Shown: one piece after another, positions 1 to 64,000 of the stretch | Layout: every line of letters begins with the position of its first letter | How positions within the stretch are numbered: the stretch's first letter is position 1 | Assembly: GCA_050950825.1 (NCBI GenBank) | Contig: JBMNIH010000002.1 | Span: 32,001-96,000, forward strand | Length of the DNA stretch: 64,000 nucleotides | Reading direction: 5' to 3' | From: Clostridia bacterium | Lineage (GTDB): Bacteria; Bacillota; Clostridia; JAAYHZ01 | Notes under the pieces: generated by a model | What the model was told of the DNA's origin: nothing | The model's database searches: none | The model's input: the letters and a program-made list of their open reading frames with translations, nothing else | Position numbers and translations under genes: made by a program

Positions 1-166
1 GATTAGCGGATATTATAATCCCCTATTGTAGGGAGTCGATCTCCGTGAACCGTTATTTGACTCTTGACGGATTGGTTCATTTGTACTATATGAATGCAGG
101 AAGATCAAGATCGTATATTTGATCGCCGATAATTCTATTCATCTGCGATCTTTATAAATAAATTAC

Positions 167-190
167 GTTGCACCTGCAAAGCAGGGCGAC
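167..190 (+). promoter_or_regulatory. 5' UTR hairpin with bulged A (pan-motif-like)
   Basis: GTTGC-A-CCTGC-AAA-GCAGG-GCGAC folds with one bulged A on the 5' strand, directly before the RBS of a PanT-like gene. Confidence 0.4.
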
Positions 191-206
191 AGTAAGGAGT
201 GATATT

Positions 207-815
207 ATGGAAAGCGAAAAAAGAAACAAGACTCTGCAGCTGACCCGGCTGGGGATCTTAAGTGCCATCATTATCATAATGGCCTTTACTCCTCTGGGCT
301 ATTTGAAAATCGGGCCTTTGTCCATCACCTTCTTAACCGTACCGGTTATTTTAGGAGCAATGCTGCTAGGACCGTTAAATGGTGCCATTCTTGGAGCGGT
401 ATTCGGGCTTACAAGTTTTGCGCAATGCTTCGGGTTGGATCCTTTCGGAACAACACTGTTAAGCATTAACCCGATATATACGTTCCTCATGTGCATAGTG
501 CCTCGAGTTCTTATCGGTATTGTCGCCGGTTATTTAATGATTCTCTTTGATAAGAAGACTTCAGGCAAGATATATGGCTATGCCATTACCGCCCTAGCCG
601 GTGTATTGACAAACACGGTATTCTTCGTCGGTTTCTTGTTATTGATGTTTGGTAATACCGACTACATACGGTCCTTCGGTGAGAATACCATTGCCATACT
701 TGGTATTTTGGTTTCTACCAATGCCATTGTGGAAATAATTGTTTGCACATTGGTAATAACGGCTCTAATAAAACCGATTCGTGTAGCGGTAAGAAAATTC
801 AATCGTCAAGGCTGA
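207..815 (+). CDS. ECF transporter S component, PanT-like (probably pantothenate)
   Basis: Highly hydrophobic with FTPLGYL..GPLSITFLTVPVILGA and PRVLIG motifs; ATG at 207 follows AAGGAG RBS (track start 168 looks too long). Confidence 0.85.
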   Translation: MESEKRNKTLQLTRLGILSAIIIIMAFTPLGYLKIGPLSITFLTVPVILGAMLLGPLNGAILGAVFGLTSFAQCFGLDPFGTTLLSINPIYTFLMCIVPRVLIGIVAGYLMILFDKKTSGKIYGYAITALAGVLTNTVFFVGFLLLMFGNTDYIRSFGENTIAILGILVSTNAIVEIIVCTLVITALIKPIRVAVRKFNRQG

Positions 816-827
816 TGCGAAAAACCT

Positions 828-866
828 AAAGCCGAGTGAATGTATTCTATTCTCTCGGCTTTTTTA
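828..866 (+). terminator. Rho-independent terminator
   Basis: AAAGCCGAG...CTCGGC followed by T-run after the S-component stop. Confidence 0.8.
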
Positions 867-1344
867 TAATATTTATAATGTAATTATAAGTTAATTTATA
901 CTTAACTAAGGCATTTTTAAATGTTTTTATGATTTTCTTTAATTATTATTGAATTTATTTTAATTATTCATTATGATTAAATTAACGGATTGATTTGACA
1001 AGACTTTATCCCTCTTTCTTGTCAAGTTGCCGATTTCTTTGAATATATTTAAGTATATAACCGGAAATATCGCTAAATCATGAATATCTTAACCGGGATA
1101 GAACCTTGATAATTGCATAGGTTCAAATGATATAGCAAAATTGGTTGTAGAATAATTACCTTATTAAATTCATCATGTTCAATTATTCCATTTCGTCATT
1201 TTTAATTCATTAGGCTGCGAAATAAAAAACGCTCGGATAACGAAGATATAAAATGTCTTTTCGAACAATATTGAGCTAATGCTTGGTAATAGGATTTATG
1301 AGGCCTTTTGCATCATAAATACAATAATACAAGGAGGGATATGA

Positions 1345-1584
1345 ATGAATAAAAACCCGGAGGATTACAAAGTTTTGGGATTATCCGTAGATGCCGATAT
1401 AGAACAAGTAAAAAAAGCCGGCACTCTATTAATGAAGAAATATAAGGATGATCCTGAAAAATTAGACCAAATCAACACGGCCTATAATCGAATCATGGGG
1501 TTCACTACCGATGAAAAACAAGAAGAAAAACAAAAATCCGGTGCATTTAAATTCATTGACAAGATCTTTAAAAAAAGCAAATAA
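1345..1584 (+). CDS. Small J-domain-like protein lacking HPD
   Basis: DYKVLGLS..ADIEQVKKA..L.KKY...INTAYNRI resembles DnaJ J-domain; AAGGAGGG RBS; own terminator. Confidence 0.7.
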   Translation: MNKNPEDYKVLGLSVDADIEQVKKAGTLLMKKYKDDPEKLDQINTAYNRIMGFTTDEKQEEKQKSGAFKFIDKIFKKSK

Positions 1585-1601
1585 CACTATTACATATTGA
1601 C

Positions 1602-1634
1602 AACCCCTGTAACATATGTCAGGGGGTTTTTTTT
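1602..1634 (+). terminator. Rho-independent terminator
   Basis: AACCCCTG...CAGGGGGTT plus T8. Confidence 0.8.
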
Positions 1635-1677
1635 GATTGTAAACTAAAGAGTCATCTTTTAGAGGAGGAAACAGCCT

Positions 1678-3795
1678 TTATAGGCTGTTTCCGTCAAGCT
1701 CAATAATTTCAAGTTCCTTTAACTTGTTAACCGTAATACGACAAGTGTCTCCCTTTTGATCAAACTTGCAGTTATCCTTCAAGAATAATGTTCGAGCATT
1801 GGATACCGGATAATCGACATCTATAACGACATTTAGAAATTCCACCATCTCTGTTATAGGTCGCATCATGTGGCCGGTATAGTTCAATAAGTAGATTAAC
1901 GTTTTTCCCTGTCCGTTCCTTCTTATATTAATGCTCATGGAAGCAGGCCCTTTGACAACGCGTACTTTATCTTTTGAACAATCCTTGATTATTTTTCCCG
2001 TTAAAGCGATATACTCGGGAAAATGCAGCTCGATTAGCAATTGCCCTATCGTCCCGGCAAAATAGATGGACTTGCCTTTTCCGTATTTATTAATATAGCA
2101 AAATCCGTTCGCACTTCTCGGCGGTTGTCCGTCATAGGAGCCTTTTAAAAATTCCGCCAGATCCAATATTCTTTCACCGCTTGTATTAACCGTCTTTTTC
2201 ACGTATTGCGGTGCAGGTATATAACGGTATGTTTTTAATTGATCGGTATACGGCGCATCGTAAACAGGCATTACATAATCGAATCGCAAAGGACCGAAGC
2301 TTTCTTTGGTCGTCAAAGTAACGCCGAAGCAATCCTCCAACCCGAACCGGTCCCTCATTTCACCGTATTCGTTATACATAGACGTTTCAAAAGAGGCTAT
2401 CAATGTTCCTCCGTTATATACAAATTGATTGACAGCTTTAATTTCTTCATCCGACATGCAAGCAATATTGGGTAAAATGATGGTATCGTATCGATTTATC
2501 AATCCGTCCGTAAGCGAAACTTCATCGATGACATCTACCGGCACGTTGTTTCTGAAGCATGTTTCATAGAACCCTTCAAACTCCTTGTGCAAGTCGCCGA
2601 TGTTCGTGAATACGGCTTCTTGTGTAAAATCGGTTTTACGGATACTGCCGCCTTTATAATAGTCCGCATTAACATTTGACCACACAACGGCAGTCTTCGC
2701 TAAAGATTCCGTCGGATAAAGGGTTTTTTCGTTTTCTTTGATAAACCGGTATACACTATAAATGTTTTCTATCAATCCCTCAATGTTGTTTTGGGGAGAA
2801 GACATTCCGGAATAAATGTGAGAACCGGACACAATTGCTTCATACATCATAAGTTTATACTCGGCCGGTGGCAGCTGATACCAATTCCAGCTTTTATGGT
2901 CTATCGCCATTCCACTGATAACCGGTTTTCCACCGCTTTGGGTCATGCAAAGCTTATCTTCGCATTCGGTTCTCCATATGGGAGTTAAATTGATATTGTT
3001 GTATAAGAATCCGCCTTCGGCCAAAAGCATGTCCTGTACTTCCATAAGACGTCTGTTTTGCCTTCCTGTCGGCCAGTTAGCCGTTCGCAAACCTGCATTA
3101 CAGTAAAGTAAAGCTTGGGGTCTTTTTTCTTTTAAAGCGTTGTACAAATGTCCAACGTATTCGGTCAAAGAGTCTATCTGGAATTCTCTTACATACTTCC
3201 AGTTGGGATTGGCACGATCTTGTTTGGAAGGAAGCTCAAATCCGTATTTTTCTTTAAATTTACTCTTGCAAGTAGTACAAAAGCAGGTTTTTTGAAAAAA
3301 GATATCTCCGTCTAAAAATACTCCGTCGATTTCATATTGGCATAGGTCTCTTATAACGTCGGCTTGCCATTTTCGATATTCCGAGTTATTGGGACAAGCC
3401 GATATTCCCGTTCCGTAAATATCTAAAGCCGGTGTTCCGTCTTCGTATACTTGTACCCAGTCGGGATGGTCTTTATAGAACTGCGGAACAAAAGAATGGC
3501 CGTTAAAATAGATAATTATTCGAATGCCATGCTTATGAAACTCTTCTATGAAAATACGTAGTAAGTCCGGATCCATACCGGCCCTGCCGGTCATATTAAA
3601 GATCGGTTTGGTATAGTCGGTTCCGCAACCTTCGCCTACTTGCATGGCACCAAAGTGCACGGTATTCGCTCCTGTTCTCCTGTATTTATCGACGATCTCG
3701 GGAATTTCTTCCGGTTTTACGGAATACAAATTCCACATGGAAACGAATCCTTCGGAGATTAAAATTACACCTTCTTCCCACCATTGTTTCATCAT
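1678..3795 (-). CDS. Glycoside-hydrolase-like TIM barrel (GHL6/GHL10-like) with beta-galactosidase trimerisation-like domain
   Basis: DLLRIFIEEFHKHGIRIIIY, HPDW, YEIDGVFLD, CFCTTC, then YDTIILPN..CMSD..FVYNGG; start reassigned to ATG at 3795 after GGAGG. Confidence 0.7.
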   Translation of the reverse strand: MMKQWWEEGVILISEGFVSMWNLYSVKPEEIPEIVDKYRRTGANTVHFGAMQVGEGCGTDYTKPIFNMTGRAGMDPDLLRIFIEEFHKHGIRIIIYFNGHSFVPQFYKDHPDWVQVYEDGTPALDIYGTGISACPNNSEYRKWQADVIRDLCQYEIDGVFLDGDIFFQKTCFCTTCKSKFKEKYGFELPSKQDRANPNWKYVREFQIDSLTEYVGHLYNALKEKRPQALLYCNAGLRTANWPTGRQNRRLMEVQDMLLAEGGFLYNNINLTPIWRTECEDKLCMTQSGGKPVISGMAIDHKSWNWYQLPPAEYKLMMYEAIVSGSHIYSGMSSPQNNIEGLIENIYSVYRFIKENEKTLYPTESLAKTAVVWSNVNADYYKGGSIRKTDFTQEAVFTNIGDLHKEFEGFYETCFRNNVPVDVIDEVSLTDGLINRYDTIILPNIACMSDEEIKAVNQFVYNGGTLIASFETSMYNEYGEMRDRFGLEDCFGVTLTTKESFGPLRFDYVMPVYDAPYTDQLKTYRYIPAPQYVKKTVNTSGERILDLAEFLKGSYDGQPPRSANGFCYINKYGKGKSIYFAGTIGQLLIELHFPEYIALTGKIIKDCSKDKVRVVKGPASMSINIRRNGQGKTLIYLLNYTGHMMRPITEMVEFLNVVIDVDYPVSNARTLFLKDNCKFDQKGDTCRITVNKLKELEIIELDGNSL

Positions 3796-3895
3796 ACCTA
3801 TGACCTCCAAGATATTGTAGTATTCATGTTTATAGATATTTTGCTTATGTGAAGCAAAATCAGTCGGGTACAAGTGCGTCTTGGATAAATGAACC

Positions 3896-4774
3896 CTATT
3901 TGTTCAATAATGCTTTGGCGATCGGTGAATCGGGTCCTAATATAACGGTTTTACCGGAGCCTTCTAAAGAGGCTTTAAGAGCATCCAATGCCAGGATAAA
4001 CTCGTAGAATTCTTGTTTGTCTAATGTATTATAGGCTTCCGCTAACCGTCTCATGTATTCTTGCTCTCCTTCTGCAACTAAAACCGCAGCTTTGGCTTCG
4101 GCATTGGAGATAATAATATTTACTTGTTTGTCCGCATCGTTACGAATAATGGAGGATTCGTATTCTCCGTCGGCTAAATATTTATCGGCCATTTGCTTTC
4201 TTTCCGATATCATTCTTGCATATACGGCTTGTTCGTTTGTTGTCGGTAAATCGAATCTTTTAATTTTTACGTCAACAACTTCAATTCCATAATTAGGAAC
4301 CAAACCTTGAACAGTAGCGGTAATATCGTCGTAGAGCTTTTTCCTGCCGCCGATTTGATCCTCGGTGATAATTTGAGTCAATGAAACCGTACCCATTGTA
4401 TTCTTCAAGGTATTGTAAGTTAAGGCATCCAGACGTTGTTCCGCAATTGCTATACTGCCTAAGGAGCGGTAAAATAGCAGCGGATCTGTTATACGCCATA
4501 AAACATAACTGTCAATTGTCATGTTTTGCTTATCTGACGTCAGAACTTCCGAAGGTTGAATATCATAAACCATAACGGCTTTCGGGAATGACTTCACACC
4601 ATCGATGAAAGGAACTTTGAAGTGAAGACCTGCTTTGTCAGTTATATTAATAATTTTTGAAAATCTTACCGTTGCCATATATTCATTTTCGGCCACAATA
4701 TAGACCGAAGAAGATAGCAAAATTATAACAGCAAGACCGATGATAGAGATCAATAACACCTTTTTCTTATTCAT
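3896..4774 (-). CDS. hflC: FtsH modulator HflC (SPFH domain)
   Basis: N-terminal TM, GLHFKVPFID, VDVKIKRFDLP, VYARMISER; coupled to hflK. Confidence 0.9.
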   Translation of the reverse strand: MNKKKVLLISIIGLAVIILLSSSVYIVAENEYMATVRFSKIINITDKAGLHFKVPFIDGVKSFPKAVMVYDIQPSEVLTSDKQNMTIDSYVLWRITDPLLFYRSLGSIAIAEQRLDALTYNTLKNTMGTVSLTQIITEDQIGGRKKLYDDITATVQGLVPNYGIEVVDVKIKRFDLPTTNEQAVYARMISERKQMADKYLADGEYESSIIRNDADKQVNIIISNAEAKAAVLVAEGEQEYMRRLAEAYNTLDKQEFYEFILALDALKASLEGSGKTVILGPDSPIAKALLNK

Positions 4775-5832
4775 TATTCCGCACCTCCTGCCGTATTGTT
4801 TGAAAGAGACGAGCTTGCAGTATCGTCTTGTAAAGTACTTGCCGAATCATCGCCGATAAAGTTTTCTAAAGGCAACAGTTTTTGAACACCGCCTTCCGAC
4901 AAGTCGATATACAATTTGACTCCGGGTAAGACCTCGGTGATTACTTCATAATACATTCGTGACCGAGTAATTCCGGGATTCAGCTTGTATTCGGAATACA
5001 TGGCTTCAAACATGGCTACGTTTTCGATTGCCTGATTAATTCGTTTTTGTTTTAGATATTCGGCATTTTGGATTAAGCTGTCTGCTTTTGCATTGGCCGC
5101 AGGCAATCTGGAGTTTGCGTATGCTCTGGCTTGATTTATTAGAGTTTCGGCATTTTGCTTCGCAGTTTCCACCGATTTAAATGCTTCAATAACCTCAAGC
5201 GTAGGCGGTTCGCTGTCTTGGATCTTGACATCGGTTAACATAATCCCGATATCGTATGTCTCCAAGGTTTCGGTAACAAATTCTCGTACCATCCTTTGTA
5301 TCGCTTCCTTACCGTCGGTTAAGACCGCATCTACATTGGTTGAACCGACAACACTGCGCACTTGGCTTTGAACAAGGTTGCGCAAAATGTCTTCGGGATC
5401 ATACGATGCGAACAAATACTTGACAGGATCTTCGATTTTATATTCAATAAAGAACTCCACATTCACGATATTGTAGTCGCCTGTAATCATTTTACTTTCA
5501 TTATCAACAACCGTGTATCCTGAGGGCTTAGTAGGATCCGTACGATACCCCAATTCCATACGCTGAAATACATTGACTTCAACTTTATGCACCTTTTGTA
5601 TGCCAAAAGGCAATTTAAAATGCACACCGGCATCATTAACGGATGTTACCTTGCCAAAGGTTGTAATAACCGCTTGGTGTTTTTCGTCTACCGTGTACCA
5701 ACAGGTGGATGCAATCAGTAAAACAATAACGATTATCGCAGCGATCGTGAAATATTTCATGATTTTCTTTGCATCCGGTTTTACAGAGTTCCCTGTTTGT
5801 CCCGATGATCCGAAATTATTATAAAAACTCAT
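4774..5832 (-). CDS. hflK: FtsH modulator HflK (SPFH domain)
   Basis: GVHFKLPFGIQ, MITGDYNIVNVE, EVIEAFKSV, TRSRMYYE; AGGAGG RBS. Confidence 0.9.
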   Translation of the reverse strand: MSFYNNFGSSGQTGNSVKPDAKKIMKYFTIAAIIVIVLLIASTCWYTVDEKHQAVITTFGKVTSVNDAGVHFKLPFGIQKVHKVEVNVFQRMELGYRTDPTKPSGYTVVDNESKMITGDYNIVNVEFFIEYKIEDPVKYLFASYDPEDILRNLVQSQVRSVVGSTNVDAVLTDGKEAIQRMVREFVTETLETYDIGIMLTDVKIQDSEPPTLEVIEAFKSVETAKQNAETLINQARAYANSRLPAANAKADSLIQNAEYLKQKRINQAIENVAMFEAMYSEYKLNPGITRSRMYYEVITEVLPGVKLYIDLSEGGVQKLLPLENFIGDDSASTLQDDTASSSLSNNTAGGAE

Positions 5833-5884
5833 CTTTGTCTAATACCTCCTATCATTTAACATTATATCTATCATATCACGGTTA

Positions 5885-5899
5885 AAGGACAGTTCTCAA
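5885..5899 (-). repeat. Degenerate RAYT-associated repeat copy
   Basis: Minus strand TTGAGAACTGTCCTT, 2 mismatches to consensus; core in loop of a GTTGA/TTAAC stem. Confidence 0.5.
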
Positions 5900-5915
5900 C
5901 AAAAATATACCTTGA

Positions 5916-6740
5916 CATCAGTTCTCAAGATCCACTGTCTCAGATCTTTGCAAGAAGTTAGATCCCATCGTGGAGGCTTTTAGAACTCGTCCTCTGCAGT
6001 GCCACTATCCCTTTCTCATAGTGGATGCCATCTTTGTAAATGTGCGGGAAAATGGTCGCGTACAATCAAGTGGTTTGTTGATAGCCACTGCAGTGAATGA
6101 GGAAGGCTATCGCGAAATCATAGGGTTTCAATTAGCCAACAGTGAATCCGAAAGCAGCTGGGGTGAATTCTTTTCCTCTCTTAAAGAAAGAGGGCTAAAG
6201 AATGTTGATTTGGTTACCTCTGACGACCATAAAGGGTTGGTCAAAGCTGTTAGAAGGCACTTTCAAGGCGCTGGTTGGCAACGCTGTCAAACACACTTTT
6301 CCAAGAACATTTTGGATCATACACCGAAGGCGCTGCAACCTGAAATTAAAGAAGAGCTACGCCGGCTTTATGAGGCCGTTGACCTTGAGAGTGCTCGTAA
6401 CATCAGAGATGGGATAATCCAAAATTATGAAGCCAAGGCGCCGAAAGCCACGGCTATTCTGGACGAGGCATTTGACGATATCACTGCTGTTCTGGCCCTG
6501 CCCTTAAGGTATCGAAAACGGCTTCGTACTACAAATAGTGTGGAAAGACTCAACCAGGAAATTCGTCGTCGTGAACGGGTTATTCGAATCTTTCCCAATG
6601 CATCATCAGCCATACGGCTTATGGGTGCTTTATTAATGGAACAGCATGAAAAGTGGCAAACAGGACACAAATATTTCAATATGCAGTTGTATTACCAGAT
6701 GCGGAAAGAGAACGATTCGAAGTCCGGTACTGCTGCCTAA
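5916..6740 (+). pseudogene. IS256-family (Mutator-like) transposase, N-terminally truncated
   Basis: FSRSTVSDLCKKLD, IVDA, TSDDHKGL, WQRCQTHF (CxxH), LRTTNSVERLNQEIRRR; in-frame TGA at 5913 and N-terminal part absent. Confidence 0.9.
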
Positions 6741-6745
6741 GATCG

Positions 6746-6907
6746 CATTTATTCCACGGTCTGTTGACAACGAGCCTCTCATGGCATGTTTTCCGGCATC
6801 GGGGCCATCCCCCACAGTAACAGGGATGGGCTTCATAGAAGGTGGATGATGCCCGGCTATCAGCCTAACATGCCATGTAACTCATTGTCAACAGCTTTCG
6901 CGGCATA
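6746..6907 (-). other. Structured hairpin element, copy 1 (in IS256)
   Basis: Nested stems CTGTTGACAA/TTGTCAACAG, ATGGCATGTT/AACATGCCAT, GGCATC/GATGCC; homologous to copy 2. Confidence 0.8.
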
Positions 6908-7088
6908 GATAGCGTCAATATACATTCGGAAATAAAAAGAGAGAGTTCACCCTTATGATAAGATTAAATCTTGTCTGTATCATATATCATTTCCATCAAT
7001 TTTTCCACATTTGTTTTTTTAATTGATTATTACACATCACCTATTTAAGAATTCATGAAGACAATAGCAAATGCACAAGTAAAGTACT

Positions 7089-7254
7089 CATTTATTCCAC
7101 GGTTCGCTTTACGACGAGCCTCTGCCGGCATGTTTAGTGGCCTCTGCGGCATCTTCCTACAGGGTGAAGCCGGATACGGCTTTGTGTGTTTGATGCCAGG
7201 CAGACAAGCCTAACATGCCGTCTACTCATCGTAAAGCGACTTTCGCGGCATAAA
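7089..7254 (-). other. Structured hairpin element, copy 2 (in ISLre2)
   Basis: Nested stems TCGCTTTACGA/TCGTAAAGCGA, CGGCATGTT/AACATGCCG, GGCATC/GATGCC; same flanks as copy 1. Confidence 0.8.
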
Positions 7255-7297
7255 GCCTACCGTCACACGGTTACAAAGTCATAGCGGTTCAAGCTGC

Positions 7298-8436
7298 TTA
7301 TGCGTCCCAAGCCAGTGTGGTCATATTCTTTAGCCACTTCATACTGCTCCTTTCCAAACCATGTATGTGACGTCTGGTATCTTCCGCATACGTCCATTTT
7401 GAATGTCTTCTTCTCAGATCTCTTATCAATTCTTCTTGTGCTTCACGCCTTTCCTTTTGCTTTTTTCGTTGTTTTTGATATTTTAGCAAGTCAAGAATCT
7501 TACCGCCGTTTCTTTTGTACGCTCTGAGCCTTGCCATGCGGTCGCAACCCAATTCGCTCCATCCCATTGGTCTGCTGCTCATTCTTGCCGACAATACATG
7601 GCTTATTTGCCCTTCTATGCAATATGTCCAGCCGCTTGTTTCTTCCACTCGGGTTTTTATCCCTTGCCAATGATTTAGAAAATATCTTAACGCATCTTCC
7701 ACTTCTTGCTTCTTGTTTTCACTTTCCGTAACCTTCAGGATCTGCTCATAGATATTCTTCAATTCCTTTTTGTCCAAACGATTCAAGGCTCCCCAAATCC
7801 AGTCTTTCACCTCGTCCGCGCTATCGTAAAGATGCGCCACTGACCTGTTTATATATTTCATCATATGGTATTTATCAAGGACATATTTGCTGTTCTCCAA
7901 ATATTCGCATCCTTTTTTTATCCACGAAGCTCCGTCTCCGACTACGTATATTCTCTCAAGATAGTCCGTATCGTATGTTTTTTCTATGTATTCGGCAACC
8001 TCCATCCAAAGCTTTTCGTTGCCTTTGCCACCCTCGTAAATACCGCAAAAGTATTTTTTTCCGATCAGCTTATATCTGGGATTCTTGGATGCTTCCCCCG
8101 ATTCATTGATAATATCCTCGAATACACAAACAAGCTTAGGCATCAGGGTATTAATCTTATGGCCCCTCGCATCTCGCTTCAAATCGCCCTTTTCATTCCA
8201 AAACTGTGCCGCCACATGATCTTCATCGGCCATGACATGAAGCCTTTTTATCTTCTTCTTTCCTTCCGGTTCCGGCATCGGCATGTCCGCCTCAATCTCA
8301 TGTACCAGATCCATTACGGCTTGTTTGCTAATGCCTTCTTCCGCTTTTATGCTCGCATTCTCTCCGCCTTTGCGGTAACTGCTGTCTATACTTTCTTCTA
8401 AGGCTCTCGCAGCTGCGCCTAGCGTTACCTTCTGGT
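7298..8436 (-). pseudogene. ISLre2-family (UPF0236) transposase, N-terminally truncated
   Basis: ADEDHV, GDGASWIK, LDKYH, IEGQISHVLSARMSSRPMGWS; frame stays homologous upstream of Met 8314 (QKVTLGAAARALEESIDSSYRKGG) to the junction at ~8436. Confidence 0.85.
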
Positions 8437-8585
8437 CGCGGCATAAACGCTTGCGACCATAGGCTGATTGCTACATTTAAAATGCCGAGGTAATTTACAC
8501 ACTAATTTGGACTTGACTTCAATAAACCATAATCATATAGTCATATTAAATTTTAAGATAAATAGGGATTAATAGAGAGTTTGGC

Positions 8586-9035
8586 ATGACAAAGGGTATT
8601 ATAACGATTTCTTTATCGGTTTTGCTTGTATTTTTATTTTTCGGCTGCACGAGCAAAATCATTGACGAAGAGTCTTTCGACAAAACGAAAACGGTACATG
8701 AGACGAATGATACCGAAGAAAAAACGGAGTATGTCCGAATATCAAGCGAGGAAGCAAAACGAATGATGGAAGAGCCGGAGAGTTATATTATTCTTGATGT
8801 TCGAACAGAAGCCGAATTCTCGGAAGGACATATTAAAGGAGCCGTTCTTATTCCTCACGATAAAATCAAAGAGCATGCCGGTGATTTGCTTCCCGATAAA
8901 GATCAAATCATACTGATCTATTGCCGATCAGGCAACCGAAGTGCATATGCTTCTTTGGAGCTGATAGAATTAGGCTATAAAAATGTATATGATTTCGGTG
9001 GTATCATCGATTGGCCTTATGATATAGAAAAATAA
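8586..9035 (+). CDS. Rhodanese-like lipoprotein
   Basis: Lipobox FFGC; ILDVRT..EFSEGHIKGA; active loop YCRSGNRS. Confidence 0.9.
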   Translation: MTKGIITISLSVLLVFLFFGCTSKIIDEESFDKTKTVHETNDTEEKTEYVRISSEEAKRMMEEPESYIILDVRTEAEFSEGHIKGAVLIPHDKIKEHAGDLLPDKDQIILIYCRSGNRSAYASLELIELGYKNVYDFGGIIDWPYDIEK

Positions 9036-9047
9036 CGGACAACTATA

Positions 9048-10001
9048 TCATAGATAATGGATTCTTTGCTTGATCTCACTTTTCCTCAGCAAATTTCTCA
9101 TAATTTCTTTGCATTTTGGCATGTTCATCATTTGAAATCCTTTTTTGTTTAGCCGTGCTATTTGCGACAAAGTCAGATTACCGATTATTTTACCGATTTC
9201 CTTGTATCCTAAGTTGCATAAGCATCGAATTAAGAAAACGGCAACGGCTTTTATAGGAGCAAGGCTTCGATCGTATTTCACCTTGATTAAATCCGTATCC
9301 GGTATGCCGAATTCTTCGGCAACGGTGTGCAAAACGGTTTCCGGATCCAAATCACGCTTGTATACGGTTCGTTCGCTGCGATACTCGTAGGCAGGTTTAT
9401 GTATAAATTCATCAATCCTTTCAAAAAGCTTTTGGTCGATTACAACTCTTCCAAGTCTCGACACGAATTCTACGTACCGCTTTAACGCCTCATCGGGCTT
9501 ATGATGAAACTTTGACAAAATGTATTCTTTATCGATCAGTCCGAATTCGTCTTCCTTTTGTCCGATGTATATGCCGTAAGAGGAAAACGGATAGTCCCGG
9601 ACACAATCACGATATCGTGATATGTCTTTCGGATTGTTATGAATGTACGCAGATACTACCAATTCATAACGCTCGTTCTCAATCACAACATTTTTATATC
9701 GGTCTTGAAACAAGGGACCTAAGCGTTTGTATTTCCGATTGTAGTACAGAACATAGCTTAAGTTGAGGCCTTGCATAAATTTGGACATGTCACAGCCTTG
9801 AGGATCAAAATGAATGTGCACGTGAGTGTCCATAAGACAATAAGCCAAAATTTTGCATTGGTATTTTCTTTGGTATTTTGCCATGCGTTTTAAATATTCT
9901 CTTTTGTCTTCATCGTCTCGGAACAATTTTATCTCGCTGATACTCCTGCACATAATGTGATGATTCGCTTCGGGATTTTTCTTTCGTGCCGTTCTTGCCA
10001 T
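9048..10001 (-). CDS. RAYT-like HUH/Y1 tyrosine transposase with C-terminal DnaA-domain-IV-like HTH
   Basis: YCLMDTHVH (HUH), LFQDRY, AYIHNNP (catalytic Tyr), YPFSSY; tail VAEEFGI...LGYKEIGKIIG; no tnpB adjacent. Confidence 0.85.
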   Translation of the reverse strand: MARTARKKNPEANHHIMCRSISEIKLFRDDEDKREYLKRMAKYQRKYQCKILAYCLMDTHVHIHFDPQGCDMSKFMQGLNLSYVLYYNRKYKRLGPLFQDRYKNVVIENERYELVVSAYIHNNPKDISRYRDCVRDYPFSSYGIYIGQKEDEFGLIDKEYILSKFHHKPDEALKRYVEFVSRLGRVVIDQKLFERIDEFIHKPAYEYRSERTVYKRDLDPETVLHTVAEEFGIPDTDLIKVKYDRSLAPIKAVAVFLIRCLCNLGYKEIGKIIGNLTLSQIARLNKKGFQMMNMPKCKEIMRNLLRKSEIKQRIHYL

Positions 10002-10129
10002 ATTCTTTCACACTAAAACAACCGTTTTCCTCATTATATAGCAAGCGTTAAACATTAAGTGAGTTTCATAGCAAATGAGATTCATCTTCTTGTATTTTGA
10101 CGGTTTCTGTCGAAGAGTATTTATAAATA

Positions 10130-10180
10130 GGAAGGGGACGTTCCTTCAATTCGGATGAGAATTCGGTACCGTCCCCTACC
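10130..10180. repeat. REP-like imperfect hairpin of two degenerate repeat units upstream of the RAYT
   Basis: GGAAGGGGACG...CGTCCCCTACC arms with inner AATTC/GAATT; minus strand starts GTAG-GGGACG. Confidence 0.7.
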
Positions 10181-10186
10181 CTTACG

Positions 10187-11770
10187 TTATTTACATCTGT
10201 CAGCAACCTTTTGCATATTTCCGGCAAGAATCATCAATTTCTGATCAATAGGAACATCAGCGTAAACCACCCATCCCAATTGCTGTCTCGGATCTCTCAT
10301 GGGTGCATCCGTACCGAACATGAATTTTTCGGGTCCGATTTTTTCAGATAAATATTCCACCATACCCCACGGAACCGTTGTATAGGTCAATTGCAAATAG
10401 ACATTCGGATTTGCCAATGCAACCTCCGAATAATCATCCGCCACTTCGTAGGACCGTCCTCCATGATCCATAAAGAAGGAAACGTTCGGATATCTCTTTG
10501 CCAATTCATCGATATCTTGCATGTATTGACCGTGGTTATACCCTCCGGGGTCGGCTAAGCAAAAGAGGTGTTTATCATTTGCCAACTCCCACCACTTTTC
10601 ATATCTTTTATCCGTATATCGGAGATGAGAAAGGTTATAAAAAGGCTTTAATCCTTTAAATCCATACTGAACATGCCATTTATAGACATCGGCAGCAACG
10701 TCTTCCGAATAATTGGGGTCGATATTGGCATAACCTAGAACTCTATCAGGATACTTTTTCATAGCATTTAAGGTAATATAATTACCGCCTTCATAATCGG
10801 CAAAAATTGTGAGCCATGCGGCTATGGTCATTTTATCGATTCCCAAGCAATCGTATGCTTTAACCATATTGTCAATGTCCGATTTCAACATCGGTCTTCC
10901 TGTACCGTGACAACCTCCGTCTTCAATCAGATGAGTATGCGAATCAAAAACCGGTACACTGATAGGTTTTCCCAACGCGGCTTCGGTCATCAGAAAATCA
11001 CCGTCCGGTAACTTAACGGCTTTCGGTTCTATACCGGTTAGTCTTGCTATGTTTTTGTAAGCGATCATATCCTTCTCTTCTTCGGATATTCTTGCATAAT
11101 CAATAAGTGCTCTATGAGCTCCCGGACTTTTGAAAGGCATATTGGTTCCGAATACAAAGCGATGGGCACCGAACTTTTCGCACAAATACTCGATGTTTTC
11201 ATTGCTTTGGAATGAAGTAAAATCCGTGTATGTATTCGGGTACTTGGTCATTATGCTGTATAAGTACCTTTCTTGTCCCCATGATGCCCCCTGAAGAATA
11301 ACATGCAAACCGGGATGATGAGATAAAACGGCATTTAAGTCGTTATACGAAACTTCATACCAATCTATCAAAAGAGGAATCCCTGCTTTCTCTAAACCCG
11401 TAAGTTGTTTTCCTACCGTATCTTCATCAAATGAATAAAAATGCTTGCTTGGAAACATCTTTGCTAAACGAATATTGTTTTCTTTCATTTGTGTAATAAA
11501 CGTGTCAATATCGGGGAAATCACCGCATCCATCCGGTAATAACACCCAACAACCGTATAAACGATCACTTTTCTTCAGTTCGTCAAGTAAAAGACGGTTT
11601 CCGTATTCAGGCGAATAATGTTTTGCCAATCCATGATATGCAAATGCAGCGGCAATTCCCGTACGATCCATTTCACGCAAGATATCTTCTGTTTTCCATT
11701 TTTGCGCGGGATGCTTGTAGGCATACTTACCGAGACATAAATCACTATCAATATATATTCGATTTTTCAT
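10187..11770 (-). CDS. Tandem amidohydrolase_2-domain protein
   Basis: Two TIM-barrel repeats ending FVFGTNMP and FMFGTDAP; DSHTH metal motif only in second. Confidence 0.8.
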   Translation of the reverse strand: MKNRIYIDSDLCLGKYAYKHPAQKWKTEDILREMDRTGIAAAFAYHGLAKHYSPEYGNRLLLDELKKSDRLYGCWVLLPDGCGDFPDIDTFITQMKENNIRLAKMFPSKHFYSFDEDTVGKQLTGLEKAGIPLLIDWYEVSYNDLNAVLSHHPGLHVILQGASWGQERYLYSIMTKYPNTYTDFTSFQSNENIEYLCEKFGAHRFVFGTNMPFKSPGAHRALIDYARISEEEKDMIAYKNIARLTGIEPKAVKLPDGDFLMTEAALGKPISVPVFDSHTHLIEDGGCHGTGRPMLKSDIDNMVKAYDCLGIDKMTIAAWLTIFADYEGGNYITLNAMKKYPDRVLGYANIDPNYSEDVAADVYKWHVQYGFKGLKPFYNLSHLRYTDKRYEKWWELANDKHLFCLADPGGYNHGQYMQDIDELAKRYPNVSFFMDHGGRSYEVADDYSEVALANPNVYLQLTYTTVPWGMVEYLSEKIGPEKFMFGTDAPMRDPRQQLGWVVYADVPIDQKLMILAGNMQKVADRCK

Positions 11771-11868
11771 TGAAAACCTCCAATAATAGAGTCGGTATAA
11801 CTATACTGGAATGATTGTAGCACAGTATGGGTATAAGCTTTCCGCGTATTTTTGGTTTATTTAGAATT

Positions 11869-11886
11869 ATTGAGAACCGTCCCTTC
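11869..11886 (+). repeat. RAYT-associated repeat copy
   Basis: ATTGAGAACCGTCCCTTC, intergenic. Confidence 0.85.
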
Positions 11887-11906
11887 CAAAAAAAATATCC
11901 CTTCCT

Positions 11907-11958
11907 AATAAAACGACACCTCTCCGATTCAATTGTATAAGTCGAAGAGATGTCGTTT
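11907..11958 (-). terminator. Probable terminator of the solute-binding protein gene
   Basis: AAACGACA...TGTCGTTT long imperfect stem with minus-strand T-tract. Confidence 0.6.
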
Positions 11959-12000
11959 ACTTTGCTTATGGATAACTCCGTTTATAGAGCAGTTTTTATT

Positions 12001-13836
12001 TTATTTTTGTTGTCTATAATAATTGTAAGTCTTAATGTCATCGCTGTTCCAGAATTTTACCCACTCGCTTAACCCTGCGGCATAAATCTGATCGATGTAC
12101 TGTTCCCATTCAGAGTCAATATTGGATATTTGTCCGCCCCAAACTCTTTTTGTAAATTCACTATGGACGGTATTGATCTGGCTGTTCGTTTCGTTTCGGA
12201 GCTCCGTAAATTCTTCATATTTATCTGCCGGCATCGTATATTGGCTGTACAATTTATCGGGCAATATCCATAAGCTGTCACCAAACCAGCCGTCCGGACT
12301 ATACTGATTCCAGTATTCGATAAACTGTATGTAGAAGGCATCAAAATTGAAGTACACGTTAATATTATCAATAAAGTTCAGATTTCCGAATTGACCGAAC
12401 GCAGTCGTTCCTTTACCTGCATATTTCGGCGGGATCTTCTCCGGATCCGTAAATATAATGGGGCTGTTCATAGGTTCACCGGACCATTGGTAATGCACAC
12501 CTTCGATCCCCCATTTATAACGCATCCAATCTTCTCCGAAGTATGCATATTCAATCATTTGGAAGATTCGAGCGAGTTTTTCATCCGAAACGTTACCGAC
12601 AAGATACATCATGGTGCTCCAGTTAAACGCTTGGTGAGGACGGAAATTACCGTTTTCTCCGGGAACAGGAGTAATAACAAAAGTAGCATTCGGGTCCACA
12701 TTGTTCAAGATGTTTGCAGGAGGCCATTCGTTTCCGTCGCTATATCCTAAACCTAAAACTCTCGGCGCGCCTAAAGTATTCATAAAGCCCACTTTACCTG
12801 TATTCCAAATGGCCCTCAATTCCAAATGATAAGCCAATTCTCCGGGAATCCATCTCATATACCCTTTGTCAAGCATTCTCATTAAAAAGCTTAAATTGTC
12901 TTTGTATGGCGTATAGGCGAAATACGGAACATAATCACCCGTCACAGGATCTTTATAAAAATGAGAAGCGTCTTGGTCAAAACCGAACATGTTGTATGAT
13001 ATGTATCGGTCGTACGCGGAGTTTGCAAAGGGCGATCCGTAGGTATCATCGACTCCGTTTCCATCGGGATCGTCTTCTGTAAAGGCTCTTAATAATTCCT
13101 CGACTTCATCGACGGTAAATTTCGTTGTTGAAAAGTATACGCGGTCATTCCATCTATCCGGATTTAAGGCGCTTACCATTACCGTGAGATTGTCCATTTC
13201 ATATCCTAAGTTTTCAAGCCAATCCAGTCTCCACATCGGTACCCATCCGGTATGGCGGGATAACGGTGTGTACAAGGCTAATCCGTAATACTCGTCGGTA
13301 GTACCCTCTACCAAGTTAAAGCTTAAGCCTAACGGATCCTCTTGAATGAGCTTGTAATAACTGGGATAATACTGCTGAATCATTTTTAACGGTATTGTTC
13401 TTCCAAGTCCGTTGTCATACATGTATTTTCCCGTCGTATAGTAAAAACCATAATCGGGAACGTCACCGGCTGCCAACATCATTTGGACTTGCTCCATATT
13501 GTTCGAGTCAACGAGGATATTCCACATTTTAATGTCTACATTGAATTTCTCCTCTAACTCCAGTTCATCCCATCTGCCTTCCTCATATAAATGGGATGAA
13601 TAGGTGCCAACCAACCAATTAATCGTCATTTTCTCTGCAAAAGGATTTTGAACTTCCGTTGTTGCATCTGCTTTTGTAGTTGTAGTCGTTGCCGCAGCCG
13701 TTGTCGTGACAGCCGAAGTTTGAGCCTTCGTTGTTATCGCCCCTGTTGTTGTCTGAGCAGGAGCTTCGCTTTGGGAGGAACAAGCCACAAACGAGACAAG
13801 CATTACAAAAGCAAGAACTATTGATAACTTTTTCAT
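12001..13836 (-). CDS. Extracellular solute-binding lipoprotein (ABC family 1, LplA-like), orphan
   Basis: Lipobox FVAC, Thr/Ala linker, MLAAGDVPD, RLDWLENLG, FTEDDPDGNGVDDTYG, WGIEGVHY; ATG 13836 after GGAGGG. Confidence 0.85.
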   Translation of the reverse strand: MKKLSIVLAFVMLVSFVACSSQSEAPAQTTTGAITTKAQTSAVTTTAAATTTTTKADATTEVQNPFAEKMTINWLVGTYSSHLYEEGRWDELELEEKFNVDIKMWNILVDSNNMEQVQMMLAAGDVPDYGFYYTTGKYMYDNGLGRTIPLKMIQQYYPSYYKLIQEDPLGLSFNLVEGTTDEYYGLALYTPLSRHTGWVPMWRLDWLENLGYEMDNLTVMVSALNPDRWNDRVYFSTTKFTVDEVEELLRAFTEDDPDGNGVDDTYGSPFANSAYDRYISYNMFGFDQDASHFYKDPVTGDYVPYFAYTPYKDNLSFLMRMLDKGYMRWIPGELAYHLELRAIWNTGKVGFMNTLGAPRVLGLGYSDGNEWPPANILNNVDPNATFVITPVPGENGNFRPHQAFNWSTMMYLVGNVSDEKLARIFQMIEYAYFGEDWMRYKWGIEGVHYQWSGEPMNSPIIFTDPEKIPPKYAGKGTTAFGQFGNLNFIDNINVYFNFDAFYIQFIEYWNQYSPDGWFGDSLWILPDKLYSQYTMPADKYEEFTELRNETNSQINTVHSEFTKRVWGGQISNIDSEWEQYIDQIYAAGLSEWVKFWNSDDIKTYNYYRQQK

Positions 13837-13980
13837 AATATATCCCTCCAATTTTATCTATTAAAAATGTTATCTAATATCAACCTTACATTAATAGTTA
13901 ATCGGAGTAAATATAACAAATGGACATATCATTTATTTATATGTCCGGATATTTACAACTGTTTAGTTACTTCATTCTTT

Positions 13981-13998
13981 GAAGGGACGGTTCTCAAT
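13981..13998 (-). repeat. RAYT-associated repeat copy
   Basis: GAAGGGACGGTTCTCAAT, exact reverse complement of 11869-11886. Confidence 0.85.
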
Positions 13999-14096
13999 TT
14001 TTATTGTTTTCACTCATTAAATTTGCTACATTATAGAAAATACGGCCTTGCTTTTGTTACATATATCATGCAGTAAATGCATGAAAGGAGGACAGC

Positions 14097-15905
14097 ATGA
14101 AATATCAAGAATTAGGATACCCCTGCAGGAATTTCTGCATCATGGCATCGGAAAGGTTTTTAGATCCTTTGGATCAAAAACAAAAATTCGCACTTTCAAG
14201 CTTCGTTGCAGGAGGAACAGGAATCATCGCAATTATCGATATTGAATCCGGTAATGGCGAAAGAATTGAAATTCCCGCCGATGAGGGCGCTTGGGCTTTA
14301 CTATGTTGGAATAATGAAAGACTCTTGGTCGGTACGTGTTCAAGATACGGATATTTACATTGTTTGGATCTGAAAACGAGAACATGGTTGCCCTCATTAA
14401 AAGATGAGCATGAAAAGTATTTTTGGAACCTTGTAGAAGGGTCCGACGGACGTATTTACGGCGGAACTTGGCCGGGAGGAGTATTGCTTCGATACAATCC
14501 GGTTGAGCACAAACTTGAAAACATGGGCAGAATGTCTCCTTATGAAGGAAACAATTATACACGTCCTTTATATAATGGGGTTACGGGGAAAATATTCTTA
14601 ACATCCGGATATAAAAACACACATATGGTGTCTTGGGATATTGAAGGTGAAAAGTATACGAAGTTCGGTAACGAAGGAACAATGGTCAAAGAAGCAAATG
14701 AACATTTTGTATGCGGAATTAACGATAAAAGCAAAGAATTGTATTTTTACGATCCCTATACACTGGAACAAATCGAAGATGTTGTGAATTATGAAAAAAT
14801 GAATTTGGCAAATATTAAAAACCCTTATATTTTGGATTATCTTCGCAATTTTAAATACACCGGTGAGCACGGAGGTCCCAATGTTCGAAAGCCAAAATGG
14901 GATCCCGCTGAAGTGAAGTGCGGTGTTGCAGGACAAAGCTATTATATCGAACAACCGGACGGAAGTCGTGAATATAAGAGGATTCCGGTGGAAGCTCCTC
15001 CTACAGCTATTTTGACAGTAGCTTATGACGGGAAAGATACAATTTGGGGATCCAGCGGATTGGGCCAAACGATTTTTTCATACAATATAAATACAGGAGA
15101 ATATAACAATACACTGGAGGTTTCTACCTTCGGAGGCGAAGTATACGGAATTTGTCCTATTGAAGATCGTCTTTACTTAACAAGCTATTGCGGAGGAGAT
15201 CACACCGTATATTATCCCGACCGCCCGTGGGAACAAGGAATCAATCCTAAATCTATCGAAGTATTGAATCCTCGCTATATTCGACCTCACACTCGAAGCG
15301 TGATCGGGGCTGACGGTAATGTGTGGACCGGTTGGATGGCCAATTACGGTACCTACGGTGGAGCCATCAGCAAAATCGATGTAAAAACCGATCATGTTTC
15401 CGTCTATGAAAATATTATTCCCGAACAAGGAATTGAATCTATAGTTGCAGGGAAAAATGCCGTTTTCTTCTCTACAACCGGCCAAGGCAACGGCCTTCCC
15501 TATCGAAACATCCCGGTTTGGCTTGTAAAAATGGATTACGAAGGCAATGTTTTGTGGAAGGAAGAGTTTGATACTGAACACAAACTCGGTTCGATGGCTA
15601 TAATTGATGATTTATTGTTTGTTAAAACCGGCAACGAAATTACGGTATTCGATGCGAACAGTATGAATCGAATAACGGTATTAAACTATCAGGTTACCGA
15701 CAACGGTCCTCCTTTAACAGGATTGCTTGCTTACGACCATGAAACTCTTGTTGTTTTCCACTGCCGAGAAGCTTTATTTGTGAAGGTTCCCGGGTTCGAA
15801 ATCATAAAAAAAGTAGAAACCGGAAGCGATATTCGATATGCTATTGTCGGCGATAAAAAACAGATCTATTTTGCCAAAGGTTCTTTGCTGTGTAAGTTAG
15901 GTTAA
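14097..15905 (+). CDS. Beta-propeller repeat protein of unknown function
   Basis: Blades such as GSDGRIYGGTWPGGVLLRYNP and GADGNVWTG; AAGGAGG RBS; no signal peptide. Confidence 0.65.
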   Translation: MKYQELGYPCRNFCIMASERFLDPLDQKQKFALSSFVAGGTGIIAIIDIESGNGERIEIPADEGAWALLCWNNERLLVGTCSRYGYLHCLDLKTRTWLPSLKDEHEKYFWNLVEGSDGRIYGGTWPGGVLLRYNPVEHKLENMGRMSPYEGNNYTRPLYNGVTGKIFLTSGYKNTHMVSWDIEGEKYTKFGNEGTMVKEANEHFVCGINDKSKELYFYDPYTLEQIEDVVNYEKMNLANIKNPYILDYLRNFKYTGEHGGPNVRKPKWDPAEVKCGVAGQSYYIEQPDGSREYKRIPVEAPPTAILTVAYDGKDTIWGSSGLGQTIFSYNINTGEYNNTLEVSTFGGEVYGICPIEDRLYLTSYCGGDHTVYYPDRPWEQGINPKSIEVLNPRYIRPHTRSVIGADGNVWTGWMANYGTYGGAISKIDVKTDHVSVYENIIPEQGIESIVAGKNAVFFSTTGQGNGLPYRNIPVWLVKMDYEGNVLWKEEFDTEHKLGSMAIIDDLLFVKTGNEITVFDANSMNRITVLNYQVTDNGPPLTGLLAYDHETLVVFHCREALFVKVPGFEIIKKVETGSDIRYAIVGDKKQIYFAKGSLLCKLG

Positions 15906-15912
15906 ACCGATG

Positions 15913-15951
15913 AAAAAAGCGGCTTCATCTCCTCAATGAAGTCGCTTTTTT
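15913..15951. terminator. Bidirectional terminator
   Basis: A6-GCGGCTTCAT...ATGAAGTCGC-T6 between convergent genes. Confidence 0.85.
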
Positions 15952-15953
15952 GT

Positions 15954-17342
15954 CTATTGTTCATTTTTGCTCTCTTTTTTTGACATGCTTTTACCTGCAA
16001 AAGAAACGAATATTCCGGAAAAGCAAAGTGCGGATATAACGGTAAATATTACTTTGATGGAAGACAACAATTCCGGAGCATGGTCGACAGCCATTTGAGC
16101 GGAGCCGATAGAGATGGTAATGATGGATGTCGCTAATCCCATACTTAATGTTTGCCCGATGGTTCGAGCTGAACCTAAAATACCCGACGCAACACCGTAA
16201 TACCGGTTTTCTACGGAGCTCATAATAGCGTTTGTATTCGGAGAGGTGAAGAATGCGAAACCAAAACCGATCACGACCAATGCACTCACTATATAAACAA
16301 TACCGGTTTGCAATTGTAAAAAGATAAAAAGCGTAAGGCCTAAAGTTGTAATGGCCATTCCCATCGAAGCTACCTTAATCGGGTGAATCCTGTCCGATAC
16401 TATTCCTGCAAGGGGCGATAATATTGCCATAACAACCGGTTGAGCCATTAATACCAGACCGGCTTGTGCCGGGTCATAACCTTTTATAATTTGTAAATAC
16501 AAACTTAGTAAATAACTAACGGCAAAGGTAGCGCTGTAATTAATTAATGCGGCTAGACTCGAAAAGAACAAAACCCTGTTTCCTTTAAGCAACTCTATAT
16601 CAAGCACAGGTTGTTGAACCTTTTTTTCGATAATTACAAATAAAAAGGCGGCAGCAATACCAAGTAAAATTAAAAGCCATCCAAAGCTTGTACTTATCCA
16701 TGAAAATCCCGTAATGATTAACAGAACCGATAACGCAAAAATAGCCGAACCTACGCCGTCAAATTTTTCAACGGTTGCAACCTTCCAATCTTGTTTTACG
16801 GTTAACAGAGATACGATTACGATTAAGCCGATGAATGCGATAAAAGTAAAAATACTTCTCCATCCAAAGTATTTCGTCAAAAGGCCGCCTAAATAAGGTC
16901 CGGTAGATAGTCCTACGTATGTCATTGCCACATTTAGCCCCAAAGCCTTTCCTCTTTTACCGGTAGGATAAACGGATGTCAGAATCGATACAACGGTCAC
17001 CGTTATGGTAGCGCTGCTTATTCCTTGAAATATCCGGCCGGCTATTAGCATATTAGCACTGTTTGAAATACCGCAGATAATGGAAGCGGCGGTAAATAGG
17101 ATTAGACCGATTAGAAGCAGTTTTTTCCTGCCTAAGATATCTGCCAATTTACCAAAAGGTAATACAAAAATAGCCATAAAAAGGGTATAGGACAAAGCGA
17201 CCCGGTTTAATAATATGGAATTCATAGGCAAATCATTGCTAATCGCAGGCAAAGCAATATTTACCGATGAAGTCATAAAAGGAATGATAAAAGCCCCTAA
17301 GCTCGTTGTAAACAATATAATCTTTTTATAGCTATCTTTCAT
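15954..17342 (-). CDS. MFS drug:H+ antiporter (DHA2, 14-TM type)
   Basis: VNIALP, GKLADILGRKK (motif A), GPYLGGLL, WRSIF; start at 17342 after GGAGG. Confidence 0.9.
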   Translation of the reverse strand: MKDSYKKIILFTTSLGAFIIPFMTSSVNIALPAISNDLPMNSILLNRVALSYTLFMAIFVLPFGKLADILGRKKLLLIGLILFTAASIICGISNSANMLIAGRIFQGISSATITVTVVSILTSVYPTGKRGKALGLNVAMTYVGLSTGPYLGGLLTKYFGWRSIFTFIAFIGLIVIVSLLTVKQDWKVATVEKFDGVGSAIFALSVLLIITGFSWISTSFGWLLILLGIAAAFLFVIIEKKVQQPVLDIELLKGNRVLFFSSLAALINYSATFAVSYLLSLYLQIIKGYDPAQAGLVLMAQPVVMAILSPLAGIVSDRIHPIKVASMGMAITTLGLTLFIFLQLQTGIVYIVSALVVIGFGFAFFTSPNTNAIMSSVENRYYGVASGILGSARTIGQTLSMGLATSIITISIGSAQMAVDHAPELLSSIKVIFTVISALCFSGIFVSFAGKSMSKKESKNEQ

Positions 17343-17590
17343 ATCAACCTCCATTAATACCGCTATTGCTAAAAGCTCAATAAACAAAGAAAATGAGATT
17401 TCGATTCTCTTCTTTGAGTAGCTTGTAGAAGCAAAAAATTGTTCCGACAAAAAAGATATTGCTGCGATGTAATAACTTTTTTCATAATTGTAACACAATC
17501 AGGATTTTTCAATCGAAGAAAATGTAATTGTAACAATGTTAACATAACGGAAATATACTATTGTAGCAATAAAATTTTGGAGAATATGAA

Positions 17591-18289
17591 ATGAATTACA
17601 TACCATATAACGGAAGATGCCCTGCAGATTTTATCACATATACAATCCGGCCCGGAGATACACTGTACAGCATTGCACAACAATTCAATGTCACTGTAAA
17701 TGATATTATGGCTGTTAATCCCGGTTTGCTACCGGAAAGCTTACAAGTTGCAAGAATTATTTGTATTCCGAAAAGCGATTCGCTCCAACCGCCTTGCAAT
17801 ACATCAAATTATTATGTTATTCAAAGCCAAGATACATTGTATGCCATTGCACATGCCTTTAATATTTCTCTGCAAAGCTTGATGGATGCAAACCCCGGAA
17901 TAAAGCCTGAATCTCTTCGCATTGGACAAATGATTTGCTTACCCGTTCAGCCTCTTCCCTATTTAATTACTATAAGTCTAAATGCGAAAACATTATCTTT
18001 CTATAGACAAGGAACATTCGTCAAAACATATCCCGTAGCCGTAGGAAAACCTTCAACACCAAGTCCAATCGGAACATTTGTAATCATAAATAAAGCAATG
18101 AATCCCGGCGGGCCATATGGAACAAGATGGATGGGATTGTCTGCAAGAGGATACGGTATTCATGGAACAAATAATCCTAGTTCGATAGGTACAAAAGCTT
18201 CTAACGGCTGTATTCGAATGTTTAACGATGATGTCAATGAACTTTATTCACAAGTGCCTATCGGAACAACCGTAATTATTTATAAATAA
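17591..18289 (+). CDS. LysM-LysM-L,D-transpeptidase (YkuD family)
   Basis: Two LysM repeats (GDTLYSIA, QDTLYAIA); YGIHGT...ASNGCIRM catalytic motif. Confidence 0.9.
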   Translation: MNYIPYNGRCPADFITYTIRPGDTLYSIAQQFNVTVNDIMAVNPGLLPESLQVARIICIPKSDSLQPPCNTSNYYVIQSQDTLYAIAHAFNISLQSLMDANPGIKPESLRIGQMICLPVQPLPYLITISLNAKTLSFYRQGTFVKTYPVAVGKPSTPSPIGTFVIINKAMNPGGPYGTRWMGLSARGYGIHGTNNPSSIGTKASNGCIRMFNDDVNELYSQVPIGTTVIIYK

Positions 18290-18312
18290 CCGATAATCAT
18301 GACGATACAATT

Positions 18313-18349
18313 AAAAAATAAGCGGAATATCATCTCGCTCCGCTTTTTT
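18313..18349. terminator. Terminator between convergent genes
   Basis: AAGCGGA...TCCGCTT with T-run. Confidence 0.7.
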
Positions 18350-18376
18350 AGCTTTTACAGATCGATGAATAGCTTA

Positions 18377-18868
18377 TTAAATTATAGAAGACCGGGTATC
18401 CGTGTCCTTTAAATTTACATTAATTGTATTTAAATCGAAAGATTGATTCGCTGCAATAAAAATACTAATGTGGTCTTGGATGTAATTGCCGCCTATAACT
18501 TCGTCACCGGTCGGTATATTAGAAAAATTAATGGTTCCTTTGTTTACCGAACCGTTAGGTTGACTTATTTGCTCCCATACATTTGGCAATTTTATGGTAA
18601 CCGGTGCATTTTCGCTTAAAATCGAATCTTTATATGTGATTTCCAATGAACAACGTGTAAAAACAATATTTTTATTCTCCGAGGAATAATGAATAGATAT
18701 ACGATCAACTTCATTTAAATATCGATTTGCAACCGATCTTTGAATACCGTATTGCAAATCGAAAACTTTCGCTTCGGATTTATCAGTCGAACCGGATTTT
18801 ACATATGATACGGTCCATCCGGGAGGAGTGTATATTTTAGGATTGGTTTTATTATCCACCGTTCTCAC
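18377..18868 (-). CDS. Hypothetical protein, possibly sporulation-expressed
   Basis: 163-aa ORF filling the gap; upstream TCACC-N15-CATATATT resembles a sigma-K/E promoter. Confidence 0.55.
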   Translation of the reverse strand: MRTVDNKTNPKIYTPPGWTVSYVKSGSTDKSEAKVFDLQYGIQRSVANRYLNEVDRISIHYSSENKNIVFTRCSLEITYKDSILSENAPVTIKLPNVWEQISQPNGSVNKGTINFSNIPTGDEVIGGNYIQDHISIFIAANQSFDLNTINVNLKDTDTRSSII

Positions 18869-18975
18869 CTCATTGTCTTTAGCACATAGCCGTTTTGTAT
18901 AATGACAATATATGCTAATAATAAAAATCGGTGATTCGGGACGAATTTTTAATATCGCTTCGTAAGTTCAAAATA

Positions 18976-19016
18976 AATGAGAACCGTCCGATTTAAAAAT
19001 GGGGACGGTTCTCATT
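18976..19016. repeat. Inverted pair of RAYT-associated repeats (14-bp perfect stem)
   Basis: AATGAGAACCGTCC-N13-GGACGGTTCTCATT. Confidence 0.85.
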
Positions 19017-19038
19017 CATTATTGAATTTAACAATGAT

Positions 19039-19440
19039 TTACCCCGGTATTACTTTTACAAAAAACTTTCTGTTTCTAGGACCGTCAAACTCGCAAAAAT
19101 AGATACACTGCCAAGTACCCAATTTGAGTCTGCCATTTTCAATAATGACTGTACAAGACGATCCTGTCAAAGAGGCTTTTATATGTGCATGAGAATTACC
19201 TTCAAAATGAAGGTGTTGTCTGCTGAATGGAAATACACGATTAAGATCGGATAAAATATCGGTAACTACATCCGGATCGGCTTTTTCATTTATGGTTATT
19301 CCTGCTGTTGTATGCGGAACGAAAACCACGGCAAATCCTTCTTTAACGCCCTTCTCATCTATTGCCCTTTCGACAAAGGACGTTATATCATAGAAAGCTT
19401 GATCTTTTGTTGTTTTTATTTGAAACTCCATAAAATTCAC
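19039..19440 (-). CDS. yjbQ: YjbQ/UPF0047 family protein
   Basis: PHTTAGITINE, EGNSHAHIKA, LGTWQ.IYFCEFDGPR. Confidence 0.9.
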   Translation of the reverse strand: MNFMEFQIKTTKDQAFYDITSFVERAIDEKGVKEGFAVVFVPHTTAGITINEKADPDVVTDILSDLNRVFPFSRQHLHFEGNSHAHIKASLTGSSCTVIIENGRLKLGTWQCIYFCEFDGPRNRKFFVKVIPG

Positions 19441-19479
19441 CTTTTACCATTACTCTTTGTAGCGACATAATCCATAAAT

Positions 19480-19495
19480 ATGAGAACCGTCCCCC
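19480..19495 (+). repeat. RAYT-associated repeat copy
   Basis: ATGAGAACCGTCCCCC, 1 nt from the stop codon of the esterase gene. Confidence 0.85.
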
Positions 19496-19496
19496 A

Positions 19497-20582
19497 TTAT
19501 GTCCTTTTTATGTATTCCATATACCGATGCCAATCATAACGACTGAAGTAATGGGTACCGGCACGAAGATGATATGCAATGTTTCCTTCGTGAAATTCAT
19601 CTCCGCCTTTTGGGTATTCATTCGGATGAATAAAACCTTTTAAGCCCAATAACTCAAATACGGGACCGGCCGCAACACAAGAAAGATATTCCGAATAGGG
19701 ATCAGCCCATTGGTCTAGTGTTGCGCTTCCTACATACACCTTTCTAGGTGCCGACAAAGCCAGTAAAAAATGCTGATCAAAAGGCAAAAGATGTTCCTTC
19801 TCGGCATACCGGGTATAATTCTCGCAAAACCAATGCGGAAATGTTCTCGTAATGTGCAGAATATGTTCTCCGGTCTTTTCCCGGGTTATAGCAGCACCGG
19901 AACATCCGGAATCATTGGAAATCACATAAGAAAACCTAGGATCGAGACCTCCGGCTAACAAAGCGGTTTTCCCTAATCTGGAATGTCCAACAACCGCAAT
20001 TTTCGAACGATCAATTGAATCTATTGTTTGGACATAATCCATAACGCGAGACGCCGCCCAAGCCCACAATGCAATGGCTCCGCAATCTTCGGGATTTCTT
20101 TTTCTACCCTGAAAGATAAGACCTCCTAATCCTTCCGATAAACCTTCCTTCTTGTCCGGAACAATATCTTGATAGCAGAATGCAAAGATTGCAAATCCGT
20201 TATCACAGATCTCCTCCACAGGCATGTATTTATCGGGTATATTATCTCTAAAGCAAATATGAACAAAAGCAGGAATCTTTTTTTCTACCCTGTTCGGTAT
20301 GGCACTGTACATCGGAAATTGATAATTGCCTTCTCTTAATTCAAGATTCAGCATAATTTTTGATAATGTGACGGTTCCGCCGCAATAATTTTTATCTTCG
20401 CTTTCGATTTCGGCCGACCATTTTTCCGGTATCGCCGGAGGGAAGCCATATTCCTGTGAACACAAAAGATGTATGATTTCTTTTCTCCGCGCAGCCCAAT
20501 CGTCTTTCGTTACGACTTTCCTACCGTCATTAAACTGCAGAACATCCGGTACCATTCGTTTTTTTAATTCTTCTTGTAACAT
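19497..20582 (-). CDS. Carbohydrate esterase family 15-like (glucuronoyl esterase) alpha/beta hydrolase
   Basis: WAWAASR, GHSRLGK nucleophile motif, SGCSG, PFDQH.LLAL.APR, WADP. Confidence 0.85.
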   Translation of the reverse strand: MLQEELKKRMVPDVLQFNDGRKVVTKDDWAARRKEIIHLLCSQEYGFPPAIPEKWSAEIESEDKNYCGGTVTLSKIMLNLELREGNYQFPMYSAIPNRVEKKIPAFVHICFRDNIPDKYMPVEEICDNGFAIFAFCYQDIVPDKKEGLSEGLGGLIFQGRKRNPEDCGAIALWAWAASRVMDYVQTIDSIDRSKIAVVGHSRLGKTALLAGGLDPRFSYVISNDSGCSGAAITREKTGEHILHITRTFPHWFCENYTRYAEKEHLLPFDQHFLLALSAPRKVYVGSATLDQWADPYSEYLSCVAAGPVFELLGLKGFIHPNEYPKGGDEFHEGNIAYHLRAGTHYFSRYDWHRYMEYIKRT

Positions 20583-20631
20583 ATTACTACCCTCCAATTA
20601 CACATTTGGATACAAAAACATCCGCTTGTTA

Positions 20632-21744
20632 TCATTCCGCTGCTTTAAAGTTATAAATGGGCTTTATTATTTCCTCTATAATTGCAGTATCTTGTATGTT
20701 CTTAAAGATTTCTTCTGCAGGCTTATATGCCAAAGGGCATTCGTCCAAGGTATCTTTATTAATACAAGTAGAAAAAATGCCTTCCATTGTTGCCTTGTAT
20801 TGGGTTAAGGTCAATTTTTCTTTTGCTTGTGTTCTGCTCATTAAACGTCCGGCTCCGTGCGGTGCCGAATAATTCCATTCCGAATTTCCTTTACCGATGC
20901 AGATAAGACTACCGTCTCGCATATTCATAGGGAGCAAAAACCTTTCTCCTTTTTTCGCAGATACGGCTCCTTTTCTTAAAATCATACTGTCGGTGTCTAT
21001 ATAATTGTGGATGGTTGTAAATCGATCAACAACGGTTAAATTCATACCCTCTACGATTTCTAGAACCATGGCTTTTCTATTCAGCATAGCAAACTGTTGT
21101 ATTATCTTCATATCATGAAGATAGTCATTGAATAATTTACCGGAAACATAAGCTAAAGTTTTCGGGATTTTACTTCCGGTTTTTTCACTTCTAAGTGCTT
21201 CGTATCCTTTTCGCTGATAATGGTTCGCCACTTCCAGCCCTAATTGTCGGCTTCCGCTATGAACCACAAGATAAAGCCGGTCTTGCTTGTCCTTATTGAC
21301 TTCAATAAAGTGATTACCCCCACCTAAGGTTCCGATACTCAACCTTGCACGCGATAAGTTAACGTGACCTTTACACCTTAATTCATAAAGATCAATTCTC
21401 TCATTATATGCATGAGCATTTCTTCGAACATCAAAACCGGAAGGAATATTTGCACGGATATATTTGTCCAATTTATGTAAATCCAATGATTTCTCCTCTA
21501 ATCGGACGACTTCCATACCGCAGCCAATATCTACACCTACTAAATTCGGTACGATCTTGTCCGTTATCGTCATGGTGGTTCCGATGGTACATCCTGCACC
21601 GCTATGAACATCCGGCATGATTCTTATCTTGCTACCTTTAACAAACTCTTGGTCACACAGTGTCTGTATTTGTTGAATGGCACCGTCATCAACAAGGTCG
21701 GTAAAAATAATGGCATTTGCATATTTTCCTGTTACCTCTATCAT
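20632..21744 (-). CDS. rtcB: RtcB-family RNA ligase
   Basis: MPDVHSG, VGVDIGCG, GTLGGGNHF, HSGSR, HNY, SAPHGAGR, DECP.AYK. Confidence 0.92.
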   Translation of the reverse strand: MIEVTGKYANAIIFTDLVDDGAIQQIQTLCDQEFVKGSKIRIMPDVHSGAGCTIGTTMTITDKIVPNLVGVDIGCGMEVVRLEEKSLDLHKLDKYIRANIPSGFDVRRNAHAYNERIDLYELRCKGHVNLSRARLSIGTLGGGNHFIEVNKDKQDRLYLVVHSGSRQLGLEVANHYQRKGYEALRSEKTGSKIPKTLAYVSGKLFNDYLHDMKIIQQFAMLNRKAMVLEIVEGMNLTVVDRFTTIHNYIDTDSMILRKGAVSAKKGERFLLPMNMRDGSLICIGKGNSEWNYSAPHGAGRLMSRTQAKEKLTLTQYKATMEGIFSTCINKDTLDECPLAYKPAEEIFKNIQDTAIIEEIIKPIYNFKAAE

Positions 21745-21814
21745 GTCACTTCCTTTCCTTTCTTTTTTATATTGAAATCGCTAAAGGGAGTATTGGCGAA
21801 CCTCTGCAACCTGC

Positions 21815-22807
21815 TTATAAATTTGTCTTTCTTTTTAAGGTTTCCTCGTTGTTCTCAAAAAATCCTTTTTTCAATCCTTTTTGGTAACGTTCCGGTCCGG
21901 CACATCCCTTCCACTGGTATGCCGAAACGTATTCATAATCACAAATACCAAAGTTGGACGGAATATTTTCATAAATACGTCGAATGATTTCAACGGCAGG
22001 TAAAGTTTCTCCCGGCAACATATCCAGCTTTTGCAGCGTATCAACATCTTTTTTACGGTCTCTCAAATGACATCCGACAAAACATAGTTTTCGATCGTTA
22101 TCAAAACCGTAGCAAGGAGGGCATACCATGCAATCTCCGGGTCCTTCAATTAAGGTTACCGGAATATCGGGATTATTCCTCATTTTCATCCATAATTCAT
22201 ATAAATTATCTTCTGCAAGAGGCTCGTAAACATCTCTTGATATATAGCATATGATACAGAGTAAATGATGAGCTCGGATTACCAGTCGGTCGGCTTTTTC
22301 AATTTCCTTACAAGAAATCTCTTTCCAATACTTCATTAAATCTTTGTCTTTTAGCTTATTGAGTCCTTTGCTTCCTTTGGCATAAAACTCTTTATCCGCT
22401 AAAGGGCAAACGGGCCAATTATTGCCTTCCTTCCCGTTATACCCGCATATTTCTTTAACATCTTTAATTCTTAGGTCAATCATTTCATAAAGGTCGCGAG
22501 CAATTCGAATATCTCCCGGCAATAAGCCCAGCTTTTGCAAAACATCCAAATCCCTTTTTCTCTCTTGAACGCTTTGTCTAAAGAACATTAAGGTTCTGGC
22601 TCCCATATCATCAAAAGATGTTTCCAGCTTAATATGTACTTGAGGATTTTCTTTGATTAATTTAAGCTTTTCATCAAGCTTTTCTTCTTCCATAAAGGGA
22701 AGACATCCTCCGCCGTTCAGACATTTCAAGCAGAGCAATCTACCCGGTCTTATGGCAACACAATTAACATCCCGATCGCTTAATTCAATACTACACGAGT
22801 TACACAT
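21815..22807 (-). CDS. Cys-rich protein with two DUF1284-like repeats
   Basis: IRPGRLLCLKC...RKRDLDVLQKLGLLPG and IRAHHLLCIIC...DCMVCPPC...RKKDVDTLQKLDMLPG. Confidence 0.65.
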   Translation of the reverse strand: MCNSCSIELSDRDVNCVAIRPGRLLCLKCLNGGGCLPFMEEEKLDEKLKLIKENPQVHIKLETSFDDMGARTLMFFRQSVQERKRDLDVLQKLGLLPGDIRIARDLYEMIDLRIKDVKEICGYNGKEGNNWPVCPLADKEFYAKGSKGLNKLKDKDLMKYWKEISCKEIEKADRLVIRAHHLLCIICYISRDVYEPLAEDNLYELWMKMRNNPDIPVTLIEGPGDCMVCPPCYGFDNDRKLCFVGCHLRDRKKDVDTLQKLDMLPGETLPAVEIIRRIYENIPSNFGICDYEYVSAYQWKGCAGPERYQKGLKKGFFENNEETLKRKTNL

Positions 22808-22918
22808 CGCGGCACCTCCCATTCAGGTATGAATCCTTACGTTACAATTATACCTTGTCATCACAACCTAATTACAATATATATTAAATGCTTACAGCGG
22901 AATATGCAAATAGTGATT

Positions 22919-22976
22919 AGGGACAAATAAATTGAGAAATGTCCCCTTTTTATAGTTTTGATGAGAACCGTCCCCC
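22919..22976 (+). repeat. Cluster of RAYT-associated repeats
   Basis: Degenerate ATTGAGAAATGTCCCC (22931-22946, pairing with AGGGACA at 22919) and ATGAGAACCGTCCCCC (22961-22976). Confidence 0.8.
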
Positions 22977-22986
22977 TTTATTCCTT

Positions 22987-23031
22987 AAAAAAAGTTTCCG
23001 CATCGTAAGAAAACACGACCGGAACTTTTTT
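22987..23031 (-). terminator. Terminator after the oxidoreductase gene
   Basis: AAAAAAGTTTCCG...CCGGAACTTTTTT. Confidence 0.65.
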
Positions 23032-23067
23032 AATTCAAATTTGTATGCAAAATTTTCTTTATGCCAA

Positions 23068-24162
23068 TTACCAAACAACGGAAGGTTCTCCATGGAGATT
23101 CGGCAATCTGTTAGGACGTACCAAAGCGCCTCCTTCTTCATAAGAAGTAATGGCGGCAAAGGTATATTCCAGTGTTGCCAATGCATCTCTTCCTGATGCA
23201 CGAATAAATTCTTTTGGAACATTGTTTGTTATATCTTCTAAGAATGCATGGATTCTTGTGGGGAATGTGGTGTTAAAATCGGAAATTCCCGTGTCCATAA
23301 CAACGGGTGCAGGTGCACTTTCACCTTTTTTAGGAGATTCCCAGTAAGTAAGCTTTTGTACGCAGTTTTCTATGCAAAACGCGCCCTTGGTTCCCGACAT
23401 TTCAAAGCTCCACCATCCGCCTAAACCGAACATGGCATCTCCTCTTTGAGACAGCAAGTATCCCACGCTACCGTCTTCGAAACGAACATGGATGCTGTTT
23501 ATCGAAAGCATTAAATCGTTTTTGCTTTTTCTGACTCCCGGTTTGTTTAAAAATGCTTGAACATGAGTAATGTCTCCGCAGAAGTATCGCATAACGCTAA
23601 ACGGATGCGCAAGGAAAGCCTTTACGTGAGAATACGGACGCTGCCATCTCGGACTGGCAACACCTTGGTATAGATCCTCTCCTCCGTTAAAACCTACTTT
23701 ATGCAAGCAGTAAACTTGTTCGCCGATTTTACCTTGTGCAATGTATTCTTTTGCTTTATCCGCAGGCTGAGTAAAGTAGTGGTTGAGGTTGCATCCAAGA
23801 TAAACATTCTTCTTTGCAGCATATGCTACCATTTCACGGGCTTCAAGGATGTCATTGGATATGGGTTTTTCTACCAAAACATTTTTACCTGCATCCAATG
23901 CCTGCATTACGGGTTCGTAATGCCAGCTGCCGTTTTCATAACCGCTGGTCGTCACATCGACGATATCCAATTCCGGACATGCGGCTAACATATCTTTTAA
24001 GCTGTAAAAAGCTTTTACGCCAAACCTCTCCGCCGCTTTGTCTGCCTTTTCCTTAATGATATCGCAAACAGCTACAAGCTCGGCTAAGGGGTCGTTCTTA
24101 TAACAAGTAGCATGAAGGTTTCCGATACCTCCCATACCGACAATTCCAACTTTTAAAGTCAT
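23068..24162 (-). CDS. Gfo/Idh/MocA family oxidoreductase
   Basis: VGIVGMGGIG Rossmann motif; GKNVLVEKP. Confidence 0.9.
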   Translation of the reverse strand: MTLKVGIVGMGGIGNLHATCYKNDPLAELVAVCDIIKEKADKAAERFGVKAFYSLKDMLAACPELDIVDVTTSGYENGSWHYEPVMQALDAGKNVLVEKPISNDILEAREMVAYAAKKNVYLGCNLNHYFTQPADKAKEYIAQGKIGEQVYCLHKVGFNGGEDLYQGVASPRWQRPYSHVKAFLAHPFSVMRYFCGDITHVQAFLNKPGVRKSKNDLMLSINSIHVRFEDGSVGYLLSQRGDAMFGLGGWWSFEMSGTKGAFCIENCVQKLTYWESPKKGESAPAPVVMDTGISDFNTTFPTRIHAFLEDITNNVPKEFIRASGRDALATLEYTFAAITSYEEGGALVRPNRLPNLHGEPSVVW

Positions 24163-24274
24163 TATGCATCCCTCCAAAAATTCTCTGTATATTTACAATT
24201 ATATCATTTAAATTCGTTATGCAACTTGTATTCTACATATGTAATTATGCAAAATCCGATATAGTTTCATAATA

Positions 24275-25849
24275 TCAAAGCAGCGGGATCAAAACTCTTA
24301 ACAGCGATTGTATGATTTTTAAGTGCAGAGGTCTGTGTTTCCATTTTTCTAAAGTTATTTCATCGCTTATTAAAAACAAAGATTCTATATCTTGGCGAAT
24401 ATCCTGCAATACGGAAGCACCGCATATCCAAACACCGTTTTCAAAATGCAAATAAAAACTTCGGTAATCCATATTAATACTGCCGGTAACCGCATGGATA
24501 TCGTCGCTGATAATGGTTTTGGCATGGATATAACCCGGTGTGTATTCATATATTCGGACTCCGTTTTCCAACAGGCGTCCATAATTCGAACGCGTGACCA
24601 TGTGCACATACCAACGGTCCCATACTCTAGGCGTTATTATGCGCACGTCTATCCCGCTGCTTGCGGCAAGGCATAGAGCATCGGTCATACTGTCTTCCAC
24701 AACAAGATATGGTGTCGTAATGTATACGTAATCATGAGCGGAATAGAGAATTTGACGATAAACGGATTCGGCGGGATTACTGGGATGATTCACCGGGCCG
24801 TCGTTAAAGGGCTGGTAAAACCCGTGATCAGGAATCGGCTCATTGAGTACGGGACGGTAAGCCTCGTAATCTTCTTTTTGATTGCTTTCGGTCTCCCACA
24901 TCTGCAAAAAAGTGACCGTTAAGCTGTAAACCGCTTCACCCTCCAAGCGGATTGCCGTATCCTTCCAGTGACCGTATCTTTCATACAGATTCGCATATTC
25001 ATCCGCCAAATTGGTTCCCCCCGTATATCCGATTATCCCGTCTATCACGGCAATTTTTTGATGGTTTCGATAATTGATATACAGTCGAGACAAACTGCTG
25101 TAAACCGGGTTAAAACGATAAACTTGGATATTTTCGTCTTTCAAGGTTTTTATCAAATTATCGGGAACGGTTAATATACTTCCGAAATCATCGTATAGAA
25201 GTCTTACCTCCACTCCTTCTGCCGCTTTTTCCTTTAAAATGGCATGAATCTTATCCCATAAATATCCCTTGGATAATATATAGTATTCCAGAAAGATGAA
25301 TTTTTGAGCCTTCTTTAAATCTTCTATCATCGCTTCAAATTGCAATTCTCCCAAGGGATAATAAGTGCACCGAGTATTTTTATACAGAGGGAATCCTTCC
25401 TTCTCTAAATATACCGATATCTTGTTGTAATTTGGATACCGCTCTTGTAATTCAAGACGAAGCTCCGAACCATGTGTGAATCTTTTTAGACTTTCCGACA
25501 TGATATTACGAATGCGCCTGCTCTTTTTTGTATTGGTGCCGCTTCTACCCCACATGATATAGATAATACTTCCGTATATAGGCATGATAAGGATGATAAT
25601 AACCCAAGCAAGGGTATAAGCGGAGTTTTTATGCTTCTCGATAATGGAAAAAGCCATGATTAATCCAAAGACCTCGAAAAACGCATAAGCATAAAAAGCA
25701 AAATGTCGAAGCCACATTGCAAAATACGCGAACAATACCAGTTGAGCCAAGATGGCAAGGACGACAATAAACAATCGTATGCCGCCTGTATTATTTCTTC
25801 TCGGTTTCATGTTTTTATTTGAATTTCCTTTACCTTTATATAACATCAT
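24275..25849 (-). CDS. cls: Cardiolipin synthase
   Basis: N-terminal TMs with PLDc_N; HKD motifs RNHQKIAVID and HAKTIISD; GSINMDYRSF; exact start uncertain. Confidence 0.9.
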   Translation of the reverse strand: MMLYKGKGNSNKNMKPRRNNTGGIRLFIVVLAILAQLVLFAYFAMWLRHFAFYAYAFFEVFGLIMAFSIIEKHKNSAYTLAWVIIILIMPIYGSIIYIMWGRSGTNTKKSRRIRNIMSESLKRFTHGSELRLELQERYPNYNKISVYLEKEGFPLYKNTRCTYYPLGELQFEAMIEDLKKAQKFIFLEYYILSKGYLWDKIHAILKEKAAEGVEVRLLYDDFGSILTVPDNLIKTLKDENIQVYRFNPVYSSLSRLYINYRNHQKIAVIDGIIGYTGGTNLADEYANLYERYGHWKDTAIRLEGEAVYSLTVTFLQMWETESNQKEDYEAYRPVLNEPIPDHGFYQPFNDGPVNHPSNPAESVYRQILYSAHDYVYITTPYLVVEDSMTDALCLAASSGIDVRIITPRVWDRWYVHMVTRSNYGRLLENGVRIYEYTPGYIHAKTIISDDIHAVTGSINMDYRSFYLHFENGVWICGASVLQDIRQDIESLFLISDEITLEKWKHRPLHLKIIQSLLRVLIPLL

Positions 25850-25967
25850 CTATAATATCATCTTATTTATATTGATTGGGAACAAATTATTGTATAATGA
25901 TATCATAACCCGGAACACGGTTATCAACAGAAAATCAACAATTTTACAATGAGAAAGGATACTTCTT

Positions 25968-28448
25968 ATGGAGTTTCAACATTCGAAGGAAGTGTGGAAC
26001 ATCTCTCCGATTGCTTGGGAAAAAGCCGTCGAGAACGAAATGTCCGAAAGGATCTATAACATCTTGTTAAAGTGGATTCCTTTCGCCGATTCGCAATTCA
26101 GCAGTCGCTGGAATACCCGACCGAACTGCGGCCACTTTTTCGGCGGTTCCTATTGGTACGGCTCGGAAACCGCACATACGGCGGCCGTTTATGCCGCTTT
26201 GGCCACATTAGGTCCTTATCGGGAGGATATAACCGGAATCCCCCGTAACGAAGTCAAGGAAAAAGCCATTAAAGCGATTCGTTATCTCGGATTTACCCAT
26301 GATACCGGACCCGAGGATTGTGTTCGCGATGTAGGTCCTAATCCTCACTGCAGCGAGAAAAAATGGGGTAGCAAGAACGACGGATTTTTCATGGCCTCCC
26401 AAACGGGCAGAACCGTGGCTAATTTTGCCCTCGCCGCATGGCTACTTTGGAATGATTTGGATGATGAGACCAAAATGTTGGTTCAAGATGTGGTAGCGTG
26501 GTACGCGGATCGTTGGTCCGTAGAATCTCCTCGAGACGGCTCATTCTTCGACACCCAATGCGAAGAAAACGCATGGACCGCCCAAGGTATCTGTGTCGCA
26601 TTGGCAATGTTCCCGGACCATCCGCACCGTAAGGTTTGGGAAGACGGTTTTATCCGATGGTCAATCAATGCGTGCACCACACATGACGATCGTTTTAACG
26701 AAGAACTCTATAAAGAGAAAGCCATTCGTTATTGGGTCCATTGCGTAACTTTGTTCCCGGATTATACGACGGAGAACCACGGATTTGTTCATCCGAGTTA
26801 TCTTAGCGCGGGGATTAATTTAAGAGCATTGCATGCTTTATTGAGCATCATGAGTAACCAGGAAATCCTTGAAAGTGCTCTGTACAAGAATGAAAAAATA
26901 TATGAAAATGCATTAAAAATATTCACGCAATTTGACGGGCTGGTGATTCCGATCCAAGGACAGGATTGGTGGTACAACAGGCAGCATGAACGTCAGCTCA
27001 CCCATACCGTTTTAAATGTAATGCACAACAATAGCGATGCCGCAAGGTTATGCCGCAACGCCTTATCAAGCATAGAAAAAATTCAAGACAGCAATTCCAA
27101 GGGATGCTTGCTGGAGGAAAGAGGCGAAGAATGTGTCATTCGGCCGCGCTTACAATTTGCAAAAGATATGGAACACGGCTCGGCAGCGGACCTTTTGTTT
27201 TCCTATCTGTTTTATCTGTTCGGAGGAATCGGTGCCGAACCTTCGGATCAACACGAAATGATGGAAAGATTATCCGGGGTGTACTACTTCCCCTTCGGCA
27301 GTTTGATTGTACACAGAAGGCGTGACAGTTTTGCAAGCTTCAGTTGGAGAAACAATTGCATGGGATTATGTCTTCCGGAGGCCGGCATGTGGAACATCAC
27401 GCCGATATTCTCTAGCTTTACAGGTCATATTGTCTTTTCCGATAAAAAGGGCGTTCAAGGATTATCGAACGAAACCTTCATACGAAATACGCTGCGTCAC
27501 AACCAAACGGTAAAATCGGACGGTTTTGCGGCTTGTGCCACAATCTCTCGAGGTGATAATGAAATATTGCAGGATGTAGCTTTTGTATCTCTTCCTTCCG
27601 GCGAAGCGGTTTATATCGAACAGTTGAATATTAAGAAAGATTGTGAAAATGTTACAATCGAAACCGGTTTAATCGGTATTCGTAACGAAAACCTGCCGGC
27701 GGCACCGGACCTTGGCCCGGGAGAAGTGCAATTTTATACCGACAGCACAAAGAGAAGTTATCCCGGTTTTTACGGTAACGAGCCGGATGTGATCGAAGAT
27801 TTCAAACCCTCCAAGTTCGTAAATGTGAATAATACCATGGGATACATCTTAAGCGGATCTTCCGGTATTCGGTATATCAACAAGCATGTCTATCCTCACT
27901 GGAAGGGCGTTGAAGACCGGTTGATTCTTAATTATGTCGGAAAAAAGAGCTTTATGGAAAAAGATTCAATTCCTCCTTTTGTGGTTATGGCTATGCCGAA
28001 TAAGACATACCAAGAAACGGCGATGTCCGTTAGCGATTTGACGGTAATGAATTCGAAATGCCCGAATACGATTTTATTAATTGCAAAAGAATATCTGGTG
28101 GTTTCGAATTTTAACGATTCCGTCACGGATGCGGCAGGTGTATTCGAAATCAAAAAGGGAAGCGTGAAAATATTCAAAGGAATAAATCGAATTATAAACA
28201 AGCATTATGTATGGCATGGTGAGCTACCTAAATTCTCTTCCGATTATTATCCTTGCTTGTATGAAATCAAATCGGTTGATTTCTTGCGGTTTAATCTTCA
28301 TGTATTTGCAACGAAAGAAAAAGTATACTTCGAAAACATATCGGATCGCAAAATCGAATTTACTCTATGCAACAGCTACGGTGAAGATCTTAAAAACATT
28401 CGATTAGATGCAAACAGTATTTACGTGTGGAATTCATCGAAATCATGA
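25968..28448 (+). CDS. Large cytoplasmic hypothetical protein, possibly lyase-like (helical toroid plus beta-sandwich)
   Basis: 826 aa with AAGGA RBS; DTQCEENAW, ENHGFVHPSY, QGQDWWY, FASFSW; no signal peptide. Confidence 0.55.
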   Translation: MEFQHSKEVWNISPIAWEKAVENEMSERIYNILLKWIPFADSQFSSRWNTRPNCGHFFGGSYWYGSETAHTAAVYAALATLGPYREDITGIPRNEVKEKAIKAIRYLGFTHDTGPEDCVRDVGPNPHCSEKKWGSKNDGFFMASQTGRTVANFALAAWLLWNDLDDETKMLVQDVVAWYADRWSVESPRDGSFFDTQCEENAWTAQGICVALAMFPDHPHRKVWEDGFIRWSINACTTHDDRFNEELYKEKAIRYWVHCVTLFPDYTTENHGFVHPSYLSAGINLRALHALLSIMSNQEILESALYKNEKIYENALKIFTQFDGLVIPIQGQDWWYNRQHERQLTHTVLNVMHNNSDAARLCRNALSSIEKIQDSNSKGCLLEERGEECVIRPRLQFAKDMEHGSAADLLFSYLFYLFGGIGAEPSDQHEMMERLSGVYYFPFGSLIVHRRRDSFASFSWRNNCMGLCLPEAGMWNITPIFSSFTGHIVFSDKKGVQGLSNETFIRNTLRHNQTVKSDGFAACATISRGDNEILQDVAFVSLPSGEAVYIEQLNIKKDCENVTIETGLIGIRNENLPAAPDLGPGEVQFYTDSTKRSYPGFYGNEPDVIEDFKPSKFVNVNNTMGYILSGSSGIRYINKHVYPHWKGVEDRLILNYVGKKSFMEKDSIPPFVVMAMPNKTYQETAMSVSDLTVMNSKCPNTILLIAKEYLVVSNFNDSVTDAAGVFEIKKGSVKIFKGINRIINKHYVWHGELPKFSSDYYPCLYEIKSVDFLRFNLHVFATKEKVYFENISDRKIEFTLCNSYGEDLKNIRLDANSIYVWNSSKS

Positions 28449-28469
28449 AATAGATCCTACGATTACACG

Positions 28470-28501
28470 AAAAAACCGGTTGAATACAGCAACCGGTTTT
28501 T
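28470..28501. terminator. Bidirectional terminator
   Basis: AAAAAACCGGTTG...CAACCGGTTTTT. Confidence 0.85.
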
Positions 28502-28524
28502 GTTTTCATAAAAATCCGATAAAT

Positions 28525-28965
28525 TTAAATGCTTTGCGAAAGATTTTTCGACATCTTGTAATGGGGAATTCCCACCTCCGTAAATTCATCGCTTAAAATA
28601 TCGTAAAACAGCTTTCTATAGAAAGGAACCGCCGTTTTTCTTGCGTTAAGTACGATTCGTTTAAATCCTTGCTTTTTTGCAATTTCTTCCGCAAAGCGAA
28701 CCATCCGGGTACCTATTCCCTTACCTTGGAAATCCTCTCTTACGGCTACTTGCCTCATCTTAACCGTATCCGCACTCAAAGGCGTTAAAATTAATATTCC
28801 AATAATTTGACAATCTAAAAATACACCGATGTGAATATCATTGACTTCATTATCTAGATTTTCGTTAAACAAGCTTAGTCCTAAAGGTTTGCGAAGAATA
28901 TTATCTCTGAGTTCCAAAGATTGTCGGTATTCTTCGGAAAGCGGCTCAATAATCCGAATGTCCAT
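28525..28965 (-). CDS. GNAT N-acetyltransferase
   Basis: LRDNILRKPLG, RQVAV..DFQGKGIG, AVPFYRKL, EVGIPH. Confidence 0.9.
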   Translation of the reverse strand: MDIRIIEPLSEEYRQSLELRDNILRKPLGLSLFNENLDNEVNDIHIGVFLDCQIIGILILTPLSADTVKMRQVAVREDFQGKGIGTRMVRFAEEIAKKQGFKRIVLNARKTAVPFYRKLFYDILSDEFTEVGIPHYKMSKNLSQSI

Positions 28966-29118
28966 AACTCACCTTCTTTGTATCTTTTCAATAGAAAGAA
29001 AAATCGGTAATGCATCCCGGCTATTCGATATTTCAGTAACCGATAAAACGCAAAATAGCCGATCAATCCGATTGATTTTTTAAATACGGTTGAACTTCCA
29101 CCAAACTTATATCCTCCG

Positions 29119-29724
29119 CTAAGAATTCTTTAGATAACCTTGTTCAACCGATTCTTCGACGATTTTTTCAATATATTCCCATAAAATTTTGGAGCCTTCT
29201 TGTACATGCCTGTTTTTTATCAACACTTGTTCTTTGGTTACATTAAACCGCTTCCACTGTGTTCCGTCGGTTCTATAGTTATGGTAAATAGGCATAAAGC
29301 GATCTAGAGCATTTGCAAATTTGGATTCATTTGTTTTTCTTTCGTCATATTCGATCCATAGGTCATAAAAAAGCTTTCGTTGATCTTCCGGAAGCAAGCC
29401 AAAAATTCTTTCGGCCGCCTTTCGCTCTTCTTTTGCCCGCAATTCGGGATCAACGATGCTATATGCAAACACATCTCCTGCATCGATTTCCACGATATCA
29501 TGGAGTAAAATCATTTTGAAGACTCTTACCATATCCATATCTTCAAAATTGGCGTATTCCCATAAAACAAATGCAGCGACAGCCATATGCCAAGAATGTT
29601 CCGCATCGTTTTCTTGTCGAGATTTATCCAGTAACAAAGTGTTTCTTACGACTTGCTTTGCTTTGTCAATTTCAGCCAGAAAATGTAATTGTCGCTCCAG
29701 TTTATTTAGCAAATTTGAATCCAT
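29119..29724 (-). CDS. HD-domain phosphohydrolase
   Basis: ENDAEHSWH, LLHDIVEIDAGD, ALDR. Confidence 0.9.
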   Translation of the reverse strand: MDSNLLNKLERQLHFLAEIDKAKQVVRNTLLLDKSRQENDAEHSWHMAVAAFVLWEYANFEDMDMVRVFKMILLHDIVEIDAGDVFAYSIVDPELRAKEERKAAERIFGLLPEDQRKLFYDLWIEYDERKTNESKFANALDRFMPIYHNYRTDGTQWKRFNVTKEQVLIKNRHVQEGSKILWEYIEKIVEESVEQGYLKNS

Positions 29725-29742
29725 TCCCGAATCTTTAGTCCT

Positions 29743-30222
29743 TTATTTTGATATGTCGTCACTAATACTACAATAAACCTTATCATTCTTCAACAGAATA
29801 ATTCCATACGATGCGGAATTGCCTGAAGCTCTTATGGACCCGGGATTCATGACCCAAACATGGTCTTCCGGGTGTTCCAATAAGGGAGAATGTGTATGTC
29901 CAAAAAGTATGATATCGGCTTTTTCGCTTAATCCTTTAAAAAAAAGACGGGCAAGACCAAAATTTACATCATATCGGTCCCCGTGTGTGATGAATATTCT
30001 TTTTCCATTCCATTCGATAATTTTATCGGAAGGATACCCGGTTACTGCATCCGTATTTCCGGGTACCATTTCTATGCGAAGATCCGGAAATATTTTTTGC
30101 AATCTCTTTCCATCGGTGATATGGTCACCTAAATGGATAACCGTTTGCGGTTTCTCCTTTTTTATAACCGCTTCCATGGTTTTAACATCTTTATGCGAGT
30201 CGGCAAATACAACGATTTTCAA
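29743..30222 (-). CDS. YfcE/MJ0936-family metallophosphoesterase
   Basis: ADSH, HLGD, GNTD, THG, FGHTH, NPGS. Confidence 0.9.
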   Translation of the reverse strand: MKIVVFADSHKDVKTMEAVIKKEKPQTVIHLGDHITDGKRLQKIFPDLRIEMVPGNTDAVTGYPSDKIIEWNGKRIFITHGDRYDVNFGLARLFFKGLSEKADIILFGHTHSPLLEHPEDHVWVMNPGSIRASGNSASYGIILLKNDKVYCSISDDISK

Positions 30223-30249
30223 GCCTCATTCCCCTTCCCTTTACAATTA

Positions 30250-30267
30250 ATTGAGAACCGTCCCTTC
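30250..30267 (+). repeat. RAYT-associated repeat copy
   Basis: ATTGAGAACCGTCCCTTC, identical to 11869-11886; inside a 52-bp intra-operon gap. Confidence 0.85.
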
Positions 30268-30274
30268 ACTTTTA

Positions 30275-30646
30275 TCATAACTTATGACCGCAAATGGGAC
30301 AGAATATAAAGCGATCATCATCGGTTACATATCCGCAACTTAAGCATTTTCTCTGTTGATTAGAAGAGGTATAGGCTTCGCGAAGATCCTCTCTATTAAT
30401 TGAATTTTTCTGTCCTCTTTCCAAAGCTTGTCCAAGCTCCTTATCAATTAAGAAAACGGTATTGCAGCAGGATGTTTTTACATAATACCGTTTATTCCAT
30501 CGGAAAAGAGGAATAAAGAACAGACTGAAATAGGTATATGTTACGAAAACTTCATAACTACCGTATCTGCCGCATCGCGGACATATATCCGGTTGACGAA
30601 ACTCAAGCTGTTTTTCTCCTTGATTAATGCCCATGATTAAAAACAT
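30275..30646 (-). CDS. Zinc-ribbon domain protein
   Basis: CPRCG, FSLFFIPLF, CC, CLSCG, FCPICG. Confidence 0.85.
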   Translation of the reverse strand: MFLIMGINQGEKQLEFRQPDICPRCGRYGSYEVFVTYTYFSLFFIPLFRWNKRYYVKTSCCNTVFLIDKELGQALERGQKNSINREDLREAYTSSNQQRKCLSCGYVTDDDRFIFCPICGHKL

Positions 30647-30671
30647 TTTTTCTCTACCCTATTACAAAGGT

Positions 30672-31118
30672 TTAAATTTTTGCCGTCTCAATTCTTGCTT
30701 TTTCGGCCTTTTTTATGCTCTCTATAAGCCATTCCGGAGAATCCGTACAAGAAAGAATCTCAGGATATGTCATCCAATAGGCCTCGCTAACTTCATTATT
30801 ATCCGGTTTTAATTCTCCCGCAAGATATTCACACATGAAAACCATATCCACAACCGGTAGTTCGGGATTTACGTAGAATAGCTTGCTTTCCAAATAATAC
30901 ATGGTACTCGAAACCGTAATACCGACTTCCTCGGCGATTTCTTTTTTTAAAGTCTCTTCAAGGATATTAGGCGTAAAGGAATCGGCCTCTACCTTCCCTC
31001 CGACCAATGACAATAAACCGGGGGCATGGTCCTCCTTATCGCTCCTCCTAATAATCAACCACCTATTACCCTTATAGATCGCAGCCTCCACATTAACAAT
31101 GTAAAGCTTGTTCTCCAT
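30672..31118 (-). CDS. NUDIX hydrolase
   Basis: GGKVE...LKKEIAEEVG Nudix box. Confidence 0.9.
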   Translation of the reverse strand: MENKLYIVNVEAAIYKGNRWLIIRRSDKEDHAPGLLSLVGGKVEADSFTPNILEETLKKEIAEEVGITVSSTMYYLESKLFYVNPELPVVDMVFMCEYLAGELKPDNNEVSEAYWMTYPEILSCTDSPEWLIESIKKAEKARIETAKI

Positions 31119-31130
31119 GATCTTCTCCTT

Positions 31131-31685
31131 TCATCCCGTGGAATTCTCCTTGACTTTCTTTCGATAATCCTCTCGGGTTAAAGAATAACAGACATCGTCA
31201 TAGATATTTCCGTTGAATATAACCGATGCGCGCTTTAGTGTCCCCTCGTATTGGAAACCGCATTTTTCAATCACTCTTTTGGAACGAATATTGCTCGGGT
31301 AATGGTAGACCGAAATCAAATCCAATCCCATGTCTTCAAAAGCATAACGTATAACCTCTCTGGCTGCTTCGGTCATTAACCCTTTGCCCCAATAATCCTC
31401 TGACAAAACATAACCTAACATTCTGACATTATCATTATTCCGCTTTCTATCTATATGCAAGCCAATGGATCCTATCACTTTACCCGTGTTTTTATCGGTT
31501 ATTGCCCACACATCGTTATTCTCTATAAACATTTTCAGTATATCGAACGATACTTCCTTGCTTTCATGTGGACGCCAACCTGCATTCGGACCGACTCTCG
31601 GGTTTTTTGCATATTCATAAAAATCATCCAAATCACTTTCACGAAATTTCCTTAATATCAAGCGCTCGGTTATTAATGTTTTCAT
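31131..31685 (-). CDS. RimJ/RimL-type GNAT acetyltransferase
   Basis: TERLILR, LGYVL..YWGKGLMTEA, N.RSKRVIEKCGFQYEG. Confidence 0.9.
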   Translation of the reverse strand: MKTLITERLILRKFRESDLDDFYEYAKNPRVGPNAGWRPHESKEVSFDILKMFIENNDVWAITDKNTGKVIGSIGLHIDRKRNNDNVRMLGYVLSEDYWGKGLMTEAAREVIRYAFEDMGLDLISVYHYPSNIRSKRVIEKCGFQYEGTLKRASVIFNGNIYDDVCYSLTREDYRKKVKENSTG

Positions 31686-31812
31686 GGTTTTCCTCATCAA
31701 TATGCTACATCCGTTGTGATTGTATATTATATCACTAGATACATTCTATGGCAAATTTATCTTATGTTTCAAAAACACAAGCTATTCTCGTACTTTCTTT
31801 CCTAACTCCAAT

Positions 31813-31842
31813 AAAAAAAGAAGGCAGGATTAACCTACCTTC
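31813..31842 (-). terminator. Rho-independent terminator
   Basis: Minus strand GAAGGTAGG-TTAAT-CCTGCCTTC-T7. Confidence 0.85.
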
Positions 31843-31867
31843 AAGAGCTAGGGAGTATTTATGAATA

Positions 31868-33820
31868 TCAACCTTTCGGTTGAATGTGTATGAGGTCAAA
31901 TACGGTTCCCGTAATCTCGATGTCATCGACGGTATATACGGCACATTTGTCTCCTTTATACGCGTATACCGTCATGACATACGGGGACTTTGCTCTTCTT
32001 CCTTCCCAATCCAAGGTATCTTCCGCTAGCGGCAAATAATATTCCCAAGTGATTTCATTCGTTCTTTTGGTTGAATCCAATTCAAAGGTTGTATCTTCGG
32101 GAAAATACGTGTATTCGATACCATAGTCTTTTTTCATGTCGTAAACATAGTTTTTTCCTTCAGGACGATATGTCATAGCCTCCAATTCCGGACTGAATCT
32201 TATTATAACTTTATCGGCATAACCGTCTGTAAAAACTTTGATTTTTACTTTCTCCAAGCTTAAGAATCGATGATCATTTTTTGGTAATACATTCCCGTGA
32301 ATATCCGTTCCTCCATCCCATCGGTTAATGCTGCCTTCAATGGTCGCACTCACCTTCAGCTCCGGATCCACGATCTTGAAAAATACATAATGCCTCGGGA
32401 TTCTCATGGGAGGTACCAAATTGTATAAATAGTGCATATCGTATAAATTCGTCAGATATTTTGCCGGCACATTGTAATTGTATCCGTAGTTTATATCTTT
32501 AAGAATCTCACGTTTTCCATTGCCAACTAAAGAAAAGTACACTCCTGAAAAATTAGGATCGGTATCCGGTATGACATTTTGCAATATCAAAGTATCCGGC
32601 ATGCTTTCCACTTCAATAGGATTGTTGTAATTGTCGTTTACCAGCCGATTATTCTTGTCATAGAGGTAAAAATCTACGAAAAAAGGAATCTCGTTTTCAT
32701 ACTTTAGCTTTGTATACGCCGAAATCGTTATACTCACGGGATCCATCCGGGTTGAGTAAACCGTTAATCGGAAAGTTTCCGCTTCTATGTATGTCGTATG
32801 ACGATAAGAGTAGATCGGTATGCTTTTTTGGTCTAGCAGTACCCAGTTGTTTCCGGACTTTCTTTCCAGCTTCACCATGGTTATTGTATTGTTATGAATC
32901 TCATAATCCATATGCAAATCCAAGTAAGCAGGATAATTATCGACAAACACCGGATAATCGGGATTATTGGTTGCCACATAGTCATTGCAAGTGGCATGGA
33001 AATATACATTTAAAGAAGGCGTACTGTCGGGAGGGTCTTCCGGAAGATCCGGGATTTCCACGGGATCCGGTGCCAGAAACTCGAAGATGATGGAATTTAT
33101 GAAAAAGTAACCGACCGCACCTCCGTCTTGAAATGTACCGTTACCTATTTTCAAATCATTAAGGTAATACTCGGTTTCTACACCATAGTTGGATACCTTA
33201 ACGATAGGATTGCTAGGATGATACAATTCCCCGGATTTTCCTTGAATCCAATTGTAATCAAAACCATCCTTCGCCGCCAAAACACCCAACAATTGATTCG
33301 TGGTCTTGTGATAGATGGAAAACTTGATGTAGTCACTGCTATAATGAGGAGCAGGTATATTAAAATCTAAGTAATAACTTTCTAATTTTAATTTGTAGTA
33401 AGGTTTAAATGAAACAAATAGTTTTCGATTCTGTACATCAAGTTCGTAGTAAAATGTTCCTTCTACATATAAATACTCTGTCGCTTTATCATTATCATTT
33501 ATAATATTAATCCTTAAGTTTTTAATATCTCCTCCATTATCTAAGTATCGGTTAAGTTCTTCTGTAAATGGTTTTACAATAGTAATTTGTTCGCTAATAC
33601 AATTTGTAAAGTTTTCAGATGCTTCTTCATTGTTAATTAGTTCCCCTATTTCTTTATCATTAATGGTTCGCGAGATATTGCCAGTCCAATAACCTCCCGA
33701 GTGATGCCAAACTTCTGTATACCATGTTGCGGTAATTCTTCCTAAATTGGTTTCTGCTTTAACCACAGGTGTGAAAAGAAAAACCAATAATGTTATTGTA
33801 AAGAATATTATCTTTTTCAT
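31868..33820 (-). CDS. Secreted hypothetical protein
   Basis: Signal peptide ending VKA; Pro-rich linker PDPVEIPDLPEDPPD; beta-rich, Tyr-rich domains. Confidence 0.7.
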   Translation of the reverse strand: MKKIIFFTITLLVFLFTPVVKAETNLGRITATWYTEVWHHSGGYWTGNISRTINDKEIGELINNEEASENFTNCISEQITIVKPFTEELNRYLDNGGDIKNLRINIINDNDKATEYLYVEGTFYYELDVQNRKLFVSFKPYYKLKLESYYLDFNIPAPHYSSDYIKFSIYHKTTNQLLGVLAAKDGFDYNWIQGKSGELYHPSNPIVKVSNYGVETEYYLNDLKIGNGTFQDGGAVGYFFINSIIFEFLAPDPVEIPDLPEDPPDSTPSLNVYFHATCNDYVATNNPDYPVFVDNYPAYLDLHMDYEIHNNTITMVKLERKSGNNWVLLDQKSIPIYSYRHTTYIEAETFRLTVYSTRMDPVSITISAYTKLKYENEIPFFVDFYLYDKNNRLVNDNYNNPIEVESMPDTLILQNVIPDTDPNFSGVYFSLVGNGKREILKDINYGYNYNVPAKYLTNLYDMHYLYNLVPPMRIPRHYVFFKIVDPELKVSATIEGSINRWDGGTDIHGNVLPKNDHRFLSLEKVKIKVFTDGYADKVIIRFSPELEAMTYRPEGKNYVYDMKKDYGIEYTYFPEDTTFELDSTKRTNEITWEYYLPLAEDTLDWEGRRAKSPYVMTVYAYKGDKCAVYTVDDIEITGTVFDLIHIQPKG

Positions 33821-33857
33821 AGTGTTTTCTCTTTCGTAAGAAAAATTTACTTATAAC

Positions 33858-35066
33858 TTACCAATCGGTAAACTCAAACTTCCATGTGATCTCTATTTCT
33901 TTTTCTACTCTTCCAAAATCATCATACATATAACAAGCTGCTTTTGGGAACTTATACCTGAATGTATAATTATACCAACTATTATTTCCATAATATTCCG
34001 AAAACGATATTAAGTATAGTATAGATATGTTATCAATTTTATTAAAATCATATTCCGCTCTATACTCATACCATTTACCTGTTTCAAGAGGTGGAACACC
34101 GCCTGCAGTTCCATACAAAATTTCTGTAAACCATAATTTATCAATATTCTCACCTGTAGTGCCTTCTTTATATTGGACACTAACTATATTAGATGCAGTA
34201 AAACCTTCCGGCAATTTCGGCATATAGAATCTAACTCTTCCATCCTCGCTGAATTGAAAGGATTTGAAATGAGTCAAAGCGAAATGTTCCTGCATTTCTT
34301 TACTCATATAATAATCGACACTGTATTCCGTTTCTTCCTTGATCAAATCCTTTTCGTAATCAAATATCACACCTTCGACTTCCACTTTCCCTTTAGGTGG
34401 AGTAAAGCCTACGTCAGGGTAGATTCTCCTTGAAGGATCAACAACTCTTGCCAATACGGCAGCAGCTTCCGCCCTAGTTAATTGATTTTTGTTTCCAAAT
34501 GATCCGTCCGGATATCCGGTTATTAGCCCTATTGCGTAAATATGAAGTAGAAAGTACGATGAACCGTCGATCTGAGAATATGGGGAAAAAGATATTCCCC
34601 TCTCGTATTCGGATAGCTTGTACATCAAGTTTACCCTTCCGCCATTCATTTGAACACCCGGGATTTCATCGATTGCGGCATATAATATGACACCCATTTG
34701 TTCTCTGTTGATGGGAACCGTGTAATCTTTAAACTCCCTGTCATCATTCACATATGCCATCCAATTCATTTCTTTTGCCGTATCGATAAATCCCTGTGCC
34801 CAATAATCGCTTGTTGTCTCAGCAGGCTTGTAGTTTAGTGCCAAAACAAGACATTTTAAAAATTCATCGATTCTGAACGGTTCATTAGGTTTGAAAGTAC
34901 CGTCAGGAAAACCGTTAATAATTCCTAGGTCCATCAACAGCCGAACATCTTCGGCAAACCATTCATTCCCAACTACATCTTTCATTAGTCTATCAGCTCT
35001 AGATGCTCTTGGTAAAATCATCAAAGACAGCGTAACCGCTAAAAGAACACATAATATCTTTTTCAT
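33858..35066 (-). CDS. S-layer homology (SLH) domain protein
   Basis: Signal peptide; GIINGFPDGTFKPN, PINREQM, GLITGYPDGSFG...LTRAEAA. Confidence 0.85.
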   Translation of the reverse strand: MKKILCVLLAVTLSLMILPRASRADRLMKDVVGNEWFAEDVRLLMDLGIINGFPDGTFKPNEPFRIDEFLKCLVLALNYKPAETTSDYWAQGFIDTAKEMNWMAYVNDDREFKDYTVPINREQMGVILYAAIDEIPGVQMNGGRVNLMYKLSEYERGISFSPYSQIDGSSYFLLHIYAIGLITGYPDGSFGNKNQLTRAEAAAVLARVVDPSRRIYPDVGFTPPKGKVEVEGVIFDYEKDLIKEETEYSVDYYMSKEMQEHFALTHFKSFQFSEDGRVRFYMPKLPEGFTASNIVSVQYKEGTTGENIDKLWFTEILYGTAGGVPPLETGKWYEYRAEYDFNKIDNISILYLISFSEYYGNNSWYNYTFRYKFPKAACYMYDDFGRVEKEIEITWKFEFTDW

Positions 35067-35243
35067 TCGTTATCTTCTCCTTAATTTTTCTTTTGCTCAG
35101 CGCATATTATACCATATAATTTTCCTTTTTTCCCACATGTAGAGTTGTGTCACATTTTGTCGAATTATGGTTCAACAAATGAATTAAATGGTTTCCGTTC
35201 TTTATTTTCGCAATAAAAATATAAGAGAATAATATGGAATAAC

Positions 35244-35753
35244 TCAGAAAAGTTCTTTAGATTTTAATGTTTTAATAATAATGTCTAAGATTTGCTCGAC
35301 ATTTTTTCCATCGCTATTTACGGTGATATCGGCATATTGTTCATATAAAGGGATTCTTTCCAAATAAAGATCTTTAAGAGATTGCCCTTTTTTAAGCACA
35401 ATACCTCTGGTGGTAATATTCCTGATTCTACGTATCATCTCTTCATAAGAAATTTTTAAATAAATAATAATCCCTTCTTGTTTTAATGCTCTCATCGCCT
35501 TATTGCTGTAGACTACACTACCTCCGGTAGCAATAACGGCATTTTTAAAGCAGGCTTCACAAATACATGCTTCCTCGATCTCCAAAAACCTCTGAATTCC
35601 TGCTTGTTTGATAATGTCTTGTAAAAGCCTTCCCTCTTTTTGTTGAATTAATATATCGGTATCTATAAAATCTAAACCCAACGTTTTAGCCGCAAGTACT
35701 CCTATCGTACTTTTTCCTGCACCCGGCATACCGATTAACACAATATTATTCAT
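35244..35753 (-). CDS. aroK: Shikimate kinase
   Basis: GMPGAGKST P-loop, FIDTD, VIATGGS, ER.PLY. Confidence 0.9.
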   Translation of the reverse strand: MNNIVLIGMPGAGKSTIGVLAAKTLGLDFIDTDILIQQKEGRLLQDIIKQAGIQRFLEIEEACICEACFKNAVIATGGSVVYSNKAMRALKQEGIIIYLKISYEEMIRRIRNITTRGIVLKKGQSLKDLYLERIPLYEQYADITVNSDGKNVEQILDIIIKTLKSKELF

Positions 35754-35847
35754 AGCTCACCTCTTTTTGTTCAGTCTATACTACCATAGAAAACAGTACC
35801 TATCAACATTATGGAATTTATATACATCCTATGGTACAATGAAAAAA

Positions 35848-35864
35848 ATTGAGAAGCGTCCCCT
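35848..35864 (+). repeat. RAYT-associated repeat copy (variant)
   Basis: ATTGAGAAGCGTCCCCT; minus strand begins GTAG-GGGACG. Confidence 0.7.
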
Positions 35865-35885
35865 ACATTCAAAGGATGGTGTCGT

Positions 35886-37811
35886 ATGAGAAAACAGCTT
35901 GATCGATTCCTTGGGCCTCTAATTGAACAAATAAACTTTAGGATTATTCCTGTTAGCGGCGAACCGTTAGAACTTGATTCCTTTGACCTTTCTATCTACA
36001 ATACCGAAGACAAAATAATTATGGACGGGTCCAATGCATATTCAAAAATGCAATGGCGCTTTGAACAAGCGGCAGGAGGATGGAAAGTTACACTTTCTAT
36101 CAATTTTGCGAATCCCATAGCAATAAAATCCATAACTCCTTTGCAATTTTATTTTAACATCACTGAAGATATCTCTGTCGAAGATTTTAATCTTTGGCTT
36201 ATTCCCGTGTCGGGAGATAACGTAACAAGTACCGGTTTTATGAAAGTTCAAGATTTATACTTCAGCGATGCCAATCCTTTTTTGGATAAGCCGAAAAAAG
36301 ATTTTTATTCAACCGGAACCGGCATCTTCAAAAATGCATGCCATAAAGGTATATATCTTTCCGCATTGTATCCGTTAAAATTTAACGTTAACTGTTCTGT
36401 CGTAAGAACGACCCGAAGACAGCTTTGCTTTACCGCCGTAACGGATTTTAACGGGAATGAAGTAAAAAATGCTTGGCAAAGCGAAGCCTTTTGGATCTCT
36501 ACAAATAGGACCATGTATGAAGCCGTAGAATCACTTGCGTCCCTTTATGAAGAAAAACCGATAAAACCCACCGATATTCCTGTCGGTTGGAATTCATGGG
36601 ACTATTATTTCCGTACCGTTTCACTCGACGATGTAATTGAGAACATGGAAGCAATAAGAAAAGATCCGGATTTATCCGAAAGTATCAAATATATTGTAGT
36701 GGATGACGGCTGGTCCCATAATTGGGGCGAATGGCAACCGAACTATCGATTCCCGGGCGGATTAGAACGGTTGGCAGAGGAAATAAAAAGCAGAGGATTT
36801 ATACCCGGTATATGGACCGCACCTTTGCAAATAGAAGCTCTATCTTATCCCGCCATGCGCACGCCCGAGATATTGATCAAAAACCAAAACGGCGATCCTT
36901 TGCCTTCCGATGCCGGCGGGCATTACTTGGTTGATCCGACACACCCTGCCGGAAAAAAGTTTTTACAAGAGTTATATACTCGTTTATACCATATCGGTTT
37001 CAGGCTTTTTAAGATAGATTATCTTCGAAGTCTTCTTAAAGTACAAAAATTCTACGAAAAAGGTGTGGGTCCCTACGACGCTTTACGAGAGTTGTTCCGA
37101 ATCATCAGGGATTGTATAAAAGACAGCCATATCATCGGCTGCTCATTACCGAAAGAATGCGGACCTTTTGTGGCAGATTCCGGACGTATCAGCGTAGATA
37201 TTCATAATCATTGGAGCCATGTGGAATGGGTTGTCGATTCGATTCTCCACAACTATTGGTTACATAACAGAATATGGATAAATGATCCTGACTTTTTAAT
37301 AGTCCGAGGTATGGATACTTCAACGGAAAAAGAAACCAATGTAATGAATCCGAATGCAAACAATCCGAATCCCGTAGGGCTCGCAAAACGCTGGCGGTAC
37401 GGTCCCGTGTTTAATGAAATTGAAGCGAAGACATGGACGAATATTGTAATGATGACCGGAGGCAGTGTATTCTTAGGAGACCGAATAGCCATGTTAAACG
37501 AAAAAGGCTTAAGCCTTGTAAAAAAAGCATTGAAACCTACCGGCATCGCGGCCAAGCCGTTGGATTTGGGAAACGATTTGAGGCCTTTTTATTGGCTTCA
37601 AGATTTGAACGACGAATATCGTTTGCTAATTATCAATTGGAACCATACACCAAACAAAATGTCCTTTGATTTTCTCCATTACGGCTTATCTGTGCCCGTT
37701 GAAATCAAAGATGTATGGAGCAAAACAATATATTGTACATCGGATAATCAATTATCCCTTGATCTGGGTCCTCATGAAAGCGCTTTACTTGCTTGGAGCA
37801 AGACATTATAA
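35886..37811 (+). CDS. Alpha-galactosidase-like glycoside hydrolase (GH36/clan D)
   Basis: PVGWNSW, VDDGW, RFPGG, PGIWTAP, FKIDY, WINDPD. Confidence 0.85.
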   Translation: MRKQLDRFLGPLIEQINFRIIPVSGEPLELDSFDLSIYNTEDKIIMDGSNAYSKMQWRFEQAAGGWKVTLSINFANPIAIKSITPLQFYFNITEDISVEDFNLWLIPVSGDNVTSTGFMKVQDLYFSDANPFLDKPKKDFYSTGTGIFKNACHKGIYLSALYPLKFNVNCSVVRTTRRQLCFTAVTDFNGNEVKNAWQSEAFWISTNRTMYEAVESLASLYEEKPIKPTDIPVGWNSWDYYFRTVSLDDVIENMEAIRKDPDLSESIKYIVVDDGWSHNWGEWQPNYRFPGGLERLAEEIKSRGFIPGIWTAPLQIEALSYPAMRTPEILIKNQNGDPLPSDAGGHYLVDPTHPAGKKFLQELYTRLYHIGFRLFKIDYLRSLLKVQKFYEKGVGPYDALRELFRIIRDCIKDSHIIGCSLPKECGPFVADSGRISVDIHNHWSHVEWVVDSILHNYWLHNRIWINDPDFLIVRGMDTSTEKETNVMNPNANNPNPVGLAKRWRYGPVFNEIEAKTWTNIVMMTGGSVFLGDRIAMLNEKGLSLVKKALKPTGIAAKPLDLGNDLRPFYWLQDLNDEYRLLIINWNHTPNKMSFDFLHYGLSVPVEIKDVWSKTIYCTSDNQLSLDLGPHESALLAWSKTL

Positions 37812-37874
37812 AATGCTTATATCTGAAAACATTTGCTGATTTATTCGAAGAACAAAGGCAGAAGCAGGGTCCGC

Positions 37875-39068
37875 CTACTCTGCCTTGCTCTTCAAGTATT
37901 CAATAAATTGACGAGCGACTCGAGGTGAACGGCCGTTAGCGGCAAACCGCTCGGCTTGAATTTCCAATTCCTCGTCGTCTATATCTATTTTATACTGATC
38001 TTTTAATTCGCGAACAATCCTTAAATATGTTTCTTTGTTCGGTCTGAAAAAGCCGACTTTGATTCCGAATCGGGCGGCTAAGGATGTGAGCTCTTGTATC
38101 GTCTCATTTCGATGTACGTCGTCTCCTTCTCTGTCCGAGAATTTTTCTTTTATTAAATGTCTTCGATTCCCGGTTGCGTATATGACGACATTATCCGGTT
38201 TTGCATAAGCCGTTCCTTCCAAAATCGCTTTCAATGCATAAAAATCATCGTTTTCTTGGAAAAACGAAAGATCGTCTATAAAAAGGATGAATTTCAGCGG
38301 ATTATCGTATAAACCTTCTATAACTTCATTTAAGTATTCCATTTGTTTTTTCGGTATTTCGATCAGTCGCAATCCCAAGTGATAATATTCGTTTACTATG
38401 GCTTTCACCGTCGAAGATTTCCCTGTTCCCGCATCACCGTATAAAAGAACATTCGAAGCAGGTTTACCCTTTAATAATGCCAAAGTATTGTCGATTACAA
38501 TATTACGTTGGTTTTCATAACCTTTCAAATCGAAAAGCCTTATAGGGTCCGGTCTTTTTACCGGAACGACGGTGCGTTCGAGTACGGTAAACATTCTGTA
38601 CAAAGAATACATACCGAAACCGATTTTCTCTATCCGGTCTATTCTTTCTTTGTATGAGGTGAAAAAATCTGTCTTTGCTATTGTCCATTCCGGCAAATAG
38701 CCTTGGTAGCCTATTTTCTCTTTTACATCCTTTGCATTTATCTGTGAAAGCTCCTCTAAAACGGACAATTCATAGCGAAGGCATTCTTCCAAAACGGGGT
38801 CAACGGCTTCATTTCGTAAATACCTCGCAATATAACTGTTCTCACATGCCAACGTTTGCCGTAATACATAATCCGTCCAACAAGTGGTTCTGTTAAATAA
38901 CATGGATGCAAAGGATGAATAAGCCTTTACTCGATTATGGATATCATCATGAACGGAGCCTAACATAAAAACGGCTCTCTTTATAACCGGATCCTCCAAA
39001 AGATCGTGAAATATAACCAATGAATGTATCTTAAGAAACAGGTTTTCTATTTTGTCCAACGCTTGCAT
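37875..39068 (-). CDS. DUF815-family AAA+ ATPase
   Basis: NVLLYGDAGTGKSS, FILFIDDLSF, LKAILEG, YATGNRRHL, RSPRVARQF. Confidence 0.9.
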   Translation of the reverse strand: MQALDKIENLFLKIHSLVIFHDLLEDPVIKRAVFMLGSVHDDIHNRVKAYSSFASMLFNRTTCWTDYVLRQTLACENSYIARYLRNEAVDPVLEECLRYELSVLEELSQINAKDVKEKIGYQGYLPEWTIAKTDFFTSYKERIDRIEKIGFGMYSLYRMFTVLERTVVPVKRPDPIRLFDLKGYENQRNIVIDNTLALLKGKPASNVLLYGDAGTGKSSTVKAIVNEYYHLGLRLIEIPKKQMEYLNEVIEGLYDNPLKFILFIDDLSFFQENDDFYALKAILEGTAYAKPDNVVIYATGNRRHLIKEKFSDREGDDVHRNETIQELTSLAARFGIKVGFFRPNKETYLRIVRELKDQYKIDIDDEELEIQAERFAANGRSPRVARQFIEYLKSKAE

Positions 39069-39258
39069 TCCTTTCGTGTTTTTATCCGTATGCTTCTATC
39101 ATTCGTAACCCATATTTTATCATAAATTTTTTATGTAAAAACACGAAATCGTAAAGTGCCTTTTCGAGTATGTTATTATCCGATTTTTCTGTTATAAATC
39201 GTCGATAATAATGAAAAAATATAAATATAAGAAGTGAAATATATAAAGGAGTGTCGAC

Positions 39259-39432
39259 ATGAGCTATTTATTAAACAAGTATGCGGAATGGCGTGCTTCG
39301 GGAAAAAGTAATTTCGACGGAGATATTCTTGATGAGTGTAAAAGATTTTCAAGGTTCGCCGGATTAACCGAAACCATACCGGAATTCGAATTAAGAAAGC
39401 TTGCCCATGAATACGATCAAAGAATGAATTAG
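39259..39432 (+). CDS. Small hypothetical protein (57 aa, not in ORF track)
   Basis: AAAGGAG RBS, ATG 39259, TAG 39430-39432, terminator follows. Confidence 0.7.
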   Translation: MSYLLNKYAEWRASGKSNFDGDILDECKRFSRFAGLTETIPEFELRKLAHEYDQRMN

Positions 39433-39453
39433 CCTTTGATGATTTATAAAGTT

Positions 39454-39485
39454 CCCGCATCCCTCTTTGATGCGGGTTTTCTTTT
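39454..39485 (+). terminator. Terminator of the small ORF
   Basis: CCCGCATC...GATGCGGG-TTTTCTTTT. Confidence 0.8.
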
Positions 39486-39491
39486 AAGTAT

Positions 39492-39525
39492 AAAGAATCC
39501 CGTAACCTTTAAGGATACGGGATTC
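39492..39525 (-). terminator. rRNA operon terminator
   Basis: GAATCCCGTA...TACGGGATTC directly after 5S. Confidence 0.75.
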
Positions 39526-39531
39526 GTATAA

Positions 39532-39648
39532 TTCCGGCAGCGACCTATCTTCCCGGGGCGCCACGCCCCGGTATTTTCAGCACCGAGAAGCTTAACTGCC
39601 GTGTTCGGGATGGGAACGGGTGGGTCCTTCTCGTTATTGCCACCGAAA
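39532..39648 (-). rRNA. rrf: 5S rRNA
   Basis: Minus strand CCCGTTCCCATCCCGAACACGG.AGTTAAG; terminal helix TTCGGTGGC/GCTGCCGGA. Confidence 0.95.
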
Positions 39649-39725
39649 ATCTTTATTCTCTTCGCGCGCTTTTTATCGCACCCTCAAAACTGCATAATAC
39701 GTCTTTTTTTCTTCAGCGACGACCT

Positions 39726-42647
<2,922 letters not shown>

Positions 42648-42905
42648 TTTCCTTTGGTCCATCATTTCATATAGGTTGATTGTCCCAAGCTCGTCGCTTT
42701 TCCTGATTATTTTTTTAGCATTGTTTCAGCATTGTTTTTTTGTCGTTTTCGATAAAATTGCAGACTCAGTGAGTCACTCGTTACCGTTTTTTATTTCGGC
42801 TTCTCGTTTTAACTCTCTTTGTCTTCCTTTTTGTCGCGGTTCCATTCTTCATGGAACCTTTTGACGCATTATGCAGTTTTCAAGGTGCGATCGCTTGCGC
42901 GTTCT

Positions 42906-42982
<77 letters not shown>

Positions 42983-43064
42983 TCAAATCCTTGATCATGT
43001 ACAGTGTATTGAACCGTCAATCGACCTTATACGATTACGGCGAAATTTCTTCCGTCGTCAATCT

Positions 43065-44608
<1,544 letters not shown>

Positions 44609-44800
44609 AATTCAATCTTCAAACCCTCTTCGGGTCTCTTGTTTGTCCTGTCTTTTTTTAGACTTTTTGTCCCGTGCGATTTTCTCGCACTTTGGATTTA
44701 CTTTTAAATGTTAAACTCTCGCTTTTTCAAGCTTAAGTTTGACGGGTTCAATACACTGTTCATTTTTCAAGGTTCTGTGCCGTCTCGCGACGGCTTGCTT

Positions 44801-44829
44801 ATGGTAACATATCAGTTTTGGGCTGTCAA
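44801..44829 (-). promoter_or_regulatory. rRNA operon sigma-A promoter
   Basis: TTGACA-N17-TACCAT with extended TG and A-rich upstream element. Confidence 0.8.
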
Positions 44830-45046
44830 TACCTTTTTTACTTTTTTCTTTTACCCAAGTTTCCCAAGTTACCAAGTACCAAAATCCTCTCAAATTGAAT
44901 AACGAAAGGCATTTGAAGCACGGCAACTGAAAATTATATATTTTCTTAAAAAGCAAAAATAAAAAAGCTTTTCGCTTTTTATCCTATCGAGATACCGTGA
45001 ATATTATTATGCAGAATTTTTAAACATGGAACGAAAAGCCTTTATC

Positions 45047-47008
45047 TTAGGATCGTTTTTGTTTCAGTTCTTCCATTTTGATACTCGAATAGCGTCGATA
45101 AATCTCCGATCCCGATACTTTTTTGTAGTACATACCGGCGGTTCTTTTGTTTCCGAGTTTTTGCTCCGACAAGGCCAAACCTATGTAAAACAAGTCTTTT
45201 GCTTCAAGTCTGTCTTTGTATTTGTGTCGTACTGCTTTTTTAAATAATTCTTGTGCCGCGTCCAATGAACCTTGCACCGTATAAAGCATTCCCAAAAGAA
45301 AAGTTGCAACCATTCCGTATCGGTTGGTTATATCCGCAGACGCTCTTTCCAATATATGAAGAGCCTCCTCGTATTGCTTCGATAAAATTAAAGCCAAAGC
45401 GTATGTATTGGTCAGCATCCCGCCTAAACGTCTTTTGTTCGTATGTTTTCGGACGGTAGCAATCGCTTGATCGTATTTGCCTTGGGATATATATACCTTT
45501 GCCAATAGGTCGAGAATAGGTTCCTTGGGTTTGATCTTTACAAAAGACAAATCGGATTCCATCGCCTCGTTTAGGAAAAATTCGGCGTCGTTCAGACAGT
45601 TTTCCGCTTCGTCTTTCATACCGAACATCGAATAAACAACATACAGCTTTAAATTGCTGTGCCCTAAATTCGTCAATTTATCAATACCGTTGACAATCCA
45701 ATTCGGAGATACGCAATCGGACAGCTTTGCATTCGGTAAGCATCCCGTTTCGCATTCGGCATTCCAGCAGGCCACATAATACTTTAACGCATTTTCCGTG
45801 TTTTCCAAAACATCTCGTCTTAGATTGAAGTCGGGAATATGATAGATTCCCAAATAAAAATCCGTTGCATTCCAGTCGATGGCAGACAGCTCGTCATACG
45901 CCATACCTAAGCACGCCAAGGATTGAATATATTCTTTTTTATAGGCTTCCTTTAATTCCTTTTGCTTCGGATCGTAATCCTTATACCCTTGCCAACGGTT
46001 TATAAGCTTCTCAAGAACTTCGATTCCTTCAATGATCTTAAGATCCTTATCTTGCTCCGAATCTTTTTTACGGCTTGATTGTTGCATAACCTCCCGGTAT
46101 TTTACCGTTAACAAATACCCCATCCGAAACATATCCGTGATACGATTCGGGTCCAATTCCACGGCTTTTTGAAAGCATTGTACCGCTTCTTCCAGCTCAA
46201 ACAGCGGATCGCCGTCATTTCTTCCTTTTCTTGCCGTTAGCTCCTCAACGTTTCGATAGTGAAGATTCCCTAAATCGGAATGATAGACAGGATTTTTCGG
46301 ATCCAATTCCATGCATCTTTTAAGCAAGAATTCTACATCCGCCCGTTTTAATCTTTTATCATTTAAATATTCATTTCTTCTAAATAAATCGTATTTTACA
46401 TCCGTCGGTATACTATTGATTTCGGCCAGTTTCCCGGCCGCATATGCAATATAGCGCAGCGCGCCGGGATCGTTCCATACTTTCGGCTGGTTTTCACTGA
46501 TTTTTTCGACAGGCTTGAAAGGATCGTACATTTTGTACCAAAGCTCTTGCTCTTTTAAATATAAAAGCCGATCCTTCAGCGTCAATGCATTTCTTTTTCG
46601 GTAATCCATGCCGGGATTCAGCAAATATTCAAATTGCAAATCGTCCAAGACACACCAAAACGGAAGTTGTCCGTATCGATCGATTTTTCCGTCACCGATT
46701 AAACGCCGTTGTGCCGAAGACAGAACTTCATCCGAAGAAATATTTAAAATGTCCGATATGGAATAAAAGACCTTAAGCTTTCTTTCTCCTCTTTGATAAG
46801 AGTTTAATTTCAAAAGATATGCAGGCTTGTATCGTTCATCTTTATGAGCAAAAACACCGATGGCTTGATCGGGAAGTATAAAATCCTTTGACGCAAGCTC
46901 AGGAAATACCTGCACCGTTTCGTCATAATATCTCCCGCTTAATGTGGTAACGCCGTAATTTATTTGGTCCGCTCGTAAAAATTTGATCAATAAGTTCATA
47001 AGACCCAT
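45047..47008 (-). CDS. TPR-repeat protein
   Basis: ELDPKNPVYHSDLG, AVQCFQKAVELDPN, LLAKVYISQGKYDQAI, LGMLYTVQG. Confidence 0.75.
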   Translation of the reverse strand: MGLMNLLIKFLRADQINYGVTTLSGRYYDETVQVFPELASKDFILPDQAIGVFAHKDERYKPAYLLKLNSYQRGERKLKVFYSISDILNISSDEVLSSAQRRLIGDGKIDRYGQLPFWCVLDDLQFEYLLNPGMDYRKRNALTLKDRLLYLKEQELWYKMYDPFKPVEKISENQPKVWNDPGALRYIAYAAGKLAEINSIPTDVKYDLFRRNEYLNDKRLKRADVEFLLKRCMELDPKNPVYHSDLGNLHYRNVEELTARKGRNDGDPLFELEEAVQCFQKAVELDPNRITDMFRMGYLLTVKYREVMQQSSRKKDSEQDKDLKIIEGIEVLEKLINRWQGYKDYDPKQKELKEAYKKEYIQSLACLGMAYDELSAIDWNATDFYLGIYHIPDFNLRRDVLENTENALKYYVACWNAECETGCLPNAKLSDCVSPNWIVNGIDKLTNLGHSNLKLYVVYSMFGMKDEAENCLNDAEFFLNEAMESDLSFVKIKPKEPILDLLAKVYISQGKYDQAIATVRKHTNKRRLGGMLTNTYALALILSKQYEEALHILERASADITNRYGMVATFLLGMLYTVQGSLDAAQELFKKAVRHKYKDRLEAKDLFYIGLALSEQKLGNKRTAGMYYKKVSGSEIYRRYSSIKMEELKQKRS

Positions 47009-47149
47009 GACCCGCCTTTCTATCTATATATATGACGGTCACGGGAAATATATTTCATAATAGAAAGATTCTCATACCGAAGAGGAATGATGTAAAATAA
47101 AAACGGTGTCGACTTGGTTTTGAACGTCCTCGTCTTTACCGCAAATACT

Positions 47150-47442
47150 TCACATATTTTCCGGCGATTCTTTTTTACGGTTTATCTTTTTTCTTTTGTT
47201 TACGACCTCGCTAGGTACGGTGATTTCTTTGCCACACGAATTGCAGAAAAATTTATATCGTTTCTCCAAAAGCTTCTAATATCTATTTTCTTTGATTTAA
47301 CCCATGTCCCTCCGCACTTGCATTTTTCATTGTTGTATTTCGCTTTTTCCAAAGCTTTTATAACATAATTCCCCGCTATAGTTGCCAAAGCACTCGTTAT
47401 AGCACCTATTGAAAGTTCAATCAACAGATTCAAATCTAGCAT
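47150..47442 (-). pseudogene. Membrane-anchored zinc-ribbon protein split by a -1 frameshift (pseudogene, recoded gene or sequence error)
   Basis: Frame 0 gives TM plus CKCGG; -1 frame gives FCNSCGKEI and stops at 47150. Confidence 0.55.
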
Positions 47443-47473
47443 TTATTTCCTCTATTTGCAGGTCTTATTACTT

Positions 47474-48421
47474 CTACTTTTCCATGTGCTCGGCATGATA
47501 AGAAAGACATCGGTCAAAGTAATCATCCAATAGCTCTATATCAAATTCTTGAATGATGTCATCGATGGAAAATTCCTCGGTTTCCGAAGTCAATAGAACG
47601 GACCCCAGATACCCCGGATCGTACATTTTCACTTTACTTCCGTACTTCGTCAAGGCATTTCGAATTTTTCCCCAATTGTAATCCAAATGGACCACCTTGT
47701 AATCTAAATTGATGCTATGGGTAATGTAGCCGAAGTAATTGGTGGATCTTGCAACCACATCTCCCACGGGATTAATGATTGTGTTTTCCAGATTCATGAT
47801 GGAGCCGATAAAATAGGAGCGCAATTGGTACGCTCTGTAGTTTTGCATAAGTCCTCCGTGATATGCGGAGGAGAACAGAACGATATCCGGTTTTTGAGGC
47901 TTGTACTTTTCCCACAAAGGATCGAAATTCAAATCAAAGCAAATGGCGCAGGCAACCTTTCCGAAGTCGCACGGAATAACGCGAGCATCCTTCCCCGGCA
48001 GTATTTTGCCGTCTTCCGTTTCCCCTATGGTAGGATGATTCTTATTATACAAGCCTGCGATTTCGCCTTTTCGATCAATCAGCTGCGTTGTGTTTCGGTA
48101 GGTTCCGTCTTCCAGCTTTCGCACAGCGGAATAAGCTATGTAACAGGAGTTTTCGTACGCCTTTTCCTTGAAGAAGCGAAGAAGCCGATCTCCTCGGACC
48201 TCATAGTATTCCAGTCTTCTCGAAAGCGGATAATTGTGATAACGATCGCATGCCTCCGGCAACACGATCAAATCCGGTTTTTCCGGCAATACACGACTTA
48301 ACAACCGATTCCAACTGTCAATCATTCGATCCGTTTCAAGCTTTAAATCTCTGCTCGGATCTCCGGAGTAATTGACACCGTCTTTTACCGATACGGAACT
48401 GACTTTAACATACCTTGCCAT
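47474..48421 (-). CDS. Carbon-nitrogen hydrolase (nitrilase superfamily)
   Basis: PDLIVLPE, YNKNH, AICFDLNF (E-K-C triad). Confidence 0.88.
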   Translation of the reverse strand: MARYVKVSSVSVKDGVNYSGDPSRDLKLETDRMIDSWNRLLSRVLPEKPDLIVLPEACDRYHNYPLSRRLEYYEVRGDRLLRFFKEKAYENSCYIAYSAVRKLEDGTYRNTTQLIDRKGEIAGLYNKNHPTIGETEDGKILPGKDARVIPCDFGKVACAICFDLNFDPLWEKYKPQKPDIVLFSSAYHGGLMQNYRAYQLRSYFIGSIMNLENTIINPVGDVVARSTNYFGYITHSINLDYKVVHLDYNWGKIRNALTKYGSKVKMYDPGYLGSVLLTSETEEFSIDDIIQEFDIELLDDYFDRCLSYHAEHMEK

Positions 48422-48446
48422 ACGTTATTCTCCTTTCATTCTCCGT

Positions 48447-49238
48447 TTAAAAGCGTCGGCTGCTCCCGCCGCCTCCCGACGAGCCGCCTCCTCCACGAAA
48501 GCTTCCGCCTCCGAACCCGCCTCGGCCTCCGCTTCCGAATCCTCCTGTGCTCCTTCCCGAGCCTCCTCTTCCGCCAAAGATGTTACTGTAGAAAATCACT
48601 TGAAATATAAAGCGTGTTGTTCTGCCTTTTAAAAACACAAGGTCGAAAATAATAAAGATGATGACCAAGATCGGCAAAGATATTTCTATGCCGCCGTCGT
48701 CCGAGTAGGGGCTTTCCGGAACACCGGTCAGTTCCACTCCGTATTCTGCTGCAATTTCCGCCGCCAATACCTTCGCCGTTTCCAATACGCCTCGGTCGTA
48801 GTCTCCCTCCAGTAAATAGGGAATTAAGTAATCGTCTTGTATACGGCCGGTTTTCCCGTCGGTCAACCTTCCCTCCAATCCGTATCCTACCTCAATCCGT
48901 GTTGATCGTTCGTTAGGCGCAATCAACAAAAGAACGCCGTTGTTTTTGTCCTTTTGGCCGATTCCCCATTCTCGAAAAAGTGCATTGGCAAAATCATTAA
49001 TGGGTACTCCTTGAAGCGAATCGATCATAACGACGACCAGCTGGGCTCCCGTTTTTTGTTCCAATTCCATGGAAATCCCTTCAACGGTTGCTTCCGTTTG
49101 GCTGCTTAAAATACCGGCAAAATCATTGACAAAATAGCCGGTTGACTTCGGTAACGTAAGAGCACCGAAAACTCCGGTGCATGCAATGCCCGCTAACAGA
49201 AGCGCCAAAACGAGTACGGTCGTAATTTTCTTCAACAT
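48447..49238 (-). CDS. TPM-domain (YgcG-like) protein
   Basis: VNDFAGIL, WGIGQKDKNNGVLLL, RIEVGYGLEG, Gly-rich tail. Confidence 0.9.
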   Translation of the reverse strand: MLKKITTVLVLALLLAGIACTGVFGALTLPKSTGYFVNDFAGILSSQTEATVEGISMELEQKTGAQLVVVMIDSLQGVPINDFANALFREWGIGQKDKNNGVLLLIAPNERSTRIEVGYGLEGRLTDGKTGRIQDDYLIPYLLEGDYDRGVLETAKVLAAEIAAEYGVELTGVPESPYSDDGGIEISLPILVIIFIIFDLVFLKGRTTRFIFQVIFYSNIFGGRGGSGRSTGGFGSGGRGGFGGGSFRGGGGSSGGGGSSRRF

Positions 49239-49280
49239 TTTTTAAATATCCTTACTCCAAATTCTTGTTATCCTACGCTA

Positions 49281-49844
49281 TTAAAACGAAACCTCCGGCA
49301 CCGTTTGGCTATTTTCGCTTGCTTGGAAGTATTGGCGCTTCTCAAAGTTAAATAAACCGGCAAATACATTCATCGGGAATTTTTGAATATGAGTATTGTA
49401 TTTTTGCACCGTGTCGTTATAGTCTTTCCTGGAGATGGCGATTCTGTTCTCCGTATTCTCCAGATTGTCCATCAGCTGTATGAAATTCTTATCGGCCTTT
49501 AATTGCGGGTAATTCTCCACAACCACCAACAATCTGCTTATGGCACCGGACAATTCGTCATTCGCTTCCGCCAGTTCATTCATATTGCCGGCGCCCACCA
49601 GCTTGGAACGAGCTTCGGCAATATCCGTATAGATCTTTTCCTCATGTTGGGCATACCCTTTTACCGTGGACACCAAATTGGGAATCAAATCCGCTCTTCT
49701 TTGCAGGTTGTTTTCAACTTGGCTCCATTTATTATCGACGTCTTCGTTCAGTTCCACCATAGTATTGTAAGCTCCGATAACCTGAGCAACGATTATCACG
49801 ATTAGAACAACAATAACAATTAAAGCAACGAGTCCTTTTTTCAT
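49281..49844 (-). CDS. lemA: LemA family protein
   Basis: LQRRADLIPNLV, VENYPQLKA, TENRIA. Confidence 0.93.
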   Translation of the reverse strand: MKKGLVALIVIVVLIVIIVAQVIGAYNTMVELNEDVDNKWSQVENNLQRRADLIPNLVSTVKGYAQHEEKIYTDIAEARSKLVGAGNMNELAEANDELSGAISRLLVVVENYPQLKADKNFIQLMDNLENTENRIAISRKDYNDTVQKYNTHIQKFPMNVFAGLFNFEKRQYFQASENSQTVPEVSF

Positions 49845-50055
49845 CGTTTATCATTCTCCTTTTCTAATATATATAAACCGGATCAATGAGATTATAACAT
49901 ATTTTTACCTGTTATTTCTTTTCCCCTCATCTTTTATCTTCATCCCCATTTTGCAATTCTTTATATTCGTTCTTCTTCATAAGGAGTCAAATTGTTTAAA
50001 ATAGCTGTTCATTATTCGGTTTATTGTGTTATAATAAGCCCCGAGGTGATTTTTC

Positions 50056-51321
50056 ATGAAATTTGGAGTCGCGAAAGACATAATATCTCCGGATATTCGA
50101 ATGGGCATGTCCGGTTACGGTTCTCGCTATAACAAAGATTTTAAGGACATCCATGACGATTTGTACGTTCGATGCCTTTATACCGAAAACGGCGATGATA
50201 GATTACTGATGGTTGTTTATGATTTGGCTTTCCATGATTTTTGTCTTACAACGGCCGTCAGAGAATATATCAGTGAAAAATACGGTTTGACAGCGGACCA
50301 ATTGGTTTTATCTTATACCCATACCCATGCCGCAACGGCCATAAAAGGATTTTCACCCGGGGAACACAAGGACGAATACGAAGATATGCTCCTTGCCCGA
50401 ACAAAAAGCTGTATCGACCGCTGCATGCTGAACATGTATGAAGGATCCGTATCCTTCTGCCAAATAGAAGGCGATTGGAACATTAATCGCAGAAAGCTTG
50501 TAAACGGTAAATTGGTAGGCGGCCCTTATCCCGAGGGTCTTACGGATAAAACCATGAATCTTTTAAAGTTCGCCGATAACGACGGCATTATTCGCGCCCT
50601 TTTATTTAACTACGCTTGCCATCCCGTTACGCTAGGCGATACCTACAGCATTTCCGCCGAATACCCGGGAAGAGTTTGCGAAATTCTTCAAGGAAAATAC
50701 TACGGCTTAACTCCGTTATTCTTCCAAGGTGCCGGTGCTCATGAACGTCCGAAAATCACATTTAACGGACATCGGTTTTTCAACTGCAGCTTCGATCATG
50801 TAAACGAAATGGCCCAGCAAATCGCTGCACGTATCGAATCCGCCCTTGTAACCGGTCAATTCAAGCCCATTGATTTCTCTCCGAAGGCAAAAGCGTTTGA
50901 AATCAATGTACCCATTAAGCCGCATTCGAAGGAAGATTTGCAGCAAAGATTGCAAAAATCCGTCGGTTTTATGGCGAATGCAATCCAAGCGGTTTTGGCG
51001 GAATACGATTCCACTCCGGATTACCTGCCCTTAAGAGGCGGAGTCATTAAACTCAATGACGATGTCTATATGGCATGGCTTACAGGCGAAGTCATTGTAG
51101 AAGTAAAGAACATAATCCATAAAGCCATCGGAGAAGACAAGAAACTGATATTTATCGGATACGCGGACTCCATCGGTTATATCCCCGATTCCACCGTCAT
51201 CGAACAAGGCGGATATGAAGGCGGAGATTCCATGCTAGGGTTTGCAAGAAAAGGTGTTTTCACACCTGAAATAGATCAAATTTTATACGACGCTTTTAAA
51301 GAAACGAAATCTAAGATTTAA
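50056..51321 (+). CDS. Neutral/alkaline ceramidase-like hydrolase
   Basis: HDDLYVR, THTHA, NYACHP, ISAEYPG, FFQGAG, GYIP...GGYE. Confidence 0.75.
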   Translation: MKFGVAKDIISPDIRMGMSGYGSRYNKDFKDIHDDLYVRCLYTENGDDRLLMVVYDLAFHDFCLTTAVREYISEKYGLTADQLVLSYTHTHAATAIKGFSPGEHKDEYEDMLLARTKSCIDRCMLNMYEGSVSFCQIEGDWNINRRKLVNGKLVGGPYPEGLTDKTMNLLKFADNDGIIRALLFNYACHPVTLGDTYSISAEYPGRVCEILQGKYYGLTPLFFQGAGAHERPKITFNGHRFFNCSFDHVNEMAQQIAARIESALVTGQFKPIDFSPKAKAFEINVPIKPHSKEDLQQRLQKSVGFMANAIQAVLAEYDSTPDYLPLRGGVIKLNDDVYMAWLTGEVIVEVKNIIHKAIGEDKKLIFIGYADSIGYIPDSTVIEQGGYEGGDSMLGFARKGVFTPEIDQILYDAFKETKSKI

Positions 51322-51332
51322 CGGCAAACGAG

Positions 51333-51376
51333 CGAAAAGAAGGACACTTTCAAACCGGAGTGTCCCTTTTCGTTTT
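51333..51376. terminator. Bidirectional terminator
   Basis: CGAAAAG..GGACACT...AGTGTCC..CTTTTCG between convergent genes. Confidence 0.75.
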
Positions 51377-51384
51377 ATTTATAT

Positions 51385-53097
51385 TTACAAAAATTCGCAC
51401 AAGTATCGGCCTGTAACCGGATGCTTTTCGCTGTAGTCGATTCGAACAAGCCTGACTTCGTCTTCATCTGCAATCCTTTTAAAAAGAGACAAGGATTTTA
51501 GTTTGCGCCTTTTCGTGTTGAATATTTCCAAAGCCTTTCGGTTCGGTTCGTATGTTTTTACAAAAGGATTGTCTTGGCGTTTTTCCTTGAGGGAATAATC
51601 CAATTCCTTTTTCAATGCCGCAGGCAGCTTGTGATAAGAAAAACAGCTAATCAGATCAATCTGTAGCAATACCGATAAAATCTCTTTGTGTTCTTCCTCT
51701 ACCTTTTGGCATTCTTTCATAAAGGATGCGAATATTTCGTAGCATTCGTATGCCGAAAGAGGGCGAGATAAATAACCGTTTTCTTTTAAATAGGCTCCTA
51801 ATGATGAAAAGAATTGAAAAGGCGAAAAAATTTCGTTCCGAAAAATATACTCCAGAACAATCGTAAAATGACCGGAGTTATGGAAACGCTCCACGGCGTT
51901 TTCCGTATCTTTTAAAACCAAAAGATCCTCGTAACCGAGCCAAGGTGTTTTTAAAATCTCGTAGGGAGCTTTTTCCGTGTATTTGCTATCGTTTCGGTCA
52001 TACTCATCCTTTATTTTCGTTCCCTTTAGCAGCTTCAAAAAGCCTAATTGCAAATGATGCCCCCCTATTCGATAGACATCGTCAAAAGACCGTTCAAAGC
52101 TATTTATATCCTCATAAGGCAAACCGGCAATAAGATCCGTATGCACATGAACGTTTCCGTTTTCTATCACCTTTTGCAATTGCCCAAAGGATCGCTCAAA
52201 GGAAATCCTTCGGCAAATGGCCTCCAATGTTTTCGGATTCGTCGTTTGAATACCGGCTTCGATTTGAACCCTTCCGGCAGGCAGCCGTTTTAATGTCTCG
52301 ATGAAATCATCGTCCAACAAATCGGCGGCGATTTCAAAGTGAAAAGAGGTTTCGGTATTCAAAGAAGCAATTCGATTCAAGATTTCCAAGGCTCTTTTCC
52401 GATCCGCATTGAAGGTACGGTCCGTCAGTTTTACCAACGGGACGCCCAATCGATGAAAGATTTCCAACTCCTTTATTACCTTATTCAAAGACTTTTTTCG
52501 GTACGTTTTGTCGATAGACGAAATGCAGTAGCTGCAGGAATAGGGGCAGCCTCGAGACGTTTCATAGTAAAAAATTTTATTCTTGTTGTTTTCGATATAC
52601 ACCTCGTCGTAAGGAAAATCCAATTCGTCCAAATCCTCGATTAAACCTACCGTTCGGTTGGGGAATATTTTCTCTCCTTGGCGGTACGCCACGTTCGAAG
52701 GTATTTTCGTATCGGCTCCGTGAAAAAGCTCCATTAAGGCTTCAAAAGCTTCTTCCCCTTCGCCTGCAATACAATAGTCTACCGCAGGATTTCTTCTTAA
52801 AAAATCCTCGCAATCGTAGGACACTTCCGGACCCCCGCACAGAATAATAACATCAGGTAAGACTTTTTTTATGTCCTTTAGCAATGCTTCGATAATTTCA
52901 ATATTCCAAATGTAACAGGAAAAACATAAAACATCCGGCCGATACCGAAAGATGTCCGATAAAAAATCACCGTATCGGCCGTTAATGGTGTGTTCGATAA
53001 TTTTCGGCTCGAAACGCCGAATGCTTTTTCCCAAGGAATGTAAGGCCAAGGCGGTATGGGTATAGCTCGAATTCAATCCAAACAGTAATATTCTCAT
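51385..53097 (-). CDS. B12-binding-domain radical SAM protein (DUF4080 type)
   Basis: FSCYIWN, GGPEVS, GEGE, ETSRGCPYSCSYC, DRTFN, DLIAGLP. Confidence 0.9.
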   Translation of the reverse strand: MRILLFGLNSSYTHTALALHSLGKSIRRFEPKIIEHTINGRYGDFLSDIFRYRPDVLCFSCYIWNIEIIEALLKDIKKVLPDVIILCGGPEVSYDCEDFLRRNPAVDYCIAGEGEEAFEALMELFHGADTKIPSNVAYRQGEKIFPNRTVGLIEDLDELDFPYDEVYIENNKNKIFYYETSRGCPYSCSYCISSIDKTYRKKSLNKVIKELEIFHRLGVPLVKLTDRTFNADRKRALEILNRIASLNTETSFHFEIAADLLDDDFIETLKRLPAGRVQIEAGIQTTNPKTLEAICRRISFERSFGQLQKVIENGNVHVHTDLIAGLPYEDINSFERSFDDVYRIGGHHLQLGFLKLLKGTKIKDEYDRNDSKYTEKAPYEILKTPWLGYEDLLVLKDTENAVERFHNSGHFTIVLEYIFRNEIFSPFQFFSSLGAYLKENGYLSRPLSAYECYEIFASFMKECQKVEEEHKEILSVLLQIDLISCFSYHKLPAALKKELDYSLKEKRQDNPFVKTYEPNRKALEIFNTKRRKLKSLSLFKRIADEDEVRLVRIDYSEKHPVTGRYLCEFL

Positions 53098-53159
53098 AAT
53101 CTCTTCGACTCCTTACCGCCATTATACTATATTCCCTTCGTATTTTGCAGGATGACGGA

Positions 53160-54323
53160 TTATCTCATCAAATCCATCAAATTCTTTCCGATTTCCTTCA
53201 AATAGTAGATCGTATTTCGAACTCCTACATCCTCTGCCGCTACCAAAGGGATATCCAGCAACACTTCATTTCCCCGAGTTATTTTCAGCTTTCCTACTTC
53301 CGTCCCCTGTATTACGGGAGCCGTCAATGATTCCGGAAAGATGCAGGTATATTTCAAACCGGCTACGTCTTTTTTCGCCAAAAGCATTCTTATGTCTTCA
53401 CGGACTACGAGATCCACTTCCCGTTGTATCCCCTTTTTAACGGTAACATCGGCAAATCGTTCTCCCTTGCTCACGATAGGAAAATAATCGAAGTTGTCAA
53501 AAACATAATCCAGTATTCGAATGGTCGAAATCGTCCGAGCCTTCTTCGTAGGGCTGTTCAACACCACCGTAATGACATTCAGATCTCCCCTTTTTGCGGA
53601 TGTAACCAAGCATCTTCCCGCTTTATTGGTAAACCCGGTTTTTAATCCGTATACTCCTTCGTAATAGCCTAAAAGCTCGTTGGTGTTCGTTAAATTTCTT
53701 CCCGCTATATGAGCAAATTTGGTACCAACAATCTCCTTTATGATATCGTGGCTTAAAGCGTACGCACCGATTTTCGCCAATTCGTAAGCATTGGAATAAT
53801 GTCCTTCTGCGTCCAAGCCGTGAGAATTGACAAAATGCGTATCCTTTAATCCCAATTCTTCGGCTTTTTCATTCATCAATCGAGCAAAGGATTCCATATC
53901 TCCTCCGATATGCTCGGCTAAGGCAACGGCGGCATCGTTCCCCGAACACAGCAATAGACCGTAAAGCAGTTCTTTTACGGTCAACTGTTGCCCGGTATAA
54001 AGACCCATAACCGACCCGTCCATACCGGCCGCTTTTCTTGATATTGTCACGATATCGTCAAGATTACTGTTTTCAACGGTCACAATCGCGGTCATCATTT
54101 TCGTGGTACTTGCGGGGGCATTTCTTAATAAAGCGTTTTTTTCATATAGAATTTTGCCCGAATCCAAGTCCACGGCAACGGCACACAAGGCTTGTACATT
54201 CGGTTCTTTTACGTTTTCCGAAACATACTGCAGGGTGCTTTCTGTAAAAACGTCTTTACCGTATACCGTATTCGTCGTCATTACCAATAGAATTATGAAA
54301 ACGGATAGAAGTATTTTTTTCAT
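53160..54323 (-). CDS. D-alanyl-D-alanine carboxypeptidase (S11), DacB/DacF-like
   Basis: ASTTK (SxxK), SGN, KTG; upstream ATA-N18-CATATTCT resembles a sigma-E promoter. Confidence 0.9.
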   Translation of the reverse strand: MKKILLSVFIILLVMTTNTVYGKDVFTESTLQYVSENVKEPNVQALCAVAVDLDSGKILYEKNALLRNAPASTTKMMTAIVTVENSNLDDIVTISRKAAGMDGSVMGLYTGQQLTVKELLYGLLLCSGNDAAVALAEHIGGDMESFARLMNEKAEELGLKDTHFVNSHGLDAEGHYSNAYELAKIGAYALSHDIIKEIVGTKFAHIAGRNLTNTNELLGYYEGVYGLKTGFTNKAGRCLVTSAKRGDLNVITVVLNSPTKKARTISTIRILDYVFDNFDYFPIVSKGERFADVTVKKGIQREVDLVVREDIRMLLAKKDVAGLKYTCIFPESLTAPVIQGTEVGKLKITRGNEVLLDIPLVAAEDVGVRNTIYYLKEIGKNLMDLMR

Positions 54324-54513
54324 CGATTCACTCCATAATAGAATATGAATTTTTTAATTCATTTTTATCTTGCTATATTGTTACCAAAAAGAATTTTTTC
54401 TATCGATATTTCATTTCCGAATAAATTATGATAACAAATCGTCTCTCCGGCAAAAGTTACATCTAATAATTTGAATGTTCGTGACCATAATAAGTAGCAA
54501 GGAGGTGAGATTT

Positions 54514-54699
54514 ATGGCAACAAACAATAGCAATCGCCCTTCAGCTTTTGAAAACATGAAATATGAAGTAGCAAAAGAAGTTGGTGTTAACTTGAACCAA
54601 GGTTACAACGGTGACATTTCTGCCCGTGATGCAGGTAAAATTGGCGGAACAATCGTAAAGAAAGTTTTCGCTCAATACAGAAACAGCCAAGGAATGTAA
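54514..54699 (+). CDS. Alpha/beta-type small acid-soluble spore protein
   Basis: KYEVAKEVGV and ARDAGKIGG motifs; AAGGAGGTG RBS; CATAATA sigma-G-like -10 upstream. Confidence 0.92.
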   Translation: MATNNSNRPSAFENMKYEVAKEVGVNLNQGYNGDISARDAGKIGGTIVKKVFAQYRNSQGM

Positions 54700-54797
54700 C
54701 GGTACCATTAACGAACAGTGGAAAAGATCTTCTTTTCCGCTTATCTTACACCGAATAAGGCTTGTTTCCTCTTAAGGAACAAGTGATCACTAAAAAA

Positions 54798-54824
54798 GTG
54801 AAAACCCGTTTTACGGGTTTTCAC
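54798..54824. terminator. Strong hairpin downstream of the SASP gene
   Basis: GTGAAAACCCGT-TTT-ACGGGTTTTCAC perfect stem. Confidence 0.6.
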
Positions 54825-54923
54825 CAAATAAAGGCAAATAAATCGATACGATCGGTTATCAATTAACAGAGGGGCTTTCACGGCCCTTCATGTTATGCTA
54901 TCGAATATTTTCAGGAGCGATCC

Positions 54924-55616
54924 ATGACCTATGTAATAAGGACAATTGTTTTGTATATCATTGTAATTGCCGTCATGCGGTTAATGGGCAAAAGACAAAT
55001 CGGAGAATTGCAGCCCTATGAGTTGGCTGTCGCCATTATGATATCGGAATTGGCTACCGTGCCCATGCAGGAAACCGGGATGCCGATGGTAAACGGCATT
55101 ATTCCGATTCTGACCATACTGCTGATGCAGCTTACGTTTTCATTTCTTTCTTTAAAAAGCATCAAATTGCGGGCCATTATCAGCGGGAAGCCGGTAATTA
55201 TAATCGAAAAAGGACGTATCGTAGAAGACAATATGAAAAAAGAGCTTTATACCGTCAACGAATTGGCCGAACAGCTGCGTATAAAAAACATAGCCAATAT
55301 CTCGGACGTTGAATATGCCATACTGGAAACCAACGGCCAATTAAGCGTTATACCGAAAGTACAAAATCGAGCGGTAACCTGCGGCGATTTGAATATACCG
55401 GGAAAATACGAGAGCTACCCGTATTATTTGGTTATTGACGGAAAAGTTTTGCCTGAGAATTTTTCAAAAGCCGGTGTCAAAGAAAAAGATTTTTTAAATT
55501 ACATTCATTCTAAAAAGATCGACTCCGTGAAAGACATTTTGTATGCTAACATCGATGATAACAAGAAAATTTTTATACAATTAAAGCTTGAAAAGGGTGG
55601 TAAAATCGTTGAATGA
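54924..55616 (+). CDS. DUF421/YetF family membrane protein
   Basis: RLMGKRQIGEL, AILETNGQLSVIPK, LVIDG. Confidence 0.9.
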   Translation: MTYVIRTIVLYIIVIAVMRLMGKRQIGELQPYELAVAIMISELATVPMQETGMPMVNGIIPILTILLMQLTFSFLSLKSIKLRAIISGKPVIIIEKGRIVEDNMKKELYTVNELAEQLRIKNIANISDVEYAILETNGQLSVIPKVQNRAVTCGDLNIPGKYESYPYYLVIDGKVLPENFSKAGVKEKDFLNYIHSKKIDSVKDILYANIDDNKKIFIQLKLEKGGKIVE

Positions 55617-56001
55617 TACGACTCGTTTTGTTATAGAAATATCCGTTATAATCGCAATCATATTTGTTCTTTTGGCCGTTCCTACGGCTTATATAAAAGG
55701 GTCTACCGAAGAATTTATTTTGATTGTAGACCGCTTAATCGACGAGATTTATAACGAAGAATTTCAAAAGGCGGAAAAAACATTTGACGAACTTTCGGAA
55801 AAGTGGGATAAAGAAAAGGGTCTTTATTCCGTTATCATAGAAGAAAAATTCATCATGGACTTAGACGACAGCTTGACCCAATGCAAATCGGCGGTGAAAA
55901 TCCGACACAAGCCCAATGCCTACGAATACGCTAATATACTTAAAAATGATTTTCGAGAATCCTACTCATCCATCTCGTTTAAGATTTGGAATATATTCTA
56001 A
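55609..56001 (+). CDS. DUF4363-like protein
   Basis: N-terminal TM, helical body, C-terminal WNIF; usual partner of DUF421; probable TTG start at 55609. Confidence 0.7.
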   Translation: MNDTTRFVIEISVIIAIIFVLLAVPTAYIKGSTEEFILIVDRLIDEIYNEEFQKAEKTFDELSEKWDKEKGLYSVIIEEKFIMDLDDSLTQCKSAVKIRHKPNAYEYANILKNDFRESYSSISFKIWNIF

Positions 56002-56792
56002 CGCCCCTTTCCCAAACGGTATCGAACCGTCTCGTATATGGCCAAGGATGCGGCAACGGCGGCGTTTAAAGACTCGCTGTATCCCGGCATCGGGATAAAA
56101 ACCGATCGGTCGCATTTTTCGACGGTGCTTTTTTGAAGCCCGTTGGATTCGTTACCGATAAAAAGCGCTACCCCTTCCCATCTATGAATATCGTAGATGG
56201 TATTGTCCTCCGTTAATGCCAATGCATACGTGAGGATTTTGTTTTCTTTAAAAAAGGCAATCGCTTTATCGGATCCGGGAAAGTGCTTGTATTGAATATG
56301 AAAAATACCTCCCATGGAGGATCGCACGGTTTTCGGAGAAAAAAGATCGACACAGTCCCCGCAGGTTACAAGTCCTTTCACTCCTGCGGCGGCACAAGAA
56401 CGTATAATGGTGCCCATATTGCCTGGATCCTGCAGGTTTTCCAGTACCACGAAAACATCCTTTGGCTCTATTTTTTCTATCGGCTTGATTTCTTTTTTAT
56501 CCAGCACCGCTAAAACTCCTTGAGGTGTTTGCGTATCGGAAATCTTCGAGAACAAGGAAGAGTCAAACAGGACCGTTTGGCCGATTTTCAAGGCGGATAT
56601 CCGAAGGCTTTCCGCCAACTGTTCGTACCTGTCTTCGGAAAAGCAAAGCATCTCAAAAGAAGCACCGGCCTTCGACGCTTCTTCAACGTTCTTAATGCCT
56701 TCGATTATAAAGAAATTTTCTCTGTTCTTTTTATCCAAAAGACCTTTTACAAATTTAAATGTCTTGTTCTCCTTACTCGTTATGACCTTCAT
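55998..56792 (-). CDS. TrmH/SpoU family RNA methyltransferase
   Basis: LQDPGNMGTIIRS, IGNESNG, ESLNAAVA. Confidence 0.92.
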   Translation of the reverse strand: MKVITSKENKTFKFVKGLLDKKNRENFFIIEGIKNVEEASKAGASFEMLCFSEDRYEQLAESLRISALKIGQTVLFDSSLFSKISDTQTPQGVLAVLDKKEIKPIEKIEPKDVFVVLENLQDPGNMGTIIRSCAAAGVKGLVTCGDCVDLFSPKTVRSSMGGIFHIQYKHFPGSDKAIAFFKENKILTYALALTEDNTIYDIHRWEGVALFIGNESNGLQKSTVEKCDRSVFIPMPGYSESLNAAVAASLAIYETVRYRLGKGR

Positions 56793-56821
56793 CGGATTCC
56801 TTTCGCCATTTTTTTATTTTT

Positions 56822-56850
56822 AAAAAGGGAGCGGAACATCCCCTCCCTTT
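56822..56850 (-). terminator. Terminator of infC-rpmI-rplT
   Basis: AAAGGGAG...CTCCCTTT with minus-strand T-run. Confidence 0.75.
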
Positions 56851-56887
56851 GCAAAATCAATCTTCGTGTTTATATAAAGTTTATATA

Positions 56888-57238
56888 TCAAGCCTTTTTA
56901 GCAATTTCAACTAATTGAGCAAATGCTTCCTTATCATTAACAGCCATTTCAGCCAGCATTTTTCTATTGATTTCGATATTGTGCTTTTTCAGTCCGCCCA
57001 TGAACTTCGAATAAGATAATCCGTTGATACGAGCGGCGGCATTGATTCTGTTGATCCATAATTGACGCATATTACGCTTTCTGGCTCTTCTATCCCTGTA
57101 AGCATATACGCCGGATTTCATAACCGCTTGCTTCGCGATTCTGAATTGTCTGCTTTTTGCTCCGAAATATCCTTTTGCTAATTTTAATATCTTTCTACGT
57201 TTTTTATGTGCGTGTACCGCAGCTTTAACTCTTGCCAT
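56888..57238 (-). CDS. rplT: 50S ribosomal protein L20
   Basis: [20 protein letters not shown]. Confidence 0.98.
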
Positions 57239-57259
57239 TCTTTCTTCGCCTCCTTCTTC

Positions 57260-57457
57260 TTATTTATAAGGGATCATTTTTTTGATGGTTGCTTCATCGG
57301 CTTTCGATGCAAAATTACCTAGCCTATGATGCTTTTTGGCTTTCTTGTCCTTGGATATAAGCCGGTGGCTTCTATAAGCATGTGACATCTTGATCTTTCC
57401 GGACGCCGTTTTCTTAAATCTTTTCTTAGATGAACTATGAGTTTTTTGCTTAGGCAT
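57260..57457 (-). CDS. rpmI: 50S ribosomal protein L35
   Basis: MPKQKTH.SSKKRFKKTASGKI. Confidence 0.97.
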   Translation of the reverse strand: MPKQKTHSSSKKRFKKTASGKIKMSHAYRSHRLISKDKKAKKHHRLGNFASKADEATIKKMIPYK

Positions 57458-57593
57458 AATTCTATCTCCTCTCTTTTAACAACTTATATATAAACCAATC
57501 CGAATGTACATTTTATACAAATAGAACGGCATGTTACCCGCCCGGTACACATGCCCGCTCAGATCAAATCAATGTACTTTCGCACTTTTCTCA

Positions 57594-58124
57594 TCAAGCT
57601 TTCGGATTGATAATGATACCGATGCTTTTTCCTTCCATTTTCGGGTTCTTATCAATCTCACCGTACTCCTTTAATGCTTCCGCAAATTTCATGAGGACTT
57701 CTTTACCCGAATCCATATAATTCATTTCTCTGCCTCTGAATTTTACCGTCACCTTAACTTTATCTCCATCCTGTAAAAATTTCGAGGCATTTTTCACTTT
57801 GAAGTTGAAGTCGTGTTCTTCGATTTTGGGCTTTAACCAAATCTCTTTTACCGAAACAACTTTCTGTTTTTTCTTGGCATCTTTCAGCTTCTTGTTTTGT
57901 TCAAAAATGAACTTGCCGTAATCAATGATTTTGCAAACCGGCGGCGTTGCTTTAGGAGTCAGCAGTACCAAGTCCATTCCGTATTCATCGGCTTTCGCCT
58001 GTGCTTCGCTGATTGACATGATCCCTAGCTGCTTGCCGTCGTTTGTTACAACCCTCACTTCTTTTGCTCTAATTTGATCATTGACTAAATAATCAAAATT
58101 TTTGCCGTCAACCTTACTGATAAT
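57594..58124 (-). CDS. infC: Translation initiation factor IF-3, non-AUG start
   Basis: NDQIRAKEVR, PPVCKIIDYGKF, GDKVK..FRGRE; GGAGG followed by ATT (58124) or ATC (58121). Confidence 0.95.
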   Translation of the reverse strand: MISKVDGKNFDYLVNDQIRAKEVRVVTNDGKQLGIMSISEAQAKADEYGMDLVLLTPKATPPVCKIIDYGKFIFEQNKKLKDAKKKQKVVSVKEIWLKPKIEEHDFNFKVKNASKFLQDGDKVKVTVKFRGREMNYMDSGKEVLMKFAEALKEYGEIDKNPKMEGKSIGIIINPKA

Positions 58125-58139
58125 AACACCTCCATGAAA

Positions 58140-58243
58140 TAAAAAAAGTGGACACACTTATCCACCTCAATGAAAACACAAAAGCGTTTTATTTACCGAT
58201 ACAAAGCAATTTTCGTACGGTGAGAAGTGGATCTTCTACTTCA
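58140..58243 (-). promoter_or_regulatory. L20 leader (ribosomal-protein autoregulatory RNA)
   Basis: Minus strand AGTAGAAG.TCCACTTCTCACC...GTGGATAAGTGTGTCCAC-T7 upstream of infC. Confidence 0.8.
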
Positions 58244-58253
58244 TTTGATAAAC

Positions 58254-58282
58254 ACTCTAACATAAGGTTTTACGGTTGTCAA
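58254..58282 (-). promoter_or_regulatory. Sigma-A promoter of the infC operon
   Basis: TTGACA-N17-TAGAGT with extended TG. Confidence 0.75.
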
Positions 58283-58404
58283 CAAAAAATTTTACATAAA
58301 CCCGATTTCTTCGGGCGATCCCTTGCCTTTCGCTATGTTCTATGTAAAAGAAGATGACAACAATTCAAATGAAAGAAGCTGCCATCTTCTTTTTTATTCA
58401 TACC

Positions 58405-59991
58405 TTATACCATCGCTTCGGCACCGATGCTTTTTGTATGCCGGGCCGTGACGATCCACGAGCTTTCTTTATCGGACAGAACAAACCATTCGAACGAAAT
58501 TTTCTCGCCCGGCTTAACGTCAGACTTCAAAATGGTTTTATTCATACCCCCAACAAGCCTTCCTCCCTTAGGCTCCGCTAAGCTTATCTCAACAGGGGTT
58601 TTTGCGGATCGACCCTTTGAAGCAATCATACCGTTGGCAGGAAGCATACCTTTGTTGGTCAAGGTTCCCGTTATTCGGTATAAATTTCCCTCCAAATGCT
58701 CCTTTTTCATGTTTTCGAAAACGAAACGAGGACACATCATGGCATGCCGGATCAAGCCTTCGAAAGCCTTCGGGGGTACCGTATCATTTGGAAAGCTCAG
58801 TCCGTATGCATTCGCCGTGGTGATACCGCCGATTTCCACCTTTCCGATTTGGGGATGATCAAACTCGGTCCAAGGATAAAAGAATTCCGTTCCTCTTTCA
58901 TCGTGAAATTTTAAAAGCTCCAAAACATATTTGTCGTTGTTTTTGTAAAAGTCCTTGGTCATCACCATATCAATGGTATTACGCCCCATTTGGTTGAAAC
59001 CGTTTCCCAATTCCATGGAATAAAAGCTGATACCCAGCATAAAATGTACAAACTCGTCCGAAGTGCCGCCGTAACCGGATATGAGGGGCTCGGTTTCATA
59101 ACGATATCCGCTGACCAAATAAGGAAATCCGGTCGCTTCGCTTATGGCGTTCCCTACTTTTTTCATCAATTCCAGGTCTTCTTTATCGTAAAAGTCATCC
59201 GGCAAGCTGCCCGGTCTAAAAACGGCATTCGAACCGTTGTGAATGTCTATACCCGCAAAAATGTTGGGCCTTGACAAAAGAAAATCCGCTACACTTTTTA
59301 TTTCCTGTTCGCTTAACGGATATTTTCCCGCTAACGGGTTATTCGGCTGCCAATAAACGGGATAATTACGATTAAAGTCAACGACGGTGCTTTGGGGATT
59401 GTAAAATTCCCCTCCGGAGTAATCGTGAATAATCCCTTCCGTATAAACTTTGTAAAAAGGACCTTCCGTATCGTCGCTTTTTCTCGGTACCATATATCTC
59501 GGATCGTCCGGATGCGGTTTCATGTTGCCGTCATCGCACCGGATCCTCATTTTCAATATCTTTCCGTCTCCGTTAATATCCTTCGGAATGATATGATCCT
59601 TGACATAATGCACGGTTGCTCTGCTTCGAACCACGTATTTTTGCTTTACGGCCAGTTCCGCACCGTCAGGATTAACGCGGGGAACAATGTAAAAAGCCAT
59701 ATCATTTAAAAGGTCTCGATATTGCGGATCACTGCATATTTTTTGCGCAAAGTAAAGACAAACGGTTGTGCCCTCCGCTTCATTGGAATGGACATTGGCT
59801 TGCATGTAATAAGCCGGCTTTTGGTCATGTTTTTTCTCTTTGGATGATATAATCAGCAAAGGCAAATCTCTTCCTTCGAAGGATGTTCCAATCGAAGAAA
59901 CCTCAACCAGGTCGGGATAGGCATCCGCTAAAATCCTTATGGCTTCAATCATTTCGTCGTAGCCGTAGAAACCGTCCAGCTTAATATTCAT
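58405..59991 (-). CDS. M14 zinc carboxypeptidase family protein
   Basis: IGTSFEGR, HSNE (HxxE), PRVNPDG, DFNRNY, DIH. Confidence 0.88.
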   Translation of the reverse strand: MNIKLDGFYGYDEMIEAIRILADAYPDLVEVSSIGTSFEGRDLPLLIISSKEKKHDQKPAYYMQANVHSNEAEGTTVCLYFAQKICSDPQYRDLLNDMAFYIVPRVNPDGAELAVKQKYVVRSRATVHYVKDHIIPKDINGDGKILKMRIRCDDGNMKPHPDDPRYMVPRKSDDTEGPFYKVYTEGIIHDYSGGEFYNPQSTVVDFNRNYPVYWQPNNPLAGKYPLSEQEIKSVADFLLSRPNIFAGIDIHNGSNAVFRPGSLPDDFYDKEDLELMKKVGNAISEATGFPYLVSGYRYETEPLISGYGGTSDEFVHFMLGISFYSMELGNGFNQMGRNTIDMVMTKDFYKNNDKYVLELLKFHDERGTEFFYPWTEFDHPQIGKVEIGGITTANAYGLSFPNDTVPPKAFEGLIRHAMMCPRFVFENMKKEHLEGNLYRITGTLTNKGMLPANGMIASKGRSAKTPVEISLAEPKGGRLVGGMNKTILKSDVKPGEKISFEWFVLSDKESSWIVTARHTKSIGAEAMV

Positions 59992-60052
59992 CGCTTTCAA
60001 ATCTCCTTTATATTTATATAATACTTCATTCCATTTTTTCGTAACGTTATGA

Positions 60053-60790
60053 CTACATATCTTTTAAAGACTCTTTAAAAGATTGAAATGCAGCCTGTGC
60101 ATCAATGTCTTCCTCATAAGACCCGATTGAAAACCATCCGTCAAAGCTGCGGGCCAATAATATGGACGCCATTTCCTTTACTTCCGCGTTTCCCGTTCCG
60201 GGTAACACCGCCTTTTTCGTTTTGTAAAGGCAATCGTTTACCCTCATGATAAGAATATCGTTTTTCAATCGACTTCGATAGAATCGGTGAAAGAAAGGAT
60301 GTACCTTCTCCTTAACATATTCTGCGGGATTAAAAATGAATTTCGGCTTTACCGTAAGATCGTTCTTGAATAAATCTTCAAAAAAGTTAATAACAGCGGT
60401 TTCTCCCGCACGGTTTTCCACTAAAACATCAATGTTATAAGCTTTTGCAACGGTACACAATTCGAAAAAAGCATCCTGCTTTCCCGGGTCCGTAGCAATG
60501 TCCAAATCCATTAAAGGCTGTACGCACTTGACTCCGAGTAATACCGCTCTTTTAAATAATTCTTTATGGAAGTCGACTTCATAATACGGAACCTCGGTAT
60601 GAATATTGATAATGATTTTCTGGCTTTCGATGAGTAAGTTTCGTATGTCCTCCAAATGATCCCATGATATAAAGTCACCGTCTTGGAATAAGAAGTTTCC
60701 CGTTTCCAGATAGTTAATTTTCATACTATCGGCCTTATCAACCAACTTCGTTAAACTCAACGCCTTATCGTATATGCTGTACTTAAACAT
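60053..60790 (-). CDS. Xylose-isomerase-like TIM-barrel protein (degenerate)
   Basis: VLVEN, FNPAEY, VND, LPGTGNAEV, FDGWFS. Confidence 0.6.
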   Translation of the reverse strand: MFKYSIYDKALSLTKLVDKADSMKINYLETGNFLFQDGDFISWDHLEDIRNLLIESQKIIINIHTEVPYYEVDFHKELFKRAVLLGVKCVQPLMDLDIATDPGKQDAFFELCTVAKAYNIDVLVENRAGETAVINFFEDLFKNDLTVKPKFIFNPAEYVKEKVHPFFHRFYRSRLKNDILIMRVNDCLYKTKKAVLPGTGNAEVKEMASILLARSFDGWFSIGSYEEDIDAQAAFQSFKESLKDM

Positions 60791-60801
60791 GTTTTTCCCC
60801 C

Positions 60802-61653
60802 CTATATTACGCAGATTTCACATTGATCGTCTTCACAGCCGTTACCATGATAGAGGCTTAGGTCGATCTCGTCCGAGCCGTATAGCTTCCTAGACCAGTT
60901 ACACGAATTGCATACCTCCTTTTCGCAAATGAAGAATAAGGGATCCTTTTCCAATACGCCAAGACCTATTTCAAATAAGTCATTGATGTTCATGATTTTA
61001 ACCGATGCAAGCCCGATATATCCTTGAATTAATTTGCCCTTTCGTCTTAAATAAGGGGTCAGCTTTAAAAAATCTCGATGCCCCGGGGGGAATTTCTTTA
61101 AAGTAAACGTTTTTTTATGATAATCATGAATATACGTAGGTGCAGGAATATCAAGCGTTCTTAAGTACTTTGCATCAATGGCCTCTTCTAACGAATGCAT
61201 AATGGTGTTCCTGTCCATATCCACCCCTAAAAGCATTACTTTTGCATCAAATTCCCGCAGTTTTAAATACGGAGTTCCTTCTCCGCAACCGGTTTCACAT
61301 TTATCATGGTCCGCCGTTATATATTCGGCATTCTTTCCAAAAGCGGCAACGGAATGAACGGGATGCAAGCTTCTTTTAACCCCCGGCATTTTTCTGAACA
61401 CTTCCGAAATAATCCCTACCGCCGACGGTGTTTTTTCAGGGTCAAAGGCTTTATCCCACATTGTTAATGTGGACATTACCAAAGTACCTTCTTCGCCTAA
61501 AAGATCCAACAAAGCTCTGATAACCGTCGCAGGACCTCCGTCTACCTTACCCATGGAAGACAATGCGCTATGGACCAGTAAAGTATCCCCTTCTTTGATG
61601 CCTAAAACACGCAAGTTCGTTACTATGTCTTCATACCTTACAACCTTCTCCAT
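60802..61653 (-). CDS. AAC(3)/YokD-family N-acetyltransferase
   Basis: LLVHSALSSMG.VDGG, GTLVM, RSLHPVHSVAA, LLGV..NTIMH.LE. Confidence 0.88.
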   Translation of the reverse strand: MEKVVRYEDIVTNLRVLGIKEGDTLLVHSALSSMGKVDGGPATVIRALLDLLGEEGTLVMSTLTMWDKAFDPEKTPSAVGIISEVFRKMPGVKRSLHPVHSVAAFGKNAEYITADHDKCETGCGEGTPYLKLREFDAKVMLLGVDMDRNTIMHSLEEAIDAKYLRTLDIPAPTYIHDYHKKTFTLKKFPPGHRDFLKLTPYLRRKGKLIQGYIGLASVKIMNINDLFEIGLGVLEKDPLFFICEKEVCNSCNWSRKLYGSDEIDLSLYHGNGCEDDQCEICVI

Positions 61654-62350
61654 GATAACCCATCTCCTCTACAATAACCGCTCTGCAAGGCGTGCAGCTT
61701 GTTCCTTCAATCTTTAAAGGAAGAACCGTCAGTTTGCACCTTACAGAACTTATTTTATGTAAATTTACACATGGTGCCAACATTAAAATGTTCGCATCAT
61801 AAAAAGCTTGAAAAAATCCTTCCGATTTCCTTATGTTATCCCAGCGCGGGAAATCGCTTCCTAAAAGATACGGTTTCAATGAAATCAAATATTCCATAGC
61901 CTCTTTTTTAATATACGGAGACTTGTCCAAAAAATATTCCTTCTCCCAAGCGGCACCCCAACCCGTACTTAAGAGGATGGCACTGCCTTCACAGGGAGAA
62001 TCCTTTTCCAAAACGTCTTTCAGCATGGAAATCGTAATGCAAGCTTGTTCCTTTTTTTGCTCTGATTCTTCAAAATACCGCTCCAAATGTACGATCGTAC
62101 AATTCATTTCATACAGCTTTTCGACCGGAACATCGGTTATAAGGTAAGACCGGTCATTGCCAAAATAATGTGCGGGAGTTTCAAGGTAGGTCCCGGTTTG
62201 GGAATGAAGACCTTCGAATATTTCGCAAAATACTTTTCCCTTGACCCAAGGAACTTCCGGAAGAGGTTGGAGACAAAATTTAGGGAAAGGCGGTTCGTAG
62301 TTCCACATACCGGTATAAACAGAGCCTGTAATGTCGGTGATTTTTTTCAT
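61631..62350 (-). CDS. Cyclase (kynurenine formamidase-like) family protein
   Basis: HSQTGTYLETPAH, STGW, GSD, LPLKIEG.SCTPCRAV; start 62350 after GGGAG. Confidence 0.8.
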   Translation of the reverse strand: MKKITDITGSVYTGMWNYEPPFPKFCLQPLPEVPWVKGKVFCEIFEGLHSQTGTYLETPAHYFGNDRSYLITDVPVEKLYEMNCTIVHLERYFEESEQKKEQACITISMLKDVLEKDSPCEGSAILLSTGWGAAWEKEYFLDKSPYIKKEAMEYLISLKPYLLGSDFPRWDNIRKSEGFFQAFYDANILMLAPCVNLHKISSVRCKLTVLPLKIEGTSCTPCRAVIVEEMGYHGEGCKV

Positions 62351-62500
62351 TCGAAAACACTCCCTTTTGTTACCATTCATGGTCATTTTGATTGTACCAT
62401 ATTCATGCATTTTTATCATTAGGTGCATGGAAATTTTGGTGATTGCGACTTTTTTCCTGAACGATTATAATGAAGGAAAACGAATCCAATGAGGTATATT

Positions 62501-63649
62501 ATGGACAAGCAATTAGATCTTATGATTCGCTATCTGGAAAATAACAAAGAACAATACAAAGAGGCGGTAAGAAAGCAATACCGGTTTTGGACGGAAGAAA
62601 CGGAAGATGCACCGCCTTTGCTGCTGCAGCGAAAAGATATGCCTGATTTAGGTTTCGCTCCGAATTCCTACGATTTTGAAGAAATACAATACGATGATAG
62701 GAAAATGCTTTACGCAGGGCTTCGCGGAGCTTTAACAGCCGCCGGAGATTCGGTTCCCTCCATTCGAGCCAATAAAGGCTGCGGCATCTATGCCAACTTG
62801 TTAGGGGTAAAATCCGATTACTTTCCGGATAAAATGCCTTGGGTCAAACAGCATTTGACGAAAGAACAAATATCCGCTATGGAACCGGATTCCGTTTCCT
62901 TTAACGACCAATTTAAAAAAGGCCTGGAAACCATGGCTTATATGGCGGAACGTTTGAAGGGTACCGGATGCTTGGTGTATCCTTTGGATTTGCAAGGAGC
63001 CGTAGATACCGCTCATCTGGTGTACGGCGACGATTATTTTTACGATCTTTACGACGATCCTCCTTTTATTCATCATCTGATGAATATCACGGTGCAGGCT
63101 CTTATTAAAGGCTGTAAAGCGGTACTTGATTTGCTGGACGAAACCGGCAACACAAGCTTGGATCATCTTTCTTTTATACCTCATTATAACAACCTGATCA
63201 TACCGAAATCGAAAGGCGGGCTCAAATTCAGCGAAGATACCACCACTCTTTTGAATCCCGACCAGATCGATGAGTTTGCCATACCGTACCTTGAGCAAGT
63301 ATCCAATGCCTTTAATGGCGGCTATGTACACTACTGCGGGAAGAACAACCATTTGTATGAACGGATAATGAACATACCTTCCGTATGCGGCATCAATTTC
63401 GGGAATCCCGAAAAGCACAATATGGAGGAAGTTTTAAATCGTTGCGCTCAAACCGGTAAAGTATATTACGGCGATTTGAGCCATGTCGGCATAGGGAAAG
63501 ATCTTTTCGACTATTTTTACAAATGCTTGAAGGCTTCCTATAACGGTCGATCCTTTAAATTCTTACCCGTTTATTCTTGCTATTCTCATGAGATTCCCGA
63601 TGTAATAAAGACTTGGAAGGATGCGGCCAAAGCCGTTATTGAGGGTTGA
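62501..63649 (+). CDS. Uroporphyrinogen decarboxylase/MtaA-like TIM-barrel protein
   Basis: DLQGAVDTAHLVYG, YDLYDDP, SEDTTTLL, HYCG. Confidence 0.7.
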   Translation: MDKQLDLMIRYLENNKEQYKEAVRKQYRFWTEETEDAPPLLLQRKDMPDLGFAPNSYDFEEIQYDDRKMLYAGLRGALTAAGDSVPSIRANKGCGIYANLLGVKSDYFPDKMPWVKQHLTKEQISAMEPDSVSFNDQFKKGLETMAYMAERLKGTGCLVYPLDLQGAVDTAHLVYGDDYFYDLYDDPPFIHHLMNITVQALIKGCKAVLDLLDETGNTSLDHLSFIPHYNNLIIPKSKGGLKFSEDTTTLLNPDQIDEFAIPYLEQVSNAFNGGYVHYCGKNNHLYERIMNIPSVCGINFGNPEKHNMEEVLNRCAQTGKVYYGDLSHVGIGKDLFDYFYKCLKASYNGRSFKFLPVYSCYSHEIPDVIKTWKDAAKAVIEG

Positions 63650-63713
63650 TTATCATACACGGCATTTGAGAAAAAAGGAACTTTGTAAATAAAAGAGAAA
63701 CGTTTTGAATACA

Positions 63714-63748
63714 AAAGGCGGCTTTATCGGCTGCCTTCTCTTTTTTTC
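63714..63748 (+). terminator. Rho-independent terminator
   Basis: AAGGCGGC...GCTGCCTT followed by T-run. Confidence 0.7.
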
Positions 63749-63847
63749 TCCGGTAAAAACATATTATTGAACATTTTTACCGATACTTAACCGAAGTACC
63801 GGTCCGAACGTCAAAAATTGAAGACCGGTATCATCGGTGTTGTTTTT

Positions 63848-64000
63848 CTATTGAGTATTTGAAATCTCTTCCGACCTTGTATCCTTTTTTGCTTCTCTGC
63901 AAGCTTCGCAAGGATAATATCGGTTAAGCCAATCCAACTCGGTACGCTCATCGTTCCGTTCGTACCATCCTTCACCATGAAGTCGGTTAATCCTTTGAAA
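63848..64000 (-). CDS. Possible 3' end of a gene running off the window
   Basis: Open frame FQRINRLHGEGWYERNDERTELDWLNRYYPCEACREAKK...TAG; no family recognised. Confidence 0.4.
   Translation of the reverse strand, partial: FQRINRLHGEGWYERNDERTELDWLNRYYPCEACREAKKDTRSEEISNTQ

Follow-up and report, generated by a model that had tools for sequence, protein, structure and literature searches.

The closest described relatives of the locus studied here belong to the TIRYT/TIRtron class, of which Di Nocera, De Gregorio and Rocco (2013, PMC3733652) presented 26 examples. Quentin, Siguier, Chandler and Fichant (2018, PMC6006769) equated TIRYTs with subclass 2.1 of the TnpA-REP proteins and described the repeat as unlike a DnaA box; the abstract of the same paper also deals with the IS608 mechanism. 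RAYT Group 1 was described by Bertels, Gallie and Rainey (2017, PMC5581495) as widely distributed, Clostridia included, and as having the highest share of near-identical duplicates among the true RAYT groups. In the literature consulted, we found no biochemical work on TIRYTs (TnpA-REP subclass 2.1, RAYT Group 1).

We analysed a stretch of 64,000 nt of a Clostridia genome (the window) that contains an HUH nuclease gene and dispersed copies of a short motif. The arrangement matches this published class, known as TIRYT/TIRtron, TnpA-REP subclass 2.1 or RAYT Group 1; the member is new and the kind is known. The initial annotation had proposed a different site architecture, which is not new: stemless GGGG-led terminal inverted repeats around RAYT-like genes with a C-terminal helix-turn-helix (HTH) were already published (PMC3733652, PMC6006769). 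The explanation that we consider probable is that the locus is a TIRtron, in which a domesticated RAYT-like nuclease of the TIRYT type and a passenger gene lie between inverted stemless repeats of 16–21 nt, and that the solo and doublet copies belong to the same repeat family.

The HUH nuclease genes and their flanking repeats

The features of the nuclease locus are as follows.
5885–5900, minus strand: putative distal TIRtron end, a degenerate copy GTTGAGAACTGTCCTT with 2 mismatches
8586–9035, plus strand: rhodanese-domain gene, the passenger (Pfam Rhodanese, 70.8 bits), enclosed by the inverted motif pair and in convergent orientation to the HUH gene
9048–10001, minus strand: Y1 HUH nuclease gene (317 aa) with a C-terminal DnaA-domain-IV-like HTH, of the TIRYT / TnpA-REP subclass 2.1 type
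10134–10176, minus strand: putative gene-proximal TIRtron end, variant motif GGGGACGGT[accgaa]TTCTCA with inverted partner CGTCCCC, 133–175 nt upstream of the HUH start

The gene at 9048–10001 had been described as a Y1/HUH gene, and its ORF, its Pfam Y1_Tnp score (59.7 bits against a cut-off of 23, residues 12–123) and its HUH and tyrosine motifs bear this out. The protein is a Y1 HUH nuclease fused to a DnaA-domain-IV-like helix-turn-helix. Both the HVH motif (H60-V-H62) and the AYIHNNP tyrosine (Y119-I-H-N-N-P) were found, and H60, H62, Y119, H121, N123 and P124 are invariant among the 12 homologues compared. The Pfam domain Bac_DnaA_C scores 31.4 bits, 0.1 under the cut-off of 31.5. A Foldseek search with the AF2 model (pLDDT 79.7) gave a RAYT as the top PDB match (4er8; E = 5.7e-5, TM to target 0.70, N-terminal domain), followed by ISDra2, IS608 and IS200 TnpA, and the C-terminus of the model resembles DnaA domain IV 1j1v (TM 0.78, rmsd 2.2 A, 28% identity) and also 3pvp.

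The genome holds two HUH genes, the second of which is on another contig and 94% identical; the duplication between the two loci is limited to the ORF (897 nt at 98.4%). The paralogues of a sister species are 81% identical to each other, and identity between the species is 71–73%, a pattern that points to gene conversion between the copies. Both genes occupy loci that are syntenic with the sister species, so that they show a few-copy, vertically inherited pattern.

Each of the two HUH genes is enclosed, together with one passenger gene, by inverted copies of the motif, and the same inverted bracket is present at both HUH genes of the sister species. All four HUH genes, two in each species, have a variant motif 130–175 nt upstream; on the opposite side, an inverted canonical copy follows a single passenger gene, which codes for a rhodanese at one of the loci and for a cupin at the second. 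The gene-proximal position is taken by GGGGACGGATCTCAAC at the paralogue and by GGGGACGCATCTCAAC with an inverted partner at both sister-species genes. These upstream repeats differ from the dispersed family at 1–2 central positions or by a 6-nt insertion. In the window, the region upstream of the HUH gene holds an inverted GGGGACG...CGTCCCC pair at 10134–10176, and a clear inverted doublet occupies the corresponding place in the sister species. The distal copy at 5885 is orthologous to a canonical copy at L014:3383 of the sister species, and the flank gatatgatag is common to both. Nested IS insertions, with IS homology beginning at 5920, now part this copy from the rhodanese gene; the sister species shows the same rhodanese arrangement, with a canonical copy just past the gene.

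We surveyed 80 homologous loci across the Firmicutes, of which 73 were scored upstream, 73 downstream and 66 for both. The core GGGGACGG occurs in plus orientation within 450 nt upstream of the gene at 35/73 loci and inverted 600–1500 nt downstream at 33/73, with both ends present in 25/66, against a background of 0.12 per kb (both strands together). With the relaxed pattern GGGG[AT][CG][AG][CG], 46 of the 73 loci have an upstream match. The upstream core and its inverted downstream counterpart argue that the motif is the cognate terminal repeat of this HUH nuclease family. An 11–12-nt core, GGGGACGGTTC(T), is common to homologues across the Firmicutes; it sits in a hairpin loop with the short proteins and in a stemless repeat with the long DnaA-HTH proteins. 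Local runs of copies were also detected near long-type homologues (loci L028 and L030).

Among 41 relatives, at least three copies of GGGGACGGTTCT are present in 10 of the 15 genomes with a homologue and in 3 of the 26 without one, and a reversed control pattern gave 0–2 per genome. Five homologue-bearing genomes have 0–1 copies of the exact 12-mer, and 5–7 genuine core copies occur in three Y1_Tnp-free relatives, G009 (97% complete), G023 (99%) and G036 (76%), which means that copies outlast the gene or that the gene was missed in the assembly. Equal abundance of the motif in genomes without the gene had been named beforehand as an outcome that would speak against the association; overall, abundance tracks the gene, but these three gene-free relatives run counter to the trend. 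The association of the HUH protein with the motif was upheld by the brackets, the clustering, the core GGGGACGG(TTC) at Firmicutes homologues and the co-occurrence in the 41 relatives.

Distribution of the motif copies

The other copies of the window are listed here.
11869–11884, plus strand: solo copy ATTGAGAACCGTCCCT, exact core, between two minus-strand genes
13983–13998, minus strand: solo copy, exact core, in a divergent spacer
18976–19016, no strand assigned: inverted doublet TGAGAACCGTCCG - 11 nt - GGGGACGGTTCTCA, an 11-bp hairpin and then a T-rich run
19480–19495, plus strand: solo copy, 1–3 nt past the stop of a glucuronyl-esterase-like gene (19497–20597, minus strand)
22931–22976, plus strand: two direct copies 30 nt apart, that at 22931 with 2 mismatches and that at 22961 exact
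30250–30265, plus strand: solo copy in a 52-nt spacer of a co-directional gene row, 9–10 nt past a stop
35848–35863, plus strand: solo copy with 1 mismatch, in sense orientation to a melibiase-like gene, whose start lies 22 nt downstream

Within the window, TGAGAACCGTCCC(C) has 8 matches at up to one mismatch against 0.22 expected, and none of 100 shuffles reached 8. When copies were scored by their mismatches to the 12-mer GAGAACCGTCCC, six were exact (11872, 13984 on the minus strand, 19002 on the minus strand, 19482, 22963 and 30253), two had one mismatch (18979 and 35851), two had two (5886 on the minus strand, 22934) and two had three (10135 on the minus strand, 10164). At three mismatches the window holds 52 matches against 34 expected, so the copies at 10131 and 10161 are not significant alone; it is their context, an inverted pair with a sister-species inverted doublet in the same place, that supports them as putative members.

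All twelve copies listed in the initial annotation were recovered, displaced by at most 2 nt, and 12/12 lie between long ORFs, as it had claimed. The proximity to the stop codons at 10187, 19497 and 30275 (10, 1–3 and 9–10 nt, respectively) and the non-palindromic nature of the unit were likewise confirmed, and the lack of copies between 36 and 64 kb holds at up to one mismatch; the two 2-mismatch matches found there (50114 and 61519) are chance-like. The short stems said to enclose individual copies fared differently. The longest enclosing stem averages 4.67 bp over 49 copies, taken from this genome and from the fetched sister-species loci, against 4.74 bp for the same cores in random intergenic flanks (P = 0.66).

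The genome (3.55 Mb) contains 19 exact copies, which are identical over 13 nt, and 31 at up to one mismatch; the sister species has 17 exact copies. The zone extending 30 kb from the HUH genes covers 3.4% of the genome and holds 13 of the 19 exact copies (P about 2e-15). Among the 31 copies, 20 are intergenic, compared with an intergenic genome share of 10.5% (P about 7e-13), and 8 of these 20 have a convergent stop codon at a distance of 3–16 nt from their CCCC end, where 8.5% would be expected (P = 1.4e-4). The polarity is consistent, running from the stop codon through GGGGACGGTTCTCA to the next gene. The G-rich strand is on the leading-strand sequence in 18/23 copies, a bias inseparable from the replication co-orientation of genes, which limits its weight in judging the explanation preferred here. 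The second cluster, at the paralogue, comes after AdhE, a GerA operon and a class II tRNA synthetase.

The sequence of the motif could also suggest that it has nothing to do with the HUH protein and serves as an operator for a different transcription factor, as a -35 promoter element or as one half of an intrinsic terminator. The TTGAGA stretch within it looks like a -35 hexamer, which in some copies is followed 17 nt downstream by a hexamer of -10 type, and the doublet at 18976–19016 forms a hairpin that precedes a T-rich run. Against this, no base is conserved at the -10 distance, most copies face away from the nearest start, stems that enclose the core are no longer than chance predicts, and an Rfam search at the copies found nothing. 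The clustering of copies on both HUH genes and the recurrence of the bracket at homologous loci also speak against this explanation, which we regard as highly improbable.

Comparison with the sister species

Between 10.1 and 30 kb, the window is collinear with two sister-species contigs at about 70–79% nucleotide identity. This synteny and the core genes in the region do not support the accessory region that had been proposed. A copy is present in the orthologous sister-species spacer at 7/23 motif sites, the flanks of which align at only 51%; the high core identity found there is to some extent circular, since the motif itself was used to locate these shared sites. At four or more sites with orthologous flanks the motif is absent in the sister species, and at shared sites the copy number varies between the species (1 versus 2). 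The spacer orthologous to the 11869 site holds an inverted pair of 1-mismatch copies, and that orthologous to 22931–22976 holds a single copy, the motif being the longest identical run in the alignment; in the spacer matching the 13983 site, we found no copy.

The retention of copies in the same spacers despite such diverged flanks would be consistent with domesticated landmarks, namely copies that are not products of transposition and that selection retains because the HUH-HTH protein binds them as duplex DNA in the service of the host, for instance in controlling the transcription or the 3' end of the preceding gene or in organising the chromosome locally. The HUH genes at fixed syntenic loci in two species, with their catalytic and HTH parts intact, and the consistent polarity of the copies point in the same direction, the DnaA domain IV fold is a duplex binder, and RAYTs were called housekeeping-like by Bertels et al. 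(PMC5581495). The orthologous sites without the motif and the changing copy number argue otherwise, and the motif goes with neither a promoter nor a terminator signal: a -10 element is conserved at no fixed spacing, and the sole terminator-like match at the copies is a small hairpin at 10131–10147. The genes adjoining the copies are functionally unrelated. We consider this explanation possible but rather unlikely.

Other differences between the genomes concern gene content at the copies. The sister-species counterpart of the 18976/19001 doublet consists of inverted copies 3.6 kb apart around two ABC-exporter genes, for which no orthologue was found in this genome (best matches 38–49% identity). 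The 19480 copy and the sister-species copy C60:16191 adjoin a junction with 3.4 kb of extra genes, and in a near-identical metagenome strain an insertion with a transposase-like ORF, which we take to be IS3 OrfA, starts 2 nt from the CCCC end of the 19001 copy. These observations would fit HUH-catalysed insertion and excision of gene blocks at the motif, like integron cassette exchange. In such an integron-like system the DnaA-type HTH would hold the nuclease in place for cutting the site at its CCCC/GGGG end, and this would also account for copies behind stops, for their persistence in the same spacer across species and for abutting copies in one genome versus the ABC-exporter bracket in the other. 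Of the 6 indels in the 20 kb compared with one sister genome, 3 touch the motif. With copies in 5 of some 17 spacers, chance alone would give about 1.8 such overlaps, and the surplus does not reach significance. In addition, the same junctions show further gene differences that lie outside the bracket, and most copies follow conserved core genes. We therefore hold both block exchange at the motif and its integron-like form to be improbable. The suggestion that the system moves or shuffles genes retains one suggestive filled-versus-empty site, whereas indels at motif sites are no commoner than expected.

The low number of exact copies, the degenerate state of several copies and the orphan copies in genomes without the gene could indicate relics of a past burst on which the HUH genes no longer act. 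This is very doubtful, given that both genes are intact and being homogenised, with invariant catalytic residues, and that the 19 copies identical over 13 nt are joined by 17 more in a species whose genes share only 70–79% nucleotide identity.

Proposed mechanism and relation to known systems

Under the TIRtron explanation, we infer binding, nicking and mobility for the HUH protein and its motif along the following lines. The terminal repeat would consist of GGGGACGGTTCTCAAY followed by A/T-rich sequence, with about 20–30 further solo or doublet copies in the genome. Its conserved half, GGGGACGGTTC, would be read and nicked by the HUH domain (His60, His62, Tyr119), probably while that strand is single-stranded as lagging-strand template, which is also where IS608 TnpA acts, and the lineage-specific half, TCTCAAY plus A/T, may be held by the HTH. 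New copies would come from short-range strand transfer out of resident repeats, so that they would pile up close to the genes and where they do least damage, immediately past a stop codon, and the two HUH genes would stay at fixed loci, homogenised by gene conversion. Known RAYT and IS608 substrates are hairpins, and the copying of a single stemless site of 16 nt would depart from them.

TIRYTs are widespread, and theirs is a little-studied, already described arrangement. The locus offers a compact test system, with a 317-aa protein, a defined stemless site of 16–21 nt and natural site variants beside the genes. The presentation of the core GGGGACGGTTC(T) in a hairpin loop or without a stem points to halves read by the catalytic domain and the HTH. 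If the local clustering and the post-stop position prove general, they would constrain models of RAYT-type repeat seeding.

The E. coli RAYT (TnpA-REP; 4er8, PMC3479197) shares with the protein studied here the HUH motif and single catalytic tyrosine, and it is the top structural match of the N-terminal domain; its gene, too, is vertically kept at low copy number and has a cognate repeat in dispersed copies. However, it has no HTH domain, and the E. coli REPs are GTAG-led hairpins with hundreds of copies genome-wide, whereas the repeat here is stemless, low-copy and local. The locus departs from a RAYT in the strict sense: the NCBIfam RAYT equivalog NF047646 gives 45.2 bits, below its cut-off of 80, and its flanking repeat lacks both a stem and a GTAG head and numbers only 19 exact copies. 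The TnpA of the IS200/IS605 elements IS608 and ISDra2 has the same Y1 HUH fold, and the strand polarity observed here fits action on the lagging-strand template; IS608 has subterminal hairpin ends in direct orientation and is multi-copy, in contrast to the ORF-only duplication and inverted stemless ends found here.

The resemblance to RAYT Group 1 is by description: its flanking 16-mers number about 12 per replicon (PMC5581495), the same order as the 19 exact copies here. With TnpA-REP subgroup 2.1.2 (PMC6006769) the locus shares a long Y1 protein with a C-terminal extension like Bac_DnaA_C or HTH_23/HTH_28 and a lack of REP hairpins beside the gene. This assignment is by domain architecture only, and the repeat family here is clearly present and tied to the genes. 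There is also agreement with the TIRYTs of PMC3733652, in which a RAYT-like Y1 gene lies between non-palindromic terminal inverted repeats and not REP hairpins, the repeat starts with GGGG, and a moderately abundant family of the repeat is found, mainly downstream of genes, in the form of singles, dimers and groups. The published consensus GGGGWSAS fits GGGGACGG at 7/8 positions, with G for A at position 7; the heads GGGGACAT at 22931 and GGACAGTT at 5885 are variants. The passenger gene inside each bracket is a difference from that description, and the strong 30-kb clustering and the position 3–16 nt after stops, seen here, were not found in the text consulted. Shared with that class are the non-REP inverted bracket, present at both loci in both species, and the moderately abundant dispersed family.

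Copies of the repeat in the window and in the genome

The repeat motif of the window is real. The 12-mer GAGAACCGTCCC matches the window eight times with at most one mismatch, against 0.22 expected, and none of 100 shuffles reached eight. All 12 copies listed in the initial annotation exist (six exact, two with one, two with two and two with three mismatches), every one falls between long ORFs, as had been claimed, and the far end of the window is empty of the motif as described, with no copy at one mismatch or fewer past 35.9 kb. Since matches with three mismatches number 52 against 34 expected, the pair 10131/10161 is credible through its context only. Alignment of 49 copies from the assembly holding the window (G000) and the sister species (G001) revealed that the motif reaches about 21 nt, A/T-rich and then (G/A)TTGAGAACCGTCCCC, with no conserved base beyond this length among these copies. 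On one strand the site reads AAAAGTTGAGAACCGTCCCC.

The core had also been described as lying in the loop of a short stem private to each copy. This reading was abandoned, since the longest enclosing stems of the 49 copies average 4.67 bp, against 4.74 bp when the same cores are set in random intergenic flanks (P = 0.66). A promoter, with TTGAGA as the -35 element or TTCTCA on the other strand, was rejected because the 49 copies have no conserved base at the -10 distance; the region yields about as many promoter-like matches as shuffled sequence (61 vs 60.4). A terminator was discarded with 15 terminator-like matches against 17.0 in shuffles, the only one touching a motif being a small hairpin at 10131-10147. 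A known RNA was rejected, as Rfam at gathering thresholds gave rRNA and tRNA only across the window, and a small ORF (ATG/TTG/GTG AGA ACC GTC CCC, reading MRTVP) was dismissed because it has no upstream ribosome-binding site and its continuations differ.

The G000 assembly (11 contigs, 3.55 Mb) carries 19 copies of the exact 13-mer TGAGAACCGTCCC, 13 of them within 30 kb of an HUH gene, a zone covering 3.4% of the assembly (P about 2e-15). With up to one mismatch, 20 of 31 copies are intergenic, against 10.5% of the DNA according to crude ORF calls. In eight of the 20 intergenic copies a convergent gene has its stop codon 3-16 nt from the CCCC end (8.5% expected, P = 1.4e-4); reading along the preceding gene, one usually meets the stop codon, then GGGGACGGTTCTCAAY, an A/T run and the next gene. 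In 18 of 23 copies the G-rich sequence lies on the strand of positive GC skew (leading-strand sequence, so lagging-strand template), a preference inseparable from the gene-strand bias. An rRNA operon (5S, 23S, tRNA, 16S) is located at 39532-44613 on the minus strand, which agrees with the minus strand being the leading strand there.

The two HUH genes and their surroundings

Exactly two Y1_Tnp genes are present in G000: the RAYT-like HUH gene of the window (9048-10001, minus strand) and a paralogue on contig C4 at 435.7-436.7 kb (C4:435739-436692), whose protein is 94% identical. The window ORF encodes 317 aa with a Y1_Tnp domain at 59.7 bits; its Bac_DnaA_C match (31.4 bits) is slightly below the cut-off of 31.5, and its score with the NCBIfam RAYT equivalog model (45.2) is below the cut-off of 80 bits. 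H60, H62 and Y119 (in AYIHNNP) show no variation in 12 homologues. Because phmmer against PDB sequences returned no match at E up to 0.01, a fold search was needed, and we used an AlphaFold model built from a 12-row alignment (mean pLDDT 79.7). The top PDB match of the model is 4er8, the E. coli RAYT with a REP hairpin (TM to target 0.70), and its C-terminal domain resembles DnaA domain IV on a DnaA box (1j1v; TM 0.78, rmsd 2.2 Å).

Variant motifs lie upstream of the HUH genes; downstream, past one passenger gene, comes an inverted canonical copy. The distal copy of the window locus (5885-5900, two mismatches) is split from the passenger by nested IS insertions.

Features around the HUH genes
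Window 10134-10176, upstream of the HUH gene: variant motif GGGGACGGT[accgaa]TTCTCA with an inverted CGTCCCC partner
Upstream of the C4 HUH gene: variant motif GGGGACGGATCTCAAC
Upstream of both G001 HUH genes: variant motif GGGGACGCATCTCAAC with an inverted partner
Passenger at the window locus and at the G001 orthologue of this locus: rhodanese gene
Passenger at the C4 locus and at the G001 orthologue of this locus: cupin gene
Window 5920-6907 and 8436-8518: outer IS, IS256/Mutator-type, split by the inner element
Window 6908-8441 (1534 bp): inner element encoding a UPF0236-family protein; the genome has 12 or more near-identical copies of it

Only 20 nt separate the degenerate copy at 5885 from the start of the IS256/Mutator-type element, whose initial bases, AGTTCTCAAGA, look like AGTTCTCAAC of the motif.

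The two paralogous loci of G000 share 897 nt (98.4% identity), essentially the ORF, beginning 7 nt ahead of the start codon and ending about 64 nt short of the stop codon, and the last 20 or so codons and all flanks are unrelated. As the loci are common over this stretch only, there is no duplicated element, and an IS with ends outside the HUH gene was ruled out. The paralogues are 94% identical within G000 and 81% within G001, closer than the 71-73% found across species, which indicates that gene conversion confined to the ORF probably homogenises the two genes.

Homologous loci, turnover of copies and gene order

In the sister species G001 there are 17 exact copies, and its two HUH genes occupy syntenic loci. 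Among 41 relatives, at least three copies of the 12-mer GGGGACGGTTCT occur in 10 of the 15 genomes with a homologue, but also in 3 of the 26 without one (the reversed control pattern occurs 0-2 times per genome), so the expected co-occurrence of motif and gene was borne out in part. These three exceptions (G009, G023 and G036) have no Y1_Tnp match at all, yet carry 5-7 genuine repeat copies each, which argues against a strict dependence of the motif on the gene. We also collected 80 homologous loci from named genomes of Clostridia, Negativicutes, Peptococcaceae, Syntrophomonadaceae and others, where the background of GGGGACGG is 0.12 per kb.

Occurrence of GGGGACGG at homologous loci
Plus orientation, at most 450 nt upstream: 35 of 73 loci
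Inverted, 600-1500 nt downstream: 33 of 73 loci
Both places: 25 of 66 loci

There is strong support for a link between gene and motif. The repeats of short homologues (about 255 aa, with a short HTH) carry the core in a hairpin loop above a stem of 5-7 bp; those of long homologues, which possess the DnaA-like domain, are stemless, retain GGGAC(G/A)G(T/C)TC and vary by lineage in the bases after it. Local runs of solo copies near long-type homologues occur in two other genera too. At short-type homologues (L037, L009, L043, L065 and others) the hairpin-loop repeat is found in tandem runs of 3-4 per gene side, for example in L037, where four copies spaced by 21 nt stand upstream and four in inverted orientation downstream; these runs are BIME-like arrays. 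G002, which belongs to the other genus of the family, has multiple copies of the HUH homologue (for instance at L003), with 18 matches, many of them with internal stops or cut by contig ends, and these may represent an IS-like burst that later decayed. This genome lacks the exact 13-mer, and no GGGG-led motif lies near the homologue at the one locus read.

The initial annotation had placed the motif in an accessory region and suggested that it moves or shuffles genes. Between 10.1 and 30 kb, the window and G001 contigs C22 and C60 are collinear (nucleotide identity about 70-79%), and the C4 cluster comes after AdhE, a GerA operon, a class II tRNA synthetase and MutY, indicating that the motif regions are not islands. 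Nor did synteny breakpoints concentrate significantly at motifs: comparing G000 and G001 over 20 kb, with the motif in 5 of about 17 spacers, 3 of 6 indels touch a motif against about 1.8 expected. One case is suggestive of a moved gene block, since the inverted doublet 18976/19001, with 11 nt between its copies, has as its G001 counterpart inverted copies separated by 3.6 kb, around two ABC-exporter genes without an orthologue in G000. Gene shuffling by the motif system is unproven.

The metagenome contig L127, from a near-identical strain, is 100% identical to window 18999-20972 (1974 nt); the match stops 2 nt past the CCCC end of 19001 (minus strand). Its divergent DNA (L127:1975-2780) holds a transposase-like ORF beginning MSKTQKIRRRYTSEFKESVLKRL, which we take to be an IS3-family OrfA; this element is absent from the G000 assembly. 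Besides this near-identical 2.8-kb contig, the metagenome scan for closer relatives gave only sequences of at most 66% identity, and in these the motif is absent behind the esterase gene.

At 7 of 23 sites the orthologous G001 spacer also has a copy, with flanks aligning at only 51% and a core identity of 95/105 that is partly circular, the sites being chosen by motif. At least four sites with orthologous flanks have no motif in G001, and the copies therefore both persist and turn over. Nucleotide alignment of the orthologous spacers did not resolve the insertion unit because they are too diverged.

Proposed mechanism and comparison with known systems

The architecture, core conservation, clustering and polarity of the copies and the intact catalytic set are direct observations. 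We propose that the HUH domain would recognise the site by its conserved half and nick it within or beside GGGGACGGTTC, and that the HTH would hold the lineage-specific half (TCTCAAY). New copies would be seeded at short range, and conversion would keep the two HUH genes alike. The mechanism does not explain how a stemless 16-nt site gets copied.

Literature searches gave nothing on this motif or on clostridial TIRYTs; supplements and figures of PMC3733652, PMC5581495 and PMC6006769 may already list the clade or the core. Among the matches listed for the motif as a text string, none is on bacterial repeats. The kind of system is already described, and its activity here is putative. Di Nocera et al. 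2013 named RAYT-like genes with non-REP terminal inverted repeats TIRYTs and their units TIRtrons, with a repeat motif GGGGWSAS and moderately abundant families in some genomes (PMC3733652). Outside the window, C2:512122-512156 of G000 holds a head-to-head doublet, GGGGGACGGTTCTCAAC-ATAAT-GGAGAACCGTCCCCC, in an arrangement opposite to that of the window doublet 18976-19016; this REPIN-like unit of 35 nt has the look of an empty TIRtron. According to Quentin et al. 2018, TIRYTs correspond to TnpA-REP subclass 2.1, whose repeat is unlike a DnaA box and whose subgroup 2.1.2 has a Bac_DnaA_C-like domain (PMC6006769). Bertels et al. 2017 reported that RAYT Group 1 occurs in Clostridia, with flanking 16-mers at about 12 genome-wide occurrences (PMC5581495). 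The system of the window fits this TIRYT, or TnpA-REP subclass 2.1, class.

Follow-up and report, generated by a model that had tools for sequence, protein, structure and literature searches.

The locus described here raises the question of why two insertion sequences (ISs) of different families carry the same hairpin with a promoter-like sequence inside it, next to each other, and what kind of element this hairpin is. The window, that is, the whole 64-kb stretch of DNA analysed, contains two copies of the hairpin, A and B. Each is about 170 nt long (170-175 nt); they have the same flanks, differ in their interiors and agree in 78% of alignment columns. The flanking words CATTTATTCCACGGT (at 6746 and 7089) and CTTTCGCGGCATA (at 6895 and 7240) each have exactly two mismatch-free occurrences in the 64-kb window. 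The features of the two copies are given below, with bit scores from the covariance model R1.

6742..6914, minus strand, hairpin copy A, single-strand-origin-like, in the IS256 element (158 bits)
6895..6907, minus strand, RS_B-like motif in copy A, TATGCCGCGAAAG, at the hairpin's loop-distal base
6886..6891, minus strand, -35-like TTGACA of copy A, inside helix 2
6862..6870, minus strand, extended -10-like TGTTAGGCT of copy A, where helix 3 meets the inner hairpins, after an 18-nt spacer
7085..7258, minus strand, hairpin copy B, single-strand-origin-like, in the ISLre2 element (160 bits)
7240..7254, minus strand, RS_B-like motif of copy B, TTTATGCCGCGAAAG
7207..7235, minus strand, promoter-like stretch of copy B, with -35-like TTTACG at 7235-7230, a 17-nt spacer and TGTTAGGCT at 7215-7207

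Read along the minus strand, copy A has TTGACA (6891-6886), 18 nt and then TAGGCT (6867-6862), with a TG at 6870-6869. In copy B, the -10-like hexamer TAGGCT occupies 7212-7207. Both transposase genes of the window are fragments, and the ISLre2 copy sits inside the IS256 copy (IS types A and B are among the six defined below).

5920..6907, plus strand, IS256-family IS fragment, positions 490-1477 of the 1550-bp type A, left end truncated
5970..6740, plus strand, 3' part of an IS256-family transposase ORF, 256 aa, matching Pfam Transposase_mut 148-378 of 379
6908..8436, minus strand, ISLre2-family IS copy of type B, positions 1-1531 of 1996, left part missing
7298..8314, minus strand, C-terminal fragment of an ISLre2-family transposase ORF, 338 aa, matching Pfam UPF0236 157-391 of 400
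8436..8518, plus strand, tail part (positions 1468-1550) of the IS256 element that was interrupted, including the right terminal inverted repeat

The IS256 fragment is 100% identical over 988 bp to an intact type A copy, and its ORF, for which an intact copy matches NF033543 (transpos_IS256) at 391.6 bits, corresponds to the C-terminal 231 residues of a Mutator/IS256 transposase. An intact copy of the ISLre2 type matches NF033529 (transpos_ISLre2) at 257.9 bits. The 10 bp at 8436-8445 duplicate those at 6898-6907 and represent the target duplication from the ISLre2 insertion, and a metatranscriptome contig joins 6897 to 8436, which is the uninterrupted form of the IS256 element. Of the six RNA runs that include this stretch, four were examined; their metatranscriptome contigs contain both ISs, and such contigs carry no information on strand, transcript ends or level. 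The right inverted-repeat end of the ISLre2 copy, at 6908, lies upstream of the -35 in copy A, at a distance of 16 bp. Guerillot et al. (PMC3942029) describe a target rule for ISLre2/TnGBS elements, whose right end comes to lie upstream of sigma-A promoters, at 16 bp from the -35. At the right ends of type B, a -35 with at least 4/6 matches is present at the 16-bp offset in 6 of 12 locatable copies, the window copy included. That copies A and B are neighbours is thus due to where the ISLre2 copy inserted, 16 bp upstream of the -35 in the IS256 copy. Judged by this position, the hairpin promoter was recognised as a promoter by an independent targeting system, in one single event. The window also contains a gene with Y1_Tnp and DnaA_C matches at 9048-10001.

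Across the host assembly (3.55 Mb in 11 contigs), 29 copies of the element fall into six sequence types, all of them inside IS256, ISLre2 or IS3 elements, with IS family names assigned by NCBIfam.

Type A, 6 copies, IS256 family, 1550-bp IS
Type B, 13 copies, ISLre2 family, 1996-bp IS
Type C, 1 copy, IS256 family
Type D, 3 copies, IS256 family
Type E, 5 copies, IS3 family with split orfA/orfB
Type F, 1 copy, ISLre2 family

The contigs that bear the 29 copies are chromosomal and 119-728 kb long. The repeat unit extends past the hairpin by 73 bp in type A, 183 bp in type B and 130 bp in type E, and the hairpin is therefore internal to each IS, where it follows the transposase stop codon and precedes the right terminal repeat. 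REP/RAYT systems with their REPIN-like hairpins were considered and rejected, as all copies proved internal to DDE-type ISs. Outside the hairpin, blastn detected no nucleotide similarity among types A, B, E and F. Nucleotide identity between the three IS256 subtypes is 82-85% in the hairpin, 73-81% in the transposase gene and 61-73% in the tail. Of the 29 copies, 13 have the folding strand on the G-rich strand, indicating no replication-orientation bias. The module is absent from other ISs of the same genome, namely an IS256 type (7 copies), an IS3 type (6), an ISLre2 type (4), IS1182-like types (13 and 7 copies), IS1634 (4), IS4 (4), IS91 (4), IS481 (3), IS110 (3) and IS30 (3).

All six types share one architecture, in which a base helix is followed by an internal loop, a 15-bp helix 2, helix 3 and a junction with two to three inner hairpins. 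The sequence of helix 2 is variable with compensation, and in neither orientation is there a T-run after the hairpin. In 6/6 subfamilies, the minus strand folds better than the plus strand, by 10-17 kcal/mol. RNAalifold on the six subfamilies gave 58 pairs, 13 of them with a compensatory change. A pattern search that took one genome per species gave at least 103 loci, mostly in Clostridia metagenome-assembled genomes from digesters and also in Acetivibrio, Anaerobacterium and Thermoclostridium. Among the first 100 of these, model R1 gave 67 full-length matches (132-178 bits) and another 27 matches that ended at contig ends; the opposite strand scored 22-50 bits at the loci listed. In a set of 57 distinct sequences, in which the invariance of two conserved words is by construction since the search pattern fixed them, 94.5% of cells pair compared with 89.5 +/- 0.3 in shuffles, 23 pairs are changed on both sides compared with 11.7, and 0 of 500 shuffles reach the observed values. 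Slid controls pair at 30-46%. The minus-strand G-U pair 14:191 is GU in 57 of 57 of these sequences.

A preliminary description of this DNA had proposed two hairpin elements with common flanks and nested stems, and a main stem that differs in sequence between the copies but pairs in both, and this is borne out by sequence comparison and folds. The promoter spacings it gave (TTGACA-N18-TAGGCT and TTTACG-N17-TAGGCT) are exactly those found, and the ORF positions confirm that the folding strand is antisense to the IS256 transposase gene and sense to that of ISLre2. Its further claims, that the minus-strand fold is favoured and that the multi-stem hairpin covaries, agree with the folds of 6/6 subfamilies and the invariant G-U pairs, and with RNAalifold and the shuffles, respectively.

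What kind of element this is became apparent from a comparison with plasmids. Model R1 was built from the six IS-borne subfamilies only, with no plasmid sequence, and was run unfiltered on three plasmids. Each gave one full-length match, at 3767-3931 of pT181 (40.1 bits, E 1.1e-10), 2043-2210 of pC194 (36.1 bits) and 637-800 of pE194 (31.0 bits); E values ranged from 1e-10 to 5e-8, and the next-best match reached only 13 bits. The matches begin at RS_B of the palA/ssoA lagging-strand origin; they open with TTTATGCCGAGAAAA and close with TGGAATAAA, where the IS-borne element has TTTATGCCGCGAAAG ... TGGAATAAA. Folds with DNA parameters showed that the origins of pT181, pC194 and pE194 share the architecture of the IS-borne hairpin. 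The ssoA of about 160 nt takes up its fold as single-stranded DNA (PMC5703833), and RNA polymerase primes it in one orientation only (PMC5703833, PMC8860593). RS_B is located in palA/ssoA and also in ssoU, ssoT and ssoW, and ssoA works in a restricted set of hosts and limits the host range of plasmids, as stated in PMC5703833. The published RS_B of ssoA is TTATGCCGAGAAAATTT and the published CS-6 is TAGCGT, as given in PMC4598088.

The IS-borne element and palA/ssoA have in common an imperfect palindrome of about 160-170 nt that folds on one strand only, a base helix formed by RS_B and its partner (TTTATGCCG.GAAA ... TGGAATAAA), and a variable, covarying long helix followed by inner hairpins. 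The pC194 origin also has the 3' internal-loop motif GAGGCTC. Measured against what defines these origins, the RS_B word TTATGCCGCGAAA agrees with the published TTATGCCGAGAAA at 12 of 13 positions and is invariant in the six subfamilies; the element is a one-strand imperfect palindrome of 170-175 nt (150-200 nt being expected), more stable on the minus strand in 6/6; and in the homology of its RS_B base helix and its long-hairpin architecture it corresponds to an RS_B origin in the wide sense. The two groups differ in several respects. The IS-borne RS_B reads GCCGCGAAAG instead of GCCGAGAAAA, the IS-borne element is richer in G+C, and the plasmid origins score 31-40 bits with R1 compared with 132-178 bits within the IS-borne type. 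The IS-borne type is without CS-6 (TAGCGT/A), the ssoA-defining hexamer in an inner loop that terminates the primer RNA, and has instead the conserved TGTTAGGCT, which we read as an extended -10 and which sits 5' of the first inner hairpin; no CS-6 TAGCG[TA] is present in the IS256, ISLre2 and IS3 copies that were folded. Finally, it resides in chromosomal ISs and not on a Rep-encoding plasmid or other rolling-circle replicon, given that 29/29 copies are inside ISs. No Rep_trans or Rep_1 match was found in the genome, where the Rep_1 control is to be read with the fact that it matched in no control genome, and no Rep gene was found among the element neighbours scanned. With blastn, neither 72,556 plasmids nor 50,697 phages yielded a match at E 0.01, so that no plasmid-borne source of the IS subtype is known; the plasmid relatives are visible to the covariance model only.

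We therefore consider the element, with a probability of about 0.85 and judging from its sequence, to be a DNA signal and not a new RNA, related to the RS_B-bearing palA/ssoA-type origins of Firmicutes rolling-circle plasmids. It is not ssoA sensu stricto because CS-6 is missing and blastn finds no plasmid or phage copy, and it is best classified, by the same sequence features, as a new IS-borne subtype characterised by GCCGCGAAAG, the lack of CS-6 and a conserved TGnTAGGCT. A search of Rfam had been proposed as a check on novelty. The element matches no Rfam family: there were only two chance snoRNA matches in 5500-8800 at E up to 10, and only rRNA and tRNA in the whole window at gathering scores. 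Its kind is nonetheless already known as a DNA element, which lowers the novelty. Two other candidates were rejected: an integron attC site, whose core word GTTAGGC fits (on inspection, the partner is not paired with GTTAGGC, and the copies are dispersed), and a 6S-RNA-like RNA or ribozyme, for which there was no Rfam support and against which stands the homology to a DNA origin.

The preliminary description had named loss of the promoter spacing in homologues as evidence against an origin. We examined this in a metagenome scan that required only RS_B, with position 9 free, and the 3' partner, and that returned at least 103 loci with 87 distinct elements. Among the 87 distinct elements listed, RS_B position 9 is C in 54, A in 28 and T in 5, and a TTGACA-like hexamer stands at a fixed offset in 65. 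On the folding strand, 72/87 have TAnnnT after 16-19 nt, compared with 17/87 on the other, and the combination of TG and TAnnnT was counted in 38/87, compared with 2/87 on the reverse strand and 9/87 after shuffling. At the position of the -10, relatives with different interiors show TGGTATAAT, TGGTAAAAT or TGATAAAAT. The geometry of -35 and extended -10 is thus kept, in a strand-specific manner, in divergent relatives among the 87 elements listed. CS-6 is present in 1/54 of the C-type and 16/28 of the A-type relatives listed. A-type relatives adjoin genes for MobV/MobP relaxases (4) and CadD (2) among the loci listed, and these relatives look like ordinary plasmid origins.

Matches were present in 9 of 60 relatives of the host. 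The two IS families of the preliminary description turn out to be correct but understated: among the matches listed, the element closely follows the 3' end of transposase or recombinase genes from about ten families, 5-100 nt beyond the stop codon in the loci listed; at one IS30 locus, it lies upstream of the gene. In the loci listed, the folding strand is the sense strand in ISLre2 and in 10 of 13 IS3 carriers, and likewise in IS21 (IstB), in an unclassified DDE type of about 490 aa, for which there are sub-threshold IS6 matches only, and in ISNCY_2. It is the antisense strand in every IS256 carrier seen, the 3 remaining IS3 carriers, 5 large serine recombinase elements, IS110 (2), IS30 (1), IS21 (2) and possibly IS630 (2 ambiguous loci). 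In a tree built from the 170-nt alignment, with weak support, IS256 origins form one clade, and the origins of ISLre2, IS3, IS21, the DDE type of about 490 aa and ISNCY are intermixed.

Taken together, these observations suggest how the module could act. When the carrying strand (minus in the window) becomes single-stranded, its approximately 170 nt would fold into a long imperfect hairpin in which RS_B pairs at the base, helix 2 rebuilds the -35 and the junction exposes the extended -10. By analogy with ssoA, host sigma-A RNA polymerase would bind this folded hairpin and make a short primer, and DNA polymerase would extend the primer, turning the single strand into duplex. The module is an integral accessory of the IS, situated after the transposase stop codon and ahead of the right terminal repeat. 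In circle-forming ISs, the circularised strand of the figure-eight intermediate would be displaced as single-stranded DNA, and the module would prime the complementary strand. What the data show is the homology, the structure, the strand, the promoter geometry and the position within ISs; that the module primes, and at which step, we infer. For primer synthesis by RNA polymerase, the indirect signs are the strand-specific -35/TG/-10 geometry and the ISLre2 insertion at the distance typical of promoters. That the module primes the second strand of the circularised strand during transposition by copy-out/paste-in is, by this analogy, our tentative proposal, to which we give somewhat less than an even chance. 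Copy-out is favoured because most carriers form circles, because no IS4, IS1182 or IS1634 type of the host genome carries the module and because the strand fits the donor ends. Circle formation is described for most of the carrier families, namely IS256, IS3, IS21, IS30 and ISLre2 (PMC3299598 and, in the passages on these families, PMC3942029). IS2 has no donor other than its right end (PMC3299598); the sense strand is therefore circularised, in agreement with 10 of the 13 IS3 carriers listed. IS256 is said to cleave its left end first (cited in PMC3942029), from which it follows that the antisense strand is circularised, in agreement with every IS256 carrier seen.

Several observations argue against a copy-out role. 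In vitro, ISCth4, an IS256-family element of Clostridium thermocellum, uses either end as the donor (5 right, 3 left; n=8; PMC7780238), and 3 of the 13 IS3 carriers listed have the opposite orientation. To our knowledge, there are no known single-stranded intermediates of the serine recombinase, IS110, approximately 490-aa DDE and possibly IS630 carriers, and the copy-out role leaves carriers that excise by serine or DEDD recombinases unexplained. Moreover, the module-less sister types of IS256 (7 copies), IS3 (6) and ISLre2 (4) have multiplied, too. The more general idea that copy-out in Firmicutes passes via a free single-stranded circle, and that many IS families independently acquired a plasmid-type origin which converts this circle to duplex, we regard as doubtful. 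If it were true, the strand carrying the origin would tell the donor IS end in each family.

The carriers left unexplained by copy-out would be covered, whatever their mechanism, if the origin served horizontal transfer, which is the main rival reading. It would prime the complementary strand when the IS rides on incoming or replicating single-stranded DNA, such as that of rolling-circle plasmids and of conjugative or mobilisable elements, and would stabilise the vector so that the IS spreads. This would account for serine recombinase elements, IS110 and possibly IS630, and for both orientations within IS3. A local origin would be a useful gift since ssoA is host-restricted according to PMC5703833; a single-strand origin has been reported for the integrative conjugative element ICEBs1 (PMC4595007), and the adjacency of A-type relatives to the four MobV/MobP and two CadD genes among the loci listed points in the same direction. 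However, the 29 genome copies are chromosomal with no rolling-circle Rep gene found, and IS4, IS1182 and IS1634 would profit equally, yet none carries the module. On linear incoming DNA, an internal origin leaves the IS end 3' of the origin single-stranded, and the match of donor end and orientation in IS256 and IS3 would be a coincidence. Overall, we consider a transfer role unlikely. A passenger without benefit to the IS, that is, origin modules which spread by recombination at their conserved ends and persist where harmless, between the stop codon and the terminal repeat, is more improbable still. It would fit the definition of RS_B as a plasmid recombination site given in PMC5703833, the intermixing of origins across IS families in the weakly supported tree of the 170-nt alignment, and the similar copy numbers of module-less sister IS types; against it, compensatory changes keep the pairing, the hairpin is more conserved than the adjacent non-coding tail, the promoter geometry survives deep divergence, and decayed copies are a minority among matches in relatives.

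Action as RNA or in duplex DNA, in the form of a structured 3' untranslated region or an antisense RNA, either of which would stabilise or repress the transposase message, or of a duplex promoter reading out of the IS, also has little probability in our estimate. The G-U pairs, and the exchanges of G-U for A-U or G-C, fit RNA as well, the element is always 5-100 nt past a stop codon in the loci listed, and it is present in metatranscriptome contigs, but these contigs show neither transcription nor its strand. The -35/-10 was good enough to draw an ISLre2 insertion into duplex chromosomal DNA, and a duplex promoter would read across the circle junction in sense-oriented carriers; in IS256, it would read antisense. 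The relationship, however, is to an origin described as working as single-stranded DNA, and no Rfam family matches. One RNA role could not suit all carriers, as the strand that folds is the sense strand in certain families and the antisense strand in the rest. A transcript from the internal promoter would miss the 5' half of the hairpin, which is without a T-run in either orientation. The three readings offered in the preliminary description thus fare differently: an ssoA-type origin is supported through the homology detected by R1, with priming in copy-out as its conditional extension, and we rate a structured RNA and a hitch-hiking mini-element as less likely.

Among other known systems, the Frpo of conjugative plasmids is a single-stranded DNA hairpin that rebuilds a -35 and a -10 for RNA polymerase, and its presumed role, on the strand that large plasmids transfer, is in early gene expression or in priming; by description, our element is alike in rebuilding -35/-10 in a single-stranded hairpin. 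The bridge RNA of IS110 and the omega RNA of IS200/IS605 are family-specific and guide their own recombinase or nuclease. They likewise are conserved structured elements of 150-200 nt beside a transposase gene. In contrast, the hairpin described here is common to unrelated families in either orientation, has a DNA-origin homologue and matches nothing in Rfam. The functional single-strand origin of ICEBs1, which according to the available description is on a chromosomally integrated mobile element and in this respect similar, serves relaxase-driven single-stranded transfer and replication, whereas the ISs described here encode no relaxase or Rep. Our literature search found no paper that describes single-strand origins as parts of ISs. 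ISLrh/pGK12 was rejected as a precedent, as the insertion of this IS5-family element alters plasmid host range via inverted repeats and no origin inside the IS is described (PMC12016507), and there is no mention of a 3' hairpin for IS1447 (PMC6211511). The nearest precedent is a remark by Guerillot et al. 2014 (PMC3942029) on Mycoplasma ICEs with Mutator-like DDE transposases, in which an sso-like stretch is located between the transposase gene and the terminal repeat. By this description, a plasmid-like single-strand origin in a circle-forming element is common to both. The Mycoplasma ICEs are large, conjugative and presumed to undergo transient replication, and their stretch resembles one Mycoplasma plasmid, whereas the carriers here are simple ISs of 1.5-2 kb from many families.

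The element is real, widespread and well defined, and represents a known kind of signal in an undescribed setting. Its presence hints that the carrier ISs go through a single-stranded stage. For the step from figure-eight to double-stranded circle, only 'host replication' is named in the literature (PMC7780238, PMC3299598). With a dedicated priming signal in the IS itself, this conversion would become testable, and the biology of ISs would be connected with that of rolling-circle plasmids. For rolling-circle vectors in cellulolytic Clostridia, the module is a source of candidate single-strand origins adapted to the host. It is also a recognisable marker that is easily mistaken for a new RNA. 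Because it is common to unrelated ISs, it breaks metagenome assemblies, and 27 of the first 100 of at least 103 loci ended inside the element.

Two copies of a more divergent hairpin variant, scoring 27-31 bits, were found at locus L065:
JBMNLH010000008.1, 2302-2451: divergent hairpin variant
JBMNLH010000008.1, 178-333: divergent hairpin variant
Both copies are without the base helix of RS_B, the plasmid single-strand-origin motif at the foot of the hairpin, yet TTTAC/TC ... GTGTTAGCCT is retained. Within this one 4-kb locus, the variant hairpin lies 3' of an IS256 gene in antisense orientation and 3' of an IS3 gene in sense orientation. The hairpin family thus reaches past what our search patterns could gather, and is wider than the set obtained with them.

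C-type origin hairpins, the relatives with C at RS_B position 9, were located 14-19 nt beyond the 3' ends of large serine recombinase genes on at least five metagenome contigs (L168, L195, L202, L217 and L222). The recombinases are ~500-550 aa long with CcrB/XisF-like matches that are sub-threshold, and at L168 the hairpin is flanked by two such genes. These loci may be small integrative mobilisable elements. Among the matches listed (L030-L132), 27 of the 100 genome-contig loci have a contig end within the hairpin, at positions 53-74 of covariance model R1. It seems that short-read assemblies were broken by the common conserved 5' part of the hairpin followed by type-specific interiors.

The ISLre2 copy that splits the interrupted IS256 (window 6908-8436) lacks the final 465 bp of the full-length 1996-bp type B element, so that its left end is missing together with the 5' portion of its transposase gene. 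A 10-bp target repeat is retained on both sides of this copy, and the deletion therefore stops exactly at the IS boundary. For another type B copy (e21, C8:56512 region of the host genome), the insertion site is 16 bp upstream of a promoter, TTGCAA-18-TATAAT, of which the -10 is the left end of a type A IS256 copy. Thus, ISLre2 homes repeatedly to promoter-like words inside other ISs.

Approximately 500 bp from the interrupted IS256 is a further ORF:
Window 9048-10001, minus strand: 317-aa ORF, Y1 transposase-DnaA HTH fusion (Pfam Y1_Tnp 3.9e-16, Bac_DnaA_C 1.9e-7)
Its architecture, an IS200-like Y1 transposase domain joined to a DnaA C-terminal helix-turn-helix, is RAYT-like. No connection was found between this ORF and the window hairpins. 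Other features of the window and genome are as follows:
Window 39532-44613, minus strand: complete rRNA operon (16S, one tRNA, 23S, 5S)
Genome C7:294054-296567, and three more copies: IS91-family transposase gene with XerC/integron-integrase-like tyrosine recombinase gene
The rRNA operon is ordinary, and the IS91-family/XerC-like gene pair is present in four copies in the host genome.
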